DNA from: Thermoplasmata archaeon | GTDB lineage: Archaea > Thermoplasmatota > SW-10-69-26 > JACQPN01 > JAJPHT01 | DNA length: 64,000 nucleotides | Direction: 5' to 3' | Assembly (NCBI GenBank): GCA_034667685.1 | Contig: JAXDQU010000079.1 | Coordinates: 33,891-97,890, forward strand | Shown here: positions 1 through 64,000 of the stretch, piece by piece | How positions within the stretch are numbered: position 1 is the first letter of the stretch | How the letters are laid out: each line of letters begins with the position of its first letter | Position numbers and translations under genes: made by a program | The notes under the pieces: generated by a model | Seen by the model: only the letters and a program-made list of their open reading frames with translations | The model's database searches: none | What the model was told of the DNA's origin: nothing

Positions 1-375
1 CTCGTCGATGACGGCGAGGCCGTTGTCCGCGCTGACGTACACCTTGCCGCGCGTCGCGGCGACGTCGAGCGCGAGGCTGGAGGGGAGGCCGTTCATCGCG
101 GTGTAGAGCGTGCGCAGGCCGGTGGTCACGTTCTGGTGGACGACGCCGCCGGGCGCGGTGTACCAGATGTCGCCGTGCTCGTCGAACGTGACGGCGGTCA
201 CGCCGCCCAGCCCGACGAACACCGTGTCGTCGTAGCGCTGGATCGTGTCGTTCGTGCCGGGACGCGGGAACTGCACGACGTGCCCCGCCGCGCCGGCGAC
301 GGGAAGCGCGGGCGCCAGGCTCGCGAGCGCGAGGAGGACGGCCAGGAGGCGGAGGCCACGGTGGGGGGTGCGCAT
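1..375 (-). CDS. Secreted beta-propeller repeat protein (NHL/SMP-30-like). Partial: the start codon is at 373-375 and the 3' end runs off the window
   Basis: Manual minus-strand translation of 375->1 is open: MRTPHRGLRLLAVLLALASLAPALPVAGAAGHVVQF...GDIWYTAPGG...GKVYVSADNGLAVIDE. It has an N-terminal signal peptide and repeated G-x-hydrophobic-[WY] blades. It is not in the ORF track because it is truncated at the window edge. Confidence 0.5.
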   Translation of the reverse strand, partial: MRTPHRGLRLLAVLLALASLAPALPVAGAAGHVVQFPRPGTNDTIQRYDDTVFVGLGGVTAVTFDEHGDIWYTAPGGVVHQNVTTGLRTLYTAMNGLPSSLALDVAATRGKVYVSADNGLAVIDE

Positions 376-420
376 CGGACAGCCTCGTCCCTGCTAGGTG
401 GGACGCTCCGGGACCCGAAC

Positions 421-436
421 GGGGCCATATAAGCGT
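421..436 (-). promoter_or_regulatory. AT-rich TATA-like box (TTATATGG on the minus strand), about 50 nt upstream of the start codon at 375
   Basis: Isolated AT-rich octamer in 70% GC DNA. Spacing is compatible with an archaeal BRE/TATA promoter. Confidence 0.3.
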
Positions 437-482
437 TCTTTCGCAGGCGGTGGGCAACCAGCGCGCCACGAGACAATGGGGC

Positions 483-566
483 TCGACGTGTCGAACGCGG
501 GGCTCGGGGCTCTGGACTCAGGGCTCGGGGCTCCGGAGCCTTGAGTCCTGAGTCCAGAGCGCCGAG
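483..566. repeat. Long imperfect hairpin made of GGGCTCGGGGCTC-type tandem units (gctctggactcagggctcggggctcc / ggagccttgagtcctgagtccagagc)
   Basis: Inverted repeat seen directly, immediately 3' of the stop of the 569..1372 gene. Member of the window-wide hairpin class. Confidence 0.6.
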
Positions 567-568
567 CC

Positions 569-1372
569 CTACGCGGCGTTGAGCGACACGATCAGCTTCT
601 GCGTGCTCCCGGCCTGGCAGAGCGCGTCGAGCGGGCAGGCGTCGCACATCGCGCGGCTGGCGCGGTAGGGCACGCCGTTGAGGAAGAGGTCGAAGTGGTT
701 GACCGCGTCCAGGATCTCGGGCGTGAGCTGGTACTGGTCGCCCTGCTGCGCGAGGAGGCCGTGCTTCGCGAGCAGGTCGAGGCGGTCCTTGACGAACTCG
801 CCGTACTGCCAGCTCTGCGCGATCTTCTCCCACTTCCTGGCGCCCCAGCGCGTGCTCGTGTACTCGGCGCCGTGCGCGCGGCCGTACATCTCGACGAAGT
901 CGCGCGCGCCGAAGGGCTGGCTCCCCTTCGCCTGGAAGACACGGTACAATTCCAGGTTCATCGAGAGGTCGTCCGCCGTCTGCCGGTGGAGGCGCATGAA
1001 GCTGCACACCTCCCAGTGCTTGACCGGGAGCTTCCAGCGGTAGGTGTAAGCGTCGCGCAGCCCCTTGCCAAGCAGCTCGACGACGCCCAGCTCGTGGAGG
1101 TGCGCGAGCTTCTCGCGGACCTTGTGGCTCGTGAAGCCGTAGAACTCCGCGCTGCACCCCGCGCGGCTGCCGCCCTCCGAGACGAAGAGGTGGTTGGCCT
1201 TCCGGCTCGTGAAGCGCCCGACCTCCAGCTTCAGCTCCTGGTCGAGGATCAGGCTGCGGCCGCGCACGAGCGTCGTGAGGAAGGAGTCGTGGACGGTCCC
1301 GTAGACGTGGAGCTTCAGCGCCGCGAAGAACGCCTTGTCCGTGCTGAACTCGTCGACGGGAATAGCGTCCAA
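569..1372 (-). CDS. Hypothetical protein, 267 aa, no family recognised. The C-terminus has a C-x2-C-x5-C motif
   Basis: Long ORF with protein-like composition (MDAIPVDEFSTDKAFFAALKLHVYG...CDACPLDALCQ) and normal local GC. Confidence 0.5.
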   Translation of the reverse strand: MDAIPVDEFSTDKAFFAALKLHVYGTVHDSFLTTLVRGRSLILDQELKLEVGRFTSRKANHLFVSEGGSRAGCSAEFYGFTSHKVREKLAHLHELGVVELLGKGLRDAYTYRWKLPVKHWEVCSFMRLHRQTADDLSMNLELYRVFQAKGSQPFGARDFVEMYGRAHGAEYTSTRWGARKWEKIAQSWQYGEFVKDRLDLLAKHGLLAQQGDQYQLTPEILDAVNHFDLFLNGVPYRASRAMCDACPLDALCQAGSTQKLIVSLNAA

Positions 1373-1429
1373 CCTAGGCCCAGCGCTCCAGGATCGCCCG
1401 ACGCTTCCTGGCGCACTTGAAGGTTGTCC

Positions 1430-1675
1430 TCATCGCCAGAAGGAGTACTGCTCGACCAGCCGCCCGAGGCCCTGACGCTGCTCCGGCGTGATCGTCTTCG
1501 CCTCGAGCTTCTCGTCGAGGAACTGCTGCGCGTCGGCCGTGCTCTGGCGCGCGCCGCGGGCGAAGATCCCTTCGAGGAACGCGCGGACGTTCTGCTCGTC
1601 CATCCCGCCCGGGTTGCGCGCGAGCATCGCCTTCGCGTCGTGCATGAAGTGCGCCTTGCGCCCCTGCGCCATCAT
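1430..1675 (-). CDS. Small hypothetical protein, about 81 aa counted from the internal Met MMAQGRKAHF
   Basis: C-terminal half of ORF 1430..1786. The N-terminal part is Pro/Gly/Arg-rich and low complexity, so a later start was chosen. Confidence 0.25.
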   Translation of the reverse strand: MMAQGRKAHFMHDAKAMLARNPGGMDEQNVRAFLEGIFARGARQSTADAQQFLDEKLEAKTITPEQRQGLGRLVEQYSFWR

Positions 1676-1834
1676 CCGCTTGCGCGGCGTGCCCCCGCGC
1701 GGCCTCTCCTCTCCCCCGAACCGCGGCGGACCACGAGGCGCGCTGCCGTACGGAGGAGGTCGAGATTGGCCGGGCGGAGTGCTCACGAGGGGCGGTGATG
1801 TCTGGCGCGGGATAAAGGCTTCTGGAGCCTCGTC

Positions 1835-3103
1835 CTACTGCGGCGCGACGCCGAGAATGATCTCGGTGATGCCCTCCGGCTGCCAGTCGACGAGGCTGCG
1901 TCCGTCGAGAAGGATCGCGCCGTCCGACGTGGGGACGCGCCCGACGGCGGGAAGGAGCTCGGCCCCTCCGCGTGACCACGCGGGCGGGAGGTTGCCCAGC
2001 CCGAGCGCGAGCATGCCAAGATTTCGATAGCTCGTGGCGCCGGTCCCGTTGAACGAGAGGTGGGCCACGACCTCGCCGTCGACGACGGTCAGGACGCGGA
2101 CGCGGCTGGCCGGGGCTCCCGTTCCGGCGTCGGCGCCGCCGGAGCGGTCCCCGTCGGCCGCGCCGTCTCGCGTCCATGCATGCCACTGGGCCACGGGATC
2201 GCTGCTGGCAGCCCCGATCTGCACGATGCCGAGGAAGGTCAGATCCGGCAGGGCGGTCCCTTCGATCGATTCCGTCGCCGTGGGAGGCGGATCCAGGCCC
2301 GTGCGCGGCGTCCCGAAGCCGGCGGAGGCGGCGGACGTCTGCGTCGAGACCTCGAGCCAACGGCCCGCGTGGGAATCGAACTCCACGCGGTGGGCGGACG
2401 CGACGTTCAGGACGCTGCTGGCGAATTCGGAGAGGCCGAGCGGCGGGTCCGCGCGCGCGCTCACGAAGGAGAAGAACGAGGCCGCGGGCTGCGCGCTCGC
2501 GTTTCCGACGAACCGGATGCCGAGAGCGAAGCTGACGTTGCTGGGCCAGCGCAGGACGGCGTTCGCGCCCCCCTCGCCCCGGAGAAGGAAGCCGACGTCG
2601 AGGCTGACCGGGTCGCCGTCGCTCAGGTGGCGCGCCGGGAATTCGAGGATCGCAGGCGCGAAGTCCGGCGTCACCTGCGCGATGGAGGCGAGCCCCGCTT
2701 GGGCGCCGCGAACCGTGGCCGGGACGGACTCCGCCACGCCCAGGGGAACGGGATGCCCCGCGCCGTCGGCGCGGAAGAGCGCGAGCGTCCAGCCCTCGAC
2801 GTGGTCGCGGTCCGGCGGCACGGGGAACGTCGGCGCGACCTCGATGCGGAGGACCGGGCCTCTCGCGGAGGGCACGATGGCGCCCTGCGGAACGTGGACC
2901 TCAAGCACGTCCGAAGGGAACGGCCCGCTGCCCACCAGCGAAAGCACGATCGAATCGTCGAGCGCGGGATGGTCGTTGAACGGCCGTGCATGGACCCTGG
3001 CCAGGAACATGGAGGCCTCCGTCGGCGTGAGACGGCCCGGTCCGGGTGCGACGGCGCACCCTGCCAAGGCCACGAACGCCAGGACCAGCCCGAGTCGCCG
3101 CAT
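1835..3103 (-). CDS. Lipoprotein, hypothetical. Signal peptide MRRLGLVLAFVALAGC with a lipobox
   Basis: ORF 1835..3127. The second Met gives a canonical lipoprotein signal peptide with LAGC. Confidence 0.6.
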   Translation of the reverse strand: MRRLGLVLAFVALAGCAVAPGPGRLTPTEASMFLARVHARPFNDHPALDDSIVLSLVGSGPFPSDVLEVHVPQGAIVPSARGPVLRIEVAPTFPVPPDRDHVEGWTLALFRADGAGHPVPLGVAESVPATVRGAQAGLASIAQVTPDFAPAILEFPARHLSDGDPVSLDVGFLLRGEGGANAVLRWPSNVSFALGIRFVGNASAQPAASFFSFVSARADPPLGLSEFASSVLNVASAHRVEFDSHAGRWLEVSTQTSAASAGFGTPRTGLDPPPTATESIEGTALPDLTFLGIVQIGAASSDPVAQWHAWTRDGAADGDRSGGADAGTGAPASRVRVLTVVDGEVVAHLSFNGTGATSYRNLGMLALGLGNLPPAWSRGGAELLPAVGRVPTSDGAILLDGRSLVDWQPEGITEIILGVAPQ

Positions 3104-3145
3104 GCCCTTCCCGTCTCGCCAAGACATTCCGATCCGGCCTGAACG

Positions 3146-3853
3146 TTACGGCGGTGGCGGCAGACGCTGGAGGAGCTCCGAAGAAAGTGTCGCCACGCCT
3201 TCGTCGTCGACGGTGTTGATGGTGATCTTGGTGTTGCAGACCTGGCTCGATCCCACCGAATCCCCCGGGTCGAAGAGCTGTCTGATCGCGGGCGGCACGT
3301 CGAGCCCGTTGACGACGTTCACTTTGAAGCACGCGCCCTTGTCCCAGAAGCCGATCTTGCCGGGCTCGACGACCTCGGCGGTCCATTTCCCGCTGGCGGT
3401 CGGGGTCTGGCAGCCGCCCGTCGGGCCGACGTAGGAGCAACCGGTCGTCTCCGTCTCCTGCTGTCCGAAGTCGGCCGTCACGACGCGAGGCCCGATCCCG
3501 CCGAACGCGACGACGTTGCCCGTCCAGGTCCCATGGCACGAGATGTGGGTCGAGACGTCGGCGGCGGTGTCCGCGTACACGTAGCCGATCAGCACGAAGT
3601 CGACGTAGAAGAGGCGCTGCGCCACCTTGGCCGAGTAGGCGAGGTTGCAGGTGCCCTCGATCGAGCCGCAAACCTGGTAGCTTGGGTCCGGGGACGGATC
3701 GAGCGCGTTCGTGACGACAAGCGCGGTCGCGCTCGTGTCGCAGCCGACGAACGCCTGGGTCGAGGCGAGCGCGGTCGTGGCCACGCCGGCAGCCGGCGTG
3801 ACGAACGGCAGGAGCAGGAGGGAGCCGATGACGAGCGCGCTCGCGCGGGGCAT
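3146..3853 (-). CDS. Secreted Cys-rich hypothetical protein, start taken at MPRASALVIGSLLLLPF
   Basis: ORF 3146..4045. The N-terminal 64 codons overlap the downstream transketolase gene and are Arg-rich junk. The internal Met gives a clean signal peptide. Ten Cys residues. Confidence 0.5.
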   Translation of the reverse strand: MPRASALVIGSLLLLPFVTPAAGVATTALASTQAFVGCDTSATALVVTNALDPSPDPSYQVCGSIEGTCNLAYSAKVAQRLFYVDFVLIGYVYADTAADVSTHISCHGTWTGNVVAFGGIGPRVVTADFGQQETETTGCSYVGPTGGCQTPTASGKWTAEVVEPGKIGFWDKGACFKVNVVNGLDVPPAIRQLFDPGDSVGSSQVCNTKITINTVDDEGVATLSSELLQRLPPPP

Positions 3854-3915
3854 GCGGAGAGAGAGCGTCCGCGCGAGCAAGGCTGTTACTCGCCCGCACC
3901 CGCGAAGATGCGATC

Positions 3916-4872
3916 CTACGCCTTCAGAACGTCGCGCGCCGCCTCCGCGATGTGCTGCCACGTCAGGCCGTACTTCTCCATGAGGTCGCGCTCCTCGCCC
4001 GATTCGCCGAAGGTGTCGCGCACGCCGATGCGGCGCACGGGGCACGGGTGGTTCTCGGCGACGACCTCGCAGACCGCGCTGCCCAGGCCGCCGTAGACCG
4101 AGTGCTCCTCGGCCGTGACGATGCCCTTGGTCTCGCGCGCGGCGGCGAGGATCGCGTCCTTGTCGATGGGCTTGACCGTGTGGATCAGCACGACGCGCGG
4201 GTCGGCGCCCTCGGCCACGAGCGCGTCGGCGGCGCGCATCGTCTCGTACACCATCGTGCCGCAGCCGATGAGCGTGATATCACGGCCCTCGCGCAGCGTG
4301 ATGGCCTTGCCGATCTCGGTGTCGTAGACCTGCGGCAGGAGCGCGGTGTCGCCGCGCGGCAGGCGCACGTAGGCCGGCCCGGGCGTCTCGGCCACGAGGC
4401 GGATGATGTCGCTGGTCTGCGGCCCGTCCGCTGGGACGAAGACGCGCATGTTGGGGAGGCCGCGCATCAGCGAGATGTCCTCGAGCATCTGGTGCGTCGC
4501 GCCGTCGCCGCCCACGCTGATGCCGCTGTGCGTGGCGACGATCTTGACGGGGAGGTTGGCGTACGCGATCGACTGGCGGATGACGTTGTAGGGCTGGCCC
4601 GTGGCGAACGCGGCGAACGTGCTCGCGAAGACGGTCTTGCCCGCGGCGGCGAGGCCCGCGGCCACGCCCATGAGGTTCAGCTCCGCGATGCCCATGTCGA
4701 AGAAGCGATCGGGGTACATCGTGCCGAAGCGCTTCGTCTTCGTCGAGAGCGCGAGGTCGGCGTCGAGCACGACCACGTTGGGGTTCGTGCGGCCCAGCTC
4801 GATGAGCGCCTGCGCGTAGGCGTCCTTGAGCGCCATGCGCGGCTGGTCGGGCTTCGTGAGGGTGGCGCTCAT
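3916..4872 (-). CDS. Transketolase, C-terminal subunit
   Basis: MSATLTKPDQPRMALKDAYAQALIELG...pyrimidine-binding and C-terminal domains. Start taken at the Met 141 codons into ORF 3916..5292. ATGA overlap with the upstream subunit gene. Confidence 0.9.
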   Translation of the reverse strand: MSATLTKPDQPRMALKDAYAQALIELGRTNPNVVVLDADLALSTKTKRFGTMYPDRFFDMGIAELNLMGVAAGLAAAGKTVFASTFAAFATGQPYNVIRQSIAYANLPVKIVATHSGISVGGDGATHQMLEDISLMRGLPNMRVFVPADGPQTSDIIRLVAETPGPAYVRLPRGDTALLPQVYDTEIGKAITLREGRDITLIGCGTMVYETMRAADALVAEGADPRVVLIHTVKPIDKDAILAAARETKGIVTAEEHSVYGGLGSAVCEVVAENHPCPVRRIGVRDTFGESGEERDLMEKYGLTWQHIAEAARDVLKA

Positions 4873-5753
4873 TGCGCGACCACCGCCTGGGGGGCGAGCG
4901 CCGCGCGACGCTGCGCGAGCCGCATCTTGCTGATGTCGAACTCGGTGTGCGCCTTGACGAGCTCGTCCTTGCTGGGCGCCTTGCCGTGGAACGATAGCGT
5001 GCCTTCCATGTAGCTGACGCCCTTGCCCTTGACCGTGTGCGCGATGATCATCGTGGGGCGGCCAGTGACGCGCTGCGCCTTCTCGAGCGCGCCGAGGATC
5101 TCCTCGTAGTTGTGGCCGTCGATCTCCAGCACGTGCCAGCCGAACGCGCGCCAGCGCTCGGCGGCGGGCTCGACGCTCATGATCTCCTCGGTGGGCCCGT
5201 CGATCTGCAGGCCGTTGCGGTCCAGGATGCCCACGAGGTTGTCCAGGCGGTAGTGGCTCGCGGCCATCGCCGCCTCCCAGATCTGGCCGCACTGGTTCTC
5301 GCCGTCGCCGATGATGCAGTAGACGCGGTGCCTGCTCCCATCGATCTTGCCCGCGAGCGCCATGCCCACGGCGCCCGAGAGGCCCTGCCCCTCGCTGCCG
5401 CCGTTGAACTCGACGCCCGGCGTCTTGTTGATGTCAGGGTGGCCCTGGAGCCGGCTGTTGATCTTGCGCAGGGTCTTCAGCCACTCCTCGGGGAAGTAGC
5501 CCTGCTTGGCGAGCACCGCGTAGAGCGCCGGGCAGCAGTGCCCCTTGCTCATGATGACGCGGTCGCGCTTCTCCCACTTCGGGTTCGAAGGGTCGTGCCG
5601 CATCTGCTCCCAGTAGAGGCAGGTGAGGACGTCGATGATGCCCAACGAGCCGCCCGGGTGCCCCGAGCCGGCCTCGTAGATCATGTCGATGATGCTGCGG
5701 CGAAGCTCCAGAGCCGTGTCTTCCAGCTCGAGCAGGCGCTCCTGCGTGACCAA
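4869..5753 (-). CDS. Transketolase, N-terminal (TPP-binding) subunit
   Basis: LELRRSIIDMIYEAGSGHPGGSLGIIDVL...GDGENQCGQIWEAAMAASHYRLDNL. TTG start preceded by AGGAGA, chosen because the upstream ORF extension has no homology. A split tkt is typical of archaea. Confidence 0.88.
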   Translation of the reverse strand: MVTQERLLELEDTALELRRSIIDMIYEAGSGHPGGSLGIIDVLTCLYWEQMRHDPSNPKWEKRDRVIMSKGHCCPALYAVLAKQGYFPEEWLKTLRKINSRLQGHPDINKTPGVEFNGGSEGQGLSGAVGMALAGKIDGSRHRVYCIIGDGENQCGQIWEAAMAASHYRLDNLVGILDRNGLQIDGPTEEIMSVEPAAERWRAFGWHVLEIDGHNYEEILGALEKAQRVTGRPTMIIAHTVKGKGVSYMEGTLSFHGKAPSKDELVKAHTEFDISKMRLAQRRAALAPQAVVAQ

Positions 5754-5925
5754 TGCAACCAGTCTCCTTGCGGCCGGGGCGCTGGGTGGCTCGGTCGGCC
5801 CATCGAAGGGCGGCTTTGCCGTGCCCTGGCGGCACGCTGCGCTACACGGGGTCGCTACATGAACGTTCCGCGCGAGGCGCGGCCTAGCCACCAACGTTTT
5901 GCGCGGCAAGCGCTTCCGACCCGCC

Positions 5926-7302
5926 ATGTCGGAGACGAGCGCCACCGCGGGCACGCTGCGAATCGGGCGGCTGCTCCTCCCCGCGGGGCGCTCGCTTCCC
6001 GCGGACGCCTGGGAGGCGCGCCACCGTGGCGTCCTCTACCTGCTCGCGGCGCACGCGGCGGGGCTCGCGGCCTTCGGCGTGGCGCTCGGGTGGCCCGCGT
6101 GGCACGCGATGCTCGAAGGCGGGCTCGTCGCGGCCATCGGCATCGTCGCGGCACAGCGGCGGCTCTCGCGGCGCGCGCGGAGCGTCGTGGCGTCGTTCGG
6201 CCTCATGTCGTGCTCGGCGATCCTCGTTCACCTCTCGGGCGGCTACATCGAGGCGCACTTCCACTTCTTCGTCATGCTGGGCGTCGTCTTCCTCTACGAG
6301 GATTGGCTCCCCTACGTGCTCGCGGTGGGCTTCGTCGCGATCCACCACGGCGTGGTCGGCACGCTCGACCCGCACAGCGTGTTCAACCACCCCTCCGGCA
6401 TCTCGGACCCGTGGGTGTTCGCCCTCATCCACGCGCTCTTCATCCTTGGGCTCTCCGCCGCGCTGCTGGTCGCCTGGAACGCGATCGAGCGCGCCCGCCT
6501 CTCCGAGCAGGACGCCCTCGGCAAGGCGGACGAGATGAAGCGCCAGCTCCAGCTCCACGAGAAGATGGCGGCCCTCGGAAGCCTCGTCTCGGGGCTCGCG
6601 CACGAGGTCCGCACGCCGCTGACCGTCGTCGCCACGAGCGCCGCCATCCTCGAGGCCGGCGCGCGGCGCGACCCGGGCAACCCGATGTCGGGGCGCGTCC
6701 TCTCGCAGGCGGAGGAGATCCGCGTCAGCGTCGACCGCATCAACGCCCTCGTCGCGCAGCTCCGGAGGTTCCACACGCTGGCCCCGGAGGAGATGCGCGT
6801 CGGGCCGCTCGACCCCGTGGTGCGGGAGGCCGTGAGCCTCTTCGCGCGCGTCAACCGCCACGCGCGCGCCCTGTCGCTGGAGATCGAGGACACGAGCCCG
6901 GCGCGCCTCCATCCGCTCGGCGTGCACCAGGTCGTGCTCAACCTGCTCTCGAACGCCGTCGAGGCGACCAGCGCGGAGACGGGGCGCATCGTGGTGCGCA
7001 CGCGCAGCGAGCCGGGCCACGCCGTGCTGGAGATCGAGGACAACGGCTGCGGGATGGACGAGCGCGCGCGGCAGAAGGCGTTCGATCCACTCTTCACGAC
7101 GAAGCCGGACGGGATGGGACTCGGGCTGCACATCGTGCGCCGCATCGTCGAGGCGCACGAGGGCTCGGTCTCGGTCGTCAGCCAGCCGGGCCGGGGGACG
7201 ACGTTCACGCTGCGCTTCCCGGTCGCGGCGCCCAGCGTGGCGTCGGATGCGTCCAGCCAGGTGCCCGTGCGCGCCCCGTCGCCGGGCGCGGCCGCGAGCT
7301 AG
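5926..7302 (+). CDS. Sensor histidine kinase with an N-terminal multi-TM sensor, HisKA and HATPase_c domains
   Basis: Five or six TM helices, then H-box LAHEVRTPL, N-box NLLSNAVEA and G-boxes DNGCGMD / GMGLGL. No response regulator nearby. Confidence 0.85.
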   Translation: MSETSATAGTLRIGRLLLPAGRSLPADAWEARHRGVLYLLAAHAAGLAAFGVALGWPAWHAMLEGGLVAAIGIVAAQRRLSRRARSVVASFGLMSCSAILVHLSGGYIEAHFHFFVMLGVVFLYEDWLPYVLAVGFVAIHHGVVGTLDPHSVFNHPSGISDPWVFALIHALFILGLSAALLVAWNAIERARLSEQDALGKADEMKRQLQLHEKMAALGSLVSGLAHEVRTPLTVVATSAAILEAGARRDPGNPMSGRVLSQAEEIRVSVDRINALVAQLRRFHTLAPEEMRVGPLDPVVREAVSLFARVNRHARALSLEIEDTSPARLHPLGVHQVVLNLLSNAVEATSAETGRIVVRTRSEPGHAVLEIEDNGCGMDERARQKAFDPLFTTKPDGMGLGLHIVRRIVEAHEGSVSVVSQPGRGTTFTLRFPVAAPSVASDASSQVPVRAPSPGAAAS

Positions 7303-8348
7303 AACTGCGCCTTCGCGCCCGTCAGCGCGACGCCCGCGGAGGGCACGCCGATCCCGCTGCCGGCCTCGACGCGCCCGACGCGCTGCGCGGGGAAGTGCTT
7401 GGCGAGGATGGCGACGGCGCGCTCGGCGTGCTCGGGCGCGACGATCACGCACAGGCCCATGCCCATGTTGAAGGTGCGCCACATCTCGTCCTCCGCGACG
7501 TGGCCCCAGCGCTGGACCGCGCGCAGGACCTCGGGCACCGGGAGGGGCGCGTCGATCACGTAGCGCACGTCCTTCTTGAGGCGCGGGACGTTGAGGAGGC
7601 CGGAGCCGGTGACGTGGCTGATGCCGTGCACTGCGCCGTGCGGCAGGGCCGATAGCAATTCGAGCGCGGCGCGCACGTAGATGCGGGTGGGCGCGAGCAG
7701 CGCCTCGCCGACGGTCTGGCCCGAGGGGAGCTTGTCGTCGAGCTTGACGCCCGCCTTCTCCATCGCGCGGCGGATGAGCGTGTAGCCGTTGCTGTGCGGG
7801 CCGCTGGAGGCGACGCCGACCATGATATCACCCGGCGCGATGGCGGCGCCCGAGACGATGCGGTCCTTGCGCACGACGCCCAGCACGGTGCCCGCGAGGT
7901 CGAAGCCCTTGACGAGCGAGGGAAGGACGGCCGTCTCGCCGCCCACGATGGTCATGTTGCTCTGGCGCGCGCCCTCGTTGAGGCCCTTCGCCAGCTCCGC
8001 GACGAGATGCGGGTCGGGCTTGTCGATGGCGAGGTAGTCCACGAACGCGATCGGCTCGGCGCCCACGCACACGGCGTCGTTGACGTTCATCGCGACGCAG
8101 TCGATGCCCACGGTGTCCCACTTGCGCATCGCGTTGGCGATCTCGAGCTTGGTGCCCACGCCGTCGGTGGCCAAGACCAGCGCGTGCTCGCCGAACTCGA
8201 CCATGCCCGCGAAGTGGCCCGCGCCGCCCAGCGGCCGGCCCATGCCGGTGCGCGCGTAGGAGAGGAGCCCGACCATCGCCTTCGCGGCCTCGTCCTTGGC
8301 CTGGATGTCCACGCCCGCGCCCGCGTAGGTCAGCGGCTCGTCCTTCAT
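7299..8348 (-). CDS. purM: Phosphoribosylformylglycinamidine cyclo-ligase (AIR synthetase)
   Basis: Full-length PurM match: MKDEPLTYAGAGVDIQAKDEA...GVGTKLEIA...SGPHSNGYTLIRR. Confidence 0.95.
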   Translation of the reverse strand: MKDEPLTYAGAGVDIQAKDEAAKAMVGLLSYARTGMGRPLGGAGHFAGMVEFGEHALVLATDGVGTKLEIANAMRKWDTVGIDCVAMNVNDAVCVGAEPIAFVDYLAIDKPDPHLVAELAKGLNEGARQSNMTIVGGETAVLPSLVKGFDLAGTVLGVVRKDRIVSGAAIAPGDIMVGVASSGPHSNGYTLIRRAMEKAGVKLDDKLPSGQTVGEALLAPTRIYVRAALELLSALPHGAVHGISHVTGSGLLNVPRLKKDVRYVIDAPLPVPEVLRAVQRWGHVAEDEMWRTFNMGMGLCVIVAPEHAERAVAILAKHFPAQRVGRVEAGSGIGVPSAGVALTGAKAQF

Positions 8349-8373
8349 GGGGCGGCGATGCCCGGGCGCCTGT

Positions 8374-9216
8374 TCAAGGCTTCGGCGCCGGTTGCCCGAG
8401 GTGACCCGCGGGCTCGCGCCTCGACTGCCGCCAGCGCAGCACGACGCCCACGCCCAGCGAGACGCACGCCGCGAACGCGAGGCAGGCCAGCGTGCCCCAG
8501 AGGATGCCCAACGCGGGATAGGCGAACGCGATGGCGACGCCGAAGAGCGCCGGCGCCGCGGTGCCCGCGACCATGACGCGCACGGTCGCGCCGGTGAAGT
8601 CCGCGCCGCGCTTGCGCGTGAGGATGACCATCGTCGTGATGAATCCGCTCGGGAAGACGCTGGCGAGCCCGCCGAGGATCGGGCCGCCGTAGTGCGCCAC
8701 GACGATGCTGCCCGCGACGACGGCGCCCGCGCCCGCCGCGCGCCCCGCGAGCTTCCACCACGAGAGGGGCGCGGGGCGCGCGGGTGGCGCGGCGTGGACC
8801 CGCGGCAGCCGCGCCAGCAGCAGGAGCGCCACGACCGCGCTCAAGGCCCAGAGCGGGAACGACCAGGCGAGCCCCGCGGGGAGCCACAGCACGATCGCGA
8901 GGCCCGCCGCGGCCCAGAGCGCGAGCGCCGCAGCGATGGCGGGCCAGGGCGCGAGGCGGCGCACGAGCAGCGCGGTGGCCGCGATGAAGACGACGTTGGC
9001 CGCCATCCCGGCCGGGGTCGCGGTGGCGCTCTGCGCGGCGAAGGCGACGCCCTCGTTCAACGCGATGAGGACCAGCGAGACCGTGACCTTCACGGGGAAT
9101 GATAGCAGCAGGCCGCCCACGCGCGGGTTGCCACGCTCGGCGATCGTCGTGAACGCGGCGACGGTCCCTCCGCCCACGAGGAAGGAGAGCGCCAGGCGCG
9201 CCAGGTAGGCGTCCAC
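8374..9216 (-). CDS. Integral membrane protein, hypothetical, about 8 TM
   Basis: Hydrophobic helices throughout. No conserved motif recognised. Confidence 0.5.
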   Translation of the reverse strand: MDAYLARLALSFLVGGGTVAAFTTIAERGNPRVGGLLLSFPVKVTVSLVLIALNEGVAFAAQSATATPAGMAANVVFIAATALLVRRLAPWPAIAAALALWAAAGLAIVLWLPAGLAWSFPLWALSAVVALLLLARLPRVHAAPPARPAPLSWWKLAGRAAGAGAVVAGSIVVAHYGGPILGGLASVFPSGFITTMVILTRKRGADFTGATVRVMVAGTAAPALFGVAIAFAYPALGILWGTLACLAFAACVSLGVGVVLRWRQSRREPAGHLGQPAPKP

Positions 9217-9241
9217 GCGGCGCGAGACGGAGGGCCGGATT

Positions 9242-9847
9242 TCAGGCTTTCCTCAGCGCTGCTTCGTCCGCGCCAGCAGGCCCAGCGCGAGGATACAGGA
9301 GCACGATGCCCGCGCCCATGGCGCCCAGCTGCGCGCGCGAGAGCTGCGGCGGGTCGGACGAAGCCTCCGCCGCCAAGAGGGTCGAGGGCGGCGCGCCCCT
9401 CGCGCGTTCGGGCGCGGCGGCCGGCGCGGGCGCCTGGGGAGCGTCCGAAGAAGGCGCGCCGGCGGCCGGCGGATCCTGCGCCGCGGAGGAGCCGCCCGGG
9501 GAGGACGTGGGCGCCGGCGCGCCGGTGGACACGTTGCCGTCGGGCGTCAGCGGGAGCGTCCAGTCCGTGGGGGGCTCGGGGAGGACGGGCTGCTGCGCGA
9601 CCGGGGCGGGCTGGGGCGAGGGCGAGGGCGGGGGAGAAGGCGCGGGCGAGGGCGAGGGCGATGGGACGACGGGCGCGGCGGCGCGCTGCCCCGGCACGAC
9701 GTCCGCGGTGGGGTCCCACGTCCCGGTGTCCACGACCTGGGGCGCGTCGGGCACCGTGACGGTCGCGTCCGCGGCGGAGAGCGAGGGCACCCCCGAGGTG
9801 GGCGTCAACGTGAGGGCGAGGAGCATGGTCCCCAGCGCGATCCCCAT
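9242..9847 (-). CDS. Pro/Ser/Ala-rich cell-surface protein with an N-terminal signal peptide and a C-terminal TM anchor
   Basis: Signal peptide MGIALGTMLLALTLTPTSG, long PSPSPSPAPSPPPSPSPQP low-complexity linker, C-terminal hydrophobic segment AMGAGIVLLY. Confidence 0.4.
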   Translation of the reverse strand: MGIALGTMLLALTLTPTSGVPSLSAADATVTVPDAPQVVDTGTWDPTADVVPGQRAAAPVVPSPSPSPAPSPPPSPSPQPAPVAQQPVLPEPPTDWTLPLTPDGNVSTGAPAPTSSPGGSSAAQDPPAAGAPSSDAPQAPAPAAAPERARGAPPSTLLAAEASSDPPQLSRAQLGAMGAGIVLLYPRAGPAGADEAALRKA

Positions 9848-9904
9848 CGGGCCTGACCTCGTCGCAAGGGATCATAAGGCTGAGGGGCGGGCCGAGCCGG
9901 ACGA

Positions 9905-10843
9905 TCAGGGGAGGGTGCCCAGGTCGCGGTCCACCACGTACTCACGGTGGCCCTCGGGGACCCCGTACCGGCCCGTGACGAGCGCGTCGAGCAGATGGAA
10001 GGACAGCGCCGTCATGGCCTGCGTGTCGTCCGACTCGTTGCCGTGGCCCGCCATGCCGTCCACCTGGACGCCGGCGTACCCCGTGAGGCTCGTCCCCTCG
10101 TGGCCGGGCTCGCCGCGCAGCACCTGGTAGTCGTCCGTCGGGATGCCCACGGCGGCGAGGGCGGCCTCCATCTCGCGGCCCTGGTTGGTGGGCACGAGGC
10201 CGTCGTTGGTGTCGTGGAGCAGGATGACGCCCTTCAGGCCGACGAACTCGGGGGCGCGGACCGCGGCGCTGCGCTCCAGGTAGGCCGTTTCCGCCGTCGC
10301 GGGCGTGCCGCCGCATTCCTCCTCGATGGCCGCCTTCGCCGTCACGGCGGTCGGGTTGCCCGAGGGGGAGAGCGCGGTCGCGCCGGCCCACGTCTCGTGG
10401 AGCATCGCGAGCCCCTCGTTGTCGACCCAGTACGTGAAGACGCCCGGCATGTCGGCGAGCACCATGCCCGCGACGGCCGTGCCCATGCTCACGCTGTAGA
10501 GGATCGCGTGGTCGAAGCCGTACGTCGCCAGGAGGTCGCGCGTCGCGGCCTCGGTCTGGTCGGCGCCGGCGCGCAGCGGGAAGGCGCTCGCGGGGCCGAA
10601 GTCCATGGCGACCGCGACGTACCCCTCGTCCGCGAGGCGCTGGAGGTGCGCGTCGTGGTCCACCGCCTGGTGCGCGTAGCCGTGCGCGATCACCACGAGG
10701 CCCAACGGCGCGCCGACGGGCACCGCGAGACGGCCGTGCGCGCCCCCGACGAAGTAGTCCGAGACGCCCGCCGCGGGCGCGCCGGCATGGAGCGCGGGCA
10801 CCAGGAGGACGAGGGCGATCGCGGCGGCGGGGGCGGCGCGCAT
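9905..10843 (-). CDS. Secreted alpha/beta hydrolase (dienelactone hydrolase or S9-like)
   Basis: Start taken at the internal Met [20 protein letters not shown] of ORF 9905..11884. Nucleophile elbow YSVSMGTA and an HGYAHQ segment are present. The upstream 347 codons run antisense over terC and are spurious. Confidence 0.7.
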
Positions 10844-10887
10844 GGGCGCGCAGCCGGGGCTCCGGCCTTGAGTCGTTTCGTGGCAGC

Positions 10888-11652
10888 CTAGTCGGAAGCG
10901 CCGCGCGCCGGCTTGCGCGCATACTCGAGGATCGCCTTGACGACGACGGGCAGGACGATGACGCAGAGCGTGACGGCGACGCTCACGATGCGCTCGATGT
11001 GCTCGTCCACGAGCGGCGCGCCCTTCCACATCTCCCAGGCCGTGAGCACGAGGAGCTTGAGGCCGACGTAGCCCACCGCCACGTAGGCGAGGCTCTCCAG
11101 CGCGGGGAACCAGTCCATCAGCCTGCCCACGTAGTACGCCGCGATCCGCAGCAGCAGGATGCCCGTGAACGAGGCGGCGATGATGATGAGGACCTTCTGC
11201 GAGAGAGCGACCGCCACGAGCACCTGGTCGAGCGCGAAGGCGAGGTCGGCCAGCTCCACGGCCACCACGAGGCTCCAGAACGCCGAGAGGAAGAGCCACC
11301 GCTTCTGGCTGAAGGTCGGCGCCTCGTGCCCCGGCGCGCCCCCTTCGTGCTTGCGGATGTTGACGAAGTGGCTCCCGCAGAGGTAGAGCAGGTAGCCGCC
11401 GCCGATGAGCTTCAGGACGGGGTACTGGATGATCACGCTCGCGAAGAGGATGACCGTCGCGCGGAGCACGTACGCGCCGCCCAGGCCGTAGAGGAGCGCC
11501 TTGCGCCGCTGCTCCTCGGGGAGCCGGCGGACCATCGCCGCCAGGATCGCGGCGTTGTCGAACGACAACACGCCCTCCAGGAAGAGGAGCGTGAAGTACA
11601 CCACGAGGTCCACGGGCTCGAACTGGTACGACGTGATGAATTCGAAGACCAT
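10888..11652 (-). CDS. TerC family integral membrane protein
   Basis: Characteristic TerC helices and the [11 protein letters not shown] motif. Confidence 0.85.
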
Positions 11653-11725
11653 TCAGGCCAAGCTCGGGAGGAGGCTGCACCCTGCAAAGCCGCTGATAAG
11701 CTTGCCTGGAAGGTTCCCAGCGCCT

Positions 11726-11840
11726 CCGGCGAAGGGAACTGGGGAAGAAGGGAAGGCGAGGGAAGAAGGGAGCCTTGCAATGGGGCCCTTCTTCCCTCCG
11801 CTTCCCTTCTTCCCCAGTTCCGCCGCTTCCCTTCGGCGGG
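11726..11840. repeat. Long hairpin of about 115 nt with stems built from GGGAAGAA/GGGAAGG units
   Basis: ggaactggggaagaagggaaggcgagggaagaaggga ... cccttcttccctccgcttcccttcttccccagttcc. It lies between divergent terC and rps10. An AT-rich TTATATGG box follows at 11872-11882. Confidence 0.7.
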
Positions 11841-12006
11841 CTCCCCCCGCCTCCCCGCGAATCGTTATATGGGGGTCCTGGCATCGCCGCGGCAGCGCGA
11901 GCACGCGCGTCCCCGGACGCACGGCGCGGTGAAGACCCCTCGGGGCCCCATCCCGCGCACGACGCCCCGAGCCCCGGACGCGGGACCTCGCGCCGAAGGA
12001 ATCGTC

Positions 12007-12318
12007 ATGGCTCACACCGCCCGCATCAGCCTCGCCGGCAACGACCCCAAGAAGATCGACGGCGTCGCAGGCCAGATCAAGACCATCGCGGAGCGCACCG
12101 GCGTCCGCATCGCCGGCCCAATCCCGCTCCCGACGCGCCGCCTCAACATCCCCGTCCGCAAGGCGCCCAACGGCTCCGGCTCGGAGACGTACGACCACTG
12201 GGAGATGCGCATCCACAAGCGCCTCATCGACATCGACGCGGACGAGCGCGCCCTGCGCCAGCTCATGCGCATCCAGGTCCCCGACTCGGTGAACATCGAG
12301 ATCGTTCTGAGGACCTGA
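12007..12318 (+). CDS. rps10: 30S ribosomal protein S10 (uS10), archaeal/eukaryotic type
   Basis: [41 protein letters not shown] carries the GSGS insertion and [14 protein letters not shown] block of archaeal S10 and eukaryotic S20, which bacterial S10 lacks. ATG at 12007. Confidence 0.9.
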
Positions 12319-12650
12319 GCCGCAGCGAAGGCCGAAGAACGGTCTCGATAGGCCGGACCGAAGTCCGGCCGTGTCGAGATCGTCCTGCGCACCTGAAATC
12401 CCATGCTCGGGTCCGGCTGGGGCTCCGCCCCAGACCCCGCGATGCGGAGCGCGCGGAGACAGCCTGACACATTCACCTCGTCCGTCGCGGCCTCCGCGCG
12501 CCTCGCATCGCGGTCCAGGGCGGAGCCCTGGCTGCCCGTCTGGACGCCGGCCCTGCGCTCCATTCTTCATCTCCCCTGTCGATTCCCGCCGAGTCGGACG
12601 AGGGACGTGAGGCGACATTTCATATCGAGGACGCGACGCACTTCCGCCGC

Positions 12651-12860
12651 ATGGCCGACCTGCGCGCCTTCCTGGGAAGCAAGTGCCCCTCCTGCCGGAA
12701 CGACATCCTCCAGCCGGAGCCGAGCACGAACCGCATGCCCGGCCCGGCGCGCGCCTGGTGCCCTTCGTGCCACGCAAGCCTGAGCGCGGAGGAGCTGGCG
12801 GCCGGTCCCCGGCGCGGCGGCTTGCTCAAGCGCCTCTTCTCCAAGCCGTCGCGGACATAA
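12651..12860 (+). CDS. Small zinc-ribbon protein (CPSC...CPSC)
   Basis: 69 aa with two CxxC pairs. Weak, composition-only support. Confidence 0.3.
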   Translation: MADLRAFLGSKCPSCRNDILQPEPSTNRMPGPARAWCPSCHASLSAEELAAGPRRGGLLKRLFSKPSRT

Positions 12861-12897
12861 CGATAGATTTTCCCGCCCGGCCGGGGCTGCGCGCGCC

Positions 12898-13470
12898 ATG
12901 AGCCGCGTCGCCTTGCTGCGTGCCGGGTATGCGGCGTTCTGCGTCGCGTTCCTCGCCGTGGCCGTGACCATCCAGGGCGTGGGCGTCGCGTTCTTCCTCG
13001 GCCTGCTCGCCGCGCTGGCCGCGGGCTTCCTCCTGGCCTTCTCGCGGGACGAGCTTCCCAAGTGGGCCGGGCTCGCGCTCCTGGCGTACTTCGGCCTCAC
13101 GATCCTCGCGTTCCTCGCCGCCACGCCCGTCACGATCGACAAGGGCGGGGGATACTTCGTGAACGACAAGCCCTCCGCGACGTTCCAGGCCGTCTCGGGC
13201 TACCTGGTGCTCGCGTTCCCGATCATGCTCGGCGGCGCCGCGCTGGCGGCTGCGTGGGAGCGCGAGCGCGGGCCCAAGACACTGCTCTTCGCGGCGCTCG
13301 CGGCCTCCGTGGTCTGGGCGGTCCTCTCCTTCGCCCTCCTGCCGCCCAGCGCGCAGGCCACCGCCGCGCAATCGCAGAACCACCTGCTCGACCTTCTCGC
13401 CATCGTCGCGTGCCTCGTGGGCGCGGCGGGCGCGCTCTGGGCCGCGCTGCGCCCCGACGAGTACGCATGA
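12898..13470 (+). CDS. Integral membrane protein, hypothetical
   Basis: Six hydrophobic helices. An AT-rich ATAGATTTT box sits about 27 nt upstream of the ATG, consistent with a leaderless archaeal transcript. Confidence 0.5.
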   Translation: MSRVALLRAGYAAFCVAFLAVAVTIQGVGVAFFLGLLAALAAGFLLAFSRDELPKWAGLALLAYFGLTILAFLAATPVTIDKGGGYFVNDKPSATFQAVSGYLVLAFPIMLGGAALAAAWERERGPKTLLFAALAASVVWAVLSFALLPPSAQATAAQSQNHLLDLLAIVACLVGAAGALWAALRPDEYA

Positions 13471-14030
13471 TCGCGATCGTGCTCTACGAGGGCGCGAGCG
13501 CCTTCGAGGCCCTGGGCGCGCTGGCCGCGCTCCGCGCCGCGGACGAGCCCGCGAGGCTCGTGGCCGCCGAGGCGCTCGTGCCCACGCGCGAGGGGGCGCG
13601 CCTCGTCCCGCACGCCTTGGGCTACGACGCGCTCGCCGAGGCGCCGGCGGTCGTGCTTCCGGGCGGCGACGTCGCGAAGCCGCTCGCCGACGCCGCGCTC
13701 CTGCGCGCGCTCCGCGCCCGCCGCGGCCGCTGGCTCCTCACCTCGGGGGACGCGCTGCGCCTCGCCGCCGCCGCGGGGTACGCCGAAGGCCGCCGCGTCG
13801 CGACGCTCCCGGGCGAGCCCGTGCTCTCCGGCACGCACGGCGTGGGATCGCGCCTGGTCGCCGACGGCCGTCTCCTGACGTGCTTTCCCGGCGATCCGCT
13901 CGTCGACCTCGTCCTCCACTGGGTCGAGCGCGAGCGCGGAAGCCCTGCCGCCGCGCGCGCCGCGCATGCCCTCGGGCGCGAGCTGCGCACGTTCGCGGAA
14001 GGCGCGAAGGATGATGCGCCCGCGGCCTGA
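13467..14030 (+). CDS. DJ-1/PfpI family protein (class I glutamine amidotransferase-like)
   Basis: MIAIVLYEGASAFEALGALAALRAAD...VVLPGGD. ATGA overlap with the upstream gene. Confidence 0.55.
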   Translation: MIAIVLYEGASAFEALGALAALRAADEPARLVAAEALVPTREGARLVPHALGYDALAEAPAVVLPGGDVAKPLADAALLRALRARRGRWLLTSGDALRLAAAAGYAEGRRVATLPGEPVLSGTHGVGSRLVADGRLLTCFPGDPLVDLVLHWVERERGSPAAARAAHALGRELRTFAEGAKDDAPAA

Positions 14031-14039
14031 TGGCGCCGC

Positions 14040-14495
14040 ATGCCCGTCGACGACCAGATCATGAAGACGCTCCACATCCCCAGGGAGGAGGCGCCCGTCG
14101 CGCGCTTGATCGGGATGCGCCTCGCGAGCGCGGGCCCGGGCCTCGCGACCTTCGTGCTCGACGTCGACGCGCGCCACCACAACCCGATGGGCAGCGTCCA
14201 TGGCGGCGTGCTCGCGGACCTCGCGGACGCGGCGATGGGCTACGCCGTGATCTCGACGCTGGCGGAGGACGAGACGTTCACGACGCTGGAGATCAAGATC
14301 AACTTCCTGCGCCCCGCGTTCGAAGGGCGGCTGCGCTGCCACGCGAAGGTCGAGAGCCGCGGCAAGACGATCGTGTACGCGACGGCGGACGTGCTCAACG
14401 ACGAGGGCAAGGTCGTCGCGAAGGCCGTGGGCACCAACCTCGTGCAGAAGCGGCCCGGCGCGACCGACGCGTTCCACCACCGGCCGCGCGGCTGA
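14040..14495 (+). CDS. PaaI/hotdog-fold thioesterase
   Basis: HNPMGSVHGGVLADLADAAMGYAV...GKTIVYATADVLNDEGKVVA, the PaaI family signature. Confidence 0.8.
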   Translation: MPVDDQIMKTLHIPREEAPVARLIGMRLASAGPGLATFVLDVDARHHNPMGSVHGGVLADLADAAMGYAVISTLAEDETFTTLEIKINFLRPAFEGRLRCHAKVESRGKTIVYATADVLNDEGKVVAKAVGTNLVQKRPGATDAFHHRPRG

Positions 14496-14497
14496 GT

Positions 14498-14512
14498 AGG
14501 GCCACAAAAGTA
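14498..14512 (+). promoter_or_regulatory. TATA-like box (AAAAGTATAAGG) about 27 nt upstream of 14540
   Basis: AT-rich island in a GC-rich context. Spacing suggests a leaderless vapB transcript. Confidence 0.35.
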
Positions 14513-14539
14513 TAAGGAACGGGCCACAGGCTCGAAGCC

Positions 14540-14812
14540 ATGCCGCGCGCGGCGACCTCCGGAGGAGATTCAAGCCAACCTCGTCGGCCGAGGAAGGACG
14601 TGGCCAGCGTCATGAAGAAGGTCCGCGTCACGCCGCAGGAGGCGCGCACCCTCGCCCGCCTCGCGAAGCGCCAACGGAAGACGGAGAGCCAGGTCCTGCG
14701 CGAGGCGCTCGCGCGCGCGGACCTGCTGCAACGGCGCGCTGAGGCCGTCGAGAAGCTCATCGCCATGATCGAGGACCCCAAGCCCAAGCGCGTGCCGTGG
14801 GGCCTCCGATGA
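14540..14812 (+). CDS. vapB: Ribbon-helix-helix (CopG/VapB-like) antitoxin
   Basis: KKVRVTPQEARTLARLAKRQRKTESQVLREALA is an RHH fold. An alternative start at the Met of MKKVRV (14612) is possible. Confidence 0.6.
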   Translation: MPRAATSGGDSSQPRRPRKDVASVMKKVRVTPQEARTLARLAKRQRKTESQVLREALARADLLQRRAEAVEKLIAMIEDPKPKRVPWGLR

Positions 14813-15174
14813 GGATCGTGCTCGACACGGGCGTGTTCTTCCGTCCCGCCGTGCTGCGCGAGCTGGCCGCCGCCGAGGACGCGGACGTCGTCGTGCCCGC
14901 GGTCGTGCTCGCCGAGCGCAGGCGGCAGCTCGCGCTCGCGGGCCGGCGCCCCGAGGAGCTGCTGGAGATCCTGGAGGGCAACGGCTTCGCGATCGAGCCC
15001 TTGGGCCGCGACGAGGCGATGCGCGTTCCGCTCGCCGACGACGCGCGGTGGCGCCGGCACGCGCGCGACGCCCTCATCGCCTCGCACGTGGGACCGGTCG
15101 ACGTGCTCTGGACGACGAACCCGCGCGACTTCCTCGCGTTCGGGCTCGCGCCGGCGCAGGTGCGCGGCGTCTAG
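14809..15174 (+). CDS. vapC: PIN-domain ribonuclease toxin VapC
   Basis: MRIVLDTGVFF...ADVVVPAVVLAE...LWTTNPRDF: PIN domain with acidic residues. ATGA overlap with the antitoxin. Confidence 0.75.
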   Translation: MRIVLDTGVFFRPAVLRELAAAEDADVVVPAVVLAERRRQLALAGRRPEELLEILEGNGFAIEPLGRDEAMRVPLADDARWRRHARDALIASHVGPVDVLWTTNPRDFLAFGLAPAQVRGV

Positions 15175-15204
15175 AACCAGGTTCATGACCTCCTCGGTTG
15201 CTGC

Positions 15205-15300
15205 GAGGTTTTTCTTTTCATTTTCTGCGTGGCGCTCCGCTTTCCGCCATCACGCCAAGACGCCAACAGACCGCGTGTTGGCGTCTTGGCGTGATGACGG
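15205..15300. terminator. Bidirectional terminator region: a T-tract (GGTTTTTCTTTTCATTTTCTG) followed by a perfect 21-bp stem hairpin (15248-15296)
   Basis: T-rich runs are the archaeal termination signal. The hairpin catcacgccaagacgccaaca / tgttggcgtcttggcgtgatg lies between convergent vapC and a minus-strand small ORF. Confidence 0.6.
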
Positions 15301-15407
15301 CAAGGGGAGCCGTGGCCCATCAGGCATTCCTCGCCGCGGAAGGGCGGACGTCGGGCGCAACCACGGGGGAATCCTGCGCGACTGCGACAGAGGTTGTGAA
15401 ACAGATT

Positions 15408-15626
15408 CTAGTCCGCCTTGTCGTCGCCGCGCGGCTTTGGCTCGCGGTTGCTGACGTTCTCGGGCCGCGCGCCGTAGCGGCCGGCGTGCGCGCTGCCCTG
15501 CGAGCGGCCCACGACGCCGCCGCCCGCCTTGTCGTCGCCGCGCGGCTCCTCGACGCCAGCCATCGTGGACTCGTTGCGCGCCTCCAGGTCCTCGAAGCCC
15601 CGGAACGAGTCGTCCGCCGGGCGCAA
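15408..15626 (-). CDS. Small acidic repeat protein (2x PRGDDKA), hypothetical
   Basis: 72 aa ORF downstream of the methyltransferase gene. It contains 21-nt direct repeats (15416 and 15529). Weak call. Confidence 0.25.
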   Translation of the reverse strand: MRPADDSFRGFEDLEARNESTMAGVEEPRGDDKAGGGVVGRSQGSAHAGRYGARPENVSNREPKPRGDDKAD

Positions 15627-15647
15627 GGCTTGCGGCCGATGCCTCGT

Positions 15648-16232
15648 TCAGAGCCGGCCGACGCGGGCGTGCCAGGCACGCGCCCCACCCTCGTGCATGC
15701 GCGAGAGGAAGCGCGCCGGCTCGACGGACTCCACGCGCCAGCCCTCGCGGAACGCCTGGTCGATCTCCTCGCGGCGGATCCTGCGCGGCCCGAGCGGGCC
15801 GGGCTCGGCGTCGCTGAAGCAGAGCAGGAGGAGCCTGCCGCCGGGCGCCAGCGCGTCGTGGAGGCTGCGCACGTATCGCGCGCGCTCCGCGTCGTCGAAC
15901 ACGTGGAAGAGGCCCGCGTCGACCGCGATATCAAAGTGCTGGTCGAGGCGCGCGAGGTCCAGCGCGTCGCCCACGACGAAGCGCGCCGCGAGCCCCCGCG
16001 CGGCGGCCTTGGCGCGCGCCTGCGCGATGGCGAGGTCGACGCCGTCCACGCCCCACGCCTCGTGCCCAAGCTGGGCGAGGAGCGCATGCTCGCCCGTGCC
16101 GCAGCCCACGTCGAGGACGCGCTGGCGCGGCGGGAGCGCGCGCAGGTCGGCGGCGAGCGCGGGCTGCGGCGCGCCGATGTCCCAGGGCGCGCCGCCCGAC
16201 TCGTAGGCGGGGCGGAACCGGTCCACGCTCAC
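15648..16232 (-). CDS. Class I SAM-dependent methyltransferase
   Basis: VLDVGCGTGEHALL (motif I) ... FDIAVDAGLFHVF ... GGRLLLLCF. GTG start overlaps the stop of the upstream Elp3 gene. Confidence 0.75.
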   Translation of the reverse strand: MSVDRFRPAYESGGAPWDIGAPQPALAADLRALPPRQRVLDVGCGTGEHALLAQLGHEAWGVDGVDLAIAQARAKAAARGLAARFVVGDALDLARLDQHFDIAVDAGLFHVFDDAERARYVRSLHDALAPGGRLLLLCFSDAEPGPLGPRRIRREEIDQAFREGWRVESVEPARFLSRMHEGGARAWHARVGRL

Positions 16233-17803
16233 ACGTCCTTCGCCATGTAGGGGCCCAGACGCGCGTAGCCGAGCTTGGCGTAGTAGGGTCGCACGCCCAC
16301 GCCCGCGGTGACGACGACGCGGCGCTTGCCAAGCTCGCGCGCCAGGTCCTCGGACTCGCGCACGAGCCGCGCGCCGTGCCCCTGGTGCTGATGGAATCCC
16401 TCGGGGTGCTCGCCCAGCGGTACCTCGCTGCCGAAGACCTTCAGCTCGCGCAGGAGCAGCGCGCCGCGGCACTCCTCGCGGTGGGCCGCGGGGCTGGGCT
16501 CGCGCAGCCGCACGAAGCCCGCGATGATGTCGTTCTGCTCGTCCTCCAGCGCGAGGAAGCGCTCGCGGCCGCCCGCGCTCGCGTAGTCGCGCCGGACGAG
16601 GCTTAGCGTCCCGACGCGCCGGCCCTCCTTGTTCTCGACGTGGCCCGCCTCGCGGCAGCGGATGCAGCGGCAGCGCGTGCCCCGCTTCGCCATCTCGGCG
16701 TGCACCAGCTCGCGCAGGTTGAGCTTCTTGACGCCCGCCTCGATGCGCGGCGTCGGGATGTCGCGGTCGATGCGCTGGATGCGCATCCACGGCGGGCACT
16801 CGGCCTTCGCCTCCGCGAGCAGGTCGACGCACTCGGCCTCCTCCAGCGCCCGGAACTTGCCGGCGGCCCAGAGCTTGTGGAGCGGCGTGCCGGGGATCAC
16901 GAGTGTCGGGTAGATCTTCAGCATGTCCGGCGCGAAGCGCGGGTCGGAGAACATCGCGCGCAGCGTCGCGAGGTCCATCTCGCGCGTGCTGCCCGGCTGG
17001 CCGGGCATGACGTGCGCGCAGAGCTTCAGCCCCGCGTCCTTGACCGCCTGGAAGCTCTCCACGGTCTCCTTCATCGTGTGGCCGCGGTGCGTGATCTTCA
17101 GCACGTGGTCGTCGATCGTCTGCACGCCGATCTCCAGGCGCGTGCAGCCCAGCGAGAGCGCGTGGTCGACGTGGGGCGCCAGCGCCCAGTCGGGCTTCGT
17201 CTCCAGCGTCAGGCCGATCATCCGCGCGGGCGCCGACTCGTTGCGCGCCTGCGCCTCGGCCAAGGTGGCGCTCGGCTCGCCCCCGTTGAGCGCGTCGAGC
17301 GCCCGCCGCACGAACCACGATTGATAACTCGGGTCGCGCGCGGTGAACGTGCCGCCCTGGACGATCATGTCCACCTTGTCGATGGGGTGGCCCGTCTTCG
17401 TCAGGTCGGCGAGCCGCGCCGCGGTCTGGTCGTGCGGGTCGAAGCCGTGCCGGGCCGCGCGGCGGGCGGCGGGCTCGTCGCCGGTGTAGGATTGCGCGGT
17501 GCCGAACTCGGGCCCGCCCGGACAATAGACGCACTTCCCGTGCGGGCACGCCTCGGGGCTCGATTGGATGGTGACGATCGTGACGCCGCTGATGCTGCGC
17601 GTGGGCCGGATGCGCAGGGCCGGCTCGACGCGGCGGCGCTCCTCCACGGTCGCGTGCGCCAGGATGTCGGCGTTGGTGGGCAGGTGGTCGACGCGAAGCT
17701 CGGCGGCGAGGCGGAGCTTCTCGTTCTGGACGTCGGCGCGGCGGAGCCGGCCCGCGAGGATGCCCTCGACGATCAGCCGAGCGAGGGCCTGCTGCGCTTC
17801 CAC
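16229..17803 (-). CDS. elp3: tRNA uridine(34) acetyltransferase Elp3 (radical SAM plus GNAT)
   Basis: Radical-SAM core CPHGKCVYCPGG, central domain and C-terminal GNAT (IIAGFVRLRE...). Elp3 is archaeal/eukaryotic. The start was set at GTG (VEAQQALARLIVEG) because the annotated N-terminus has no Met. The exact start is uncertain. Confidence 0.8.
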   Translation of the reverse strand: MEAQQALARLIVEGILAGRLRRADVQNEKLRLAAELRVDHLPTNADILAHATVEERRRVEPALRIRPTRSISGVTIVTIQSSPEACPHGKCVYCPGGPEFGTAQSYTGDEPAARRAARHGFDPHDQTAARLADLTKTGHPIDKVDMIVQGGTFTARDPSYQSWFVRRALDALNGGEPSATLAEAQARNESAPARMIGLTLETKPDWALAPHVDHALSLGCTRLEIGVQTIDDHVLKITHRGHTMKETVESFQAVKDAGLKLCAHVMPGQPGSTREMDLATLRAMFSDPRFAPDMLKIYPTLVIPGTPLHKLWAAGKFRALEEAECVDLLAEAKAECPPWMRIQRIDRDIPTPRIEAGVKKLNLRELVHAEMAKRGTRCRCIRCREAGHVENKEGRRVGTLSLVRRDYASAGGRERFLALEDEQNDIIAGFVRLREPSPAAHREECRGALLLRELKVFGSEVPLGEHPEGFHQHQGHGARLVRESEDLARELGKRRVVVTAGVGVRPYYAKLGYARLGPYMAKDV

Positions 17804-17863
17804 GCCGCGCCCAGGCCGTTCCTGCCAGAAAAGGTATGCTGCCGCGCCGGGAAGGACGCCACG

Positions 17864-18151
17864 ATGCGCGACGTCGGCGTGGACGAGATCCGAGGCATGA
17901 GCGTGCTCGACCGCAACGGGATGCGCCTGGGCCACGTCAAGGACGTGACCTTCGATCCCGAGGCGTGGCGCGTCACCGGCCTGCGCGTCGGGCTCGACCG
18001 CGAGGCCGCCGACCGCCTGCGCGTGCCCCATGCGCCGTTGCGGGGCGCGGAGCTGACGTTCGCGGCCGATCGCGTGCGCAGCGTCGGCGACGCCGTCATC
18101 CTCAACGTGGACGAGCGGGGCATCGCCGACCTGATGATGCGCGGGTCCTAG
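17864..18151 (+). CDS. PRC-barrel domain protein
   Basis: MRDVGVDEIRGMSVLDRNGMRLGHVKDVTFD...ADRVRSVGDAVILNVDE, two PRC-barrel-like halves. Confidence 0.55.
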   Translation: MRDVGVDEIRGMSVLDRNGMRLGHVKDVTFDPEAWRVTGLRVGLDREAADRLRVPHAPLRGAELTFAADRVRSVGDAVILNVDERGIADLMMRGS

Positions 18152-18813
18152 GCAAGGGGCCCCAGCGACTCCGCGAAGCCGCGCGAGAGCGTCTCCACGA
18201 GCTTCTCGCGCGAGACGCGCACGCCCTCCTCCGCGAGGCTCGTGACGCGCGTCGTGATATCGCCAGGAGGCGTGCGGAAGAGCCGCGCCATGCGGTCCTC
18301 GTCGCGCTCCACGATGACCGTGCCGTGCTGGAGGAGCGCCTTGCCGTCGCGCCGCTGCGCCCCGCCGCTGATCTTGCGCCCGTTCACCACGACGTTCGTC
18401 CCCTGCCTGCGCACGTAGCAGAGCGTCTCGCGCGTGTTGTCGGGCACCGTCTCGATCTGCGCGGGGAGGCCCAGGTGCCGCAGCGCGCGCACCACGCCGT
18501 CCGACACGAACGCGAACGAGCCGGTGATATCACGGGGGAGCCCCGGGTGGTCGAGCGGCAGCACGACGGCGTACGTGACCTCGCTCTCGTTGTGCAGGAT
18601 CGCGCCCCCGCCCGTCGCGCGGCGCACGACGTCGAGCCCCCAGGCGCGCGCGGCGTCGAGGTCGACGTCGGCCTCCGTCTGCGAGCGCCCCAGGCTCACC
18701 GCGGCCGGGCGCCAGCCGTACAGGCGCACCGTCGGCGCGCCCTCCGCGAGCAGCGCCTCGTCGCGCGCCATGTTCTCCCGCGCAGGAAGGGGGGCGTCCA
18801 GGAGGAGGCGCAT
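18148..18813 (-). CDS. Lipoate-protein ligase A / octanoyltransferase catalytic domain (BPL/LPL family)
   Basis: RKISGGAQRRDGKALLQHGTVIV has the ligase lysine motif. It is adjacent to lipoyl synthase. Start taken at MRLLLDAPLP. Confidence 0.75.
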   Translation of the reverse strand: MRLLLDAPLPARENMARDEALLAEGAPTVRLYGWRPAAVSLGRSQTEADVDLDAARAWGLDVVRRATGGGAILHNESEVTYAVVLPLDHPGLPRDITGSFAFVSDGVVRALRHLGLPAQIETVPDNTRETLCYVRRQGTNVVVNGRKISGGAQRRDGKALLQHGTVIVERDEDRMARLFRTPPGDITTRVTSLAEEGVRVSREKLVETLSRGFAESLGPLA

Positions 18814-18899
18814 GCGGGCCCACGAGGCGGGTCCGACCAAGAAGTTTCCTCAAGCCCGGCCACCAGAACGGCCAAGAGCGCGCACCTTGTGGCACGGAC

Positions 18900-19910
18900 G
18901 TGCGAAGGCTTCTGGCGGCGACGATCGCCCTCGTGGCGCTGGCGGGGTGCCTCACGGCCCCGACCGTCCAGACGGCCCGCGTCGCGCCCCCCGCGCTCCC
19001 GGCCTGGCACGAGGCGACGCGCCTGCTCGACCTGCCCGCGGGCGACTCGTTCGGCGCCTTGCTCGTCACGTTCGACGCGGGCGACGTGGGCAAGCCGTTC
19101 GGCGCGCCCGCCTACGGGCTCGCGTTCGAGCGCCCCACGATGGGCGACCAGGATTTCATTGAGGCCGACCTCTTCGGCGTCAAGGACGGAAACGCGACGT
19201 GGATCGTGACCGGATCGAGCTTCGGCCATGGCGTCACCGCGCTGAGCCTCCCTCCCCTCGCGGGCGGCGGCCCGCCCACGGCGCTCTTCGTCCTCTTCGC
19301 GCACCTGGCCCACGCCACGACGCTGCGCGCCGGCGCGTGGACCACGAGCGAGTTCCCGCCGACGCTGCCCAACGCGACCGTCGCCGGCGCATGGACGCGC
19401 GCCGGCCCCGCGCAGGTCTCGTACTTCGTGTCGGGGTATCGCGGCACCGCGTTCTTTTCCGAGAGCCACGACGTCACGCAGTCCGGCACGGGGACAGGCC
19501 CGACCGCGCCGCTCTCCGCGGGCGCGTTCTCCCTCGCCACGCGCCACGCGGCGGGCGGCTTGAGCCTGTCCACCGGCATGGTCCGCCCCACGGCGGGTGC
19601 CGGCACCGCGGACGTCTCGTGGACCTCCGGGGGCAAGACGCAGCGCGGCGCCGCGCCCTTCGCCACCACGCCCGCCGGAGGCCAGATCGCGGACTTCCTC
19701 GCGGCGGGCGCCTCGCCGGACGCGTCGGCCGCGGAGCTCGACCTCACCGGGGCGAGCGCCCTGGACACCGTCATCCTGACGCACGTCACCGGCGACTTCG
19801 ATGCGGCCGAGCTGGGCATCGCGGTGACGCCCCAGTACCGCGGACCGGCTTCTCTCCTCGCGACAGGTGCGTGCCTGCGGGCCAGCCCGGCCGCGGCGTG
19901 CGAGACCTAG
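18900..19910 (+). CDS. Lipoprotein, hypothetical (GTG start, lipobox LAGC)
   Basis: MRRLLAATIALVALAGC signal peptide. Gly/Ala/Thr-rich beta-rich body. Confidence 0.5.
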   Translation: MRRLLAATIALVALAGCLTAPTVQTARVAPPALPAWHEATRLLDLPAGDSFGALLVTFDAGDVGKPFGAPAYGLAFERPTMGDQDFIEADLFGVKDGNATWIVTGSSFGHGVTALSLPPLAGGGPPTALFVLFAHLAHATTLRAGAWTTSEFPPTLPNATVAGAWTRAGPAQVSYFVSGYRGTAFFSESHDVTQSGTGTGPTAPLSAGAFSLATRHAAGGLSLSTGMVRPTAGAGTADVSWTSGGKTQRGAAPFATTPAGGQIADFLAAGASPDASAAELDLTGASALDTVILTHVTGDFDAAELGIAVTPQYRGPASLLATGACLRASPAAACET

Positions 19911-19934
19911 GCGACCCCTGCGCCCGAAAGGCTC

Positions 19935-20867
19935 TTGGCGGGGTCCCGCCTCGGCAGAAGCATGACCGCCTCCGGCCTCTCGAAGCCGCGCTGGCTGCTG
20001 CGTCCCCTGCCCAGCGGGCCGAAGGTCGCGCAGATCCAGGGCCTTCTTGCGGAGCACGGCCTGCACACGGTGTGCGAGGAGGCGCGCTGCCCCAATCGCG
20101 GCGAGTGCTGGAGCCAGGGCGAGGCGACGCTCATGATCCTGGGCGACACGTGCACGCGCGCGTGCCGTTTCTGCGACGTGGCGACGGCGACGAAGGGGCA
20201 GATCCTTCCGATCGATCCGCTGGAGCCCGCGAAGGTGGCGAACACGGTCAAGACGCTCGGGCTGACGTACGCCGTCATCACGAGCGTGGACCGCGACGAG
20301 CTGGAGGATCAGGGCGCGGACCACTGGGCGCGCACGATCCAGGCGATCCGCTTCCTCTGCCCCGAGACGGTGATCGACGTCCTTCTCCCCGATTTCCGCG
20401 GCGATCGCGCGCTGATCCGGAAGGTCGTCGACGCGAAGCCCCACGTGCTCGCGCACAACGTCGAGACCGTGGAGCGCCTGCAGGACAAGGTGCGCGACCA
20501 CCGCGCGAGCTATCAGCAGACGCTCGACGTGCTGCGCGCGTTCAAGGAGATGAGCCCGCGCACGCCCACCAAGAGCGGCGTCATGGCGGGGCACGGCGAG
20601 ACGCGCGAGGAAATGATCTCGACGCTGCGCGACCTCCGGGCGGCGGGCGTCGACTTCGTCACCATCGGCCAGTACCTGCGGCCCAGCGAGTGGCACCTCA
20701 AGGTCGAGGAGTTCGTCCACCCCAACGACTTCGTGGCCTACGAGCAGGCCGCCTGGAGCATGGGGTTCAAGCACGTCGTCGCGGGGCCCTTCGTGCGCTC
20801 CAGCTACCGCGCGTGGGAAGTCGAGAAGATCGTGCGCGACGCGCATGGCGCCAGCAAGAACCCTTAA
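19935..20867 (+). CDS. lipA: Lipoyl synthase
   Basis: CEEARCPNRGECW plus CTRACRFC radical-SAM cluster motifs and a full-length LipA match. Confidence 0.92.
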   Translation: MAGSRLGRSMTASGLSKPRWLLRPLPSGPKVAQIQGLLAEHGLHTVCEEARCPNRGECWSQGEATLMILGDTCTRACRFCDVATATKGQILPIDPLEPAKVANTVKTLGLTYAVITSVDRDELEDQGADHWARTIQAIRFLCPETVIDVLLPDFRGDRALIRKVVDAKPHVLAHNVETVERLQDKVRDHRASYQQTLDVLRAFKEMSPRTPTKSGVMAGHGETREEMISTLRDLRAAGVDFVTIGQYLRPSEWHLKVEEFVHPNDFVAYEQAAWSMGFKHVVAGPFVRSSYRAWEVEKIVRDAHGASKNP

Positions 20868-20892
20868 GGAATCCTGCCTCGCGTGCGCGCGC

Positions 20893-22473
20893 ATGAAGGG
20901 CACCTCTGCCGCGCTCCTCCTCGTCGCCATGATGCTGGGCGCCGGCTGCCTCGCCTCCACCGAGACGCCCGCCTCGACCTCCGCCGCCGCGGGCGTCGGC
21001 GCCACCGTGAAGACGGCCGCCGCGCTCGCCTTCACCGCGGGCGACAACCTCTCCGGCGCGCCCATCGCGGGCGTCGTGCCGGCGACGCTCTACATCAAGC
21101 ACGACGGGGGCGAGCCCACCCTCGGCATCACGAAGGACGGCACGCTCTTCTACGCGGGCGCCACGTTCAAGAACGATATCGCGGGCCAGGACGTCTGCGC
21201 CAGCCAGCCCGTCGTGGGCGCGCCGGCGTGCCTGCCGCGCACCGACATCCTGCGCAGCAGCGACGGGGGGAAGACCTGGAAGGACGTCACGCCCTACCTG
21301 CCCGGCGGCCTCGTGCGCGAGCACCCCGACACGGGCGATCCGTACGTCTACGTCGACCCCGCGACCTCGCGCGTCTTCGACATCGACCAGCGCCTCTCGA
21401 CCACGTGCCACACGGTCACGTACAGCGACGACAAGGGCGACTCGTGGGACCCGGTGGACGCGAAGGCGTGCCAGTCGCCGCCCGCGGACCACCAGACGAT
21501 CGTGGCCGCCAAGCCCCGCCTGATCCCGGCGATGCCCGTCTACCCCGAGATCGTCTACTACTGCAACAACCAGATCGCCGCGTCCTCGTGCGCGCGCAGC
21601 CTGGATGGCGGCCAGACGTTCACCGCGACGCCGCCCCCCTTCCTGGGCGTCGAGAGCGACACGAGCGTCGCCCCCAACATGACGGACCCGACCAACCCCG
21701 ATATCAACAACCTCTGCGGCGGCCTGCACGGCCACCTGAAGGCGGCGCCCGACGGCACGGTCTACCTGCCCAAGGCGCAGTGCGGCCGCGCGATGGTCGC
21801 CGTCACGCAGGACGACGGCACCTCGTGGACGGCGCAGACCGTCAGCGACATGCCCGCCACGGGCGACCCGAGCGTCGCGGTCGACAAGGCCGGCACGGCG
21901 TACTACCTCTTCCTGGGCGCGAAGGACCTCCACGTCTACCTGGCGAGCAGCAAGGACGCGGGCGCCCACTGGACGAAGCCCGTGGACGTGACCGCGCCGG
22001 GCATCGCGATCGCCAACCTGCCGCAGATCACGGCCGGCGATGCGGGCCGCGTGGCGCTGGCCTACGTGGGCACGACGACCAAGGACGCCTACAAGATCCC
22101 CGACAACGACACGAGCGCGCTCAACAACGAGACGTGGGACGGCTACCTCTCCATCATCACGGGCGCCGACACCGCGAAGCCCGGCGTCGTCACCACGCGC
22201 GTGAACGACGCGGGCGACCCGCTCGTGCGCGGTCCGTGCGGGCCCGGCCGCTGCCGCAGCCTCTTCGACTTCCTCGACGTGCAGATGGACGCCGACGGCC
22301 GCCCGTGGGTCGCCATGGTCGACAACTGCATGGACAACTGCAGCAAGGCCGACGGCACCGCGAAGGAGAGCACCGCGTCGGCGGGCTTCGTGGCGACGCT
22401 CGCCGAGGGCCCGGGCCTCCTGGCCAACGAGATCGCGCTGCCGCCGATCCACGCCGCTGGGAAATCGGGCTGA
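20893..22473 (+). CDS. BNR/sialidase-like beta-propeller lipoprotein (paralog A)
   Basis: Signal peptide MKGTSAALLLVAMMLGAGC. BNR motifs SSDGGKTW, SDDKGDSW, SLDGGQTF, QDDGTSW, SKDAGAHW. Confidence 0.75.
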   Translation: MKGTSAALLLVAMMLGAGCLASTETPASTSAAAGVGATVKTAAALAFTAGDNLSGAPIAGVVPATLYIKHDGGEPTLGITKDGTLFYAGATFKNDIAGQDVCASQPVVGAPACLPRTDILRSSDGGKTWKDVTPYLPGGLVREHPDTGDPYVYVDPATSRVFDIDQRLSTTCHTVTYSDDKGDSWDPVDAKACQSPPADHQTIVAAKPRLIPAMPVYPEIVYYCNNQIAASSCARSLDGGQTFTATPPPFLGVESDTSVAPNMTDPTNPDINNLCGGLHGHLKAAPDGTVYLPKAQCGRAMVAVTQDDGTSWTAQTVSDMPATGDPSVAVDKAGTAYYLFLGAKDLHVYLASSKDAGAHWTKPVDVTAPGIAIANLPQITAGDAGRVALAYVGTTTKDAYKIPDNDTSALNNETWDGYLSIITGADTAKPGVVTTRVNDAGDPLVRGPCGPGRCRSLFDFLDVQMDADGRPWVAMVDNCMDNCSKADGTAKESTASAGFVATLAEGPGLLANEIALPPIHAAGKSG

Positions 22474-22488
22474 CGCTGCGCGGCTTGT

Positions 22489-22570
22489 CCCGTGGCGCCC
22501 GAGGGACCCGAGGCGCCCGAGGCCTCCAAACCACGGGTGCCACGGGCGCCTCGGGTCCCACGGGCGTGGC
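22489..22570. repeat. Hairpin made of CCCGAGG/GGCGCC units, immediately after the 20893..22473 stop
   Basis: cccgtggcgcccgagggacccgaggcgcccgaggcc ... gtgccacgggcgcctcgggtcccacgggcg. Confidence 0.65.
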
Positions 22571-22625
22571 CCGCCGCAGGCGCCGGCACGAAAGCGCCAA
22601 ATCCCCGCGGCCGGATCGCCCCGGC

Positions 22626-23672
22626 ATGCAGGGCGCCCCGACGCGGAGCTTCGCGAGCGACAACAACAGCGGCGTGCACCCGCGCGTCATGCAGGCGCTG
22701 GCCGAGGCCAACCGCGACCACGTGCTGGCGTACGGCGACGACGCCTGGACGCAGCGCGCCGAGGCGAAGCTGCGCGAGGCGTTCGGGGCCGACGCGCGCG
22801 CCTTCTTCGTGTTCAACGGCACGGGCGCCAACGTGCTCGGCCTGGCCGCGATGATGCGTCCGTGGGAGTGCGTGCTCACGACCGAGTGGGCGCACCTGGC
22901 GAGCGACGAGTGCGCGGCGCCCGAGAAGTTCCTGGGCAGCAAGGTCGTCACGATCCGCGCGCCGGAGGGCAAGCTCACGCCCGAGTCGGTGAAGCCGTTC
23001 GTGAAGGGGATCGGCGACCAGCACCACGCGCAGCCGCGCGTCATCTCGATCACGCAGAGCACCGAGCTTGGCACCGTGTACCGCCCCGAGGAGATCCGCG
23101 CGCTGGCCGACTTCGCGCACCAGCGCCAGATGTACCTTCACGTGGATGGGGCGCGGCTCGCCAACGCCGCCGCCGCGCTGGGCGTGCCGCTGCGCGCGAT
23201 CACGACCGACGCGGGCGTGGACGTGCTCTCGTTGGGCGGCACGAAGAACGGTCTCATGTTCGGCGAGGCCGTCGTCGCGCTCCGCCCCGAGCTGGCCAAG
23301 GACATGCGGTTCCTGCGCAAGCAGGGCATGCAGCTCGCCAGCAAGATGCGCTTCGTCTCCGCGCAGTTCGAGGCGCTCCTCACCGACGACCTGTGGCGGG
23401 AGAGCGCGGGGCACGCGAACCGCATGGCGCGGCTCCTGGCCGACGAGGCGTCTCGCGTGCCCGGCGTCAAGCTCGCGCGCCCGTGCGAAGCCAACGCCGT
23501 CTTCCCGATCCTGCCGAAGCCGGCGGCCGACGCGCTGCTGCGCGACTGGCTCTTCTACCCGTGGAACGAGGCGACCGGCGAGTACCGCTGGGTGTGCAGC
23601 TTCGACACGACCGAGGACGACGTGAAGCGCTTCGTCTCCGCGCTGCGCGACGCCATGACGAAGCACCGTTGA
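22626..23672 (+). CDS. ltaE: Low-specificity L-threonine aldolase (beta-eliminating lyase family, PLP)
   Basis: SFASDNNSGVHPRVMQAL...GDDAWT...LSLGGTKNGLMFGEAVV with the PLP lysine. Confidence 0.8.
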   Translation: MQGAPTRSFASDNNSGVHPRVMQALAEANRDHVLAYGDDAWTQRAEAKLREAFGADARAFFVFNGTGANVLGLAAMMRPWECVLTTEWAHLASDECAAPEKFLGSKVVTIRAPEGKLTPESVKPFVKGIGDQHHAQPRVISITQSTELGTVYRPEEIRALADFAHQRQMYLHVDGARLANAAAALGVPLRAITTDAGVDVLSLGGTKNGLMFGEAVVALRPELAKDMRFLRKQGMQLASKMRFVSAQFEALLTDDLWRESAGHANRMARLLADEASRVPGVKLARPCEANAVFPILPKPAADALLRDWLFYPWNEATGEYRWVCSFDTTEDDVKRFVSALRDAMTKHR

Positions 23673-23692
23673 GGACGCTGGCGCTTCGCGCC

Positions 23693-23752
23693 GAGGGAAG
23701 ACGGGAAGACGGGAAGACGTTGGAACGAATGTCTTCCCGTCTTCCTGTCTTC
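23693..23752. repeat. Hairpin (GGGAAGAC)x3 ... (GTCTTCC)x3, immediately after the ltaE stop
   Basis: gggaagacgggaagacgggaagacg ttggaacgaat gtcttcccgtcttcctgtcttccc. Confidence 0.7.
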
Positions 23753-23817
23753 CCTGCTCCGCCGGAGGCGGCCCGCACTACAAGAAACGCTAAGAGCCCG
23801 GCGCGGGTGCGAAACGC

Positions 23818-25380
23818 ATGCGTCTCGGCGCCCTCGCGCTCCTCTCCATGCTCCTCGCGGCCGGCTGCGTCACGTCGAACGCGCCGGGCGCCACGACCCA
23901 GCCTCCCGGCGCGGTGGGCGCCACCTTCGCCACGGCCGACGCCATCGTGCACGTCGCGGGCGACAACGCCTCGGGCCGCCTCGCCTCGGGCATCCTGCCC
24001 GCGAGCTTCCTCGTGAACCACGACGCCGGCGAGCCGACGCTGGGCGTGGCCAAGGACGGCGCGCTCTACTACGCGGCCGTCACGTTCCAGAACGACGTCG
24101 CCGGCCAGCCCGCGTGCGCCCCCGAGACGCCCATCAGCGGCGGCACGTGCCTGCCGCGCACGGACATCCTCAAGTCGGTCGACGGCGGCAAGACGTGGAA
24201 GGACGTCACGCCCTACTTCCCCGGCGGCGCGGTGCGCATGCACCCCGAGACGGGCGACGGCTACGTCTACGTCGACGCGGAGACGGGCCGCATCTTCGAC
24301 GTCGACCAGGAGGGCCTCGTCACGTGCTACAACCTCGCGTACAGCGACGACGGGGGCGCCTCGTGGATGGGCGACTTCCCCGCGTGCCAGTCGCCGCCCG
24401 CGGACCACCAGACGATCGTCGCCGCCAAGCCGCGCCTGCTGCCCGCGAGCCCCGCCTACCCGAAGATCGTCTACGTCTGCTACAACCAGATCGCCACCTC
24501 GACGTGCGTGCGCAGCGTGGACGGCGGCGTCAACTTCGCCACGACGGGCCCCGTGGGCGACGCGGGCGCCGACCCGAGCCAGGGCGCCGGCACGAAGGCC
24601 GTGTGCAGCGCGCTCGTGGGGCACCTCAAGGCCGCGCCCGACGGCACGGTCTATCTTCCGCGCCGCCAGTGCGACCTCCCCGAGGTCGCCGTGACGCAGG
24701 ACGACGGCACCACGTGGAGCCTCGTCCAGGTCTCCGACGTCAAGACGTACTACGGCGGCGGCACCGTGGGCATGGACCCCGCGGTGGCCGTGGACGCCAA
24801 GGGGACGGCGTACTACGTCTTCGAGGGCGCGGACGGCCACATGTGGCTCTCGCACAGCAAGGACGCCGGCAAGACGTGGAGCAAGGCGCAGGACGTGACG
24901 GGCCCCGGCCTCACGGTCGCCAACCTCGCGGCGCTCACCGCAGGCGATGCCGGCCGCGTGGCGCTCACCTACGTCGCGTCCAACGTGCCGGGCGGCTACG
25001 CGGCCAAGCAGGAGGCGATGGACAACGCGACTTGGGACGGATTCCTCAGCGTCATCGTCGGCGCGGACACCGACAAGCCCACGCTCACCACCGTGCGCAT
25101 CAACCCGGGTGACGACCCGCTGGTGCGCGGCGCGTGCGGGCCGGGCCGCTGCAAGAACCCGGGCCTCGTGGACTTCCTCGACGTGCAGATGGACCCGCGC
25201 GACGGCCGCCCCTGGGCGAGCTTCGTGGACAACTGCGTCGAGAAGTGCGCCATGCCCAACGGCACGGCCAAGGACTCGACGGGCGACAAGGGCTTCGTGG
25301 CGACCCTGGCGAGCGGGCCTTCGCTCCTGGAGAAGGTCGGGACGCTCGGGCCGATCCTGCCGGCTTCGAAGAGCGGCTGA
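23818..25380 (+). CDS. BNR/sialidase-like beta-propeller lipoprotein (paralog B)
   Basis: Signal peptide MRLGALALLSMLLAAGC. Collinear and roughly 60% identical to 20893..22473 (LPRTDILKSVDGGKTWKDVTPY etc.). Confidence 0.75.
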   Translation: MRLGALALLSMLLAAGCVTSNAPGATTQPPGAVGATFATADAIVHVAGDNASGRLASGILPASFLVNHDAGEPTLGVAKDGALYYAAVTFQNDVAGQPACAPETPISGGTCLPRTDILKSVDGGKTWKDVTPYFPGGAVRMHPETGDGYVYVDAETGRIFDVDQEGLVTCYNLAYSDDGGASWMGDFPACQSPPADHQTIVAAKPRLLPASPAYPKIVYVCYNQIATSTCVRSVDGGVNFATTGPVGDAGADPSQGAGTKAVCSALVGHLKAAPDGTVYLPRRQCDLPEVAVTQDDGTTWSLVQVSDVKTYYGGGTVGMDPAVAVDAKGTAYYVFEGADGHMWLSHSKDAGKTWSKAQDVTGPGLTVANLAALTAGDAGRVALTYVASNVPGGYAAKQEAMDNATWDGFLSVIVGADTDKPTLTTVRINPGDDPLVRGACGPGRCKNPGLVDFLDVQMDPRDGRPWASFVDNCVEKCAMPNGTAKDSTGDKGFVATLASGPSLLEKVGTLGPILPASKSG

Positions 25381-25393
25381 GCGCCCCCGTTGG

Positions 25394-25481
25394 CTCCGCA
25401 TGCGGAGACGCGGAGAGCGCGGAGGCCGCGGAGGTTGAAGGCACCGCGGTCACCGCGTCCTCCGCGCCTCCGCATGCGGAG
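25394..25481. repeat. Palindromic element of the CTCCGCATGCGGAG family (copy 1), after the paralog B stop
   Basis: ctccgcatgcggagacgcggagagcgcggaggccgcggagg ... cgcggtcaccgcgtcctccgcgcctccgcatgcggag. A second copy is at 43037-43127. Confidence 0.7.
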
Positions 25482-25535
25482 CCCGTCGAGGCGCCAAAAG
25501 AGCCTTAGCGGAAGCCCAGCCTGGCGCGGCGTAGC

Positions 25536-26228
25536 ATGAGCCGCAAGTGGCTGCGCGAGCGCAGCAAGGACTTCTGGTACAAGCTCGCCAAGAAGGAAGG
25601 GTGGCGCACCCGCGCGAGCTTCAAGCTCATGCAGATCGACGAGAAGTTCGACCTCTTCTTCGAGGGCGCGCGCGTCGTCGACCTGGGCGCGGCGCCGGGC
25701 GGCTGGAGCCAGGTCGCGGTGGAGCTGGTCGGCCCCGAGGGCAAGGTCGTGGGCGTGGACCTCGACCGCATCGAGCCCATGGAGGGCGTCACGTTCCTGC
25801 GCGGCGACATGACGCAGCCGGACACGGTGGCGCGCACCATGGAAGCGTGCGGCGGGGTCGCCGACGTCGTGATCAGCGACATGAGCCCCAACATCAGCGG
25901 CGCGTACGCCACCGACCACGCGCGCTCGATCCACCTCTGCGAGATGGCGCTCGACTTCGCGGGCAAGGTGCTCGTGCGCGACGGCGCGTTCGTCTGCAAG
26001 GTGTTCGAGGGCGACATGTTCCATCCGTTCCTGGAGCAGGTGCGCGCGCAGTTCCGCGACGTGAAGGTCGCCAACCCCGCCGCCAGCCGCGCCGCGAGCA
26101 GCGAGGTCTACGTCGTCGCGCAGGGCTTCAAGGGGCCGGGCAGGTACCCGCCGCTCGCGAAGCCCGCCGAGTGGGAAGAGGGCGACGAGCTGCCGGCCTC
26201 GCGGAAGGAGCGCAAGGCGCGCGGCTGA
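25536..26228 (+). CDS. rlmE: 23S rRNA (uridine-2'-O)-methyltransferase RlmE/FtsJ
   Basis: WRTRASFKLMQIDEKF...VVDLGAAPGGWSQV...DVVISDMSPN...CKVFEG. Confidence 0.9.
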   Translation: MSRKWLRERSKDFWYKLAKKEGWRTRASFKLMQIDEKFDLFFEGARVVDLGAAPGGWSQVAVELVGPEGKVVGVDLDRIEPMEGVTFLRGDMTQPDTVARTMEACGGVADVVISDMSPNISGAYATDHARSIHLCEMALDFAGKVLVRDGAFVCKVFEGDMFHPFLEQVRAQFRDVKVANPAASRAASSEVYVVAQGFKGPGRYPPLAKPAEWEEGDELPASRKERKARG

Positions 26229-26276
26229 GGCTGCGGCGCCGGCAGGATCATCCGCGCCGCGACGCTCGGCGCGGTC

Positions 26277-26858
26277 ATGCTCGTTCCCGCCACGACGCCC
26301 CTCGCCATCGCCACGTCGATCCTCGCGCTCGTCGCGGGGCTCGTGCTCACCTTCTCGGGCTATCGGCTCGCGCGCAGCCTCGCGACGATCGCGGGCTTCA
26401 TCACCGGCTTCGTCATCGGCCTCGGCCTGGGCGCCGCGCTGGCGGGCCCCGTGGGCGCGCTGGTCGGCGCCATCGTGCTGGGCATCGCGCTGGCGCTCCT
26501 CTTCCGGTTCGCGTTCCGCTTCGCGGGCGCGGTCGTGGGCGCGCTGGCGGGCATGTCCGTCGCGGCGAACCTGGGCTGGCCGATCTGGGCGCTCGTCGTG
26601 GCCGCCATCGTGGGCGGCGTCGCGGGCCTCCTGCTCAACAAGATCGCCATCGTGACGTTCACCGCGCTCGTGGGCGCGTCGCTCGCCGTCAAGGCGGGCG
26701 CCGAGCTGCTCTACGGCCTGACGCCGTACTACCTGAAGATGGAGGTGCTGGGGCTCCTCCTCGCCACGATCGTGCTCGCGTCGGCGGGCATCCTCTCGCA
26801 GATGCGCAGCCTGCGCGGCGAGGACGAGGCGCCCGGGGTCCGCGGCAGCGCGAGCTAA
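26277..26858 (+). CDS. Membrane protein, DUF4203-like (Gly/Ala-rich TM helices)
   Basis: Six hydrophobic helices with GxxxG packing motifs. Confidence 0.5.
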   Translation: MLVPATTPLAIATSILALVAGLVLTFSGYRLARSLATIAGFITGFVIGLGLGAALAGPVGALVGAIVLGIALALLFRFAFRFAGAVVGALAGMSVAANLGWPIWALVVAAIVGGVAGLLLNKIAIVTFTALVGASLAVKAGAELLYGLTPYYLKMEVLGLLLATIVLASAGILSQMRSLRGEDEAPGVRGSAS

Positions 26859-26891
26859 GCCTCAAGCCCCGTCGCCTGCTCGCCCGCGAGC

Positions 26892-27719
26892 ATGCAGGTC
26901 GTGCGCATCGCCCACAGCCCTGACCCGGACGACGCCTTCATGGCGTGGGCGCTGCACGCGGGCGTCGTGCGCGACCCGGAGCTGCGCGTCGAGCTCGTGC
27001 CCCTCGACATCGAGACGGCCAACCAGATGGCGCTCCGCGGCGAAGGCCCTGAGGCGACGGCGCTCTCGATGGCGACGTTCGCCCGTGTCGCGGACCGCTA
27101 CTGGCTGCTGCCGCACGGCGCGTCGTTCGGCGAGGGCTACGGGCCGATCGTCGTCGCGCGCAAGGAGGTCGATCTCCGCGAGGTCGAGATCGCGGCGCCC
27201 GGCGCGGGCACGACGGCCTACGCGACACTCCGCATGGCGCTCCCGCGGGCCCGCTGCCGCCAGATGCCCTTCGACGCGATCCTGCCCGCCGTCCAGCGCG
27301 GCGAGGCCGAGGCGGGCCTGCTCATCCACGAGGGGCAGCTCACCTGGCAGCGCGAGGGCGTCGTGAAGCTGCTGGACCTCGGCGTCTGGTGGAAGGAGGA
27401 GACCGGCCTGCCGCTTCCCCTGGGTGTCACCGCGATCCGCAAGGACGTGGGCCCCGCGCTCGCCGCGCGCGTCGACGCGCTCATGCGCGCCAGCATCGAG
27501 GCGGGCCTCGCGCGCCGCGCCGAGGCGCTCGCCTACGCGCGCGGGTTCGGGCGCGGCATCCCCCTGGAGGACGCCGATCGCTTCGTCGCGATGTACGTGA
27601 ACGACCTGACGCGCGACATGCGCCCGCGTGGCCTCGCCGGTGTGCACGAGTGGGTCCGGCGCGCCGCGGAGGCGGGCATCGTGCCGCGCGCGGACGTCCA
27701 CATGGCGCCATCTCCATAA
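26892..27719 (+). CDS. mqnD: MqnA/MqnD family protein, likely 1,4-dihydroxy-6-naphthoate synthase (futalosine pathway)
   Basis: N-terminal AHSPDPDDAFMAWAL matches the MqnD SPxPxDxFxxxAL signature. Periplasmic-binding-protein-like fold. A UbiA prenyltransferase lies two genes downstream. Confidence 0.65.
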   Translation: MQVVRIAHSPDPDDAFMAWALHAGVVRDPELRVELVPLDIETANQMALRGEGPEATALSMATFARVADRYWLLPHGASFGEGYGPIVVARKEVDLREVEIAAPGAGTTAYATLRMALPRARCRQMPFDAILPAVQRGEAEAGLLIHEGQLTWQREGVVKLLDLGVWWKEETGLPLPLGVTAIRKDVGPALAARVDALMRASIEAGLARRAEALAYARGFGRGIPLEDADRFVAMYVNDLTRDMRPRGLAGVHEWVRRAAEAGIVPRADVHMAPSP

Positions 27720-27777
27720 TCTTCATGAGCGAGCCTCCCGAGTCCGCCGCGTGGCGTCGCTCCGGCTCGCAGCGCGC

Positions 27778-30700
27778 ATGGCGTGGCGCAACCTCGTGCG
27801 CCGCCGCGCGCAGACGGCCATCGTGCTCGCCGGGCTTCTGGTGGGCACCGCGGTCGTGACCGCCTCGCTCACCGTGGCCGACAGCCTGCGCTACGGCATC
27901 CGCAAGGCGACGTACGATGGCCTGGGCCCCGCCGACGAGTTCGTGCAGCTCGCCGGCCAGCGCTACTTCCCGCAATCGGCGTACGGCGCGCTCGCCAACG
28001 ACAGCGCCCTGAGCGCGGCGAGCCATGCGCTCTCGCCCGTCGTCATCGACGTGGGCAGCGTCCGCGACGCGCGCACGCGCGAGACCGAGCCGGGCGTCGG
28101 GCTCGCGGGCTTCGACGCCAAGCTCGACGCACCCTTCGGGATGCTGACGCTCACCGATGGCCGGCGCGTGGACGGCAGCGCGCTGGGCCCGAACGACGCC
28201 TACCTGCGCGAGGACGTGGCCCGGCGCCTCGACGCCAAGGTGGGCGACACGCTGGTCGTGGGCGTGCAGCAGGCGGGCCTCCCGCTCACCGACCTCTCGT
28301 ACCCCGTCTCGGGAAGCATCAGCGGCGCGGGCGCGGGCTGCCCGACGGCGCCCGTCCCGGTCCCGAACCTGCCCGTGCAGCCGCCCTGCGCGTACACGCC
28401 CGACCCGGCCGACAACACCAGCTACACGATCCCCGTGGCGCGCGGCGCGGCGCTCATCACGATCCTGCTGGAGCCCATCGGGCCCGAGGACTCGCCCACG
28501 CGCCCCGACCTTGATATCATCGCGACCTCGCCCAGCGGCAACCGCACCGCGGCCACGGGCGGAGCGCCCGGCTCGCCCAGCGACCCCGCCGTCCTCCGCA
28601 TCGAGGGCAACCGCTACCTGGAACGCGGCAACTGGATCGTCCAGGTCACGACGAAGGGCGGCGCGGCGGGCAAGTTCACGGGCGCGATCTTCGTCTCCTA
28701 CGCGCAATACGACGCGACCGGCAGCGGCGCGGGCGAGGGCGCGACCGTCGTGGGAGACGCGGACGCGAGCGCGTACCTCGCGGTGGGCGCCAGCAGCGCC
28801 GCGCACGCCAACCTCACGCTCAAGGGCATCGTCACGCGCGAAGGGAAGGGTGCCTTCCTGGGCACGACGGGCCTCTTCGTCGGCCTCGCCACCGCGCAAT
28901 CGCTCGTGGGCCAGCCCGGCATGGTCAACGCGGTCAAGATCAGCAACGCGCACGACGCCGCGCCCCCGACGCAGGCCGCCACGCGCGTGCTCGACGGCCT
29001 GCGCGCCGCGAACCCGGACGATCCGGTCTACGATCACCTCGCGGTCGCGCCCGTGAAGGCGCAGGGGCTCGCCGCCGCCGAGCAGGAGAGCAAGTTCTAC
29101 CGCGACTTCCTCGCCGCCGTCTCCACGCTGACGCTCCTCGCGGGCGCGCTGCTCGTCGTGCACGTCTTCATCCTGCTCGCCGCCGAGCGCAAGCGCGAGC
29201 TGGGCGCCGCGCGCGCCATCGGCCTCCAGCGGCGCGACGTCGTGCTGTCGTTCACGATCGAAGGCTTCCTCCTCGCTCTCCTCGCCGCGGCGGGCGGCGT
29301 GCTCGTGGGCGTCGCGGGCGCGGGCGGCGTGCTGCTCGGCTTCGACTACATCCTGAGCGCGGTGGGCACGAACCTCGGCACGTTCGTGCTGCACCCCGAG
29401 GCGCAGAGCCTCCTTCTCGCCGCCGCGCTGGGCTTCGGGCTCACGCTCGCCGCCGCGGCCGGCGCCTCGTGGCGCGTGGGCGGCATGAACCTCGTGCGCG
29501 CGCTGCGCGGCCAGGAAGATGATATCACCGCGCCGCGCCGCTCGTGGACGGGCGTCGCGGGGCTCGCCGTGCTGGGCGCGCTCTCGCTCGCGGCGGGCCC
29601 CTTCGCGGCGCTCGCCTTCGGCCCCGCGTGCCTGATCGGGATCCTCGCGCTGCTGCCGCGCCGCGCGTGGGCCCTCGCGCTGGGCGGGCTCGCGCTGCTC
29701 GTCGAGGGCGCCCTCTCCATCTTCCTCCTGACGCCGCCGGCCGACGCCGCCGGCCGCGTGATGGGCGTCCTGCGCGGCGTGCCCCCCGCGCTGGGCCTCG
29801 CGCTCCTCGCGCTCAACACCGACGCCCTCGCGCGTGGCGCCGAGCGCGCCCTCTCGATGGTGAAGCGGCTGCGCCCCACCGCGCCCCTCGCCGTGCGCTA
29901 CCCGTTCCGCCGGCGCGGGCAGACCGGCCTCACCGTCTCGATGTTCGCCTTCGTGACGCTCGTGCTGGTCTTCTTCAGCATCTTCGGCACGACGTTCGCC
30001 CTTGATATCAACGGCGAGACGGGCGGCTACCACGTCTACGCGACGACGGACGCGCCCTACAGCGACCTGCGCTACGCCTATGACTTGCTGCCCGCGGCGG
30101 CGCGCGACCCGTACGCGCTGGCGAACGTGACCGTCCAGGACCCGTTGCTCGTGGCGACCGTGCCCGGCGGCGACCTGCTGATGCTCGACCACGCGCGGCC
30201 GCACTACAAGGGCGCGCCGGTGGACCGCGTCTACGCGACGCTGCCCGACTTCCCGCGCCGCGAGCAGTTCGCCTTCGCCGAGCTCGACCCGCACTATCCC
30301 AACGGGAGCGCGGCGTTCGAGGCGATCCTCAAGGACCCGACGCTCGCCATCGTCAGCGTCGCGTACACGCTCGACGAGACGGGCAATCCCGGCGCGCACC
30401 ACGTCGGCGCCGACCTCGACCTGCGCCTCGCCAGCGGCGAGAAGCACCTGCGCGTCATCGGCGTCATGAAGGAGCTGTACCTGGGCGGCGTGTGGGTCAA
30501 TCCGCTCGTGTTGCGCACCGGCTTCCAGAGCGTGCAGGGCGCCTACCTCCTGCGCACCGCGCCGGGCCACGATCCCGCCGAGGTCGCGCGCCAGCTCGAG
30601 CGCAGCTTCGACGGCACGGGCCTGCACGCGGTCGACCTCAAGACCGAGGCGGGCACCGTGCTGGAGGAGAACGAGCAGTTCCTCCGCATGTTCCAGATGT

Positions 30701-31080
30701 TCCTCGGCTTCGGCCTGCTCGTGGGCATCGCGAGCCTCGCCGTCGTCTCCGCGCGCAGCGTGCTGGAGCGCCGCCCGCACATCGGCGTGCTGCGCGCCCT
30801 GGGCCACACGCGCGTCTCGATCCTCACGTGGCTCGTGGGCGAGTCGCTCCTCGTCACGATCCTCGGCACGCTCGTGGGCGTCGCGGCGGGCTCGCTGCTG
30901 GCCTTCGGCGTCTGGTTCACCACCGTGCGCCCCGTCATGGACGTGCCGTTCAGCTACTCGTACGTCGTGATCCCGGTGATCCTGCTGATCACGTACGGCG
31001 CCGCGGTGGCCGCGGTCTTCCTGCCCGGATTCCTGGCGACCCGGGAAAGCCCGGCCGGCATGGTCAGGCGCGTGGACTAA
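27778..31080 (+). CDS. FtsX/MacB-like ABC transporter permease with two FtsX 4-TM modules and two large extracytoplasmic domains
   Basis: Start at MAWRNLVRRRAQTAIVLAGLLVGTAVV (internal Met of ORF 27628). Two FtsX repeats at about residues 470-600 and 980-1100. Confidence 0.8.
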   Translation: MAWRNLVRRRAQTAIVLAGLLVGTAVVTASLTVADSLRYGIRKATYDGLGPADEFVQLAGQRYFPQSAYGALANDSALSAASHALSPVVIDVGSVRDARTRETEPGVGLAGFDAKLDAPFGMLTLTDGRRVDGSALGPNDAYLREDVARRLDAKVGDTLVVGVQQAGLPLTDLSYPVSGSISGAGAGCPTAPVPVPNLPVQPPCAYTPDPADNTSYTIPVARGAALITILLEPIGPEDSPTRPDLDIIATSPSGNRTAATGGAPGSPSDPAVLRIEGNRYLERGNWIVQVTTKGGAAGKFTGAIFVSYAQYDATGSGAGEGATVVGDADASAYLAVGASSAAHANLTLKGIVTREGKGAFLGTTGLFVGLATAQSLVGQPGMVNAVKISNAHDAAPPTQAATRVLDGLRAANPDDPVYDHLAVAPVKAQGLAAAEQESKFYRDFLAAVSTLTLLAGALLVVHVFILLAAERKRELGAARAIGLQRRDVVLSFTIEGFLLALLAAAGGVLVGVAGAGGVLLGFDYILSAVGTNLGTFVLHPEAQSLLLAAALGFGLTLAAAAGASWRVGGMNLVRALRGQEDDITAPRRSWTGVAGLAVLGALSLAAGPFAALAFGPACLIGILALLPRRAWALALGGLALLVEGALSIFLLTPPADAAGRVMGVLRGVPPALGLALLALNTDALARGAERALSMVKRLRPTAPLAVRYPFRRRGQTGLTVSMFAFVTLVLVFFSIFGTTFALDINGETGGYHVYATTDAPYSDLRYAYDLLPAAARDPYALANVTVQDPLLVATVPGGDLLMLDHARPHYKGAPVDRVYATLPDFPRREQFAFAELDPHYPNGSAAFEAILKDPTLAIVSVAYTLDETGNPGAHHVGADLDLRLASGEKHLRVIGVMKELYLGGVWVNPLVLRTGFQSVQGAYLLRTAPGHDPAEVARQLERSFDGTGLHAVDLKTEAGTVLEENEQFLRMFQMFLGFGLLVGIASLAVVSARSVLERRPHIGVLRALGHTRVSILTWLVGESLLVTILGTLVGVAAGSLLAFGVWFTTVRPVMDVPFSYSYVVIPVILLITYGAAVAAVFLPGFLATRESPAGMVRRVD

Positions 31081-31316
31081 CGCAGGACCCACGCGCCCGC
31101 GACGACGCCGCCCACCACGAGCACGCCGCCCGCCGGTGCGTTCCACGCCGACGCGACGGCGCCCACGCCCAGCAGGGCGAGCCCGACGGCGGCGCGCGTG
31201 CGGCGCGGGACGATCATGCCCCGCCCTCGGCGCGGAGGGGCGCAAGACGCCCGCGGCCAGCGGACCTCGTGCGATAAGCACCACGGGTTGAAGCCCGGCC
31301 GGGCCGCTCGCCCCGC

Positions 31317-32303
31317 ATGGAACGAGGCGGGGGCCTGCTGTACCTGTGGCGCCTCTCGCGCCCCGAGGTCTGGCTCGTCACGATCATCCCGATGCACGTG
31401 GGCTGGCTCCTCGCCTCGCGCCAGATCGTGCCGGGCTTCGCTCAGTGGGCCGCGTTCTGGGCGAAGGCCTCGCAGGGCGGCGCCACGAGCGCGGACTTCC
31501 TCGCGACGCTCGCGGCGTGGTGGGGCGACGCGCGCGGCTGGGTCCTCGCCGCGATCGCCATGGGTCCCCTGGTCTGGCTCGCCACGCTTTGCATCAACGA
31601 CGTGCACGACCTGGAGAGCGACCGCGCCAACCCGCGCAAGGCGTCGAGCCCGCTCGTGCAAGGCGTCGTCTCGCGCGGCTGGGCGCGCGCGTGCGCGTAC
31701 CTCGCCGCCGCGGCCGCGCTCCTCGTGGGCGCGTTCGCGGGGCTCGCCTTCGACCTCCTTTTGCTATCGTGCCTCGTCCTCGCGTGGCTCTACAGCGCGC
31801 CGCCCGTCCGCCTCAAGACGAAGCCGGGCGCCGACGTGCTCGTCAACGCCGTGGGCGTGGGCGCGCTGGCCGCGCTCGCCGGCTTCTCGCTTGCCGCGCC
31901 GCTCTCGCAGGCGCCCTGGCCCTTCCTGCCGCAAGGCCTGCTCGTCGCCGCGGCGGTCTACGTCCCCACGACGATCGTGGACCTGGAGCCCGACCTCGCG
32001 GCCGGGTACGCGACGTTCGCCCCCGCGCTGGGACGCGAGCGAGCCTACCGCGTCGGCTTCGCCTGCTGGATCGCCGCGAACCTCGGCGCCGTCGCGCTCA
32101 GCGCCTCTGATATCATCCTGCCGCGGCGCATGCTCCCCCTGCTCCTCGTCTTCGCCCCGCTCCTCGTCTGGGAGTACCACCAGTTCATCGGCAAGGCGCG
32201 CGACGCGCCCGCCATGATCCAGGGCGTCATCCTCTGCTCGCTCAGCTTCGCCGCCGTCAACGCGCTCTGGGCCCTCATGTGGACCGGGCTGTGGATAGGT
32301 TGA
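31317..32303 (+). CDS. UbiA family prenyltransferase (MenA-like)
   Basis: NDVHDLESDRANPRK is the UbiA Asp-rich motif. Nine TM helices. Confidence 0.8.
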   Translation: MERGGGLLYLWRLSRPEVWLVTIIPMHVGWLLASRQIVPGFAQWAAFWAKASQGGATSADFLATLAAWWGDARGWVLAAIAMGPLVWLATLCINDVHDLESDRANPRKASSPLVQGVVSRGWARACAYLAAAAALLVGAFAGLAFDLLLLSCLVLAWLYSAPPVRLKTKPGADVLVNAVGVGALAALAGFSLAAPLSQAPWPFLPQGLLVAAAVYVPTTIVDLEPDLAAGYATFAPALGRERAYRVGFACWIAANLGAVALSASDIILPRRMLPLLLVFAPLLVWEYHQFIGKARDAPAMIQGVILCSLSFAAVNALWALMWTGLWIG

Positions 32304-32527
32304 TATCGGAGGCCAACGGCCCACCGAAGGGCGTATCCTCCCGAAGCGCCGAGGCGCCAGCATGACGCGCAGGATGGAGGACGCGCTGGTCGCCAGCGCC
32401 ATCGGCCTGCTGCTCTTCGCCGCGCTCTGGAACGCGCCCGTCGCCGCGCTCCTGAGCATCCTCGTGCTCGCCTGGACGCTGGCCCGCGAAAGCACGCGCG
32501 GACGCGCGAGGCCGAAGGGTTAGCGCC

Positions 32528-32698
32528 CGCGCATCTCCCACGTCGTCTTCTTCACGAACGCGTCCATGGAGCCCTTCCGCTCGCACCCTTTTTGCGCGAG
32601 CGCGCAGCGCTCGCGCAAAAAGCGCGCCCGGAAAGCGGGCTACTTGCCCCGCATCTCCCACGTCGTCTTCTTCACGAACGCATCCATCGAGCCCTTCT
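32528..32698. repeat. Direct duplication of about 50 bp of the FadB-like gene's 3' end, flanking a perfect palindrome TTTTTGCGCGAGCGCGCAGCGCTCGCGCAAAAA
   Basis: cgcatctcccacgtcgtcttcttcacgaacgcgtccatggagcccttc occurs at 32528-32577 and again, with one change, at 32649-32698 where it is the true C-terminus. Confidence 0.65.
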
Positions 32699-34556
32699 GG
32701 TCCTCGGTCGCAAAGCACTGCGACACCGCTTCGAGCTCGTAGGCCAGGCCCGTGTTGAGGTCGACGTCCAGGCCGCGGTTGACGCTCGCCTTGGCGAGGC
32801 CGACGGCGACGGGCGCGTTCTTCGCGATCGCGTTCGCGAGCGCCATCGCGCGCTTCATGAGCTCGGCTGCGGGCACGACGTCGAGGACGAGCCCGAGCGC
32901 CTTGGCCTCGGCGGCGTCGAAGCGGCGCGCCGTGAAGATCAGCTCCTTGGCCTTCTGGGGCCCGATGAGGCGCGGGAGGCGCTGCGTGCCGCCGAAGCCG
33001 GGGTGGATGCCCAGCGTGACCTCGGGCAGCGCGAAGAGCGCCTTGTCCGAGGCCAGGATGATATCACAGGCGAGGGCCAGCTCCAGCCCGCCGCCGAACG
33101 CGAAGCCGTTGACCGCCGCGACGACGGGCTTGCCGCACAGCTCCAGCTCGCGGATGGCGCGCTGGCCCAGCTCGGTGAAGCGGCGCGCGTCGGCCACGGT
33201 CTTCGTCGCCATCTCCTTGATGTCGGCGCCCGCGATGAAGGACTTCTGCCCCTCGCCGGTCACGACGAGCACGCGCACCTCGGGGTCCGCGGCCGCGGCC
33301 TGCACCTGCTTCTGGAAGTCCATGAGGACCTTGTTGTTGAGCGCGTTGAGCGCGTCGGGCCGGTCGAGGGTGAGCACGCCGACGTGCCCCTCCTTCTCGA
33401 AGCGCACGAGCGGCAGGTCCCACGGCGCGTTCGCGGCGCCCAGGCGGCGCAGCTCGGCCGCGACCGGGAAGCTCGCGCCCCACTTGGCGTGCAGCTTCTC
33501 CACGAGCGCGAGCGCCCGCTTCGTGCCCATGGCGTTCATCATCGCGAAGGGGCCCTTGGCCCAGCGCAGGCCGACCGTCGCGCCCTTGTCGGTGTCCACG
33601 GCGGTGGCGACGCCCTCCTCGACCAGGCGCGCCGCGATGCCGAACGTGACGCCGAGCAGGCGCTCCTGCACCGCGACGAACTTCGCGGGGTCGGGCGTGC
33701 CCGCGAGATCCCAGTTGGCCTTCGCGACCTCGACCTGGTGGACGAGCTTCGCCGCGGGCGCATACGCCTCGCCGAAGCCCTGGTGCAGCGTGCGCTCGGC
33801 GTGCAGCGAGATCGGGACGCCGGTGACGTTCATCAGCTCGAAGGGACCCATCGTGATGCCGAACGCCTCCTTCGCCGCGGCGTCGATCGTGCTGATATCA
33901 GCGACTCCTTCCTCCAGCAGCCGGACGGCCTCGTTGACCCACGGCACGAAGAAGCGGTTCACCGCGAAGCCGTACGCGTCCGCCGTCGGGATGGGCACCT
34001 TGCCGATCGCGCGCGTCACCTTCACGAGCGCGTCCGTCGTCGCCGCGTCCGTCTCGCGCCCCGCCACGACCTCGACGAGCTTGTTGACCGCCGCCGGGAA
34101 GAAGAAGTGCATGCCCCCGAACTGGCGCGGGCGGTCGGTCGCCGCCGCGATGTCGGACACCGCGAGCGAGGACGTGTTCGTCGCAAAGATCGCGCCTGGC
34201 TTCGCGTGCCTCGACGCCTCCGCGAAGACCTCCTTCTTGACCTTCAGGTCCTCGAAGACGGCCTCGATCACGAGGTCCGCGTCCTTCACCGCCGCGTGCA
34301 GGTCCGTCGTGCCATTCAGCCGCGCCATGATCGCGTCGACCTCCCCCGCGCTCTGCTTGCCCTGCTCGACGCGCTTGCGAAGCGGGCCCTCGATCCGTGC
34401 CCGCCCCTTCTCGACGAGCTCGGGCTTGACGTCCCGCATCTGCACCTCGAAGCCGGCTTGCGCGAACGCCTGCGCGATGCCCGACCCCATGTTGCCCGCG
34501 CCCAGCACGGCGACCTTCTGGATGGCCATGCGGCGCGCAAGGCGGACGGGGCTCAT
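32640..34556 (-). CDS. Fused 3-hydroxyacyl-CoA dehydrogenase / enoyl-CoA hydratase (FadB/FadJ-like)
   Basis: N-terminal NAD-binding VAVLGAGNMGSGIA, C-terminal crotonase FIAGADIKEM. Start taken at MSPVRLARRMAIQKV. The upstream 54 codons of ORF 34718 run through the 9-mer repeat array and are likely non-coding. Confidence 0.85.
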   Translation of the reverse strand: MSPVRLARRMAIQKVAVLGAGNMGSGIAQAFAQAGFEVQMRDVKPELVEKGRARIEGPLRKRVEQGKQSAGEVDAIMARLNGTTDLHAAVKDADLVIEAVFEDLKVKKEVFAEASRHAKPGAIFATNTSSLAVSDIAAATDRPRQFGGMHFFFPAAVNKLVEVVAGRETDAATTDALVKVTRAIGKVPIPTADAYGFAVNRFFVPWVNEAVRLLEEGVADISTIDAAAKEAFGITMGPFELMNVTGVPISLHAERTLHQGFGEAYAPAAKLVHQVEVAKANWDLAGTPDPAKFVAVQERLLGVTFGIAARLVEEGVATAVDTDKGATVGLRWAKGPFAMMNAMGTKRALALVEKLHAKWGASFPVAAELRRLGAANAPWDLPLVRFEKEGHVGVLTLDRPDALNALNNKVLMDFQKQVQAAAADPEVRVLVVTGEGQKSFIAGADIKEMATKTVADARRFTELGQRAIRELELCGKPVVAAVNGFAFGGGLELALACDIILASDKALFALPEVTLGIHPGFGGTQRLPRLIGPQKAKELIFTARRFDAAEAKALGLVLDVVPAAELMKRAMALANAIAKNAPVAVGLAKASVNRGLDVDLNTGLAYELEAVSQCFATEDQKGSMDAFVKKTTWEMRGK

Positions 34557-34570
34557 GGCGTTTTCCGGCC

Positions 34571-34683
34571 GCCAGGTGGGCCAAGTGGCGCCACGTGCGC
34601 CAGGTGGCCCGCATGGCCCACCTGTGCCACCTGGCCCACCTGGCCCACCTGGCGCACCTGGCGCACCTGGCGCACCTGGCAGA
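34571..34683. repeat. Palindromic array of 9-bp units: (CCAGGTGGS)x4, centre, then (CACCTGGCS)x7
   Basis: gccaggtgggccaagtggcgccacgtgcgccaggtggcccgcatggcccacctgtgccacctggcccacctggcccacctggcgcacctggcgcacctggcgcacctggc. It lies between the FadB-like start and tRNA-Cys. Confidence 0.75.
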
Positions 34684-34872
34684 ACAATCCTCCAGCCGGG
34701 TCCCGGCGCTTCGTGCAAGCGGCGCGTCAGGGGGTCCAGGGGGCCGCAGCCCCCTGGCGCGGGGGTGCAGGGGGGCGCGTAGCCCCCCTGCCACGGAGTG
34801 CCACGCCGAGGCGGAGTCGGCGCGCCAGCGCCGACGCAGCACGAGGCGTGGCACGAAGTGCGGGAAGAAAAA

Positions 34873-34944
34873 AGCAGGGAGAGGGGATCGAACCCTCGAT
34901 CTTCAGATCTGCAGTCTGACGCCTAACCGCTCGGCCATCCCTGC
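34873..34944 (-). tRNA. tRNA-Cys (anticodon GCA), no encoded CCA
   Basis: GCAGGGATGGCCGAGCGGTTAGGCGTCAGACTGCAGATCTGAAGATCGAGGGTTCGATCCCCTCTCCCTGCT. Perfect 7-bp acceptor stem, anticodon stem TCAGA/TCTGA with loop CTGCAGA, T-arm GAGGG-TTCGATC-CCCTC. The D-stem appears to be only 3 bp. Confidence 0.75.
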
Positions 34945-35383
34945 GGGGTTGGTGGGGCGGCGGACGCCGTGAGCCGTATTTCAGGGTTTTGGACGACCCG
35001 GGCTGGCAGGTCCGGCCCGCTCCCCGTCGCGCCTTCACGGGCGGGGGGCGTGTCGGGTGGTCGCGGTTGGAGCGCGCGCCTCCGGGGAATCGGACTTGGA
35101 CGATGTTGGAGGTATCTTCCTGTTCCTGAAGCCACCCAGAGGAGCCCACGTCCCGGCGTGCGACCGTCGGGACACGGGCGACCGCGCGCTCCAGCCGCGG
35201 CCGCGGGCCTGATTTGCGTGCGACGCAAAAAGGAGTCGGCTCGCGGGGGGCGAGTAACGTGGAGGTGTTGCGTGATTGTCGGCATCGCTCCATTGAGCGC
35301 TCTCCGAGGGCAGCCGATCGACCAGCCGGGGAGCGAGGCAAGGTGGCGCTGCAGAGAAAGCGCAGGCGTGGCGAAGGGGCGCC

Positions 35384-35905
35384 ATGCGTTCGCTCGAGCC
35401 GTCGCTTTCCCAGGGTCCGCGCGCGGACATCTACCGCACGGTGGCCCGCGTGCCCGGGGCGCACCTGCGCGGCATCGAGCGGATGACGGGGCTGCCGCTC
35501 GGGCAGGTGCTCTACCACCTCGATCGGCTGGAGCGGATGGGGCTCGTGACGTCGGCGCGCGACTGGGGCTTCCGGCGTTATTTCCTGGCGTGGGAGATCG
35601 ACCGGCGCGAGAAGAAGGTGCTCGGCGCGCTCCGGCACGAGGTGCCGCGGCGGGTGCTGCTGGCGCTGCTGGAGCGGGAGCCGCAGGCCCACAAGGATCT
35701 CCAGGCGGCGGCGGGCGTGGCGGGCAGCACGCTTTCGTTCCATCTCCAGCGGCTCGTGGCGAGCGGCGTGCTGCGGCGCGAGCGCGAGGGCGTCTCGCAG
35801 CGCTACAGCCTGGCGGAGCCCGAGCTGCTGCGGCGGGAGCTGCTCGCCTACGGCGCCAGCTTCGAGGACCCTCTCGTCGACCGGTTCGTGCGCGATCATT
35901 CGTGA
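35384..35905 (+). CDS. Winged helix-turn-helix transcriptional regulator (ArsR/TrmB-like)
   Basis: Two wHTH-like segments (IYRTVARVPGAHLRGIERMTGLPLGQVLYHLDRLERMGLV; LLALLEREPQAHKDLQAAAGVAGSTLSFHLQRLVASGVL). Confidence 0.6.
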   Translation: MRSLEPSLSQGPRADIYRTVARVPGAHLRGIERMTGLPLGQVLYHLDRLERMGLVTSARDWGFRRYFLAWEIDRREKKVLGALRHEVPRRVLLALLEREPQAHKDLQAAAGVAGSTLSFHLQRLVASGVLRREREGVSQRYSLAEPELLRRELLAYGASFEDPLVDRFVRDHS

Positions 35906-35914
35906 GGCGTACCC

Positions 35915-36592
35915 ATGCGCTTTTTCCCCGGCCCGCCCGCGTGGGGCCTGGGTGCGCCCCTGGTCCTCGGCGATGGCACGTACGTGAGGGACGGCCTCTC
36001 CGCGATGGTGGATTTCCTGCATCGCTACGCGGCGCCCACCGGCGCGCGGGGCAGCGTCCTCCTGATGGCGGGGGGCCTTCTCGTGCTCACCTTCCTCTTC
36101 ACGGCGTTCCTCTTCCGGAGCACGATCGTGGGCGACCTGGCGCCCGTGGCGAACGCGCGCCGCCCCCTCCCCCGTGCCCGGCTGCCCGGCGAGCGCCCGC
36201 GCGCGGCGGCCGGTCCCGCGCGCGCGACGCCGGTGCCCTTCGACGCGGCGCGCAAGCTGGGCCACGAGAGCGCGACGGGGCTCGACGAAGCCTTCGACGA
36301 GCTGGCGGGCATGGGCGTCGAGGCGCGCATCGTGCAGAGCCGTGCGACGCAGAAGCTGGTGCGCCTCTACGCGTGCGCGTCGTGCGCGCAGGGCGGCGCG
36401 GGCATCTCCGGGTGCGAGCATGAGCGTGGCCTCGTCGCGGGCGTCTTCGAGCGCCTGAGCGGCGAGCTCGCCAAGGTCGAGGAGGTCGCGTGCGCGGCGC
36501 GCGGCGCGCCCCACTGCGAGTTCGAGGTCCGCCACGCGCCGCTCCTGCGCATCCGGCCCGTGGCGCGTCGTGGCGGGAGGGCGCGCGCGTGA
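35915..36592 (+). CDS. V4R (4-vinyl reductase) domain protein with an N-terminal TM segment
   Basis: C-terminus LVRLYACASCAQGGAGISGCEHERGLVAGVFERLSG...CAARGAPHCEFEV matches the V4R Cys pattern. Confidence 0.6.
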   Translation: MRFFPGPPAWGLGAPLVLGDGTYVRDGLSAMVDFLHRYAAPTGARGSVLLMAGGLLVLTFLFTAFLFRSTIVGDLAPVANARRPLPRARLPGERPRAAAGPARATPVPFDAARKLGHESATGLDEAFDELAGMGVEARIVQSRATQKLVRLYACASCAQGGAGISGCEHERGLVAGVFERLSGELAKVEEVACAARGAPHCEFEVRHAPLLRIRPVARRGGRARA

Positions 36593-38688
36593 GGCGCCGC
36601 TTCCTGGGGCTCGTCGCGATCCTCCTGGCGGGCGGCGCGGGCGCGCTCTTCGGCCTCGCGGGGCACGCGGCGTTCCTGCTGGTGTCTCACAAGGCGCTCT
36701 CGCTCAACGGCGCCCTGCGCGCGCGCTGGGACACGGCGCGCCAGGCGTGGGTGCTGGGCGCGGCGCTCCTCTCGCTCCTGCTCGCGAGCAAGGCGGCCGG
36801 GCTCCTGCGCCTGCGCGACCTCGCGCGCGACATGCTCGGCGCCGCGGTGGGCGCGGGCGCGGGCTTCCTTCTCTACGCGCTTGGCTACGTCGCGGCGGGC
36901 CATCCCACGGGCGCGGCGGGCAGCTTCTATGCGATGGACTACTGGGGCGTGCTCGACACGCTCACCGTCGCGGAGCTCGTCGCGGCGATCCTGGGCGGCG
37001 TCGTGGGGCTCATCGTCATCCGCTTCGGCTGGAAGCTCTACGGGGTGCTCGCCTACGTCGCGTTCGTGAGCATCGTGGCGGGCTACTTCGCGTACGTGTT
37101 CAACGTCGCGCTCCCCAAGGTCCCGCTGCAGGCGCTGCCGTTCAGCATCTTCCTCCTGTGGGCCGAGGGGATGAGCCTCGCGATGGTCGTCGTGCACGCC
37201 TTCTACGGGCTCGACAACTTCGTGAAGCGCCGCTGGGAGCGCACGCCCGACAAGGTCGCGTTCAGCCGGCACTACCTGCCGCGCGTCGCGTTCCACTACG
37301 CGTGCTTCAACGAGCCGCCCGAGATCGTCTTCGACGCGCTCGCGCGCTTCAAGGAGCTGGACTATCCGAAGGACCGCTATCTCGTCATGGTGTGCGATGA
37401 CAGCACCGACGAGAGGTGCCGCGCGCCCGTCGAGCAGTTCTGCCGCGAGAACGGCTTCGTCTACGTCCACCGCACGGACCGGCGCGGCTTCAAGGCCGGC
37501 GCGCTGAACAACGCCCTGCGCCTCACGCCGCCCGACGTGGAGATCATCAGCGTCATCGACGCGGACTACCACCTGGAGCCCGAGTACCTGCGCGAGACGG
37601 TGGGCTACTTCATCGACGCGCGCCTCGGCTTCCTCCAGACGCCGCAGGATTACAGGAACGTCCACCAGTCGTTCCTCACGCGGCAATATTACTTTGCGGA
37701 CGGCTACTTCTACCGCGCCATCATGCCCAGCCGGAACGAGGCGAACGCGATCAGCTTCTGTGGCACGATGGGCATGGTGCGCCGCGAGGCGCTCGAAGGC
37801 GTCGGGGGCTGGGCCGAGAAGCACGTCACGGAGGACTGCGAGCTTTCGGTCCGGCTGCTCGACGCGGGCTGGCGCTCGCTCTTCATCCCGAAGACGTTCG
37901 GCAAGGGGCTCATCCCGCCCACCTACGACGCGTACAAGAAGCAGCACCACCGCTGGGCGTTCGGCGGCGCGAAGGTGCTCAAGGCCCACCTGGGGAAGCT
38001 CATCGGCCCCAGCGGGATGACGCTGCGCCAGCGCTTCGACTTCTTCATCTCCTGCCTGCAGTGGTTCGACGGCGTCTACACCGTCATCATCGCGGGCGCG
38101 GTCGCGGCCATCGCGATCGGCGAGATCCGCGGCCATCCGCTGGAGATCTACCACCAGAACGAGATCGCGCTCTTGGGCCTCGTGCCGATCTTCCTCCTGC
38201 TCGACGGCTTCGCGCGCCTGCACCTCGCGCTGCGCCGCTCGATGAACCTCTCGATGTGGGGCACGCTCAAGGTGATGGGCGTCTGGTACGCGATCAAGTT
38301 CGTCCACATGCGGGCCGCGCTGAAGGCCGCGCTCGGGTTCAAGGTGCCCTTCGTGCGCACGCCCAAGGCGCCCGCGGGGCGGCCCACCGCGAGCCAATCC
38401 TTCTGGCGCGCGATCCGCCTGACGCCCTTCGAGACGGGCTTCTTCCTCGTGCTCACGAGCATCAGCGTCGCGCTCTTCGCCATGAGCTGGGGCACGTGGG
38501 GCCTCTCGAAGGTGCTCCTGGAGGTGTGGGTCACGATGTACGCGCTCGTGTTCCTCGCGGCGCCGCTCTACGCGTACAAGTCGTTCCGGACCTTCGTGCC
38601 CGACGACGAGATGCCCACGCTGGCCGCCGGCTTCTCGCTGCGCCGCCGCTCCGCGCCCCCGAGCGTGGGGCGCGCGCCGGGGCCGTAG
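36589..38688 (+). CDS. Membrane-embedded family-2 glycosyltransferase (cellulose/hyaluronan-synthase-like processive GT2)
   Basis: DDSTD, DADY, TED and QHHRWAFG (QxxRW) motifs. Four or five N-terminal and several C-terminal TM helices. GTG start overlapping the V4R stop. Confidence 0.8.
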   Translation: MRRRFLGLVAILLAGGAGALFGLAGHAAFLLVSHKALSLNGALRARWDTARQAWVLGAALLSLLLASKAAGLLRLRDLARDMLGAAVGAGAGFLLYALGYVAAGHPTGAAGSFYAMDYWGVLDTLTVAELVAAILGGVVGLIVIRFGWKLYGVLAYVAFVSIVAGYFAYVFNVALPKVPLQALPFSIFLLWAEGMSLAMVVVHAFYGLDNFVKRRWERTPDKVAFSRHYLPRVAFHYACFNEPPEIVFDALARFKELDYPKDRYLVMVCDDSTDERCRAPVEQFCRENGFVYVHRTDRRGFKAGALNNALRLTPPDVEIISVIDADYHLEPEYLRETVGYFIDARLGFLQTPQDYRNVHQSFLTRQYYFADGYFYRAIMPSRNEANAISFCGTMGMVRREALEGVGGWAEKHVTEDCELSVRLLDAGWRSLFIPKTFGKGLIPPTYDAYKKQHHRWAFGGAKVLKAHLGKLIGPSGMTLRQRFDFFISCLQWFDGVYTVIIAGAVAAIAIGEIRGHPLEIYHQNEIALLGLVPIFLLLDGFARLHLALRRSMNLSMWGTLKVMGVWYAIKFVHMRAALKAALGFKVPFVRTPKAPAGRPTASQSFWRAIRLTPFETGFFLVLTSISVALFAMSWGTWGLSKVLLEVWVTMYALVFLAAPLYAYKSFRTFVPDDEMPTLAAGFSLRRRSAPPSVGRAPGP

Positions 38689-38773
38689 GCACGGACGTCA
38701 CGGCCGGAACGTTCCACTCCGTTCAACGAGCGATCCGAAACGCTTGCGGCCCCGTCCCGGTCTGGCCGCGTCC

Positions 38774-39331
38774 ATGCGAGGAATGCTTCTGGCCTTGGCC
38801 CTGCTCCTGCCGCTCGCGGGATGCGCGGCCCCTTCGACGACTCCGCAGCCCGACGTGGCGCCCGCCGCCGCCCCGCCGCCCGTGGACGCCGCCCCCACCC
38901 AGCCGCTCGCGTTCGAAGGCATGATGCCCGCCTACGCGGAGGCGTGCGGCTGGACCCCCGTCGTGGGCCAGTGCGCCGACGCGCCGCCCACCGCGGACTT
39001 CTCGAAGGCGATCTACGAGCCCGCGCTCAACGGCACGCCCGCCGCCGCGCGCGTGACGTTCACGTGGGAGGCCGCGTCGCCGGCGAACACGCAGATGACC
39101 GGCTTCATCCAGGATCGCAGCGACCAGGGCGTCGTGGACCTGGCGTACCTGACCGGCGCGTCGCCGCTGACGCTGGAGGTCAAGGACCTGCACCTGAAGG
39201 GCAAGCTCTCGTTCGTGCTCGCGGGGCCGCTGGAGAACACGCCGGACGGGCCGGGCGGCGCCGCGGCCAGCGAGAGCCCCGCGGACCAGCCCTGGAAGCT
39301 CGCGGGAAACGTCACGCTGGCGCCGCGGTGA
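38774..39331 (+). CDS. Lipoprotein, hypothetical
   Basis: MRGMLLALALLLPLAGC lipobox. Start at the internal Met of ORF 38744. Confidence 0.5.
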   Translation: MRGMLLALALLLPLAGCAAPSTTPQPDVAPAAAPPPVDAAPTQPLAFEGMMPAYAEACGWTPVVGQCADAPPTADFSKAIYEPALNGTPAAARVTFTWEAASPANTQMTGFIQDRSDQGVVDLAYLTGASPLTLEVKDLHLKGKLSFVLAGPLENTPDGPGGAAASESPADQPWKLAGNVTLAPR

Positions 39332-40385
39332 CGATCGCGCGCAGCGCGCGCTCCAGCACGCGCACGCTGCGCTCGAAGTCCGCGATCTCGATGCGCTCGT
39401 GGGGCGTGTGGTCCAGCGTGCTATCACCCGGGCCGTACGCGACGGTCGGGCACCTCCACACCGGCGCGAGCAGGTTCGCGTCCGAGGTGCCCGTCTTGCG
39501 CACGTAGCGGGGCGCCAGGCCCTCGTCGCGGATGGCGCCCACGAAGGCGCGCGTCAGGAGCGCGTTCTTCTCGCCCAACCACGCGGGCGCCCACTCGGGC
39601 ACGTCGAGCTTGGCGGCGGGCCCCGCGCGCTCGCGCAGGAAGCCCAGGAACGCGGGCGTGTCGAAGCCCGGCGGAGTGCGCGTGCTCCCCGAGAGCCTCG
39701 CGCGGACGCGCCCCGAAGGCAGCAGCTCCGTGTGGAACTCGTTGAGCTTCACGGTGGGCATCTCGAACATGCTATCACCGTGCCGCTGGCCGAGGTACAT
39801 CTGCACGGCGTGCCAGAAGGCGAGGCCGCGGTCCGGGACGCTGGGATGCGGCGCGCCGGTGTGCTGCAGGTCGTCCTCGACCTCGTAGCGGATCTTCACG
39901 ATCCCCTTGTAGCCCAGCGTGACGCCGTTCGTGCCAGAGGGCTCGCCGATGACGAGCGCCTCGGGGCGGTGCTTGTCCAGAAGATGTCGCGCGCCGTTCG
40001 ATGGTCCTTCCTCGTCGCACGCGCCCACCACGACGAGCCGGTGCGTGTCGCAGTCGAGGAAGCGCGCGGCGGCGCACGCGAAGGCGGCGAGCGGCCCCTT
40101 GGCGTCGACCGCGCCGCGCCCGTGGAGCCAACCCCCCTCGCGCCGCACGGGGAGCGGGGGCGCCACGGTGTCGATGTGGCCCACCAGGAGGATCTCGCGC
40201 GGCCCGCGCCCCGCGACGGCGACGGCGTTCCCGGCCGCGTCGCGATGCGCGGCAAGCCGGCGCGCGCGGCACGCATCCACGAACGCGGAGACGGCGCGCT
40301 CGGTGTCGCCCGTGACGCTGTCGACCGCGACGAGCGCGTGCAGAAGGTCCGCGTCCTCCACGAGGGGCGCGAGGCCGCGACCCAT
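39312..40385 (-). CDS. lysK: M20 family [LysW]-lysine/ornithine hydrolase (LysK / ArgE-like)
   Basis: LLVGHIDTV...GAVDAKG...DEEG metal-binding motifs of the ArgE/DapE family. It is the last gene of the LysW cluster. Confidence 0.75.
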   Translation of the reverse strand: MGRGLAPLVEDADLLHALVAVDSVTGDTERAVSAFVDACRARRLAAHRDAAGNAVAVAGRGPREILLVGHIDTVAPPLPVRREGGWLHGRGAVDAKGPLAAFACAAARFLDCDTHRLVVVGACDEEGPSNGARHLLDKHRPEALVIGEPSGTNGVTLGYKGIVKIRYEVEDDLQHTGAPHPSVPDRGLAFWHAVQMYLGQRHGDSMFEMPTVKLNEFHTELLPSGRVRARLSGSTRTPPGFDTPAFLGFLRERAGPAAKLDVPEWAPAWLGEKNALLTRAFVGAIRDEGLAPRYVRKTGTSDANLLAPVWRCPTVAYGPGDSTLDHTPHERIEIADFERSVRVLERALRAIVTAAPA

Positions 40386-40403
40386 GAAAACGTTGTCGCC
40401 GCG

Positions 40404-41042
40404 TCAAGCGGCGCTGGGCGCGCGGAAGGCCGCGAGCATCGCCACGAACGCCACGGCCAGAAGCACGGCGGCCCACGCGGGCGGCACGACGGTGGCGATC
40501 CACCCCAGGAGCGTGCCCAGGCCGGTCCACGCGCACGACCACACGACGCACGCCACCAGCGAGAGCACCAGGAACACGCCCGGCTCCATGCCGGCCTTGC
40601 CCGAGGCGTAGGCGAGGCGGGCGCGGTCGCGCGTCGAGAACTTCGCGGCCAGGAACCGCGAGAGCGGCGCGCGGGCCAGCCCGTCGCTCAGGTCGTCCAC
40701 GTCGAGCCCCGCGCGCCACCACGCGCCGTGCCGCCGCATCGTGCGCAGCGGGCGCAGGCGGTACCAGGCGTAGAACGCGACGTCCGAGAGGAACGCGCCG
40801 GCGAGCGCGGCCGCGAAGAGCGCGACGGAGGGCCCGCGCCACGCGGTCGCGATGCACGCCACGGCCGCGAAGCCGAGGTGGCCGGGCACGTAGCGCCCCC
40901 AGAGCGGCACCGCCTCCAGCGAGGCGACGAGGAAGAGGACGAGCGCGTAAGCCGCATCGGGGCCCCAGGCCGGGAACATCGTGCGCGTTGAGGCGCGGGG
41001 TGACATAAGCGCCTCGGTTTGGATGCGGACCGCAAAGCGCAC
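40404..41042 (-). CDS. DedA/VTT-domain membrane protein
   Basis: Hydrophobic helices with the SNARE-associated/DedA pattern. It sits inside the lys operon. Confidence 0.55.
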   Translation of the reverse strand: MRFAVRIQTEALMSPRASTRTMFPAWGPDAAYALVLFLVASLEAVPLWGRYVPGHLGFAAVACIATAWRGPSVALFAAALAGAFLSDVAFYAWYRLRPLRTMRRHGAWWRAGLDVDDLSDGLARAPLSRFLAAKFSTRDRARLAYASGKAGMEPGVFLVLSLVACVVWSCAWTGLGTLLGWIATVVPPAWAAVLLAVAFVAMLAAFRAPSAA

Positions 41043-41051
41043 CGGACGTGA

Positions 41052-42203
41052 TCAGGCACGCGCGGCCTTCGCCGTCGCCTCGACCGCGCGGTCCACCTGC
41101 GCTTCGTCCACGACCAGGGGCGGGAGATAGCGGATCGTCGTCGCCCCGGTGGGAAGGGTGAGCACGCCCTCGGCCATCAGCGCGTTGAGGACCGGCACGT
41201 TGCGGCTGCGCAGCTCCAGCCCGACCATCAGGCCGCGGCCGCGCACCTCGCGCGCCCCCTCGCCCGCCGCGCGCGCCAGGCCGTCCAGGAGGCGCGGGCC
41301 CAGCTTCGCGGCGCGCTCGGCGAGACGCTCCTCGGCGATGACATCAAGGACCGCGAGGCCGGCCGCGCAGGCGAGCGGCGAGCCGCCGAACGTGTTGCCG
41401 TGCGCGCCGGTGGGCAGCTTCGCGGCGTCGTCGGTCAGGAGCACGCCGCCCATCGGGATGCCCGCCGCGACGCTCTTCGCGAAGCAGAGGATATCAGGGG
41501 CGACGTTCTCCTGCTGGCAGGCCCAGAAGCTGCCGGTGCGCGCGAAGCCCGTCTGGATCTCGTCGAGGACGAGCAGCGCGCCGGCATCGTGCGCGATGTC
41601 GGCCGCCGCGCGCAGGTAGCCGGGCGGAGGGACCTGCACGCCGCCCTCGCCCTGGATCGGCTCGAGGACCACGGCGGCGGTCTGCGACGTGACGGCGGAC
41701 TTCAGCTCCTCCTCGCTCCCGTACGTGACGTGCGTCACCGGCTCCAGGAGCGGGAGGAACGGCTCGCGGTACTCCGCCTTGTGCGTGAGCGAGAGCGCGC
41801 CGAACGTCCGGCCGTGGAACGCGCGCTTCGTGGCGACGAACCCGCTGCGGCGCGTCGTGCCGCGGGCGAACTTGAGCGCAGCCTCGATGGCCTCCGTCCC
41901 GCTGTTCGCCAGGAAAGCACGCTCCAACCCACGCGGCGCGGTGGCGACGAGGCGCTCCAGGAAGAGCGCGCGCTGGTCGTTGTGGTACGTCTGGGGCAAG
42001 CCGATCAGCCGCCCCGCCTGCTCGCGGATCGCCTCGACGACCTTCGGGTGGCAGTGGCCCACGTTGCCCACGCCGTAGTTCGCGCCGAAGTCGAGGTACT
42101 CCCGCCCCTCCGCGTCCCACAGCCGCGCCCCCGCGCCGCGCATGATGCTGATGGGGCGCTTGGGGAAGACGCCCGACTCGCGGCGCTGCTCGATCGCCTT
42201 CAT
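41052..42203 (-). CDS. lysJ: Class III aminotransferase, [LysW]-aminoadipate semialdehyde / acetylornithine aminotransferase
   Basis: LDFGANYGVGNVGHCHP...LVLDEIQTGFARTG...FAKSVAAG (PLP lysine). Start MKAIEQ at 42203. Confidence 0.9.
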   Translation of the reverse strand: MKAIEQRRESGVFPKRPISIMRGAGARLWDAEGREYLDFGANYGVGNVGHCHPKVVEAIREQAGRLIGLPQTYHNDQRALFLERLVATAPRGLERAFLANSGTEAIEAALKFARGTTRRSGFVATKRAFHGRTFGALSLTHKAEYREPFLPLLEPVTHVTYGSEEELKSAVTSQTAAVVLEPIQGEGGVQVPPPGYLRAAADIAHDAGALLVLDEIQTGFARTGSFWACQQENVAPDILCFAKSVAAGIPMGGVLLTDDAAKLPTGAHGNTFGGSPLACAAGLAVLDVIAEERLAERAAKLGPRLLDGLARAAGEGAREVRGRGLMVGLELRSRNVPVLNALMAEGVLTLPTGATTIRYLPPLVVDEAQVDRAVEATAKAARA

Positions 42204-42214
42204 CTGGTCGGTGC

Positions 42215-43015
42215 TCAGCAAACGTGCGTGCCTCCTCCCTGGAGCGCGGCCGTGACGGGCGCGGCCGTGTTGGCCGTGGCGAAGACGATCCGCGGCACGC
42301 CAAGGTCGAGCGCCTCGCGCGCGCCGAGGATCTTCTTCTTGAAGCGCCCCTGCGCGAAGCCCTCGTAGCTCGCCAGCTCCGCGACAGGGATCGTGGGGAT
42401 GAGGGAGGCGGGATCGGCGACGTCGCGCAGCAGGCCGGCGACGTTGCTGAGGATCAGCAGGTGGCTCGCCCCGAGCGCGCCCGCGATCGCGGCGGCCGCG
42501 CGGTCCGCGTCGGCGTTCACGGCCTCGCCCGCGGTGCTGATGGCGGGCACGGTGACCACCGGGAGATAGCCGTTTGATAGCAGCAGCCGCAGCAGGCCCG
42601 CGTTCACCGTCTCGATGGTGCCGGTGTGGTCGCCGCGCAGCATGACCTTCTTGCCGTCCACGACGGCCTTGATCGCCTCCTTGCGCTGGCCTTCGAGCAG
42701 GCGCCCGTCGACGCCCGTGAGCCCGACCGCGTTGCAGCCGCGCTTCTGGAGCGACTCGACGACGCGCAGGTTGAGCTTGCCGCTCGCCATCGCGAACGCG
42801 TCGAGCGTCGCCGCGTCGGTGAAGCGCGAGACGTGGCCGCTCGCGGACGTCACGAAGCGCGGCGGGATGCCGAGCTTCTCCGAAAGCTGGTTCGTCTCGT
42901 CGCTCGCGCCATGCACGAGGACGACGCGCTCGCCGTCCTTCCACATCTGTGCGACGTCGGCGAGGACGGCCTCGACGTCGATGCCGGCGCCGCCGCCCAC
43001 TTTCACGACGATCAT
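42215..43015 (-). CDS. lysZ: [LysW]-aminoadipate/glutamate kinase (amino-acid kinase family)
   Basis: MIVVKVGGGAGID...VLVHGASDE...VNADADRAAAAIAGAL. Confidence 0.85.
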   Translation of the reverse strand: MIVVKVGGGAGIDVEAVLADVAQMWKDGERVVLVHGASDETNQLSEKLGIPPRFVTSASGHVSRFTDAATLDAFAMASGKLNLRVVESLQKRGCNAVGLTGVDGRLLEGQRKEAIKAVVDGKKVMLRGDHTGTIETVNAGLLRLLLSNGYLPVVTVPAISTAGEAVNADADRAAAAIAGALGASHLLILSNVAGLLRDVADPASLIPTIPVAELASYEGFAQGRFKKKILGAREALDLGVPRIVFATANTAAPVTAALQGGGTHVC

Positions 43016-43036
43016 GACGTCGCCCTCCGACCCAGT

Positions 43037-43127
43037 GCTCCGCATGCGGAGACGCGGTGCGCCGCGGAGGTCGCGGAGTCCGAGAGGCGCCGCGGTCCCC
43101 GCGCGCTCCGCGTCGCCGCATGCGGAG
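43037..43127. repeat. Palindromic element of the CTCCGCATGCGGAG family (copy 2), inserted in the lysY-lysZ intergenic spacer
   Basis: gctccgcatgcggagacgcggtgcgccgcggaggtcgcggagtcc...gcgctccgcgtcgccgcatgcggagc. The first 20 nt are identical to the 25394 copy. Confidence 0.7.
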
Positions 43128-43148
43128 CCGCGAAGCGTGGAAGCGCGC

Positions 43149-44189
43149 TCATGGATGCAACCCCGTGAGGTCGCCCAGGCCGGTCGTCTCGGGCAGCCCG
43201 AACGCGACGTTGAAGTTCTGGATCGCGGCGCCCGCCGTGCCCTTGCACAGGTTGTCCAGCGCGCCGAGCACCACGAGGCGGTTCGTCTCGGGGTCGAGCT
43301 CGAAGCCGACGTGGAACTCGTTCGTGCCCGCGAGGAGCTTCGGCTCGGGGTAGCGGTACAGGCCGGTCCGCTCCTTCACGATGCGCACGAAGGGCTCGTT
43401 CTGATAGCTCGCGCGGAACGCCCTCCAGACGTCCTTCTCGGTGACGCCCGGGCGGACCCACACGTGGCTCGTGGCGAGGATGCCGCGCACCAGTTCGATC
43501 GCGTGGCACGAGAGGCCCGCGCGCAGGCCCGTCTCCTGGAGGATCTCCGCCTCGTGGCGGTGCCCGGCCGGAGCGTAGGGGCGCACGACGTCGCGCCGCT
43601 CGGGGTGGTGCGTCGAGGGGCTCGCCTCGGCGCCCGCGGCGCTGCTGCCGACCTTCGCGTCCACGACGACGGGCATCCCATCCTGGAGCAGGCCGCGGAT
43701 CGGCGCGAGCGAGAGGATCGCGGTCGTGGCGATGCAGCCCGCGCCGCTGACGAGCCTCGCGCCGCGGATCTCGTCGCGGTGCAATTCGGCGATGCCGTAG
43801 GCGCGCTGCGCGAGAAGCTCGGGGTGCGGGTGCTGCCAGCCCTTGTAGTGCTTCGCGTACGCCTCGACGTCGCGCAGGCGGAAGTCGGCGCTCAGGTCGA
43901 ACACGCGGTCCGCGGCCTTGAGGTACTGCGTGATCGCCGGCGCGCTCGTGCCGTGCGGGCCGCAGAGGAACACCGCATCGACGTTGCGCGTCAGCGCGTC
44001 CTCGTGCCGGTGGAACGTCATCTCCGGCGCCGGGCCGCGCAGGTTCGGGTGGACCGTCTTGACCTTCTCGCCCGCGAATCGGTTGCTCGTGGCGTACGCG
44101 ACCTCGATCTCGGGGTGCCGGAGCGCGAGGCGCAGCAGTTCGCCGCCGCCGTAGCCGCTCGCGCCGACGATGCCGATCTTGAACGTCAT
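43149..44189 (-). CDS. lysY: [LysW]-aminoadipyl-phosphate / N-acetyl-gamma-glutamyl-phosphate reductase
   Basis: [21 protein letters not shown]...SGAGCIATT (catalytic Cys). Confidence 0.9.
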
Positions 44190-45040
44190 CGCTTCGCCAC
44201 CTCGACCACGTGGTCGATGATGTGGCCCGGGATGTCGACGCCGGTGGGCGCGACGCTGTTCTTGAACTCCATCGTGTGGTTGACCTCGTGGCACGTCAGG
44301 CCATCCGCGGTCTCCATGAGGTCCATCGCCAACACGCCACCGCCCACGGCGCGGGCCGCGCGCTCGCAGATGTCCTGGATCTCGGGCGTCACGGGGCAGT
44401 TGCTCGCGCGGCCGCCCTGCGCGGTGTTGGTGATGAAGTGCTGGTCGTTGGTGCGGTAGATCGCCGCGACGACGCGGTCGCCGACCCAGAACGCCCGGAT
44501 GTCACGGCCCGGCTTGTCGACGTACTCCTGCGCGTAGGTGATGCCGTGCTGCACGGAGCCCAGCACGCGCTTGTGCTCCAGGAGGGCGAGCGCCGTCTCG
44601 CGGTCGGGCGCCTTCGCAATGAGCCGGCCCCACGAGCCCACGGTGGGCTTGAGCACGGCGGGATAGCCCGCGGACTCGACGGCGCGCAGGCTGCTCTCCT
44701 CCTCGAACGCGAGGTACGTGCGCGGCGTGGGCACGCCGGCGCGCGCGAGGAGCATGCTTGTTAGCGCCTTGTCGCCGCAGTTGACCAGCACGTCGTGCGG
44801 GTTCACGCAGCGCATGCCGTAGCTCTGGAGCGCCATCGTGACGTAGTGGCTCGCGTAGTACGAGATGCCGCGCTCCAGGAAGGCGTCGAAGCCGAGCAGC
44901 TCCTTCGGCGGCTCGTGCACCGGCAGGACCAGCTCGCGGTCGTCGATGGGCACCAGCTCCACGCCGCGCTGGGCGGCGGCGTCCATGAGCATCTTCTCGT
45001 CGTTGCGGATGCGGCTCCAGATCAGGCCGATGCGGACCAT
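44186..45040 (-). CDS. lysX: RimK-family ATP-grasp ligase LysX (alpha-aminoadipate--LysW ligase)
   Basis: Full-length ATP-grasp of the RimK/LysX type: [22 protein letters not shown]...[12 protein letters not shown]. Confidence 0.85.
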
Positions 45041-46183
45041 TCAGATCACCTTCACAAGCTCGCGCATGGCGCAGAGGTCCTCGTGGATCCTCCTGAGATC
45101 GTCGTCGCTCGCGTCGTTGACGTGGCGGCGCTTGACGTAGGCGAGCACGAGGTCCACGATCTCGTCGCTCGCGTCCAGGCCCAGCGCCTCCAGGCGGTGC
45201 TTCACGGTGGGGCGCCCCGCCATCTTGTCGACCACGAGCCTCCGGGTGCGGCCGACGAGGTCGGCGGGGATGCTCTCGTAGTGCTGCGGGTTGAGCAGCA
45301 CCGCCGCGACGTGGAGCCCCGCGTTGTGCGTGAACGCGTTCGCGCCGACGATGGGCGCCTGCCGCCACGTCGGGATGCCGCTGGCGCGCTCCACCTGCTC
45401 CGAGAGCGCGGGGAGGCGCTCCAGCCTCCAGTTTGCCTCCACCTCCCCGCGCAACCGGAGCGCCACCGCCATCTCCGCCAGGGGCGCGATGCCGGTGCGC
45501 TCGCCCAGGCCGTTGACCGTGACGTCGACGACGCTCGCGCCGGCCTCCACGGCGGCGAACGAGTTGGCGACGGCCATGCCCAGGTCGTTGTGGCAGTGGA
45601 CGCCGATCGCGGTCCGGCTCGGCACGGCCTCCCGCAGCGCCGAGACGAAGCTGAACATGCGCGAAGGCGTCATGTGCCCGGTGGTGTCCGCGACCCCGAT
45701 GCGGTCCGCGCCGGCCTCCGAGGCGGCGTTCGAGATGCGGATCACCTTCGCCAGGTCGGAGCGCACCGTGTCCTCGGGCGTGTAGCGCACCTTCAGGCCG
45801 TGGGCCTTCGCGTACGCCACGCAGTCCTGGATCAGCGAGATCGCCTGGTCGATGTCCTTGCGGAACTGCTCCTCCAGGCGCTTGTCCGCGACGCTGAAGA
45901 AGATGCCGACCCAGTCCGCCTCCGTCTTGAGGACCAGGTCGATATCACTCTTCAGCGCGCGCGAGTGCGCCACGATCTCCGCGTCGAGGCCCAGCCGCGC
46001 GACCTCCCGCGTCGCGCGGAAGACCTCGTCGGAGACCGCGGGGTGCCCCGCCTCGATGAAGTCGATGCCGAACGCGTCCAGCTCCCGCGCGATGGCGAGC
46101 TTCTGCTCCAGCGTGAACGACACGCCGGGCGTCTGCTCGCCCTCACGCAGGGTGCTATCAAGGAGCTGGACGCGCCGCGCCAT
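45041..46183 (-). CDS. Homocitrate synthase (HCS / 2-isopropylmalate synthase family)
   Basis: LLDSTLREGEQTPGV...HCHNDLGMAVANS. The LysW cluster context favours homocitrate over isopropylmalate synthase. Confidence 0.8.
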   Translation of the reverse strand: MARRVQLLDSTLREGEQTPGVSFTLEQKLAIARELDAFGIDFIEAGHPAVSDEVFRATREVARLGLDAEIVAHSRALKSDIDLVLKTEADWVGIFFSVADKRLEEQFRKDIDQAISLIQDCVAYAKAHGLKVRYTPEDTVRSDLAKVIRISNAASEAGADRIGVADTTGHMTPSRMFSFVSALREAVPSRTAIGVHCHNDLGMAVANSFAAVEAGASVVDVTVNGLGERTGIAPLAEMAVALRLRGEVEANWRLERLPALSEQVERASGIPTWRQAPIVGANAFTHNAGLHVAAVLLNPQHYESIPADLVGRTRRLVVDKMAGRPTVKHRLEALGLDASDEIVDLVLAYVKRRHVNDASDDDLRRIHEDLCAMRELVKVI

Positions 46184-46184
46184 C

Positions 46185-46346
46185 CTACTCGCCCCAGTCC
46201 TCGGCGACCTCGGGAGCGGGCTCCAGGGTGATCGGCGTCAGGTTGCGGACCTCCAGCTCGAGGCCGCAGTCGGGGCAGTCGACGATCTCGCCGACGACGG
46301 GGTTGCGCAGCGCGATGTCGGCGCCGCAGTCTAGGCATTCGGTCAT
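46185..46346 (-). CDS. lysW: LysW amino-group carrier protein, 53 aa. Absent from the ORF track because it is under 60 aa
   Basis: Manual translation gives MTECLDCGADIALRNPVVGEIVDCPDCGLELEVRNLTPITLEPAPEVAEDWGE: a zinc ribbon with two CxxC pairs and the C-terminal acidic EDWGE tail that carries the substrate. Confidence 0.8.
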   Translation of the reverse strand: MTECLDCGADIALRNPVVGEIVDCPDCGLELEVRNLTPITLEPAPEVAEDWGE

Positions 46347-46424
46347 GGGCACACCGGTCGACGGATTTCGCAGCCATGTTGCTGGAATCCGACTTGCGAG
46401 GCGCCGAAAGCGTAGGCTCGATAT

Positions 46425-46465
46425 GTAGTTTTGGCCGATTCCAGGGATTTGGCTGCGACCCTCGC
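46425..46465. promoter_or_regulatory. AT-rich divergent promoter region (CGATATGTAGTTTTGG) between lysW (-) and the DNA ligase (+)
   Basis: The only AT-rich patch in a 228-bp divergent spacer. Confidence 0.3.
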
Positions 46466-46573
46466 GCCCGGGTCGGAGTTTCGCCCCACCCCCCGCCGCT
46501 CCGCCAAGCTGCCGGCCCTTGTGCGAGAATCGTATTCGCGGCTTCGGCGCCGCGGAGCACGGGGAAGACCGGC

Positions 46574-47902
46574 ATGACCGACCGCTTGCAGGCGACCCAG
46601 CGGCGCCTCGCCAGCCAGGGGCAGTTCACGCTGCGCCACCGCGCGGCCGCCCCCTTCGCGTGGACGCTGACGCTGGAGGGCGAGCACGGCGCCGCGACGT
46701 GGGCGCTGCCCGCCGGCGTGCCGTGGGCGGAGGGGGAGACGCGCCCCGCGACGAGCCGCGACGAGCCCCCCGAGCCCCCGCCCGAGTGGGACGCGGGGCG
46801 CTACGCGATGCGCCAGGGCGAGCTCGTGCTCGCGGGCCGCCGCGTGCTGGGGCGCTACCGGCTGGCGCACGAGCGCGGCGTGCAGTGGCGCCTGACGCGC
46901 CTCGACCCGGCCGAGGTCAAGCCGATGCCGGAGCGCGTGCTGCCGATGCTCGCGCACGCGGCGGCCTACCCCGCGGACGAGGAGCGCTGGGCCTTCGAGA
47001 TCAAGTGGGACGGCATCCGCGCGCTCGTGCATTCGCACGATGGACGAGTCAAGGTCCACACGCGCACGCTCCAGGACGTCACGTCGCAGTACCCCGAGCT
47101 GCGCTGCGTGGGCGAGAGCCTGGCGGGCAGGCAGGCGATCCTCGATGGCGAGGTCGTCGCGTTCGACGACGCCGGGCGGCCAAGCTTCCAGCGCCTCCAG
47201 GGCCGCCTCGGCCTTGGATCGATAAGCGCCGTCGAAGAGAAGCGCCGGGAGGTCCCGGTGGCGTACGTGGCGTTCGACATCCTCTACCTGGACGGACGCG
47301 ACCTGACCGGGCACCCGTACGCGGAGCGCCGCGGAATCCTCGAAGGCCTCGGCCTGGAGGGCGGCGCGTGCCGCGTCTCGCAGGCCGTGGTGGGAGACGG
47401 GCACGCCATGCTCGCGATCCCCGGCATCGAGGGCATCGTGGCGAAGCGCCTCGACTCGCCCTACGAGCCGGGGGCGCGAAGCTCGCTCTGGCGCAAGATC
47501 AAGCTCCAGCGCAGGCAGGAGCTCGTGATCGGCGGATACACGCCGGGCCGCGGCGCCCGCGCGGGCCGCATCGGCGCGCTCCTCCTGGGCGTGCACGACG
47601 CGCCGCCCGACGAGGCCCGCGAGCGCGGCGCGCCCCAACGCCTGCTCTACGCGGGCAGCGCGGGCACCGGCTTCACCGAGGAGGAGCTGGCGCGGCTGCG
47701 CTCGCTCCTGGAGCCGCTGCGCCGACCCTCCTCGCCCTTCGCGAACGCGGTGGACAAGAAGGACGCCGTGTTCGTGGAGCCGCGCCTGGTCGCCGAGCTC
47801 GAGTTCACCGAGTGGACCGGCTCGGGGCGCCTGCGCCATCCGTCCTACAAGGGGCTGCGCTTCGACAAGCAGGCGCAGGACGTCGTGCGCGAGGAGATGT
47901 GA
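46574..47902 (+). CDS. ligD: ATP-dependent DNA ligase (LigD ligase domain, NHEJ)
   Basis: FEIKWDGIRAL (KxDG adenylation motif I), then later motifs. Start taken at the internal ATG (MTDRLQATQRRL). Confidence 0.8.
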   Translation: MTDRLQATQRRLASQGQFTLRHRAAAPFAWTLTLEGEHGAATWALPAGVPWAEGETRPATSRDEPPEPPPEWDAGRYAMRQGELVLAGRRVLGRYRLAHERGVQWRLTRLDPAEVKPMPERVLPMLAHAAAYPADEERWAFEIKWDGIRALVHSHDGRVKVHTRTLQDVTSQYPELRCVGESLAGRQAILDGEVVAFDDAGRPSFQRLQGRLGLGSISAVEEKRREVPVAYVAFDILYLDGRDLTGHPYAERRGILEGLGLEGGACRVSQAVVGDGHAMLAIPGIEGIVAKRLDSPYEPGARSSLWRKIKLQRRQELVIGGYTPGRGARAGRIGALLLGVHDAPPDEARERGAPQRLLYAGSAGTGFTEEELARLRSLLEPLRRPSSPFANAVDKKDAVFVEPRLVAELEFTEWTGSGRLRHPSYKGLRFDKQAQDVVREEM

Positions 47903-47951
47903 GATCATTCCCGCCCGCTCGATCTGGAAAGGCTCGCTGAGCTTCGGCCTC

Positions 47952-48698
47952 GTGAACGTCCCCGTGCGCGTCGTGACCGCGCAGCGCAGCAAGGACGTCC
48001 GCTACCACCAATTGCACGACGCCGACGGCGCGCGCATCCAATACAAGAAGGTGTGCAGCGCCGAGGGCGCGGAGGTCGAGGCCGAGCACATCGTCAAGGG
48101 GTGGGAGGCCGGGGGCGGGGCCTACGTGACCGTCACCGACGAGGAGCTCGCCAAGCTCGACCCCCAGAAGAGCGAGACGATCGACATCCAGGACTTCGTG
48201 CACCTCGAGGAGATCGACCCGCTCTACTTCGAGAAGGGCTACTGGCTCGTCCCCGACAAGGGCGCCGGGAAAAGCTATCGCCTCCTGGTCGAGGCCATGC
48301 GCAAGTCGGGGCGCGTCGCCATCGCGCGCGTCGTGATGCGCGGCAAGGAGAGCCTCGTCGCGGTGCGCGCGGTGGGCGACGTGCTCGCGATGGAGACGAT
48401 GCTCCACGGCGACGAGCTGGTGCCGCAGGAGGACCTGGAGGTGGCGCAGGCCGCCGCGCCCGGCGAGCGCGAGCTGGACATGGCCGAGAAGCTCATCGAC
48501 GCGCTCACCACAACCTTCGAGCCCGAGAAGTATCCCGACGAGCATCGCCAACGCGTGCTCGCCTACCTGGAGAGCAAGGCCGAAGGGCGCGAGGTCGTGC
48601 TGCCGCCCAAGGCGGAGGCGCGCCGGCCCGCGGACCTCGTCGACGCGCTCCAGAAGAGCCTCGAGGCCGCGCGGCGCAAGGGCAAGGCGGAAGGATGA
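47952..48698 (+). CDS. ku: Ku DNA end-binding protein. The true start is probably about 48 nt upstream
   Basis: The conserved Ku N-terminal motif RSIWKGSLSFGLVNVPV is encoded in frame at 47913-47963, upstream of the first GTG (47952), with no ATG/GTG/TTG before it. Confidence 0.85.
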   Translation: MNVPVRVVTAQRSKDVRYHQLHDADGARIQYKKVCSAEGAEVEAEHIVKGWEAGGGAYVTVTDEELAKLDPQKSETIDIQDFVHLEEIDPLYFEKGYWLVPDKGAGKSYRLLVEAMRKSGRVAIARVVMRGKESLVAVRAVGDVLAMETMLHGDELVPQEDLEVAQAAAPGERELDMAEKLIDALTTTFEPEKYPDEHRQRVLAYLESKAEGREVVLPPKAEARRPADLVDALQKSLEAARRKGKAEG

Positions 48699-49594
48699 AG
48701 GTCGCGATCCAGGGCCAGCAGGTGGAGCTGTCGAACCTCGACAAGGTGCTCTATCCGCAGGCCGCCTTCACGAAGGCGCACGTCATCGACTACTACCGGC
48801 GCGTCTCCCCCGCCCTCCTGCCCCACCTGCGCGATCGGCCCGTGACGCTGAAACGATATCCCGACGGCGTCGAGGGGAAGTTCTTCTACGAGAAGTCGTG
48901 CCCGCCCTACCGCCCGGCGTTCGTGCGCACGGCGCCGGTCTGGAGCGAGGGGCGCGGCGAGGACATCGACTACTGCGTGCTCGACACGCTGCCCGCGCTC
49001 GTGTGGGCCGCGAACCTCGCCGACCTGGAGATGCACACGTTCCTGCACACCGCGCCCGACGTCGCGCGCCCCCACGCGCTCGTCTTCGACCTCGACCCGG
49101 GCCCGGGGACCGACATCGTGGACTGCGCGCGGCTCGGCCTGCGCGTGCGCGACCTCTTCGAGGGCTTCGGCCTCGCCTGCCTCGCCAAGACGTCGGGCAG
49201 CAAGGGCTTGCAGGTGTACGCGCCGCTCAACACCCCCGCTTCCTACGAGGAAACGAAACCGTTCGCGCGTGCCGTGGCCGAGATGCTGGAGCGCGAGACG
49301 CCCGCGACGGTGACGAGCAACATGAGCAAGGCCGAGCGCGCGGGCCGCGTGCTGGTCGACTGGTCGCAGAACGACGCCCACAAGACGACCGTGTGCGCCT
49401 ACTCGCTTCGCGCCAAGGCGCAGCCGACCGTCAGCACGCCCGTCACGTGGGAGGAGATCGCGCGCTGCGCGTCGGAGGGCAAGGCGGACCTGCTGCGCTT
49501 CCTGACGGAGGACGTGCTGGAGCGCGTGGAGACGCACGGCGACCTGTTCCGGCCCGTCCTCGACCTCGAGCAGGCGCTGCCGGCGCTTGCCTAG
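48695..49594 (+). CDS. LigD polymerase/primase domain (stand-alone PolDom)
   Basis: KFFYEKS...LVFDLDPGPG...SGSKGLQVYAPL: archaeo-eukaryotic primase fold of NHEJ PolDom. ATGA overlap with ku. Confidence 0.85.
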   Translation: MKVAIQGQQVELSNLDKVLYPQAAFTKAHVIDYYRRVSPALLPHLRDRPVTLKRYPDGVEGKFFYEKSCPPYRPAFVRTAPVWSEGRGEDIDYCVLDTLPALVWAANLADLEMHTFLHTAPDVARPHALVFDLDPGPGTDIVDCARLGLRVRDLFEGFGLACLAKTSGSKGLQVYAPLNTPASYEETKPFARAVAEMLERETPATVTSNMSKAERAGRVLVDWSQNDAHKTTVCAYSLRAKAQPTVSTPVTWEEIARCASEGKADLLRFLTEDVLERVETHGDLFRPVLDLEQALPALA

Positions 49595-49595
49595 A

Positions 49596-49671
49596 CGACA
49601 CAGGAAGGGGAGCAAGGGGACGCAAGAAGCTCCTGAGACCACCTTGCTTCCCCTTGCTCCCCTTCCTGTGT
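49596..49671. repeat. Hairpin gacacaggaaggggagcaagggga ... tccccttgctccccttcctgtgtc, after the PolDom stop
   Basis: Near-perfect stem of about 30 bp made of GGGGAGCAAG-type units. Confidence 0.7.
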
Positions 49672-49716
49672 CGGAGCGCCGCGCCGACACACTTCATATC
49701 CTTGGCCGACCCGACC

Positions 49717-51141
49717 GCGCGCTCGATGCGCGACGGGTTCTCGGCTGGGGTTTGCGTCGATCTGGGTGCGTTCGATCCGACGCAGGAGGACGCCGGCGCC
49801 GGCGCGTGGCTCTCGCGCGCGCAGGGCGTCCCCACGTGGGTCTGCCTCATGGAGGACCGCCAGCCCGTCTTCTTCCACGAGTACCGGGGCTACGAGCCGG
49901 ACGCCGTCGCGCCGCTCAACCGCCACGGGCCGAACAAGCATGCGTGGCGCCAGGCGGACGTGCGCCGGCTCGTCGCCGCCTTCCACGCGCTGGGCGTGAA
50001 GGTGCTCTACGGCTACTGGCTCCACGAGTGCGCGTGGGTCGACCAGCGCCACCCCGAGCTCCTCATCCGCGACCAGCACGGCGCGCTCTGGCAGGACGAG
50101 GTCGAGATGAACGCCGACTTCTCCCCGCTGCGGCGCCTGCGCGCGGATCCCGAGCACGACGTGCGCGAGGGCGAGCGCTACGCCGCCTGGAGCGCGCGGC
50201 GGTACGCGCAGCTCGCCCGCGACTTCGGCTTCGACGGGCTCTTCCTGGGCGACGGCGGCATGGGCTTCCGGCGTCACGGCAAGGACTGGAAGGACCTGCG
50301 CCACTTCGACTTCCACGAGGACTGGACCGCCGAGCTCGCCGCCGACCACGCGTTCGAGCGGCACGCCGGCTGCAAGGTCGGCTCCGCGGACGCCGAGGAG
50401 CGCGCCCATGATATCAAGGCGCACCACTGGGAGCACTGGGTCGCGTTCAACTGCGAGCGCTGGACCGCGTACTACCGCGACGTGGCGGAGGCCGTGCACG
50501 CGACGGGCGGCGTCCTCGCGGCGTACAACTGCATGAACTACGACCCCGCGCTCGCGCGGCTCCACGGCGTCGACTACCGCGGCATCGCCGAGTCGGGCCT
50601 TGACATCATGGTCTTCCAGGCGTACGACTATGCGTGGGGACCGCTGGGGCCGTTCGGCTTCCTGCACATCGCGCGCAAGGACAACGCGACGAACCTCGCC
50701 GCGCTCCTGCGCACGCGCGCCGCCATCGGCCACGACACGCCCATGCGCCTCGTCGTGACGGTGGAGACGGAGGACGAGGTCGAGGGGTGGGACGCTCCCG
50801 CGTGCCACACGCTGGGCGAGCTGCACGCGCTGGGCCACGCGGTCTCGTACGACGGCGAGCGCTGGCGCCGCGCGGCGGACGGCGCGTTCGTCGTGTGGGG
50901 CAACTCGGTCCCCGCCCCCGAGTGGCGCGGCCTCGCCGACGCCTTCGCGCAGCTCTCCGCCGACCCGCCCGTGCCGGTCGCGTCGATGCGCTACGACGAG
51001 CGCGAGGCGCACGCGCACGCCGCGGACGTGCCCGCCGAGGTCGAGCCGGAGGCGCTCTACGCGCACCTGGACGGCCAGCGCGGCTACGCCATCACGCGCG
51101 TCGCGGCCCCGCCGCTCGCCATCCGGCCCGCGCGGCGCTGA
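49717..51141 (+). CDS. Hypothetical protein, possibly a glycoside-hydrolase-like TIM barrel (GHL10/DUF4015-like)
   Basis: 474 aa, Trp/His-rich (YGYWLHECAWVD, DGLFLGDGG). Weak family assignment. Confidence 0.5.
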   Translation, partial: ARSMRDGFSAGVCVDLGAFDPTQEDAGAGAWLSRAQGVPTWVCLMEDRQPVFFHEYRGYEPDAVAPLNRHGPNKHAWRQADVRRLVAAFHALGVKVLYGYWLHECAWVDQRHPELLIRDQHGALWQDEVEMNADFSPLRRLRADPEHDVREGERYAAWSARRYAQLARDFGFDGLFLGDGGMGFRRHGKDWKDLRHFDFHEDWTAELAADHAFERHAGCKVGSADAEERAHDIKAHHWEHWVAFNCERWTAYYRDVAEAVHATGGVLAAYNCMNYDPALARLHGVDYRGIAESGLDIMVFQAYDYAWGPLGPFGFLHIARKDNATNLAALLRTRAAIGHDTPMRLVVTVETEDEVEGWDAPACHTLGELHALGHAVSYDGERWRRAADGAFVVWGNSVPAPEWRGLADAFAQLSADPPVPVASMRYDEREAHAHAADVPAEVEPEALYAHLDGQRGYAITRVAAPPLAIRPARR

Positions 51142-51144
51142 GAA

Positions 51145-51251
51145 GAGGGGGTTTCAGGGGGCGAAGCCCCCCGACGTCAAGAAAAGACTCTCCTTGTAGG
51201 GCGCTTGCAGGGACGCAGACTTCAGGGGGCTCCGCCCCCTGAAACCCCCTC
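51145..51251. repeat. Hairpin gagggggtttcagggggcgaagcccc ... gggggctccgccccctgaaaccccctc with a loop of about 50 nt. It lies between convergent genes and overlaps the 3' end of the 51154..52173 ORF
   Basis: Inverted repeat seen directly. Confidence 0.7.
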
Positions 51252-52173
51252 TGGCGAGCGCCGCGAGCCCCTCGAGCGTGCCCACGCCGCGCGCGGTCTC
51301 CTTGGCGAGGCTCAGCGCGAGGCGCGGCGCCGTCTCGACGCCCGCGGGCTCGGTGCGCCCCCAGGCCCGCGCCACGAGCGCGGCGGCCGCGCCCGCCAGA
51401 AGCATCGGCTTGCGCGCGAGGAGCGCGCCGCCCGCGAGGAGCAGCGCGGCCGCGGGGACGAGCGCGTCGCGGATGGGCGCGACCGCGCGGTTGCGGCCCC
51501 AGGCGCGCGCCTGCGCCGGGACGTCGTTGCGCGCGTACCAGCGCTGCTTGCGCAGGTAGCCCGCGAGCGTGCCGTCGATCTCGGGCGGGTCATGGAGTAC
51601 GAGGGGGCGCGGGTCCCAGACGACCTCGAAGCCCGCGTCGCGCAGGCGCCAGGCGAGGTCGTAGTCCTCGGCGCAGCAGAGCGTCTCGTCGAAGCCGCCC
51701 ACCGCGAGGATCGCGTCGCGCCGGTACGCGACGTTGCTCGTGATGAAGCCGCGGTAGCGCACGCGCGCGTCGTCGTCCTCCATGCGGCCCAGGAAGGTGC
51801 GGCGGGGCATGCGCAGCGCGCCGCCCACGCCCGTGATCCAGGGCTTCTCGGCGAAGACCTCGGCGATGGCGGTGAGCCAGTCGCGCTCCGGCGCGCAGTC
51901 GCCGTCGGTGAACGCGACGATCGGCGCGCGCGCGCCCAGGACGCCCACGTTGCGCGCCGCGCTGGGGCCGTGGCCCAGGTCTTCGAGCACGCGGATGCCG
52001 CTGGCGCGCGCGATGTCGCGGCAGCCGTCCGTGCTGCCCCCGTCCACGAGCACGACCTCGAAGCGCTCGGGCGGGAAGTCCTGCGCCTCGAGCGCGTCCA
52101 GGCACGCGGGCAGCGTCGCGGCCTCGTTGCGGCACGGGATCACGACGCTGATGGCCGGATCGTCCCCCCTCAC
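51154..52173 (-). CDS. Family-2 glycosyltransferase
   Basis: ISVVIPCRNEAATL...VVLVDGGSTDGC...FTDGDCAPE...CCAEDYDL. GTG start overlapping the HAD stop. The last ~30 codons (GGFRGRSPLKSASLQAPYKESLFLTSGGFAP) are read out of the hairpin element. Confidence 0.7.
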   Translation of the reverse strand: MRGDDPAISVVIPCRNEAATLPACLDALEAQDFPPERFEVVLVDGGSTDGCRDIARASGIRVLEDLGHGPSAARNVGVLGARAPIVAFTDGDCAPERDWLTAIAEVFAEKPWITGVGGALRMPRRTFLGRMEDDDARVRYRGFITSNVAYRRDAILAVGGFDETLCCAEDYDLAWRLRDAGFEVVWDPRPLVLHDPPEIDGTLAGYLRKQRWYARNDVPAQARAWGRNRAVAPIRDALVPAAALLLAGGALLARKPMLLAGAAAALVARAWGRTEPAGVETAPRLALSLAKETARGVGTLEGLAALARGGFRGRSPLKSASLQAPYKESLFLTSGGFAP

Positions 52174-52844
52174 GCGCCCGCCTCCTGCGCGGGGAGCCAC
52201 GACTCGGAGACCCAGTGCGCCACGCCTTCGCCGCCTGGCAGCAGGAGCACCTCGTCGGCCTGCTCCTTCAGCTCGGGCACCGCGTTCATGACGGCCATGC
52301 CGTGGCCCACGGCGCGCAGGAGCGGGACGTCGTTCTCGCCGTCGCCCGCCGCGGCGCACTCGCGCGGATCGACGCCCAGCGCGCGCAGCGCCGCGAGGAG
52401 CCCGACCGCCTTGTCGACGCCGCGCGGGAGGATCATCACGCGGTCGCGGTTGCGCACGAGGTCCCACGGCTGGCCGCGCAGGTGCTCGGCGACGCGGTCG
52501 TGGTGCGCGGCGTCGAAGCTGGCGAGGACCTCGCCGAACTCCGCCTCGACGTCGAGGCCCTCGATCGCCTTGCGCACGTCGCCCAGCGTGGGGTGCGTGC
52601 GGCGCGCGGGGCCCCCGGCGAGCTTCCAGATCGCGCCGTTCTCCGCGACGAAGGCGTCGACGTGCTTGCCCACGCGCGCCTCGATCTCGCGCATCGTGCG
52701 GCCGGTGACGACGACGACCTTGAGCCCCCGCGCGCGGGCGCGGTCGAGCACGTCGAGCGCGCGCGGCACCGGAAGGAGGTCGACGGTGGTGAGCGTGCGG
52801 TCGTAGTCGACCGCGAGGGCGCGGATCTCACGTGGCCCGGACAC
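52170..52844 (-). CDS. HAD-superfamily phosphatase (Cof/HAD-IIB type, sugar-phosphate phosphatase)
   Basis: LAVDYDRTLT (DxD motif I)...VVVVTGRT...GDGENDVPLL. Confidence 0.75.
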   Translation of the reverse strand: MSGPREIRALAVDYDRTLTTVDLLPVPRALDVLDRARARGLKVVVVTGRTMREIEARVGKHVDAFVAENGAIWKLAGGPARRTHPTLGDVRKAIEGLDVEAEFGEVLASFDAAHHDRVAEHLRGQPWDLVRNRDRVMILPRGVDKAVGLLAALRALGVDPRECAAAGDGENDVPLLRAVGHGMAVMNAVPELKEQADEVLLLPGGEGVAHWVSESWLPAQEAGA

Positions 52845-54231
52845 GCGTCACCTCCGCGGCGAGGAGCGGCGCGAAGACCTCCTCCAGCGCGGCGCGTCCC
52901 ACCTCCAGCGTGGCCTCGCGCGCCGCGAGCCGCCCCTCGGCGCCCATCTGCACGCACCGCTCGGGGTCGCGCAGCAGGCTCACGAGGTCGTCGGCGAGCG
53001 ACTCGGGGTCCGAGCAGTCGGCGACGTAGCCGTTGACGTCGCGCTCCACCAGCTCCGCCACGCCCGTGCGCTCGGAGACCACCACGGGCTTCGCGTGCAG
53101 CCACGCCTCGATCGCCGCCAGGCCGAAGCCTTCGCGCGTCGAGGGGAGCGCGAACACGTCGCTGGCGTGGTAGGCCGCCGGCAGCAGCGCGTCGTCGAGG
53201 TGCCCGGTGAAGGTGACGCGGTGCGCGACGTCCAGCTCCTTGGCGAGCCGCTCCAGCTGGGCGCGCCACTTGGCGCCCTTGGTCAGGCCCAGGCCGCTCT
53301 TGCTCGACGAGAAGCTGCCGTTCCCCACGAGCACGAGGCGCGCCTCGGGCAGTGCGCGGAGCACCTGCGGCATCGCGCGGACGAGGCGGTCCTGTCCCTT
53401 CATCGGGTCCATGCGCCCCACGTTGAGGATCACGCGGTCCTCCTCCGAGACGCCGTAGCGCGCGCGGTAGTCGTCGACCTCGCGCGGCGCGGGCGCGCGC
53501 TGCTCGGTGGCGTCGATGAACGGGCGCACGACGCGGATCGGGCGGGTCAGGCCGTCGCGGCGCAGGTTGTGCGCGTAACGCCGCGTGCTGACGATCACCT
53601 GGTCGTAGCGCTCCAGTTGGGCGACGAACCAGTCGCGCCACCCCGGGGGCATGACCGAAGGGTACGGCGTGTGCAGGTGGAAGACCTTGGGCACCGCCGG
53701 GCCGCGCCACGCGGACGCGACGCCGATCTGCTGGAAGTCGTGTACGTACAGGAGGTCGAGCCCGCCCATGCGGCGCGCCGCCTGCTCGAGCGCCTCCGCG
53801 CTGCGCGCCTGGTGAGCGTCGAACGCGACCCACGCCCGCTCGGGGAGCCCCTGCTCGCCGTACGGCGTGGGTCCGCCCGGGTACGAGTTGAGCAGCGCCC
53901 AGAGCCGCTCCTTGACGCGCGCGTACCCCTTGCGCGTGGGCTCGTCGTGCCCCACGAACGAGAGCGAGACGCCCCCGTGCGACAGGCTCGGCGCGCGCTC
54001 GCCCGCGGCCAATGCGACCCACTCGGCTTCGCGCATGAACCCGCTCGCCTGCCAGCTCGTCAGGAGCGGCAGCAGCATCCGCGTCACGCCGCCCGTCGTG
54101 AACTTGTAGTCCTCGCCCTCGCGCAACGCGTCCAGGCGCACGGGGCCCGGCAGCCGGGCGGCTGGTTCCCGGAAGCGCACCAACGGCGTCTGCGTGTTGA
54201 CGGCGAGGCGCAGGCCCCGGGTCGTCTCCAT
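52828..54231 (-). CDS. Family-4 glycosyltransferase, possibly TreT-like trehalose or glycoside synthase
   Basis: C-terminal GT-B signature ALPSTREGFGLAAIEAWLHAKPVVVS (EX7E). The start Met was located 467 codons from the stop. The upstream ~660 codons of ORF 56217 are spurious. Confidence 0.7.
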   Translation of the reverse strand: METTRGLRLAVNTQTPLVRFREPAARLPGPVRLDALREGEDYKFTTGGVTRMLLPLLTSWQASGFMREAEWVALAAGERAPSLSHGGVSLSFVGHDEPTRKGYARVKERLWALLNSYPGGPTPYGEQGLPERAWVAFDAHQARSAEALEQAARRMGGLDLLYVHDFQQIGVASAWRGPAVPKVFHLHTPYPSVMPPGWRDWFVAQLERYDQVIVSTRRYAHNLRRDGLTRPIRVVRPFIDATEQRAPAPREVDDYRARYGVSEEDRVILNVGRMDPMKGQDRLVRAMPQVLRALPEARLVLVGNGSFSSSKSGLGLTKGAKWRAQLERLAKELDVAHRVTFTGHLDDALLPAAYHASDVFALPSTREGFGLAAIEAWLHAKPVVVSERTGVAELVERDVNGYVADCSDPESLADDLVSLLRDPERCVQMGAEGRLAAREATLEVGRAALEEVFAPLLAAEVTRVRAT

Positions 54232-54302
54232 CGCGCCCGAGCCTGGTTTCGCGCCGGTCAAGGGTTCCGGCTCAAACGTCGTTGTCACGATGAATGATCG
54301 AG

Positions 54303-54422
54303 TTCCCGATTCCTCTTCCGAGCCCTCTTCCGATTCCCCTCTTCCGATTCCGAGTCCGACGCACGCCTGGCAGGACGCTCGGAATCGGAATCGGAAGAGG
54401 GAATCGGAAGCGGGCTCGGGAA
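54303..54422. repeat. Hairpin made of CCGATTCC/CTCTTCC units, lying between the divergent GT4 and GH15 genes
   Basis: cccgattcctcttccgagccctcttccgattcccctcttccgattccgag ... ctcggaatcggaatcggaagagggaatcggaagcgggctcggg. Confidence 0.7.
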
Positions 54423-54459
54423 CGGTGGCGCTCCGCCCCTCGCGAAACGGGGATAACCC

Positions 54460-56277
54460 GTGCCCACTCACCGCGCGCCCGTGCCCACCACCGCCCGGAG
54501 CCTTCTTGCGACCGTCCGGGAGCGCGCGATCGCGGACCACGGCGCGGTGGGCGACGGGCGCAGCGTCGCGCTGCTCGCCAGCGACGGCACGCTCGACTGG
54601 TGGTGCCCCGGCCGCTTCGACGCGCCCAGCGCGTTCGGCGCGATCCTGGACGCGGAGCGCGGCGGCCACTTCCGCCTCGGGCCCACGGTGGAGGCCGCCA
54701 GCCTGATGCGCTACGTCTCCGACACGAACGTGCTCGAGACGCTCCACACGACCCGCGCCGGGCGCGTGCGCGTCTGCGACTTCATGCCCTTCCCCGACGA
54801 GAGCGGCGTCGAGGACGCGGTGCTCGTCCGCCGCGTGGAGGGCATCGAGGGCACGGTCGAGCTGGCGCTCTCCTTCCAGCCGCGCTTCGCCTACGGGCAG
54901 GTGACGCCGCGCCTCTCGCGCACGCCCGCCGGCCTGCTCGCGCGGGGCGCCGGCGAGATCATGCTGCTCCAGGCGCCCGAGGCGATCTGCGCGCCCGAGG
55001 CCCGCGTCCTGGTCGGCGAGGGCGAGCGCTTCGACGTCATGCTGCGGCACCGGCCCTTCGACGCGCCCGTGCCGTTCGACGCGCCGCTGGCCGCCTCCCC
55101 CGCGCGGCTGGAGGCGAAGACCGTCGCGCGCTGGCGGGCGTGGAGCGCGCAGACGCGCTTCGAGGGCCCCGAGGCGCCCATGGTCCGCCGCAGCGCGCTC
55201 GCGCTCAAGCTCCTCCAGTACGCGCCCACCGGCGCACTCGTGGCGGCGCCCACGACCAGCCTGCCCGAGGGGATCGGCGGCGTGCGCAACTGGGACTACC
55301 GGTTCGCGTGGCTGCGCGACGCGGCGCTCTGCGCGAAGGCGCTCCAGGACGTCGGGCACGCCGAGGAGGCGCAGCGCTTCACGCGCTGGGTCGAGGCGAC
55401 GCTGCGCGACCCGGCCGACATGCGCGTGATGTACACCGTCTCGGGGCAGAGCGACCTCGACGAGCGCGAGCTGCCCCACCTGCGCGGCCACCGCGCCAGC
55501 GCGCCCGTCCGCGTCGGCAACGGCGCGGCCACGCAGCGCCAGCTCGACGTCTACGGCGAATTGCTCGGCTACCTGCGCGAGTCGGGCACCGCCGGCGCCG
55601 CGACGTGGCCCCTGGCGCGCGGCCTGGCCGACCACGTGGCGCGCACCTGGCGCGAGCCGGACAGCGGCATCTGGGAGATGCGCGCCGAGCCGCGCCACTT
55701 CGTGCTCAGCAAGGCGATGGCGTGGGTCGCGCTGACCTCCGCTGCCCAGATGGCGCGCGAGCAGGGGTTCGCCGGTGATATCACGGGCTGGGAGCGCGAG
55801 GCCGACGCGATCCGCGCGCAGGTCGAGCAGCAAGGCGTCGACGCCCGGCTGGGCTTCGTCCAGGCCTATGGCTTCGCCGCGCCCGACGCCTCGAACCTGC
55901 TCCTGCCCATCGTCGGCTTCGTGGACGCGCGCGACCCGCGCATGCTCGCCACGACGCGCGCCGTCCTCGACAAGCTCACCGCCAACGGCCTCGTCTACCG
56001 CTATCACAACGCGGACGGGCTGCCCGGCGGCGAGGCGACGTTCGCCTACTGCACGTTCTGGCTCGTCGAGGTGCTCGCCATGCAGGGCGAGACGCAGCAG
56101 GCGCGCCAGCTCTTCGAGGCGCTGCTCGCCCGCGCGACGCCCCTGGGCCTCTTCGCCGAGGAGATCGACGAGAAGACCGGCGAGCACCTGGGCAACTTCC
56201 CGCAGGGCTTCCCGCACGCGGGCCTGATCGCGGCTGCCTTGGCGCTCAAGCGCGCGGAAAGCTCCGCGCTCCGCTGA
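54460..56277 (+). CDS. Glycoside hydrolase family 15 (glucoamylase/trehalase-like, (alpha/alpha)6 barrel)
   Basis: GVRNWDYRFAWLRDAA...DSGIWEMR...GFVQAYGF. GTG start. Confidence 0.85.
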   Translation: MPTHRAPVPTTARSLLATVRERAIADHGAVGDGRSVALLASDGTLDWWCPGRFDAPSAFGAILDAERGGHFRLGPTVEAASLMRYVSDTNVLETLHTTRAGRVRVCDFMPFPDESGVEDAVLVRRVEGIEGTVELALSFQPRFAYGQVTPRLSRTPAGLLARGAGEIMLLQAPEAICAPEARVLVGEGERFDVMLRHRPFDAPVPFDAPLAASPARLEAKTVARWRAWSAQTRFEGPEAPMVRRSALALKLLQYAPTGALVAAPTTSLPEGIGGVRNWDYRFAWLRDAALCAKALQDVGHAEEAQRFTRWVEATLRDPADMRVMYTVSGQSDLDERELPHLRGHRASAPVRVGNGAATQRQLDVYGELLGYLRESGTAGAATWPLARGLADHVARTWREPDSGIWEMRAEPRHFVLSKAMAWVALTSAAQMAREQGFAGDITGWEREADAIRAQVEQQGVDARLGFVQAYGFAAPDASNLLLPIVGFVDARDPRMLATTRAVLDKLTANGLVYRYHNADGLPGGEATFAYCTFWLVEVLAMQGETQQARQLFEALLARATPLGLFAEEIDEKTGEHLGNFPQGFPHAGLIAAALALKRAESSALR

Positions 56278-56315
56278 TGAGACAGCGGATGCCGGCGCGC
56301 CCCGCGCGGAAAGCC

Positions 56316-56372
56316 ACGGAATCTCCGAATCTCCGAATCACGCCGTAGATTCCGAGATTCGGAGATTCCGTG
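56316..56372. repeat. Hairpin (GAATCTCC)x2 / (GGAGATTC)x2 after the GH15 stop
   Basis: cacggaatctccgaatctccgaatc acgccgta gattccgagattcggagattccgtg. Confidence 0.7.
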
Positions 56373-56453
56373 TTTCTCCGCCGGAGGCGGCCGAGGCCGA
56401 GCCTCATGCAGCGCGCCAGAAGGGTCATCCACAGCGGGGCGGCTGCCCCGCGC

Positions 56454-56732
56454 ATGGCGACGATGCAGTGGCCCAAGGGCTGGAACGTGAGCGCGGACGG
56501 CAAGCGCGTCGAGACCAAGGTCGAAACAGAGGACTTCCTCGCCGCGATGAAGCTCTTGAATGACCTCGCGCCCGTGGCGGAGAAGCTGGAGCACCACCCC
56601 GACCTGCACGTCGAGCAGTGGAACCACGTCCGCATCGTGAGCTACTCGCACGACGTCGGGCACCTCACGGAGCGCGACGAGAAGCTCGCCGCCGAGATCG
56701 AGAAGGTCCTGGCGAAGCACGGCCTTCGGTAG
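56454..56732 (+). CDS. Pterin-4a-carbinolamine dehydratase (PCD/DCoH)
   Basis: LEHHPDLHVEQWNHVRIVSYSHDVGHLTERDEKLAAEIE is the PCD signature. Start taken at MATMQW. Confidence 0.8.
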   Translation: MATMQWPKGWNVSADGKRVETKVETEDFLAAMKLLNDLAPVAEKLEHHPDLHVEQWNHVRIVSYSHDVGHLTERDEKLAAEIEKVLAKHGLR

Positions 56733-56765
56733 GGCTTTACACGCTCAGCGGGTGTTCCAGGCGCG

Positions 56766-57047
56766 ATGGCGGGGATCACGCTCACGCTGCCGCGCTCCTT
56801 GCGCGACTACTGGGCCGGGGACCCCGAGGTCCGCCTCGAGGCGAAGACGCTCGCCGAGGCGCTCGCGGAGGTGGGCCGCCGATGGCCCGGCCTCGCCGAG
56901 CGCATCCTCGACGACGCGGGCCGCGTGCGCCCGCACGTCGGCCTCTTCGTCAACGCGCTTCCGGTGATGCACCGCGACCCGCGCGAGGTCGGCCTGGCCG
57001 AGGGTGATATCATCCGCGTGCTGCCCGCCGTGAGTGGAGGATGCTGA
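56766..57047 (+). CDS. MoaD/ThiS-like ubiquitin-fold sulfur carrier (SAMP-like) ending in GGC
   Basis: MAGITLTLPRSLRDYWAG...EGDIIRVLPAVSGGC: beta-grasp pattern, with a C-terminal Gly-Gly followed by one extra Cys. Confidence 0.55.
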   Translation: MAGITLTLPRSLRDYWAGDPEVRLEAKTLAEALAEVGRRWPGLAERILDDAGRVRPHVGLFVNALPVMHRDPREVGLAEGDIIRVLPAVSGGC

Positions 57048-58140
57048 GTTGGTGTCGAAGGGCGAGACGGTCGTGGTCGTCGGAACGCGCAAGGGACTCT
57101 TCGTCGCGCACAGCCGCGACCGGCGCCGCTGGAAGATGGACGGCCCCTTCTTCGAGGGCATCGAGGTGCCGCACGCCTTCCTCGACCCGCGCGACGGCAA
57201 GACCGTCTGGGCCGCGCCGCACAGCATGCACTGGGGGCCCACCGTGCGCGCCACGAAGGACTGGGGCAAGCGCTGGACCAAGCCCGCCTCGGGCCCGAAG
57301 TACCGCGAAGGGAGCGGCCTCTCCGTGGCCAAGGTCTGGCACGTGGAGCCCGGCCTCGAAGGCGACCTGTGGGCGGGCGTGGAGCCCGCGGGCCTCTTCC
57401 GCAGCGTGGACGGCGGCGCGAGCTGGGAAGGCGTCGACGGCTTCAACGACCAGCCCACGCGCAAGGACTGGACGCCCGGAGGCGGCGGTCTCTGCCTCCA
57501 CACGATTCTGCCCTACCCCGGAGAGCCGAAGCGCATGGTCGCGTCCGCGAGCGCCGTGGGCATCTTCGGCACGAACGACGGCGGCGCCTCGTGGCGCGTC
57601 ATGAACGGCGGCATCCGCGCGGACCACCTGCCCGCCGGCAAGCTCGACGAGGGCATGATCGGCTCCTGCCCGCACAAGCTCGTGCGCGACGCGAAGGACC
57701 CCGCGACGCTCTACATGCAGAACCACTTCGGGATCTACAGGCGCAAGCGCGGCGACGCGGCGTGGACCGACATCAGCAAGGGGCTGCCCAGCCGCTTCGG
57801 CTTCCCGATGGTCGCGCATCCGCACGACGCGGGCACCGTCTACACCGTGCCGCTGGAGGCCGATAGCAATCGCGTGACGCCCGAGGGCGCGATGGCCGTG
57901 TGGCGCACGAAGAACGGCGGCAAGACGTGGCAGCGCCTCAGCAAGGGCCTGCCGCAGAAGGGCGCGTACCACACGATCCTGCGCGAGGGCATGGCGACCG
58001 ACGGCAAGGACCCCGCGGGCCTCTACGTCGGCACGACGACCGGGCAGCTCTACGCGAGCCGCGACGAGGGCGCGGCGTGGACCGAGATCGCCGCGACGCT
58101 GCCGCCGATCCTCAGCGTCGAAGCGGGCATCGCGCGATAG
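57034..58140 (+). CDS. BNR/Ycf48-like beta-propeller protein
   Basis: SVDGGASW, TNDGGASW, TKNGGKTW and SRDEGAAW BNR-like motifs. GTG start overlapping the MoaD-like stop. Confidence 0.6.
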   Translation: MEDAELVSKGETVVVVGTRKGLFVAHSRDRRRWKMDGPFFEGIEVPHAFLDPRDGKTVWAAPHSMHWGPTVRATKDWGKRWTKPASGPKYREGSGLSVAKVWHVEPGLEGDLWAGVEPAGLFRSVDGGASWEGVDGFNDQPTRKDWTPGGGGLCLHTILPYPGEPKRMVASASAVGIFGTNDGGASWRVMNGGIRADHLPAGKLDEGMIGSCPHKLVRDAKDPATLYMQNHFGIYRRKRGDAAWTDISKGLPSRFGFPMVAHPHDAGTVYTVPLEADSNRVTPEGAMAVWRTKNGGKTWQRLSKGLPQKGAYHTILREGMATDGKDPAGLYVGTTTGQLYASRDEGAAWTEIAATLPPILSVEAGIAR

Positions 58141-58145
58141 TCTGG

Positions 58146-58750
58146 TCAGGATCTGCGAAGCGCCCGTTTCGTGTACCGGCGTCTGACCTCGTTGCCAAGG
58201 CCAGCGAGGTCGCCGTAGAGGTTGGCGTCGGCAACTCCGAGGTTCAGGAGGTAGTCGTGGTTCTCGTCGTTCTTCGACGTCTCGATGACAATCTTCGTCA
58301 ACGCATCCCCCTGGAGCTCCTGGAGCGGCTCGGTCGCGGTTCCGAACACGACGGAACACCCGCTCTGGGCCCCGACGCGGTGGTTTGAGTGGGGAAGGAT
58401 GACGGCCGCGGGCAGGCGGGGCAGGCTGGAGCCGTCCACGCCAGCCTTCGTGAAGTGCGGCGGCCAATACGAGGCGAGGTCGCGCGCCTTGGGAACTCGA
58501 CGACGCCGGCGTTCTCGTTGAACTTGCTCCAGTTCATCATCCAGAGGACCGGATTGGCATCGGCGTACTTCTCCAGCGTGAAGAACAGGGCCGGCAGCGG
58601 GCTGAACGTCCAATCAAGGAGCCGCGTGGGCACGCCATAGTGTTGCATCAGGCAGAGCCATTCGTACCCGGTTCTCGGGGGCGGCTGCGAGCCGAGGAAG
58701 CGCGGAGAATGCGTCGTGAAGTGGTGGTGCATGTCCCACTCCTGCTCCCG
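58146..58750 (-). pseudogene. FRG-domain protein gene, frameshifted
   Basis: N-terminal part (FLGSQ...LMQHYGVPTRLLDWTFSPLPALFF = FRG core) is in the frame of ORF 58298..58936. C-terminal part (...LYGDLAGLGNE...) is in the frame of ORF 58146..58613. Local GC is visibly lower than the surroundings. Confidence 0.5.
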
Positions 58751-59381
58751 CATGGACTTCTCGCGTTCTTGGGCGCCATGTTGGGCGATAGAGGGACGGG
58801 AGCAGGGCGCGACCCTCAGACTCGCCTCGGAATGCCGGGCGAGCGACCCGGGACTTTCCGGCAGCGATCGCGTCAAGCTCCCATTCCTGAGATATTTGCT
58901 CGACGGCGGCCAAGGCCGAGACGATCGTGTCGACACGGATCTCGCGGATCTTTCCCACGGCTAACACCGACGCGCGAGGGCCGCGGGGCCTCATGAAGGC
59001 GCACCGTTGACTCTTTTCACCGAGTTATCCCAGCTATCAGCCCAGGTCTCAGAGCCCCATCCCGCGTTACCGCGAAGGCAAGCGCCTCGGGGCGCCATGC
59101 CCAGGCGCGCGCCGACGAACGTGTCCCAGCCGGCCTCTGCCTCGCGCCGCCGTGCGACGCCCGCGACGTCGAGACCCGCGATGGTGCCCAGCAGCGGGTC
59201 GGGCTGTCGCAGGACGAGCAGGTCAGCGGCCCGGATGGCACGAGCGCCGCGATGCCCCCTCAGGAGGCCGGCGCGCGCGGCCTCCCCGCGTCGGGAGCGG
59301 CGGGCCGGCGCAAGATCATGCTGCGTCGGAAAGCCGTTGCACCACGAACCCTAACCCGGCCCGCGCGCGTGGCTGGCCACC

Positions 59382-59585
59382 ATGCGAGCCATGTCCCTTG
59401 TCCTCGTCGGCGCGCTGCTGGCGATGGCCGTCGTGTCCTTCGTCCCCTCGGCGTCCGCGACCTGCGACCCGCGCGACCCGTCCCAGACCGTCCCGTGCGT
59501 CGAGGACTTCGTCGTCAACGGCGGCTGCATGGTGAACCCGCTCTACGGCACCGTGCCCAAGCAGGCCGAGTACCAGTGCTGGTAG
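59382..59585 (+). CDS. Small secreted Cys-containing peptide, hypothetical
   Basis: Signal peptide MRAMSLVLVGALLAMAVVSFVPSASA plus 40 aa with five Cys. Weak. Confidence 0.3.
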   Translation: MRAMSLVLVGALLAMAVVSFVPSASATCDPRDPSQTVPCVEDFVVNGGCMVNPLYGTVPKQAEYQCW

Positions 59586-59843
59586 GCGGTCACGCCGCGC
59601 TTGCGCGCTCGGGCGCGTAGCGGCGCAGCGAGGAGGCGAGCGAGGCCCACCCGGGCCTGCACGGCCTCCGCGGCGAGGCGCAGCATGGCGATGCCCGCGC
59701 GCGAGCCCTGCGACGAAGCCCACGACGAACGACGCGGCGAAGCCGAGCGCGCCCCACTGGGGCGGCGTCACGGCCGCGGAGCGGATCGCGGAAGCAAGGA
59801 ACGGATCGGAAATGTTCAAGCGCCGCGCCACGCGCTCCGGCCC

Positions 59844-60686
59844 ATGCGTCGGGCGCTCGTCCTGATGGTCCTCGTTCTCGCCGCGGCGCCGCTCGCGCAG
59901 GCGCAGTCCGCCATGCGCCTCGACGTCGCTCCCTTCACGGGCCCGCAGCCGGTGCTCCGGAACCTGACGGTGGCCGCGTCGGTCGTGGTGCCCTGCTCGG
60001 TCCTCCAGAACGGGACCGCGTCGGGCGTCGTCGCGCTGCTCGGCGCGCCCAGCTGGCTGACGATGGAGCCCAACGGGACGGAGTTCACGGTGGGCCCGTG
60101 CGGCGCGGACCCGCAGGTGGCGGACCTCCAGCTCACGCTGCGCCTCGACGCCGACGCGCCCGCGCTGGCAGGCGCGAACGCGGTGCTCGAAGCGCGCCTC
60201 CTGGGGCAGCGCGCCGACGCCTCGTTCCCCGTGACGGCGGCCATCTACACGCTCGTGGACGTCTCGCCCGACCGCACGCTGCTCCAGGGCAAGCCGCAGA
60301 GCGTGCTCACGTTCCCGATCCACGTGCGCAACCTGGGCAACGCCGTGACGCGCGTGACGTTCGACGTCGCCGACGCGCCGGCGGGGTGGATCGTGCTCCA
60401 GCCGCAGCCCGTCACGCTCCAGAGCCGGCAGGAGGGCGGGCTCGTCACGGAGGGGACGGTGAACCTCGTCGTGCAGACGCCGCACCGCTTCGGCTCGATC
60501 GACGAGTCCGCGACGCTCCACGTGCACGCCATCGCCGCGCCCGCGCTGGGCTCCGGCCCCAGCGAGGAATCGAACCTGACGCTGACCGCGACGGCGAAGG
60601 GATTCGACGCGCCGGGGCCGGGCGTGCCGCTGCTCGTCGTGGGGCTCGTGGCGGCGGCCGCGCTACTTCGCAAACGCCTGCCGTAG
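59844..60686 (+). CDS. Secreted protein with a C-terminal PGPG-hydrophobic-KRLP sorting-signal-like tail (paralog 1)
   Basis: Signal peptide [20 protein letters not shown], beta-rich body, C-terminus [25 protein letters not shown] (PGF-CTERM-like). Confidence 0.6.
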
Positions 60687-62594
60687 GCGCTCCACCACGG
60701 CGGGATCGGCGAGCGTCGTCGCGTCGCCCGCGGGCCTGCCCTCGGCCACGTCGCGCAGCAGGCGGCGCATGATCTTCCCGCTGCGCGTCTTGGGGAGGTC
60801 GGGCGTGAGGATCACGCGCTCGGGGCGCGCGATGGCGCCCAACGTCTTGGCGACGTGCTCGCGGAGGTCGGCTTCGCGGACCTCCGCGCCCGCGCGAGGG
60901 ATGACGTAGGCGACGATGGCCTCGCCCTTGATCGGGTCGTGCTTGCCGATGACGGCGGCCTCGGCGACGGCGGGGTGGCTCACGAGCGCGCTCTCGACCT
61001 CCATCGTGCCGATGCGGTGGCCGGCGACCTTGATCACGTCGTCCACGCGCCCGAGGATCATGTAGTAGCCGCGGTCGCGCTTGGCGCCGTCCTTCGGGAA
61101 GTAGGCGCCGGGGAAGCGGCTCCAGTATTCCTTTTGATAGCGCCCGTCGTCGTTCCACAGCGTGCGGAACATCGCGGGCCACGGCTTCTTGAGCACGAGG
61201 TAGCCGCCCGCGTGCGGGTCGTCCACGGGCTGGCCCTGCTCGTCGAGGATGTCGGCCTCCACGCCCGGAAATGGGCGTCCGGCGAAGCCCGGCCGCGCGG
61301 GGTCGACGCCGGGCAGCGTGGTGATCATGATCATGCCCGTCTCGGTCTGCCACCACGTGTCCACGATGGGGCAGCGTCCGCCGCCGATGCGCTCGCGGTA
61401 CCACATCCACGCCTCGGGGTTGATCGGCTCGCCCACGGTGCCCAGGAGGCGCAGCGTGGAGAGGTCGTGGCGCGCGGGCCACTCCGGGCCCCACTGCATG
61501 AACTGACGGATCGCGGTGGGCGCCGTGTAGAAGATGGTCACGCCGTGCTTCTGCACGATGTCCCAGAAGCGCCCCTTGTCGGGGAAGTCGGGCGAGCCTT
61601 CGTACATCACGACGGTGGCGCCGTTGGCGAGGGGCCCGTAGACGACGTAGCTGTGGCCCGTGACCCAGCCGCAGTCCGCCGTGCAGAAGTAGATATCATC
61701 TTCGCGCAGGTCGAAGACCATCTTCGTCGTCGCGTACACGCCCGTGAGGTAGCCGCCGGTGGTGTGCAGCACGCCCTTGGGCTTGCCCGTCGTGCCGCTG
61801 GTGTAGAGCGTGTAGAGCGGGTCCTCGGCGTCCATGGGCTCGGGCGGAGCGTGCTCGCTCTGCGAGGGGACGAGGTCGTGCCACCACACGTCGCGGCGCG
61901 GCGTCATGGGCACCTCCTTCCCCGTGCGGCGCAGCACGAGCACGCGCTCGATGGTGGGGCATTGCGCGACGGCCTCGTCCACCGTGAGCTTGAGCGGCAC
62001 CACGTTCCCGCGGCGGTAGCCCCCGTCGGCCGTGATCACGAGCTTAGCGCCCGCGTCCTGGACGCGGCTGGCGAGCGCCTGCGCGCTGAAGCCGCCGAAG
62101 ACGACGCTGTGGATCGCGCCCACGTGCGCGCACGCGAGCATCGCGATCGCGATCTCGGGCACCATGGGCAGGTAGATCGCGACGCGGTCGCCCTTGGCGA
62201 TGCCCAGCTCCCGGAGCGCGTTGGCGAGCTTGCCGACCTCGCGCGAAAGCTCGGCGTAGGTGAGCGTACGCGTCTCGCCTGGCTCCCCCTCCCACACGAT
62301 CGCGGGCTTGGCGCGCCGGGGACCGCGCGCGTGGCGGTGGGCGCAGTTCTCCGCGACGTTGAGCTTGCCGCCGACGAACCACTTCGCGTGCGGCGGGTCC
62401 CACTCCAGGACGTTTTGCCACGGGCGGATCCAGAGCAGCTCCCGGGCGAGGTCGCTCCAGAACGTCTCGGGGTCCGCCGCGGCGCGCGCGTACACGTCGG
62501 GGTCGCGCACGAGCGCCTGGTCGCGGAACGCGGGCGGGGGCGGGAAGGCGCGCTCCTCCGCGAGCAGCGACTCGATGGTCGGCGCGTCCGGCAT
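60663..62594 (-). CDS. acs: Acetyl-CoA synthetase (AMP-forming)
   Basis: Full-length ACS: [12 protein letters not shown] (AMP-binding), [23 protein letters not shown]. Confidence 0.95.
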
Positions 62595-62666
62595 CGAGCC
62601 TCAAGCAAGGCGACGGCAAGCTTGATGTTGCCGCTTGGCGAGCGGCCCTTCGTGCGCGGCGCGCCC

Positions 62667-63578
62667 ATGATCCTCGTCCTGCTGGCTCTTCCGCTCGTGG
62701 CGGCGCAGCCCGGCCCGCTCGCGGCGCCCGCCGTCTCGCTGATGCCGGACCCGCCCAAGGACCCGATCCAGCCCCTCGCCGGCGCGGTCAGCTTCCCCGT
62801 GCGCGTGCACCTGACGTGCGACGCCTCGAACGCGGGCCAGCCGATCCACCTCGCGTTCCGCGTCACGCGCTCGCCCGCGTGGGCGACGCCGGTCCTCTCG
62901 CCCACCTCGATGGACGCGGACGGCTCGACGTGCGCGCAGCAGGGCGGCGTCGACCTGAGCCTCTCGGTCAACGTCCAGGCCAGCGACCAGGCGCCGGCGT
63001 TCGTCCCCGACGCGCTGGAGATCGACGCGCTCGCCGACGAGCCCTTCCACGCGACGGGCGAGACGAAGGCGACGACGCAGATCGCGGCCGGCTACTTCTC
63101 GATCATCGACGCGAGCGCGCCCGAGACGGAGCGCGGCCTCCCGCCGGGCGGCATCACGACCTTCCCCGTCGACTTCACCAACATGGGCAACGGGGCGACG
63201 AAGATCGTCTTCGAGACCGCGACGACCAGCCGGGACGTCATCGCCGTGGCGCCCACGCCGATCGTGCTCCAGAGCAAGCAGACTGGCGGGACGCAGATCG
63301 GCGCCGTCGTGCCGCTCCAGGTCCACCGCGCCGCCGACTCGCCGCGCACGCAGGAGACGGTCACGCTCCGCTGGCGCGCCTCCTACGCGCTCGACGGCAA
63401 GCTCGCGGGAGACAGCGGCGTGCTGACCTTCGTCGTGGGCAACGGCGCCGCGGCGCCCGACACGCGGCAGCAGGCCGACGACGCGCTCAACCAGGTCAAG
63501 CAGGCGCCCGGGCCGGGCCTCGGGATGCTCGTGCCCGCGCTCGCCGGCCTCGCGATGCTGGCGCGCCGCCTGCGCTAA
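62667..63578 (+). CDS. Secreted protein with a C-terminal PGPG-hydrophobic-RRLR tail (paralog 2)
   Basis: Signal peptide MILVLLALPLVAAQP, same architecture as 59844..60686, C-terminus APGPGLGMLVPALAGLAMLARRLR. An alternative start at 62625 is possible. Confidence 0.6.
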   Translation: MILVLLALPLVAAQPGPLAAPAVSLMPDPPKDPIQPLAGAVSFPVRVHLTCDASNAGQPIHLAFRVTRSPAWATPVLSPTSMDADGSTCAQQGGVDLSLSVNVQASDQAPAFVPDALEIDALADEPFHATGETKATTQIAAGYFSIIDASAPETERGLPPGGITTFPVDFTNMGNGATKIVFETATTSRDVIAVAPTPIVLQSKQTGGTQIGAVVPLQVHRAADSPRTQETVTLRWRASYALDGKLAGDSGVLTFVVGNGAAAPDTRQQADDALNQVKQAPGPGLGMLVPALAGLAMLARRLR

Positions 63579-63949
63579 CGCCGCCGCCGGACCAGGAGCG
63601 CCCCGACGAGCAGCGCTCCGAGCGGCACGAGCCACGAGAACGGCACGCGGTGGTCGCGCGCCCGCGCCTCGGCCTGGAGCTGCGACGCGTGCAGCAGGAC
63701 CCAGCCGTCGTAGAGCAGCGAGGCCGCGACGAAGGCCGCCAGCGTGCCCACGAGCGCGAGGTAGGGCGCCCCCGCGTGCCGCCCGCCCACGGCCGCGCCC
63801 GCGATGAGCGCGCCCGCCGCCGCGAAGGCAAGGAGGAAGGCCGCGCCGCCGAAGGCGTCCGCCGAGATCGCGAGCACGGGCGAGGTCGCCATCCGCTGCG
63901 TCTCGCCGATGAGGACCGACGCCACGAGCGCGCCGGCGCCCGCGCCCAC
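63575..63949 (-). CDS. Membrane protein, hypothetical. It may extend beyond the window edge
   Basis: Gly/Ala-rich TM helices. The ORF is near the window end. Confidence 0.35.
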   Translation of the reverse strand: MGAGAGALVASVLIGETQRMATSPVLAISADAFGGAAFLLAFAAAGALIAGAAVGGRHAGAPYLALVGTLAAFVAASLLYDGWVLLHASQLQAEARARDHRVPFSWLVPLGALLVGALLVRRRR

Positions 63950-64000
63950 GCCCCACGCGGCCCAGGTCGGCCCCTGCGTCTCGACGCGGCGCGAGGCGCC

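Follow-up and report, generated by a model that had tools for sequence, protein, structure and literature searches.

Repeats of the REP and REPIN type have been much studied in Proteobacteria and little in archaea. Among other short intergenic repeats, the MIRUs of mycobacteria, direct tandem repeats with small ORFs, occupy intra-operon stop/start junctions, and MITEs have a target duplication of fixed length and terminal inverted repeats that match their parent IS. MITEs such as Correia/NEMIS can sit in transcribed spacers and change mRNA processing. A REPIN is a doublet of REP sequences that forms a hairpin; its ends are conserved, and its spacer varies yet keeps its pairing (Bertels & Rainey 2011, PMC3116915). 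REP super-families carry the tetranucleotide GTAG or CGTC at one end of the palindrome (Di Nocera 2013, PMC3733652). In organelles, the sponge mitochondrial RHEs (PMC2800124) and the 'palindromic microsatellite repeats' of Fusarium mtDNA (PMC7218506) are described as invasive, lineage-specific hairpin repeats in intergenic DNA. Here we analyze a 64-kb stretch, referred to below as the window, from the MAG of an uncultured Thermoplasmata archaeon with 72% GC. Two of its hairpins, A and B, probably form a REPIN-like non-autonomous family, within a lineage where a whole class of intergenic hairpins appears to be copied, to survive past stop codons and to change its stems fast.

Two related hairpins at unrelated loci

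Both palindromic elements picked out by a sequence-only reading of the window are present where it placed them (Table 1), as are the identical 20-mer CTCCGCATGCGGAGACGCGG (A 25394-25413, B 43038-43057; a 21-mer counting the preceding G), the blocks GCCGCGGAGGT and CCGCGGTC, and the far end CCGCATGCGGAGC. Its estimate of about 75% identity was too low: A (25393-25482) and B (43037-43128) agree in 78 of 92 aligned columns (84.8%; blastn E = 1e-9 in a searched DNA set of ~1 Mb), with a second identical stretch, a 13-mer, at the end opposite the 21-mer. Each element folds as a near-perfect 90-nt hairpin of about -78 kcal/mol. With short flanks included, the RNA minimum free energies are -83 kcal/mol for A and -80 kcal/mol for B (z = -9.7 and -7.1), a stability matched by 0 of 200 shuffles. 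The ends of both are the palindrome GCTCCGCATGCGGAGC, and the shared ends contain a GCATGC core foreign to the repeat unit. In the window the 10-mer CCGCATGCGG is confined to the termini of A and B, once at each, which makes exactly four occurrences against an expectation of 0.48; none of 100 shuffles reached four. Across A, B and the related genome L171 the ends GCTCCGCATGCGGAG are conserved, and the inner part is 75-83% identical with pairing kept; the differences between A and B include no compensatory pair changes. Tandem Repeats Finder (TRF) reports a period of 9/8 in both arms of A.

The flanks of A and B are unrelated to each other, which bears out the earlier claim of related copies at unrelated loci. 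Element A lies 12 nt past the stop of a BNR-repeat lipoprotein gene (25380) and 53 nt ahead of the rlmE start (25536); this gene had been labeled a lipoprotein, and its product does carry a lipobox-like signal but is properly a BNR-repeat protein. A was found in the window alone. An independent JGI contig and a Logan contig both contain B letter for letter, which rules out an assembly artefact. The family numbers two copies within 72.6 kb of the host genome (the window and its extension) plus an orthologous copy in the closest relative; the metagenome and viral collections searched yielded no members. The flanks of A, CCGTTG and CCGTCG, match at 5 of 6 positions, an ambiguous candidate target duplication that could be coincidental (chance roughly 0.01-0.05), and the only sequence duplicated around B is (C)ATGA, functionally obligatory for keeping both genes. 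No transposase, RAYT, integrase or IS was found among the genes of the 72.6 kb. Of the labels proposed earlier, MITE-like or REP-like, the REP-like layout holds, more exactly as REPIN-like; for MITE-type transposition the 72.6 kb offered no transposase and no convincing target-site duplication.

Table 1. Hairpins and associated sequence features, in window coordinates
Feature	Position	Strand	Remarks
H1	496-575	.	GGGGCTC x5 units; abuts stop of gene 569-1372 (-)
H2	11735-11821	.	GGGAAGAA units; exact motif CGCCGGAGGCG at 11721-11731 (-)
H3	12414-12534	.	121-nt hairpin with GCGATGCGGAGCGCGCGGAG
H4	15226-15319	.	ACGCCAAG units, between convergent genes
H5	22492-22570	.	CCCGAGGNG units, 19 nt past stop codon; then CGCCGCAGGCG
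H6	23694-23755	.	GGGAAGAC x3 units, 22 nt past lyase stop; then CTCCGCCGGAGGCGGCC (23757-23773)
Element A	25393-25482	.	90-nt hairpin; each arm ~3 tandem CGCGGAG-type units
A left terminal palindrome GCTCCGCATGCGGAGA	25393-25408	.	
A conserved REP-like end CTCCGCATGCGGAG	25394-25407		
A right terminal palindrome CCTCCGCATGCGGAGC	25467-25482	.	
A extended stem	25378-25496	.	flanks GAGCGCC...GGCGCC add pairs, 49 bp total, from stop codon TGA
CCGTCGAGGCGCC after A	25483-25495	+	diverged copy of 3' motif CCGCCGGAGGCGG found after other hairpins; seen by eye, missed by regular expression
H8	34571-34680	.	asymmetric hairpin and tandem array: GCCAGGTGG x4-5 opposite CCACCTGGC x7
TCGGAGGGCGAC, mRNA strand	43019-43030	-	diverged 3' motif, supplies lysZ Shine-Dalgarno
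Element B	43037-43128	.	92-nt hairpin of A's family; lysY-lysZ spacer, both genes on minus strand
B terminal palindrome GCTCCGCATGCGGAGA	43037-43052	.	
B terminal palindrome TCGCCGCATGCGGAGC	43113-43128	.	1 mismatch
CGCUUCC, 4-10 nt past lysY stop	43139-43145	-	predicted pairing with lysZ Shine-Dalgarno, probabilities 0.68-0.99
lysY stop codon TGA	43149-43151	-	overlaps lysZ ATG as ATGA in L159
H10	49596-49673	.	AAGGGGAGC units, 2 nt past LigD-PrimPol stop
H11	51131-51265	.	135-nt hairpin, convergent gene ends
H12	54316-54421	.	TTCCGA units, divergent intergenic region
H13	56291-56397	.	GAATCTCC units past GH15 stop; then CTCCGCCGGAGGCGGCC (56376-56392)

Hairpins in the window, its relatives and Gemmatirosa

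Elements A and B are part of a larger population of hairpins with one architecture, which the sequence-only reading had overlooked, as it had the archaeal host, the conserved motif beside many of the hairpins and the differing hairpins at the lysY-lysZ junction of other relatives. The 64 kb contain 9 long ungapped hairpins, or ~13 when gaps are admitted (A and B included), and Markov controls contain none. Most hairpin arms consist of tandem 6-9-nt units that differ between hairpins, and both TRF and lag analysis detect these units in both arms. H3 is possibly a distant relative of A and B, with which it shares matches of 14-18 nt only. H4 has a second copy ~52 kb off, outside the window, with 88% identity over 139 nt and unrelated flanks. 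The asymmetry of H8, with 7 units opposite 4-5, shows what appears to be unit gain on one arm. All three occurrences of the exact motif CGCCGGAGGCG in the window abut hairpins, and motif-like sequence stands beside 6 of the 13 hairpins, compared with 4.4% of random sites. Several public contigs end within such hairpins, which have broken short-read assemblies. ORF calls are likewise inflated by them, for example by start codons placed in the GCATGC palindrome.

Related genomes carry multi-copy families of their own. L159 has 4-5 copies of CCACAGGCGAACGGCGAA with unrelated flanks in 20.8 kb, some of them at the lysW-hcs and ligase-Ku junctions, both of which are empty in the window; L160 has two hairpin families of two copies each, and the GAATCTCC units of H13 recur at another locus in L163. 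Hairpins of the same architecture are present in the bacterium Gemmatirosa kalamazoonensis, where two families have ~40 and 56 BLAST places, homology between copies ends at the hairpin, and a copy may have anything from 4-5 up to 7 units.

The probable history of these hairpins can be outlined in three steps. They would be copied into new intergenic sites, by a single-strand, hairpin-recognising (IS200/RAYT-like) route or by recombination at the conserved motif, and would persist only at harmless sites, mostly directly past stop codons and including intra-operon stop/start junctions. Their stems would then change fast as 6-9-nt tandem units are gained or lost on one arm and mirrored by the other—presumably by unit slippage and palindrome correction—so that the same site comes to hold unrelated stems in related genomes. 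The lineage has ~1 long hairpin per 5 kb, stop/start junctions of core operons (lysine biosynthesis, Ku-ligase) included, and sequence turnover appears fast enough for orthologous spacers to contain unrelated stems. The hairpins also offer a case for studying how palindromes may grow through unit slippage with arm-to-arm correction.

The lysY-lysZ junction

Element B lies inside the lysY-lysZ spacer, as had been claimed, and the comparison of this spacer among relatives, which the sequence-only reading had called for, reveals one lineage without any element: in L159 the junction is a clean ATGA overlap. Other relatives have it filled. The closest relative, L171 (LysZ 91%), harbors a B-family copy with the terminus CGCCGCATGCGGAGC and carries the exact motif GCCGGAGGCG where the window has the diverged 3' motif. 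The spacers of L169, L160 and L162 measure 170, 100 and 100 nt and contain unrelated hairpins, and L157 retains a 51-nt in-frame remnant. A GGAG-containing stretch ahead of lysZ appears homologous across all filled alleles, which would be equally compatible with repeated insertion and with an old spacer whose stem was renewed in place.

The lysZ Shine-Dalgarno sequence GGAGGG (43023-43028) lies 7 nt upstream of the ATG (43015-43013) and is predicted to be sequestered in the basal stem of B. Since folding predicts this sequestration, the suggestion that B affects lysY/lysZ expression is plausible; at other hairpin junctions folding does not find such sequestration to be general. Through B, direct ATGA coupling would have been replaced by a 133-nt spacer; in its basal stem the new Shine-Dalgarno would pair with sequence just past the lysY stop, and translation of lysZ would thereby remain tied to ribosomes completing lysY. 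The -80 kcal/mol stem might additionally serve as a 3' barrier or as a pause site. The empty, filled and differently filled junctions form a natural allele series for the effects of a very stable mRNA stem on archaeal transcription, RNA decay and translational coupling.

Competing explanations and known repeats

Selection for RNA structure might account for the hairpins: they would then be terminators, pause sites or 3' exonuclease barriers that arise and are kept in place at 3' ends, and the likeness of A and B would stem from gene conversion or a common preferred unit. We consider this unlikely, although much of the arrangement agrees with it. In co-directional spacers the hairpins lie 0, 2, 12, 19, 20 and 22 nt from the upstream stop codon and leave space for BRE/TATA-like sequence ahead of the next gene, and each of the six co-directional cases with the 3' motif carries it sense-downstream. 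The host is almost devoid of oligo-T terminators (only 6 runs of at least 5 T/A in 64 kb), the PrimPol spacer has hairpins of differing sequence in the window and in L159, the lysY-lysZ junction is hairpin-filled in five lineages with differing sequences, and H4 and its second copy differ by one compensatory change, C-G to T-A, noted by eye. An intrinsic terminator of hairpin and U-tract was rejected, as no T-run follows the stem of A or B. Archaeal intrinsic termination relies on oligo-T and is not known to involve a hairpin, which counts against a 3'-end function. So do the empty sites at the same GC content (lysY-lysZ in L159; lysW-hcs and ligase-Ku in the window and L157), the placement of hairpins within operons and in the promoter regions of divergent genes (H2, H12), a relative with ~1 decayed hairpin in 41 kb (GCA_021325135.1), and the presence of identical hairpin families at unrelated loci.

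Narrower explanations fare worse. It is very unlikely that B is a dedicated regulator of the lysine operon, an attenuator or metabolite-sensing leader of lysZ: its intra-operon position and the predicted Shine-Dalgarno sequestration would suit such a role, but its sequence is unconserved among relatives and absent in L159, and its sister copy occupies an unrelated locus. Rfam likewise offers no match beyond generic sub-threshold ones; only tRNA-Cys passed the gathering threshold, and the sub-threshold hits of the hairpins were to eukaryotic miRNA precursors, which are generic long hairpins. Chance resemblance between two GC-rich, low-complexity hairpins of separate origin is highly improbable. 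CGCGGAG-like units build both A and B, and a Gemmatirosa hairpin with the same units matches A at 76% identity, which would allow shared unit composition to explain some of the resemblance between A and B; the identical 21-mer and 13-mer at opposite ends include the non-unit GCATGC core, however, and the distribution of the 10-mer, the blastn score and the same terminus at the orthologous site of L171 effectively refute chance. Equally little credence attaches to the hairpins being integron attC sites in a CALIN-type array, with the flanking genes as cassettes. Integrons exist in archaea (PMC9668308), and the conserved shape with variable sequence, the position right past stop codons, the short conserved basal motif and an extra gene between H6 and A (the BNR gene, 23818-25380) all recall attC. 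Yet the core sites RYYYAAC...GTTRRRY are missing from all 13 hairpins, the neighbors, on both strands, are housekeeping genes that keep their synteny, the extra gene is a 56% paralog of its neighbor, and the window and extension encode no integrase domain; attC sites are ruled out on these grounds.

Among known repeats, the MITEs Correia/NEMIS, RUP and the archaeal PATEs are likewise short, non-coding, hairpin-capable and dispersed, whereas the 72.6 kb yielded no IS to match the ends of A and B and no clear target duplication of fixed length. MIRUs and other intercistronic repeats resemble the present case in keeping both reading frames and translational coupling, but MIRUs are not long hairpins. 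Some organellar hairpin repeats are, in the accounts cited above, built from short repeated units like those described here; as presented there, they belong to organelle genomes, with unrelated sequences and another replication context. On the megaplasmids of Gemmatirosa the units (CGCGGAG, GGGACTC) are close to the archaeal ones and occur in dozens of dispersed copies; the copies inspected, in a bacterial host, showed neither the GCATGC terminal palindrome nor CGCCGGAGGCG. We know of no description of these megaplasmid families. It is a tentative and rather doubtful suggestion that Thermoplasmata and Gemmatimonadota share an undescribed, self-renewing hairpin class of high-GC soil prokaryotes in both domains, with stems rewritten by tandem-unit slippage mirrored across the palindrome, a GGAGG-motif anchor and, in these archaea with their near lack of oligo-T tracts, a second role as structural 3'-end and coupling elements.

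The closest known kind are the non-autonomous hairpin repeats of REPIN/REP type. A and B differ from REPINs in their archaeal host, in the lack of a RAYT in the 72.6 kb searched, in inner stems of 6-9-nt tandem units with many unrelated families side by side, and in the asymmetric GGAGG-containing motif that follows many of the hairpins. Their palindrome ends, GCTCCGC...GCGGAGC, lack GTAG and CGTC; CGTC is confined to the flank of A, 3 nt beyond the element's edge. What they share with REPINs is the symmetrical layout of a ~100-nt hairpin with inverted palindromic ends and a paired, less conserved spacer, an extragenic location (between the BNR stop and the rlmE start, and between the lysY stop and the lysZ start), and, as far as the two copies in the 72.6 kb go, dispersal to sites with unrelated flanks.

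Hairpins of the window

Two look-alike elements had been described in the sequence-only reading, and both lie where it placed them. B is within the operon lysW-hcs-lysX-lysY-lysZ-lysJ and A is upstream of rlmE. Their shared ends hold as well, the 21-mer GCTCCGCATGCGGAGACGCGG being identical in the two elements at one end and CCGCATGCGGAGC at the opposite one, but the estimate of about 75% identity was too low: global alignment gives 84.8% (78 of 92 columns). The 10-mer CCGCATGCGG has four sites in 64 kb, all of them the four A/B ends, against an expectation of 0.48, and no shuffle reaches four. A and B align to their own reverse complements as well as to each other. Each is predicted to fold into one hairpin of ~39 bp per arm, with -78 kcal/mol for the cores and, when short flanks are included, -83 kcal/mol for A (z -9.7) and -80 kcal/mol for B (z -7.1). 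Every base of B is matched in one JGI metagenome contig and one Logan contig; A is known from one assembly, that of the window. An Rfam search, at gathering and at E <= 1, yielded no family at threshold and just generic miRNA-like hairpin matches.

An ungapped stem search recovers nine long hairpins in the window, whereas three Markov-randomised controls yield zero; with bulges allowed the number is ~13, and two further hairpins lie in the 8.6 kb past the right window edge. In the RNAfold census, paired fraction and energy density served as filters; loose sliding-window criteria gave 258 mostly meaningless structures. Most arms consist of tandem 6-9-nt units, and the unit changes from hairpin to hairpin (GGGGCTC, GGGAAGAA, ACGCCAAG, CCCGAGGNG, GGGAAGAC, CGCGGAG, CCACCTGGC, AAGGGGAGC, TTCCGA and GAATCTCC). 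TRF finds arrays in both arms of most hairpins; in several of them, lag identities rise above the background's 99th percentile.

Coordinates and settings of the long hairpins in the window
Hairpin	Position	Setting
H1	496-575	
H2	11735-11821	divergent region
H3	12414-12534	
H4	15226-15319	between convergent genes
H5	22492-22570	
H6	23694-23755	
A (core)	25393-25482	12 nt past stop of BNR-repeat protein with lipobox-like signal; 53 nt ahead of rlmE
H8	34571-34680	asymmetric, 7 units vs 4-5
B (core)	43037-43128	minus (mRNA) strand; 20 nt past lysY stop (43149-43151); 21 nt ahead of lysZ ATG (43015)
H10	49596-49673	
H11	51131-51265	between convergent genes
H12	54316-54421	divergent region
H13	56291-56397	

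The exact 11-mer CGCCGGAGGCG, which contains GGAGG, has three sites in the window, all directly adjoining hairpins (H2, H6, H13), and also stands 3' of a hairpin in two retrieved loci, L163 and L171. H6 and H13 have the 17-mer CTCCGCCGGAGGCGGCC in common despite unrelated stems. Near-copies of CGCCGGAGGCG lie 3' of H5, H10, A and B; the one at B constitutes the lysZ Shine-Dalgarno (SD) sequence. Motif-like sequence is present beside 6 of 13 hairpins versus 4.4% of random sites (P ~1e-5, for a pattern picked post hoc). The motif may be a landing site, a part of the element or an RNA signal.

H8 is a 9-nt tandem array (CCACCTGGC x7 vs GCCAGGTGG x4-5) near tRNA-Cys (34873-34944, minus strand), and JGI contig L001 ends ~100 nt from it; the six-T run 3' of this tRNA, on its own strand, is among the very few oligo-T tracts of the window. 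Between the convergent genes around 32575-32633 is what looks like a conventional bidirectional terminator, whose stem GCGCGAGCGC...GCGCTCGCGC has TTTTT and AAAAA on its sides. Motifs richer in AT, among them CAAAAGAGCCTTAGCG, AAGAAACGCTAAGAG and GAAAGAACGCTTATATGG (25495-25512, 23785-23801 and ~440-455 on the minus strand), are found 25-45 nt 5' of start codons and just 3' of hairpins, and resemble the BRE/TATA promoters that leaderless genes have. Public short-read contigs often start or stop within hairpins (L002, L003, L166, L171, and L168, which stops at window position 531 in H1); L002 and L003 start within B, as is usual where an assembly breaks at a palindrome. At the 5' end of L171 an Illumina adapter remnant (GCTCTTCCGATCT) is joined to a hairpin arm.

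The lysY-lysZ junction

The window has a GC content of ~72%; its LysZ and RlmE are 100% identical to NCBI proteins named 'MAG: Thermoplasmata archaeon'. Thermoplasmatota MAGs are the closest relatives. Gene starts beyond the JGI-called region are our own GC3-based calls.

Comparison of the lysY-lysZ spacer across relatives, as the sequence-only reading had proposed, finds the junction empty in L159 and filled by differing hairpins in L160, L162, L169 and L171. In L159 (LysZ 82% identical to that of the window) lysY and lysZ are coupled by ATGA in a clean stop/start overlap, CCCATGATTGTC; in the window they are separated by a 133-nt spacer. In L157 and L158 (85%) an ATGA overlap is present too, and after it come 51 extra nt, in frame and with GCCGCCGGAGCC. 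Spacers of 100 nt carry a hairpin of GATCCGCG units in L160 (86%) and one of CGCGAAG units in L162 (87%), with 91% identity between L160 and L162, and the 170-nt spacer of L169 (89%) carries an unrelated, much longer hairpin. L171 (91%) retains a B-family right hairpin arm, which ends in CGCCGCATGCGGAGC, then GCCGGAGGCG ATGGA ATG; this arm is 72-81% identical to the arms of B. Because a B-family arm occupies the same junction in L171, whose lysZ gene is 85.6% identical to that of the window overall and 70% at third codon positions, B is at least as old as the split between the two.

In GCA_021325135.1 the gene call gives LysZ 17 additional N-terminal codons, MIRSDSEDGRRSPQAAAS, ahead of the conserved IVVKVGGG (L157, 10001-10075); the extra 51 nt look like the remnant of a hairpin-element spacer, now in frame. 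In the window's ORF list, the row 42215..43045 (minus) begins lysZ at the ATG at 43043-45, in the GCATGC palindrome of B, for 276 aa; the true start at 43015 gives 266 aa. Hairpin palindromes are able to mislead start-codon calls.

In the predicted fold the new SD GGAGGG (43023-43028) pairs with CGCUUCC (43139-43145) just past the lysY stop, with pair probabilities of 0.68-0.99. Termination of a ribosome on lysY would disrupt this pairing. We rejected the idea that the elements sequester an SD in general: in fold predictions sequestration is strong for B and variable at other junctions.

Copies at other loci and in other genomes

A further copy of H4 lies at a distance of ~52 kb, with 88% identity over 139 nt and unrelated flanking genes; the copies share a 52-nt left flank (short stem and T-run) and a 37-nt right block. 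Two convergent gene pairs thus have duplicate intergenic regions, alike at 88% along their entire length (15182-15414 vs 4697-4872 of L167, the rightward extension of the window). Each consists of the short stem with its T-run, CCTCGGTTGCTGCGAGGTTTTTCTTTTCATTTTC, then the hairpin of 77 nt, then the right block, which in the window copy is separated from the hairpin by 58 extra nt. The neighbours are PIN vs epimerase and unknown vs peptidase S8.

A single 58-nt family has four to five copies in the 20.8 kb of L159, including the lysW-hcs and ligase-Ku junctions, and these two junctions in the window and L157 are 1-2 nt long and without a hairpin. The ligase-Ku junction belongs to an archaeal NHEJ-type cluster (46574-49594, plus strand; ATP-dependent DNA ligase, Ku and LigD primase-polymerase) that adjoins the lys operon, with synteny kept in relatives. 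L160 holds two families of two copies each, and the GAATCTCC units of H13 recur at a different locus in L163. To call GCA_021325135.1 (L157 and L163, 41 kb) hairpin-free is too strong, since with relaxed criteria this L163 hairpin, decayed and accompanied by the motif, was recognised in the lyase-rlmE spacer; it is the only one in the 41 kb. For A, a strict empty-site comparison meets a different gene as the upstream neighbour of rlmE in relatives. In L163 and L165 rlmE directly follows the lyase gene, but in the window (23673-25535) a BNR-repeat lipoprotein gene (23818-25380) stands between the two. This additional gene and the BNR gene at 20845-22473 are paralogs (56%), and H6 and A lie on its two sides. 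A similarly built hairpin of CACAGATNN units is found in the high-GC Thermoplasmatota MAG SMAG_U14304 (L030, 5734-5828).

A loose pattern scan of genome contigs (CCGCATGCGGN{55,85}CCGCATGCGG) returned at least 120 matches, and those listed include unrelated repeats, among them Solirubrobacterales four-palindrome arrays and xanthomonad and sphingomonad REPs. The Solirubrobacterales repeat is a different one, abundant in these MAGs (within L005-L124, e.g. L006 4419-4503), an ~85-nt array of four short palindromes of the form NNNCCGCATGCGGNNN / GGCGCATGCGCC / GCACATGTGC. The metagenome-contig scan with GCTCCGCATGCGGNGNCGCGG gave 32 matches, all chance single-end matches in non-hairpin context, and no family member; evidently the scanned collection lacks the source sample. 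Two viral-contig scans and a phage BLAST found no family member.

A weak BLAST match led to Gemmatirosa kalamazoonensis (74% GC), where a 50-kb stretch holds four hairpins of the same build as those of the window, and controls hold none. Two families occupy ~40 and ~56 BLAST places on two megaplasmids; homology ends at the hairpin ends, and the number of units differs from copy to copy. The loci retrieved from this cultured high-GC bacterium (L173, plasmid 1, 540000-589999; L174; L175) have units CGCGGAG, CGCAGAGGA, CTCCRCG and GGGACTC.

Nature of the elements

Families with unrelated flanks demonstrate copying between loci, and empty orthologous sites demonstrate insertion. Unrelated stems at one junction establish rapid stem turnover, and H8 and the Gemmatirosa copies establish gain and loss of units. 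In a serious rival reading, the stems have been rewritten in place, inside a spacer that is old together with its GGAG motif; a GGAG-containing stretch lies 7-12 nt 5' of the lysZ ATG in every filled allele. In another, the hairpins are 3'-end structures in a genome nearly without oligo-T. The whole window has only six runs of at least five T/A, none of them after A or B, and in co-directional spacers the hairpins start 0-22 nt past the upstream stop; others lie in divergent regions. Integron attC sites were rejected, as their core sites are absent from all 13 hairpins. No transposase or integrase domains were found among the window genes or in the JGI gene tables.

By their sequence, A and B are most likely members of a REPIN-like family of non-autonomous hairpins. 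We read them so because their layout fits the published definition of a REPIN, a REP doublet forming a hairpin, with conserved palindromic ends and a spacer that is variable yet still pairs (PMC3116915).

What the first reader, a model, noticed from the sequence alone, without database searches (positions are those of the whole stretch)
46574..49594. Three-gene split NHEJ module (LigD ligase, Ku, LigD PolDom), with the Ku start codon missing
Ligase, Ku and primase-polymerase are separate, translationally coupled genes (ATGA overlaps) instead of a fused LigD, an arrangement seen in a few archaea. The conserved Ku N-terminus (RSIWKGSLSFGLVNVPV) lies in frame upstream of the first available GTG (47952), with only ATC/ATT codons at the expected start (47904-47909). 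An ATG exists one base out of frame inside the ligase stop (gagATGtga). Either Ku starts on a non-canonical ATT/ATC codon, or there is a programmed frameshift or a sequencing error.
Basis: partly seen in the sequence, partly recalled or inferred. Interest (0 to 1): 0.55.

Follow-up and report, generated by a model that had tools for sequence, protein, structure and literature searches.

The report
Archaeal Ku gene starting on ATT
In this DNA-break-repair operon of a soil archaeon, the Ku gene has no normal start codon and almost certainly starts on the rare codon ATT, four bases after the upstream ligase gene ends. Seven of eight related lineages share an ATT or ATC there, so it is real biology and not a sequencing error.

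Summary
Window 46574-49594 holds an NHEJ ligase, Ku and a LigD-type primase-polymerase on the + strand. Ku has no in-frame ATG/GTG/TTG between the stop at 47526 and the GTG at 47952. The public annotation (MEA3201058.1, 248 aa) uses that GTG and so cuts off the conserved N-terminus PARSIWKGSLSFGL.

A sequencing error is excluded. The same junction occurs in four other assemblies. Seven of eight diverged lineages (74-93% amino-acid identity) have ATT (5) or ATC (2) at the codon that is ATG in one nested lineage and in both outgroups. The 13 codons between ATT and the GTG vary almost only at third positions, and Ku dN/dS is 0.19-0.36. ATT makes up only 2 of 145 internal Ile codons in these genes.

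The best explanation is initiation at AUU 47907, 4 nt after the ligase UGA, by termination-reinitiation and/or the AGGAG 10 nt upstream. This probably gives low Ku output tied to ligase translation. A +1 frameshift is unlikely.

The split operon itself is ordinary. The "ligase" gene also carries a dead phosphoesterase domain. This is a new, well-supported example of a known rarity (near-cognate start codons), unusual because the host is archaeal and the feature is conserved across a clade.

The parts
46574..47902 (+). NHEJ ATP-dependent DNA ligase gene (442 aa, stop TGA 47900-47902), with a degenerate N-terminal PE domain
   Evidence: Pfam DNA_ligase_A_M (E=7e-34) and DNA_ligase_A_C (E=1e-26). 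TIGR02779 scores 265 bits against a cutoff of 227.75. Homologs were found.
46622..46909 (+). Degenerate, probably inactive LigD 3'-phosphoesterase (PE) domain inside the ligase gene
   Evidence: tblastn with intact PE domains gives E=2e-9 across the whole domain. Pfam LigD_N reaches only E=0.027. The catalytic motif HHA..LHWDLRLE is replaced by RHRAAAPFAWTLTLE, EDHP by ETRP, and there are two deletions of 8-9 aa.
47891..47896 (+). GAGGAG, a Shine-Dalgarno-like sequence. It encodes the ligase C-terminal Glu-Glu and lies 10 nt upstream of the ATT.
   Evidence: It is invariant in all 8 clade lineages and both outgroups. SD-like GGAGGTGA and GAGGAGGT motifs precede a few other genes in the window. 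A function as SD is inferred, not shown.
47903..47906 (+). 4-nt spacer between the ligase stop and the Ku start. In this lineage it includes the alternative near-cognate ATC 47904-47906.
   Evidence: The spacer is poorly conserved (GATC, TAGC, CAAC, GGAC, CATC, TGAG, CACC, GAC) while the flanks are conserved.
47907..47909 (+). ATT, the proposed Ku initiation codon
   Evidence: It aligns with the ATG of L003, L098 and L099, and with ATT or ATC in L001, L002, L004, L005, L094 and L095. ATT is only 2 of 145 internal Ile codons in these genes.
47907..48698 (+). Ku gene as re-annotated (263 aa plus TGA)
   Evidence: PF02735 and TIGR02772 hits. It aligns from its N-terminus to solved bacterial Ku structures 9vnq, 9i91 and 8v53. 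dN/dS is 0.19-0.36.
47952..47954 (+). GTG, the first canonical in-frame start. The public annotation uses it (MEA3201058.1, 248 aa), but it is probably not the true start.
   Evidence: The 13 codons upstream vary at codon positions [3,0,9], which shows they are translated.
48695..49594 (+). LigD-type primase-polymerase (PolDom) gene, 299 aa. Its ATG overlaps the Ku stop (ATGA at 48695-48698).
   Evidence: PF21686 (E=5e-86) and TIGR02778 at 272 bits against a cutoff of 214.7. The 4-nt overlap is conserved in L001-L005, L098 and L099.
49596..49673 (.). 31-nt inverted repeat (97% complementary, 16-nt loop) immediately after the PolDom stop. It may be an operon-end hairpin.
   Evidence: It is unique in the window. 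Its function was not tested.

Best explanation
The three genes form an ordinary archaeo-prokaryotic NHEJ operon (dead-PE-ligase, Ku, PolDom) in a high-GC Thermoplasmata archaeon. What is unusual is that Ku translation starts at the near-cognate codon AUU (47907-47909).

This codon lies 4 nt after the ligase UGA and 10 nt after an AGGAG. Initiator Met-tRNA would read it with a third-position mismatch, giving a full-length 263-aa Ku beginning (M)PARSIWKG.

The stop-to-start distance is +4 nt. The most likely route is therefore that ribosomes finishing the ligase reinitiate locally (termination-reinitiation), possibly helped by the SD-like AGGAG. This would tie Ku synthesis to ligase translation and probably keep it low. 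PolDom is in turn coupled to Ku by the ATGA overlap.

An ancestral ATG became ATT at the base of this clade and has been kept as ATT or ATC in most descendants.

What is shown:
- there is no canonical start;
- the N-terminal codons are translated;
- the ATT is positionally homologous to the ATG of relatives;
- the feature is conserved;
- Ku is under purifying selection.

What is inferred:
- that initiation occurs exactly at AUU;
- that it begins with Met;
- the reinitiation or SD mechanism;
- the low output.
For: 1. There is no in-frame ATG/GTG/TTG from the stop at 47526 to the GTG at 47952. The same holds for L001, L002 and L004, and from the junction sequences also for L095; L094 has none within 12 codons upstream of the conserved Trp.
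2. The aligned codon is ATT in the window, L002, L004, L005 and L094. It is ATC in L001 and L095. It is ATG in L003, where the ligase TGA lies in frame two codons upstream, so that ATG must be the start. It is also ATG in the outgroups L098 and L099, which have the same synteny.
3. The window junction is identical in four other assemblies from four other samples.
4. Codons 2-14, between the ATT and the GTG, vary at codon positions [3,0,9]. Seven codons change only synonymously and three change conservatively.
5. Ku dN/dS is 0.19-0.36 at dS 0.39-0.65.
6. Internal Ile codons in the clade's NHEJ genes are ATT 2, ATC 142 and ATA 1, with GC3 0.92-0.97. At this one codon ATT occurs in 5 of 7 lineages.
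7. TIGR02772 and the solved Ku structures align from the xxIWKG N-terminus.
8. All 82 other Ku loci have a canonical start there.
9. The tree places L003 (ATG) as sister to the window (94% bootstrap), inside the ATT/ATC clade, with L005 basal.
10. Termination-reinitiation operates at distances of -8 to +10 nt in Haloferax and E. coli (PMC10666635).
11. The junction RNA is not structured (z=+1.49).
12. An archaeal host is supported by the NCBI label, by ELP3 on the same contig with archaeal nearest relatives, and by HVO-type HTH and V4R proteins.
Against: - There is no direct evidence of initiation, such as N-terminal peptides or ribosome profiling.
- In E. coli, AUU and AUC initiate at only about 0.3-2% of AUG. 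It is unclear whether that yields enough of a dimeric end-binding protein, and the efficiency in archaea is unknown.
- Three of eight lineages carry a canonical ATG by three different routes: at the site (L003), one codon before the Trp (L005), and nine codons upstream (L094). This suggests the ATT may be a tolerated defect rather than an adaptation.
- The AGGAG is also constrained by the ligase coding sequence, and SD motifs are rare in this window.
- Other near-cognate codons cannot be excluded as the actual initiation site. These are ATC 47904 and the conserved ACG 47880.
- The clade is known from only eight lineages, all metagenomic.
Confidence: 0.8

Rival explanations
1. Programmed +1 ribosomal frameshift at the ligase stop, as in prfB. 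A fraction of ribosomes skips the U of UGA and continues in the Ku frame, making a ligase-Ku fusion protein.
For: In the seven ATT/ATC lineages Ku lies in the +1 frame relative to the ligase. The Ku frame is open upstream through the ligase 3' end. An SD-like GAGGAG sits just upstream of the stop, as in prfB.
Against: The codon before the stop is AUG, GCG, ACG, UCG or ACU. None allows the P-site tRNA to re-pair in the +1 frame, and there is no conserved slippery motif. In L003 a 1-nt deletion puts Ku in the ligase frame behind an in-frame TGA, and in the outgroups the spacing is 1 or 5 nt, so the frame relation is not conserved. No ligase-Ku fusion appears among the 240 listed Ku or ligase homologs. 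ATT rather than ATC at this codon is unexpected for an ordinary internal Ile codon. Open alternative frames are usual at GC3 of 0.95.
Confidence: 0.04
2. The annotated GTG at 47952 is the real start. Ku lacks its first beta-strand, and the upstream conservation is due to something else, such as a regulatory or SD region.
For: This is the gene call in GenBank and JGI for the window and for L001 and L002. A GTG at this position is conserved in all lineages.
Against: The upstream 13 codons show a coding pattern of change: third-position and conservative replacements only. The family profile and the solved structures include these residues. The GTG encodes the conserved Val of GLVNVP in every Ku, so its conservation is explained by coding. 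Gene callers chose different downstream starts in different relatives: ATG in L004, TTG in L095 and ATG in L005.
Confidence: 0.05
3. Initiation is non-canonical but occurs at a different near-cognate codon. Candidates are ATC 47904 or the conserved ACG 47880, which lies inside the ligase 3' end and would give an MSCARRCEI extension.
For: ATC directly precedes ATT in the window and in L005. ACG at the equivalent of 47880 is present in all lineages checked (window, L001, L002, L004, L005). In L094 it has become an ATG, which JGI called as the start.
Against: ATC 47904 is AGC, AAC, GAC, GAG or ACC in other lineages. The ACG is fixed by the ligase codons GAC-GTC and has no SD-like sequence before it. 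L003 and the outgroups start exactly at the codon aligned with ATT, and the ACG route is closed there by an in-frame stop.
Confidence: 0.1
4. A sequencing or assembly error, or a decaying pseudogene.
For: The source is a single metagenome-assembled genome, and the start codon is a single-base change away from ATG.
Against: The junction is identical in four other assemblies. ATT or ATC occurs in six other diverged lineages. Ku is intact in all of them, with dN/dS of 0.19-0.36.
Confidence: 0.01

Closest known systems
AUU-initiated genes of E. coli (infC, pcnB)
   Same: A near-cognate AUU stands in place of AUG at an otherwise normal ribosome-binding site and gives low, potentially stringency-dependent expression. 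Near-cognates initiate with Met at about 1-2% of AUG (10.1101/063800; PMC4705826).
   Different: Those genes are bacterial and are policed by IF3. Here the host is archaeal, with aIF1 and aIF2. The codon alternates between AUU and AUC and lies 4 nt after an upstream stop. No autoregulatory logic is evident for Ku.
Inferred ATT start of Asgard archaeal tubulin AtubA (PMC13394414)
   Same: It is an archaeal MAG gene whose deposited protein lacks the first beta-strand. A rare ATT upstream restores the conserved N-terminus and a plausible RBS distance.
   Different: That case rests on a single sequence and a structure prediction. Here the ATT or ATC is supported by eight lineages, two outgroups, codon-position statistics and codon-usage contrast.
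Translational coupling by termination-reinitiation in Haloferax volcanii and E. coli (PMC6728339, PMC10666635)
   Same: The genes are unidirectional with a stop-to-start distance inside the -8 to +10 nt window. An SD lies inside the upstream gene's 3' end. The Ku/Pol junction is the classic ATGA overlap.
   Different: The gene pairs studied there use canonical start codons. Reinitiation on AUU or AUC has not been tested in archaea, as far as the papers read here show.
Archaeo-prokaryotic NHEJ operon of Methanocella paludicola; bacterial LigD/Ku (PMC4797286)
   Same: Ku plus ligase and primase-polymerase are encoded as separate co-oriented genes. All three pass the NCBIfam NHEJ models.
   Different: M. 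paludicola has an active stand-alone PE. Here the PE is fused to the ligase and has lost every catalytic residue, and no other PE is present in the window.
prfB (RF2) programmed +1 frameshift
   Same: There is an in-frame UGA preceded by an SD-like sequence, and the downstream ORF is in the +1 frame.
   Different: There is no CUU-U-type slippery codon, the P-site codon is variable, and the frame relation is lost in L003 and the outgroups.

Membership tests
Prokaryotic Ku (TIGR02772 / PF02735) | Full-length match to the Ku beta-barrel profile above the curated cutoff | tested here: met
   TIGR02772 scores 293 bits against a cutoff of 150, covering residues 5-253 and profile positions 1-259. PF02735 gives E=2.5e-45.
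Prokaryotic Ku (TIGR02772 / PF02735) | Sequence homology to experimentally solved bacterial Ku, including the N-terminal strand | tested here: met
   9vnq (E=1e-49), 9i91 and 8v53 all align from SIWKG.
Prokaryotic Ku (TIGR02772 / PF02735) | DNA-end binding and recruitment of the ligase | not testable with these tools
   This needs biochemistry.
LigD-type NHEJ enzymes (ligase, PolDom, PE) | Ligase domain matching the NHEJ-specific model | tested here: met
   TIGR02779 scores 265 bits against a cutoff of 227.75.
LigD-type NHEJ enzymes (ligase, PolDom, PE) | Primase-polymerase domain matching the NHEJ-specific model | tested here: met
   TIGR02778 scores 272 bits against a cutoff of 214.7. PF21686 gives E=5e-86.
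LigD-type NHEJ enzymes (ligase, PolDom, PE) | 3'-phosphoesterase domain with the catalytic His/Asp/Arg/His/Tyr set | tested here: not met
   The domain is homologous (tblastn E=2e-9). However, Pfam LigD_N scores 15 bits against a cutoff of 31, and all catalytic positions are substituted or deleted.
Genes with a non-canonical (AUU/AUC) initiation codon | No canonical in-frame start between the upstream stop and the conserved N-terminus | tested here: met
   This holds for the window, L001, L002 and L004 and, from the junction sequence, for L095.
Genes with a non-canonical (AUU/AUC) initiation codon | The stretch upstream of the first canonical start evolves as coding sequence | tested here: met
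   Variable sites fall at codon positions [3,0,9], and seven codons change only synonymously.
Genes with a non-canonical (AUU/AUC) initiation codon | The candidate codon is positionally homologous to the canonical start of orthologs | tested here: met
   It aligns with the ATG of L003, L098 and L099.
Genes with a non-canonical (AUU/AUC) initiation codon | Direct demonstration of initiation at that codon (N-terminal peptide, start-site profiling, toeprint) | not testable with these tools
   The organism is uncultured and no such data are available here.
Termination-reinitiation coupled gene pair | Co-oriented genes with a stop-to-start distance of about -8 to +10 nt | tested here: met
   The ligase/Ku distance is +4 nt and the Ku/Pol distance is -4 nt. 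The criterion comes from PMC10666635.
Termination-reinitiation coupled gene pair | Downstream translation depends on upstream translation | not testable with these tools
   This needs a reporter with a premature stop in the ligase.
Programmed +1 frameshift (prfB type) | Conserved slippery P-site codon that re-pairs in the +1 frame at an in-frame stop | tested here: not met
   The P-site codon is AUG, GCG, ACG, UCG or ACU, and none re-pairs.
Programmed +1 frameshift (prfB type) | Frame relation conserved among relatives | tested here: not met
   In L003 Ku is in the ligase frame. The outgroups have 1- or 5-nt spacers.

The most novel reading that the evidence does not exclude
The weak AUU/AUC start is an adaptive regulatory device rather than a tolerated lesion. 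Ku synthesis, and PolDom synthesis through the ATGA overlap, would be set by ligase translation and by the cell's start-codon stringency (aIF1 activity). NHEJ proteins would then rise when stringency relaxes, for example in non-growing or stressed cells. This would be an archaeal counterpart of the infC AUU logic, applied to a repair pathway.
Probability: 0.12. Interest if true: 0.65.

Novelty: new member of a known kind. Interest (0 to 1): 0.45.

Why it matters
Archaea are generally said to start translation on AUG, GUG or UUG (PMC4705826). Conserved near-cognate starts are documented in very few prokaryotic genes, and E. coli has only infC and pcnB. This case is a natural, phylogenetically replicated example in an archaeal lineage: ATG, ATT and ATC occur at the same site in close relatives.

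It gives a ready-made allelic series for measuring how archaeal ribosomes handle AUU and AUC, both de novo and during termination-reinitiation.

There is also a practical consequence. Gene callers truncate this Ku by 14-21 residues in GenBank and IMG (P0001, P0003, P0004, P0005), removing the first beta-strand. This would mislead structural or biochemical work on archaeal NHEJ.

Tried and rejected
- The genome-contig scan returned only distant Ku (33-52% identity) and none of the clade.
- The metagenome-contig scan only re-found L001 and L005. I reused the other 78 loci as a background set.
- Rfam found only one tRNA-Cys in the window. No rRNA was found, so the anti-SD sequence could not be read.
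- I looked for RNA structure at the junction. The alifold pairing of CGCGAGG with CCTCGTG shows no covariation, and the single-sequence fold is less stable than shuffles (z=+1.49). I dropped this as a mechanism.
- A GC3-based scan of the window for other genes with a long open, canonical-start-free 5' stretch found no convincing second case (Pfam checks). This is only 64 kb, so it says little about the genome.
- The GAC->GAT change that creates an upstream ATG in L094 is not clearly selected, because GAT makes up 10% of Asp codons.
- Literature searches found no systematic report of AUU or AUC starts in archaea. They found one inferred case, Asgard AtubA.
Full report
**1. What is in the sequence**

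Window 46574-49594 carries three co-oriented genes on the + strand.
- The first (ATG 46574 to TGA 47900-47902, 442 aa) matches Pfam DNA_ligase_A_M and DNA_ligase_A_C. It also matches the NHEJ-specific ligase model TIGR02779 (265 bits, cutoff 227.75).
- The third (ATG 48695 to TAG 49592-49594, 299 aa) matches LigD_Prim-Pol (E=5e-86) and TIGR02778.
- Between them lies Ku, matching PF02735 (E=2.5e-45) and TIGR02772 (293 bits, cutoff 150).

The Ku frame is open from a stop at 47526. It contains no ATG, GTG or TTG until the GTG at 47952. Upstream of that GTG the frame reads ...E I(ATC 47904) I(ATT 47907) P A R S I W K G S L S F G L V N V P V. The NCBIfam Ku profile begins at residue 5 of this stretch, and the Pfam domain begins at SFGL.

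Two details need adjusting. Only the Ku/Pol junction is an ATGA overlap (48695-48698). The ATG at 47897 is simply the last codon of the ligase, and it is GCG, ACG, TCG or ACT in relatives.

**2. Whose sequence it is**

The Ku protein as deposited is MEA3201058.1, "end-binding protein Ku [Thermoplasmata archaeon]". It is 248 aa and is called from the GTG.

ELP3 on the same 108-kb contig has archaeal nearest named relatives, including Aciduliprofundum boonei. The window also encodes a LysW/LysX lysine cluster and HVO_0163-type HTH and V4R proteins. An archaeal host is thus supported, though no rRNA is present in the window.

**3. It is not an error**

The junction CGCGAGGAGATGTGAGATCATTCCCGCCCGCTCGATCTGG is identical in four other assemblies. 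Two are from independent JGI samples (L092, L093) and two are Logan assemblies (L096, L097). L093 differs from the window a few bases downstream, so it is a distinct strain.

**4. Relatives**

A search of 5.8 billion proteins found only five other Ku proteins above 75% identity. A ligase search added two more contigs of the clade that cover the junction, L094 and L095. This gives eight distinct lineages at 74-93% amino-acid identity.

Several relatives are annotated with truncated N-termini (MNVPV..., VNVPV..., MSAQR...). Their DNA shows the same situation as the window:

| Lineage | Junction |
|---|---|
| window | ...gaggag atg TGA gatc ATT ccc gcc cgc tcg atc tgg |
| L001 | ...gcg TGA tagc ATC ccg ccg cgc tcc ctc tgg |
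| L002 | ...acg TGA caac ATT ccc cgc tcg ctc tgg |
| L004 | ...acg TGA ggac ATT ccc cgc tcg atc tgg |
| L005 | ...tcg TGA catc ATT ccc cgc tcg atg tgg |
| L094 | ...acg TGA tgag ATT ccc gcc cga tcg atc tgg |
| L095 | ...acg TGA cacc ATC ccc gcc cgc tcg ctc tgg |
| L003 | ...act TGA gac ATG ccg cga tcg ctc tgg |

In L003 the ligase TGA lies in the Ku frame two codons before the ATG, so that ATG must be the start.

Two outgroups at 61-64% identity have the same LysW-HCS / ligase-Ku-Pol synteny. They read TGA gccgc ATG ccg cgc tcc atc tgg (L098) and TGA c ATG gtg cgc agc atc tgg (L099).

The codon at 47907 is therefore the positional homolog of a genuine ATG start. It is ATT in five lineages and ATC in two.

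**5. The N-terminal stretch is translated, and Ku is functional**

Across six lineages, the 13 codons between this codon and the GTG vary at codon positions [3,0,9]. Seven codons change only synonymously, and three change conservatively (I/L/M, L/I, S/G). The 4-nt spacer upstream is not conserved.

Ku dN/dS within the clade is 0.19-0.36 at dS 0.39-0.65, including pairs in which both members have ATT or ATC. Solved bacterial Ku structures (9vnq, 9i91, 8v53) align from the xxIWKG N-terminus.

The clade is therefore exceptional.

**6. The codon does not behave like an ordinary Ile codon**

In the NHEJ genes of these eight lineages GC3 is 0.92-0.97, and T makes up 2.4% of third positions. Internal Ile codons are ATT 2, ATC 142 and ATA 1. 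Yet ATT occupies this site in 5 of 7 lineages. That fits a site under start-codon constraint, not a sense codon inside a longer fusion ORF.

**7. History**

A neighbour-joining tree of the concatenated ligase, Ku and Pol proteins puts L003 (ATG) as sister to the window (94% bootstrap). L003 sits inside the ATT/ATC clade, with L005 basal (90%).

The simplest history has four steps:
- one ATG->ATT change at the base of the clade;
- two ATT->ATC changes;
- one reversion to ATG in L003, accompanied by a 1-nt spacer deletion.

Two other lineages carry an additional canonical ATG elsewhere. L005 has one a single codon before the Trp. L094 has one nine codons upstream, made by a GAC->GAT change in the overlapping ligase codon, which turns a conserved ACG into ATG in the Ku frame.

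So a canonical ATG is present by three different routes in three of eight lineages. This hints that the weak start is costly, although GAT is not rare enough (10% of Asp codons) to prove selection in L094.

**8. Mechanism**

The most likely reading is initiation by initiator Met-tRNA on AUU 47907. In E. coli, near-cognates yield Met-initiated protein at about 1-2% of AUG (10.1101/063800), or 0.3% for ATT as cited in PMC10666635.

The start lies +4 nt from the ligase stop. [quoted passage not shown] An invariant GAGGAG lies 10 nt upstream, but it also encodes the conserved ligase C-terminus, and SD motifs are uncommon in this window.

The junction RNA shows no significant structure (z=+1.49) and no covarying pairs. 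PolDom overlaps the Ku stop by ATGA in every lineage, so it is probably coupled to Ku.

The choice between reinitiation and SD-guided de novo initiation, and the actual output, are inferred and not shown.

**9. Rivals**

- **A prfB-like +1 frameshift making a ligase-Ku fusion.** The P-site codon is variable and not slippery. The frame relation differs in L003 and the outgroups. No fusion protein occurs among 240 listed homologs. The ATT bias also argues against it.
- **A start at the GTG.** This conflicts with the coding pattern upstream and with the family profile.
- **Other near-cognates (ATC 47904, ACG 47880).** These cannot be excluded, but they lack positional support from L003 and the outgroups.
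- **Sequencing error or pseudogene.** Both are excluded.

**10. Comparison with what is known**

Separate, operonic NHEJ genes are common in bacteria and known in archaea (Methanocella paludicola; PMC4797286). The module itself is therefore ordinary, although Ku is rare in archaea, with 19 sequences in OrthoDB (PMC11936186).

Non-canonical starts are a known rarity. In E. coli, AUU is used by infC and pcnB. Reviews describe archaea as using AUG, GUG and UUG (PMC4705826). One Asgard tubulin gene has been inferred to use ATT on similar grounds (PMC13394414).

This case is a new and much better supported member of that kind. It is archaeal, replicated across a clade, and has ATG, ATT and ATC alleles in close relatives.

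**11. Other things seen**

The ligase N-terminus (46622-46909) is a degenerate LigD phosphoesterase domain with all catalytic residues lost. No other PE is present in the window. A 31-nt inverted repeat follows the PolDom stop.

**12. Verdict**

The non-canonical-start reading is supported at about 0.8 for [quoted passage not shown]. Interest is moderate at 0.45, and the novelty class is a new member of a known kind.

Noticed in passing
window 46622-46909 (+), inside the ligase gene: The ligase N-terminus is a degenerate LigD 3'-phosphoesterase domain. It is homologous over its whole length (tblastn E=2e-9), but every catalytic His, Asp, Arg and Tyr position is replaced and there are two deletions of 8-9 aa. 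No other PE homolog occurs in the 64-kb window. Relatives show a graded decay, from intact (P0170, P0185) through partly decayed (P0133, P0152) to fully decayed (window, P0122, P0126).
   Followed up: partly
window 49596-49626 / 49643-49673: A 31-nt inverted repeat (97% complementary, 16-nt loop) starts 2 nt after the PolDom stop codon. It is unique in the window. No equivalent was seen in L001, where a convergent DUF892 gene follows Pol after 5 nt. It may be an operon-end hairpin or a protein-binding palindrome.
   Followed up: partly
L094 2094-2096; L005 3928-3930; L003 922-924: Three of the eight clade lineages carry a canonical ATG for Ku, each by a different route. In L094 a GAC->GAT change in the overlapping ligase codon turns a conserved ACG into ATG nine codons upstream. 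In L005 an Ile->Met change sits one codon before the conserved Trp. In L003 the start site itself reads ATG, together with a 1-nt spacer deletion.
   Followed up: partly
window 47952; P0001, P0003, P0004, P0005 (public records): GenBank and IMG gene calls truncate this Ku by 14-21 residues in at least four lineages. The cause is that gene callers do not consider ATT or ATC starts. The deposited proteins lack the first beta-strand.
   Followed up: yes
window-wide gene starts: Few predicted genes have an SD-like motif upstream, and many may be leaderless. The clear exceptions are GGAGGTGA before the GTG of the minus-strand gene at 52170-52844, GAGGAGGT before 36490, and AAGGTGATC before the minus-strand lysX-like gene (44186-45040, start at 45040). 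These suggest a 16S 3' end of the usual GAUCACCUCC type.
   Followed up: no
P0007 (384-aa Ku homolog, 1316-nt JGI contig): A Ku homolog with an internal tandem duplication of about 120 residues of the core (the block ...EKSRTIDIEDFVDL...MMETMIFADEVVP... occurs twice). It may be an assembly artefact or a real duplicated Ku.
   Followed up: no

Follow-up and report, generated by a model that had tools for sequence, protein, structure and literature searches.

The locus lies in a 64,000-nucleotide stretch of DNA (the window) from an uncultured soil Thermoplasmata archaeon that is represented by a MAG with 72% GC. The archaeal origin of the DNA, part of the original prediction, is borne out by the NCBI records of the proteins QOE90_2498 and QOE90_2500, both from a Thermoplasmata archaeon. 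The genes for these two secreted proteins, their C-terminal tails and the acetyl-CoA synthetase gene (acs) that separates them are listed in Table 1.

Table 1. Features of the locus, in window positions
Feature	Position	Strand	Description
Small Cys-rich secreted ORF	59382..59585	+	64–67 aa; directly upstream of paralog 1; GC3 0.97
Paralog 1 (QOE90_2498)	59844..60686	+	280 aa from ATG 59844; signal peptide, two Ig-like beta-sandwich domains, C-terminal tail
Paralog 1 predicted signal peptide	59844..59903	+	Sequence inspection; AlphaFold2 helix, residues 2–17; near-invariant columns
Paralog 1 tail	60609..60683	+	A-P-G-P-G, 16-residue hydrophobic helix, R-K-R-L-P, stop
Acetyl-CoA synthetase (acs)	60663..62594	-	643 aa; Pfam domains ACAS_N, AMP-binding and AMP-binding_C in the identical L003 gene
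Paralog 2 (QOE90_2500)	62652..63578	+	308 aa from GTG 62652; layout as in paralog 1
Paralog 2 tail	63504..63575	+	A-P-G-P-G, 16-residue hydrophobic helix, R-R-L-R, stop

The genes and their neighborhood

The two genes had been proposed to be collinear paralogs, and both ORFs are indeed present with the predicted ends, their products being similar at a BLASTP E-value of 8e-14 (26% identity over 237 residues). Paralog 1 is a 100% match to the database protein P0001. The GC3 values of paralog 1 (0.96) and paralog 2 (0.98) are of the coding type; the value is 0.69 where the long ORF containing paralog 2 runs antisense to acs. The NCBI model of paralog 1 (333 aa) starts further upstream than ATG 59844, and its extra 5' stretch has a poor coding composition (GC3 0.78). 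Chance ORFs are rejected by the coding composition, the existence of homologs and the confident fold. For paralog 2, the alternative starts are ATG 62667 (303 aa) and ATG 62625, the NCBI choice (317 aa). Compared with ATG 62667, GTG 62652 is the likelier start, judging from the translation, because it gives the N-terminus MRGAPMILVLL, with the basic n-region of a signal peptide, which matches MRGAWLLLVLL in the homolog P0006. The JGI copy of the locus (L003) has a gene call for the small Cys-rich ORF upstream of paralog 1, at 6767–6961 and with a length of 64 aa.

The coordinates confirm that the paralogs bracket acs, which is oriented oppositely to both. The acs gene converges with paralog 1, overlapping its last 24 nt, and diverges from paralog 2 across a 57-nt gap. 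This tight flanking, with its convergent overlap and short divergent gap, is repeated in the JGI copy and could be taken to indicate a functional unit in which a surface module and acetate activation are regulated together. Such a unit is, however, highly improbable: a tblastn search with acs detected no acs in any other locus carrying a family member, and the neighbors at other loci are unrelated, being a four-gene surface-protein cluster, an SDR gene with a D-Ala-D-Ala ligase-like gene, or an MBL-fold gene. The adjacency is not conserved, and the functional unit is rejected; the flanking of acs is strain-specific, and acs is not functionally tied to the paralogs.

Protein architecture and C-terminal tails

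By inspection, each protein starts with a signal peptide, as predicted originally: MRR, a hydrophobic core and AQA in paralog 1, with cleavage presumably after AQA, and MRG, a hydrophobic core and VAA in paralog 2 when translated from the GTG. In paralog 1, P16 and A20 of the signal peptide are retained by 90% or more of 148 relatives. The AlphaFold2 model of this protein (pLDDT 95.1) contains an N-terminal helix (residues 2–17), a C-terminal helix (residues 261–277) and strands from residue 25 to 255 that form two sandwiches, so that the predicted beta-rich body is resolved, in the modeled paralog 1, into two Ig-like beta-sandwich domains. A Pfam scan of both proteins gave no match, and a Foldseek search retrieved generic Ig-like, ASH and adhesin folds only, with no functional lead. 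Paralog 1 contains four N-x-S/T sequons (residues 40, 56, 77 and 244) and no Ser/Thr-rich linker ahead of the motif; the paralog 2 sequence contains no N-x-S/T sequon and has a linker of roughly 20 residues ahead of the tail.

At each C-terminus, APGPG, a hydrophobic stretch and basic residues are found as claimed, the stretch being 16 residues long, and the three-part layout of archaeosortase signals, with the motif abutting the helix, a basic cluster and a position at the extreme C-terminus, is likewise recognizable, in agreement with the modeled helix 261–277. The tail of paralog 2 reads APGPGLGMLVPALAGLAMLARRLR, and in the two tails 2–3 residues follow the RR pair. A regular-expression search for the motif, TM segment and basic tail over all six frames of the window found no third case. 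PGPG occurs three times in about 14,850 aa of window proteins, two of the occurrences being these tails, which have it in common through shared descent and not through independent origin.

This genome was sampled over about 74 kb (the window and the 10 kb on its right flank), a span insufficient for choosing between a processed tail and a plain anchor. No archaeosortase or Exosortase_EpsH is present in the Pfam lists for window positions 888–21652, for about 52.6–64 kb and for the next 10 kb, and the Pfam scan of 10 multi-TM ORFs found no archaeosortase. No unrelated protein with the tail was detected in these 74 kb. A regular-expression and hydrophobicity scan of all ORFs of the window and of 27 further loci yielded only family members, the motif-less anchor of an S8 peptidase and one cupredoxin fragment, an unrelated protein in the related contig L009 that ends in SPGTQ, a TM segment and RRQK. 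The S8 peptidase, which is secreted and encoded nearby, ends in a TM segment followed by RARRA.

Variation of the tail across the family

Both paralogs belong to a large unnamed family of 1,563 clusters, in which every named member comes from a MAG labeled Thermoplasmatota, Thermoplasmata or Euryarchaeota. The family-wide tail statistics are derived from 148 relatives with a mean column identity of 22%; genome and metagenome scans with a narrower alignment returned only 5 and 10 loci, and a protein search with the 148-sequence profile only 6 proteins. The first Pro of the motif (P257) is present in 142 of the 148 relatives (96%), the second residue is G, A or S, and the third is P in 61%, A in 12% and F in 8%, with L, G and V also found; given this latitude at positions 2 and 3, the motif is looser than the established signals. 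Within the helix, A272 is kept in 125 relatives (A or G in 136), and the two arginines of the RR pair are kept in 139 and 131. The distance from the Pro to RR peaks sharply at 19 residues, compared with 20 in the Haloferax PGF-CTERM by our own count. Among the nine closest relatives, P257, P259 and A272 are the sole invariant positions of the tail, with G, S or T between the two prolines, and the helix otherwise varies freely. Thus, PGPG itself, the signature proposed originally, is not conserved: the closest relatives fix only P-x-P and one helix Ala, and family-wide only the first Pro is near-invariant.

The F-bearing relatives have VPGF[DE], with the F in the same alignment column as the second P of PGP. 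The P-bearing tails belong to Arg-rich (high-GC) members and the F-bearing tails to Lys-rich ones (median K/(K+R) of 0.20 and 0.64, respectively); yet the close homologs in L014 and L015, both in genomes with 69–70% GC, have VPGFELP and VPGPELG, respectively, so that GC pressure alone is insufficient to account for the change from F to P. The motif-less low-GC relatives have a plain, longer anchor of 24 residues, which illustrates a decayed tail within the same family.

In three loci (L001, L002 and L008), the family gene adjoins a gene for a type I membrane protein with a long cytoplasmic tail after its helix; those of L001 and L002 have a similar G-[AF]-Y-[VL]-P junction. The possibility that the L001 neighbor is itself a paralog is not supported, the hhalign comparison being not significant (probability 0.2%).

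The curated models of sorting signals, including the PEF-, VPXXXP-, PEP-, MYXO-, Loki-, Heimdall- and PGAP-CTERM models, do not reach their cutoffs on the window tails. TIGR04126 (PGF_CTERM), with a cutoff of 24.5 bits, gives 6.0 bits for full-length paralog 1, 10.3 bits for the isolated tail of this protein and no match to paralog 2, and PF18204 gives no Pfam match to either tail. The best scores on the window tails are 14.9 bits for PEF-CTERM (cutoff 23) and 13.6 bits for MYXO-CTERM (cutoff 20), the latter being also the best model for the paralog 2 tail, at 10 bits. About 90% of 98 family tails match no curated sorting-signal model at E <= 1e-3, and the PGF models match only 1–2 relatives at E <= 0.01. 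Two of the eight VPGF[DE] tails examined do pass a curated model, Loki-CTERM (28.0 bits, cutoff 19.9) or Heimdall-CTERM (26.5 bits, cutoff 24), and the family profile 'vPgp...A..rRR' aligns in register with 'TPGFGIAVALVALVGAALLALRR' of the S-layer glycoprotein from Haloferax volcanii (7ptp; E 0.013). Given the VPGF[DE] relatives, the two that pass the models and the in-register Haloferax alignment, the family tail corresponds to the PGF-CTERM-class signals. The PGF-CTERM-like organization, as originally proposed, is upheld by the shared alignment column and the two passing relatives but not by the curated models, all of which fail on the window tails themselves.

Possible fates of the tail and comparison with known systems

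The window tails are plausibly a new variant of a known signal. The explanation that we favor, and to which we assign an even chance of being correct, is that the two paralogs are surface proteins whose tail is an F-to-P form of the PGF-CTERM class that is still read by an archaeosortase-type enzyme. Both proteins would be Sec-exported to the outer face of the cytoplasmic membrane, with paralog 1 probably N-glycosylated, and would be held in the membrane by the Pro-small-Pro motif, a helix of about 16 residues with the conserved Ala, the Arg pair and the end of the protein. This module would be the family's lineage-specific archaeosortase signal of the PGF-CTERM class with F replaced by P. It would be recognized by an archaeosortase-type intramembrane enzyme that has co-evolved with it and whose gene lies elsewhere in the genome; this enzyme would cut at the motif and yield a lipid-anchored protein. 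In its favor are the three-part tails of both paralogs, the motif, helix and Arg positions kept among relatives, the sharply peaked spacing, the VPGF[DE] tails of relatives, the Haloferax alignment, the relationship of the body to 'choice-of-anchor T' and the longer plain anchor of the motif-less relatives; Haft (bioRxiv 10.1101/2023.06.07.544157) argues that conservation within such helices is a sign of processing by an enzyme in the membrane. Against it are the failure of the curated models on the window tails and on most family tails, the looseness of motif positions 2 and 3, when permutation of PGF is reported to prevent processing by ArtA in Haloferax (Abdul Halim et al., J Bacteriol 2016, as cited in PMC12462473), the lack of an archaeosortase and of an unrelated tail-bearing protein in about 74 kb of the genome, and the missing Ser/Thr-rich linker of paralog 1. 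More tentatively, and at somewhat less than an even chance, P-[GST]-P with the short helix and RR may be a working, undescribed sorting signal of high-GC soil Thermoplasmatota that is read by a divergent archaeosortase evolved off the Phe requirement.

The tail could also be a plain C-terminal TM anchor that derives from PGF-CTERM but is no longer processed in this high-GC lineage, which is quite possible if somewhat doubtful; the paralogs would then be type I proteins with a cytoplasmic end of 2–3 residues, the Pro-x-Pro only a rigid helix-capping junction, and the Ala a site where the helix packs, for instance, against a membrane protein partner. It is also normal for plain type I anchors to begin the membrane helix with a Pro and to close with basic residues. 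The failure of every curated model on the window tails and the degeneracy of the motif across the family speak for this possibility, the lack of an archaeosortase in about 74 kb of the genome is compatible with it, the P in Arg-rich and F in Lys-rich members would fit GC-driven drift of an unconstrained position, and plain anchors are clearly used by the low-GC relatives and, with RR, by the S8 peptidase of the same genome. The type I membrane proteins next to the family genes in L001, L002 and L008, with the similar junction in the first two, point in the same direction, although the hhalign comparison with such a neighbor is not significant. What counts against an unprocessed anchor is the invariance of P257, P259 and A272 in close relatives despite turnover of the other helix positions, the hydrophobic stretch of 16 residues as opposed to 24 in the motif-less relatives, and the alternation of PGF and PGP between close homologs at similar GC.

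Cleavage by an intramembrane protease other than an archaeosortase, of the rhomboid, CPBP/PrsW or M50 type, is improbable. It has precedents in GlyGly-CTERM/rhombosortase and MYXO-CTERM/myxosortase (Haft, bioRxiv 10.1101/2023.06.07.544157), and candidates are encoded near some family genes (a PrsW-type protease about 5 kb downstream in L002, M50 peptidases within about 6 kb in L007 and L009); moreover, in the literature searched, archaeosortases are tied to halophiles and methanogens, with no paper linking them to Thermoplasmatota. These candidates, however, are common housekeeping genes whose distance and identity vary by locus, without conserved adjacency, and relatives of the window proteins carry canonical PGF-type tails, the known partner of which is archaeosortase A.

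Should the tail be processed, an entire class of archaeosortase substrates escapes the current annotation models, the surface-protein inventories of uncultured Thermoplasmatota are systematically incomplete, and close homologs that differ only by PGF versus PGP provide a natural experiment on the motif needs of archaeosortases. A working signal would also extend archaeosortase-type lipid anchoring to a phylum without such a report in the literature searched, and would show that an aromatic residue at the third signature position can give way to proline. With an unprocessed tail, the family would be of narrower interest, as a record of a sorting signal decaying into a plain membrane anchor.

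Among known systems, the closest parallel to the preferred explanation, an archaeosortase-type signal, is PGF-CTERM/ArtA (TIGR04126, PF18204). The features in common are a secreted archaeal surface protein, a P-G start abutting a short hydrophobic helix, an Arg cluster, location at the extreme C-terminus, the in-register profile alignment to the Haloferax tail and the presence of PGF in the same column in relatives. The differences are the Pro instead of Phe at the third motif position, a TIGR04126 score below the cutoff for paralog 1 and no match for paralog 2, the lack of a Ser/Thr-rich linker in paralog 1, and no ArtA gene or second tail-bearing family within about 74 kb of this genome. PGF-type tails of Thermoplasmatota family members pass the models Loki-CTERM (NF033507) and Heimdall-CTERM (NF045529), whereas the PGP tails of the window do not match them at E <= 10. 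In the body, the T-N-x-G-N-x-T strand motif in domain 2 of the window proteins resembles the Ig-like domains of the CARDB, NEW3 and DUF11 types, and a few relatives match FixG_C, NPCBM_assoc (NEW3) or the DUF11 repeat; the window proteins themselves have no Pfam match, and this fold-level similarity implies no specific ligand or enzyme activity. The bodies of the window proteins also match positions 45–245 of the 259-position profile NF041740 'choice-of-anchor T' (E 3e-5 and 1e-3), and 124 of the 148 relatives match this profile at E <= 0.01 (best E 4e-20). The window proteins score only 23.2 and 18.1 bits, far under the 70-bit cutoff, and for this reason the family is a distant sister group of NF041740 rather than a member. 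The 'choice-of-anchor' families are, as their name says, homologs with different C-terminal anchors, an idea that fits the PGF, PGP and plain-TM variation within this family.

Two paralogous surface proteins and their family

The two collinear genes beside the acetyl-CoA synthetase gene (acs) encode membrane-anchored surface proteins with two Ig-like domains that belong to a large, uncharacterised Thermoplasmatota family. Their original description, with a layout running from signal peptide to tail, holds: both ORFs lie on the plus strand of this 72% GC window, with GC3 resembling that of the other window genes, and their products, identical to NCBI QOE90_2498 and QOE90_2500 from a Thermoplasmata archaeon MAG, match each other at a BLASTP E-value of 8e-14 (26% identity across 237 residues), which makes them paralogs. 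Of the coordinates proposed for paralog 2, 62667-63578, the end stands, whereas the start is most likely a GTG at 62652 (product beginning MRGAPMILVLL), because this codon supplies a basic n-region and agrees with homolog P0006. Where the long ORF containing paralog 2 runs antisense to acs, GC3 is only 0.69. The NCBI start codons of both paralogs lie further upstream than those preferred here, with poor coding composition (GC3 0.78) in the extra stretch of paralog 1.

The AlphaFold2 model of paralog 1, with an input alignment of 148 sequences, is very confident (pLDDT 95.1), and its Foldseek matches are limited to generic tandem Ig-like, ASH and adhesin folds. The four N-x-S/T sequons of paralog 1 occupy the same positions in its orthologs, which fits a glycosylated extracellular protein. 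At the end of the signal peptide (L-A-P-x-A-x-A-Q; 59844-59903), at least 90% of the 148 relatives share P16 and A20, an unusually high conservation for a signal peptide.

Word-indexed protein searches returned only 4-5 relatives per query; when 1.84 billion cluster representatives were searched exhaustively with a profile, the matches numbered 1,563 at E <= 1e-3, of which 188 reached E <= 1e-30; almost all are about 280-330 aa long and align from signal peptide through tail. All seven source-named members stem from MAGs that bear the label Thermoplasmata, Candidatus Thermoplasmatota or Euryarchaeota, as do four of the five loci in GTDB genomes; the fifth (L009/L016, JAJPHT010000031.1) is labelled 'Proteobacteria bacterium Centralia_MAG_189', and this contig is probably mis-binned, given the labels of all the other named members. 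A Pfam search of both window proteins found no domain. The NCBIfam model NF041740 ('choice-of-anchor T') scores weakly on them (23 and 18 bits, cutoff 70) and matches 124 of the 148 relatives (best E 4e-20); the family is therefore a distant sister group of NF041740.

Features of the window, compared loci (L) and paralog 1 (residue numbering of paralog 1; counts over 148 relatives, mean column identity 22%)
Feature	Location	Strand	Remarks
Paralog 1	59844-60686	+	GC3 0.96
acs	60663-62594	-	
Paralog 2	62652-63578	+	GC3 0.98
Small Cys-rich secreted ORF	window 59382-59585	+	64-67 aa; clear signal peptide; assigned to no family; directly upstream of paralog 1
Small Cys-rich secreted ORF	L003 17075-17368	-	97 aa; clear signal peptide; assigned to no family
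Predicted lipoprotein	window 1835-3145	-	LAGC-AVAPGPG-RLTPTE
BNR/sortilin-like beta-propeller lipoprotein	window 20900-22473	+	lipobox LGAGC
Paralogous BNR/sortilin-like beta-propeller lipoprotein	window 23794-25380	+	lipobox LAAGC
Third BNR-like protein	window 57034-58140	+	without signal peptide
Subtilisin-like S8 peptidase	L003 13318-15105		secreted; within the 10 kb right of window
Neighbour cluster	L001 3678-6976; L002 2317-5584; L008 10983-12269		conserved beside family members
N-terminal helix	residues 2-17		AlphaFold2 model
Beta-sandwich domain 1	residues about 25-132		AlphaFold2 model
Beta-sandwich domain 2	residues about 138-255		AlphaFold2 model
C-terminal helix	residues 261-277		AlphaFold2 model
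Tail column	257		P 142/148
Tail column	258		G 78, A 41, S 10
Tail column	259		P 90, A 18, F 12
Tail column	272		A 125/148; A or G 136/148
Tail columns	276, 277		R 139/148, R 131/148

The C-terminal tail

Both paralogs carry the predicted APGPG-hydrophobic-basic tail, that of paralog 2 being APGPG-LGMLVPALAGLAMLA-RRLR, and a six-frame scan finds this layout nowhere else in the window. The hydrophobic stretch is short (16 residues), and the motif abuts the helix directly. The idea of PGPG as a conserved signature does not survive comparison with the relatives, where it is not the conserved unit: tails of the nine closest ones start with APGPGV, APSPAL, TPGPAL, TPSPPL, VPTPTF, VPGPEP, VPGPGL or APSPGP, and P257, P259 and A272 are the sole invariant tail columns, the remaining helix being free to vary. 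Across family tails, the proline-to-basic-pair distance has a sharp peak at 19 residues.

The window proteins contain only 3 PGPG in about 14,850 aa, all beside a membrane anchor; in a predicted lipoprotein the same peptide directly follows the lipobox. PGPG may serve as a preferred linker close to the membrane, or its placement may be chance.

Gene neighbourhood

The bracketing of acs is real in this strain, where acs and paralog 1 overlap by 24 nt at their 3' ends and 57 nt separate the acs start from the paralog 2 GTG, but it does not extend further: the arrangement is confined to this strain and identical metagenome contigs, and acs lies near no other family locus. After the family gene, three other Thermoplasmatota loci (L001, L002 and L008) encode a type I membrane protein of 430-490 aa whose cytoplasmic tail, roughly 190 aa long, is rich in Lys, Ala and Glu; L001 and L002 then add two lipoproteins, one of 250 aa and one with thrombospondin type 3-like repeats. 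This cluster may be a cell-envelope module; the window contains no homologs of its genes. L001 also contains two small secreted ORFs (119-120 aa), which precede the family gene by about 1.8-2.6 kb.

Secreted proteins of the window seem, as a rule, to be anchored through a lipobox. The stretch of about 1.2 kb at 58141-59381 has no convincingly coding ORF (best GC3 0.83, compared with at least 0.9 in its neighbours); the JGI annotation calls only one 97-aa ORF there, and Rfam gives no match at the gathering threshold.

Processed signal or plain anchor

We give about even odds that the tail continues to be processed as a signal read by a co-evolved archaeosortase-type enzyme. Among the nine closest relatives, the helix has diverged in sequence, yet Pro-x-Pro and one intramembrane Ala persist; both this and the lack of a spacer, a trait that the Haft preprint (bioRxiv 10.1101/2023.06.07.544157) describes in signals cleaved by deeply embedded enzymes, count for a working signal. 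That the tail is now a plain anchor is a possibility that we take seriously but hold to be somewhat doubtful. The short hydrophobic stretch with these retained residues argues against it, as do low-GC relatives (L010, L017-L020) in which the motif is gone and the anchor is a plain one of 24 residues, so that a decayed tail looks different from the window tails. In its favour, the second and third positions of the motif are loosely conserved family-wide, and Arg-rich members carry P-type tails and Lys-rich members F-type tails, so part of the F/P change could be compositional drift; against this, close homologs from similar-GC genomes alternate between the two (VPGFELP in L014, VPGPELG in L015). 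PMC12462473 cites Abdul Halim et al. 2016 for the loss of processing in Haloferax upon permutation of PGF, which likewise favours a plain anchor. Handling of the tail by a different protease class is very improbable.

A plain anchor also agrees with the roughly 74 kb of the genome covered (the window plus 10 kb of the matching JGI contig L003), which contains no unrelated protein with the tail and, among the genes with Pfam assignments and the multi-TM ORFs scanned there, no match to an archaeosortase or exosortase family. With only about 0.7 further tail cases expected in such a sample if 1% of genes carried the tail, these two negatives have little weight. The S8 peptidase on L003 ends in a motif-less helix and RARRA, without Pro-x-Pro, which adds another type of C-terminal anchor to this genome. 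On L009, a related 72% GC contig whose family member carries VPGFEP, an unrelated cupredoxin fragment ends in SPGTQ-VLGVALAMIGAALLVA-RRQK, possibly one positive for the tail on an unrelated protein.

None of the curated sorting models is passed by the window tails (PGF_CTERM, 6-10 bits on paralog 1, cutoff 24.5; at best PEF-CTERM 14.9, cutoff 23, and MYXO-CTERM 13.6, cutoff 20), and about 90% of 98 family tails match none at E <= 1e-3, both points in favour of a plain anchor. Because the defining HMM test fails, the window tail is outside PGF-CTERM as presently defined. Relatives with F in the motif carry VPGF[DE], the canonical PGF-type signature, followed by the helix and RR or KK; one such tail passes the Loki-CTERM model (28.0 bits, cutoff 19.9), one passes Heimdall-CTERM (26.5 bits, cutoff 24), and a third reaches 21.3 bits on PGF_CTERM. 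Against PDB sequences, the family profile 'yvPgp...A..rRR' aligns with NTPGFGIAVALVALVGAALLALRR from the S-layer glycoprotein of Haloferax volcanii (7ptp), placing P-g-p over P-G-F and the conserved Ala over an Ala, so that the predicted substitution of PGP for PGF is supported by alignment as well as by resemblance. The window tails correspond to PGF-CTERM-class archaeosortase signals with Pro replacing Phe and, if functional, would represent a new variant of this kind.
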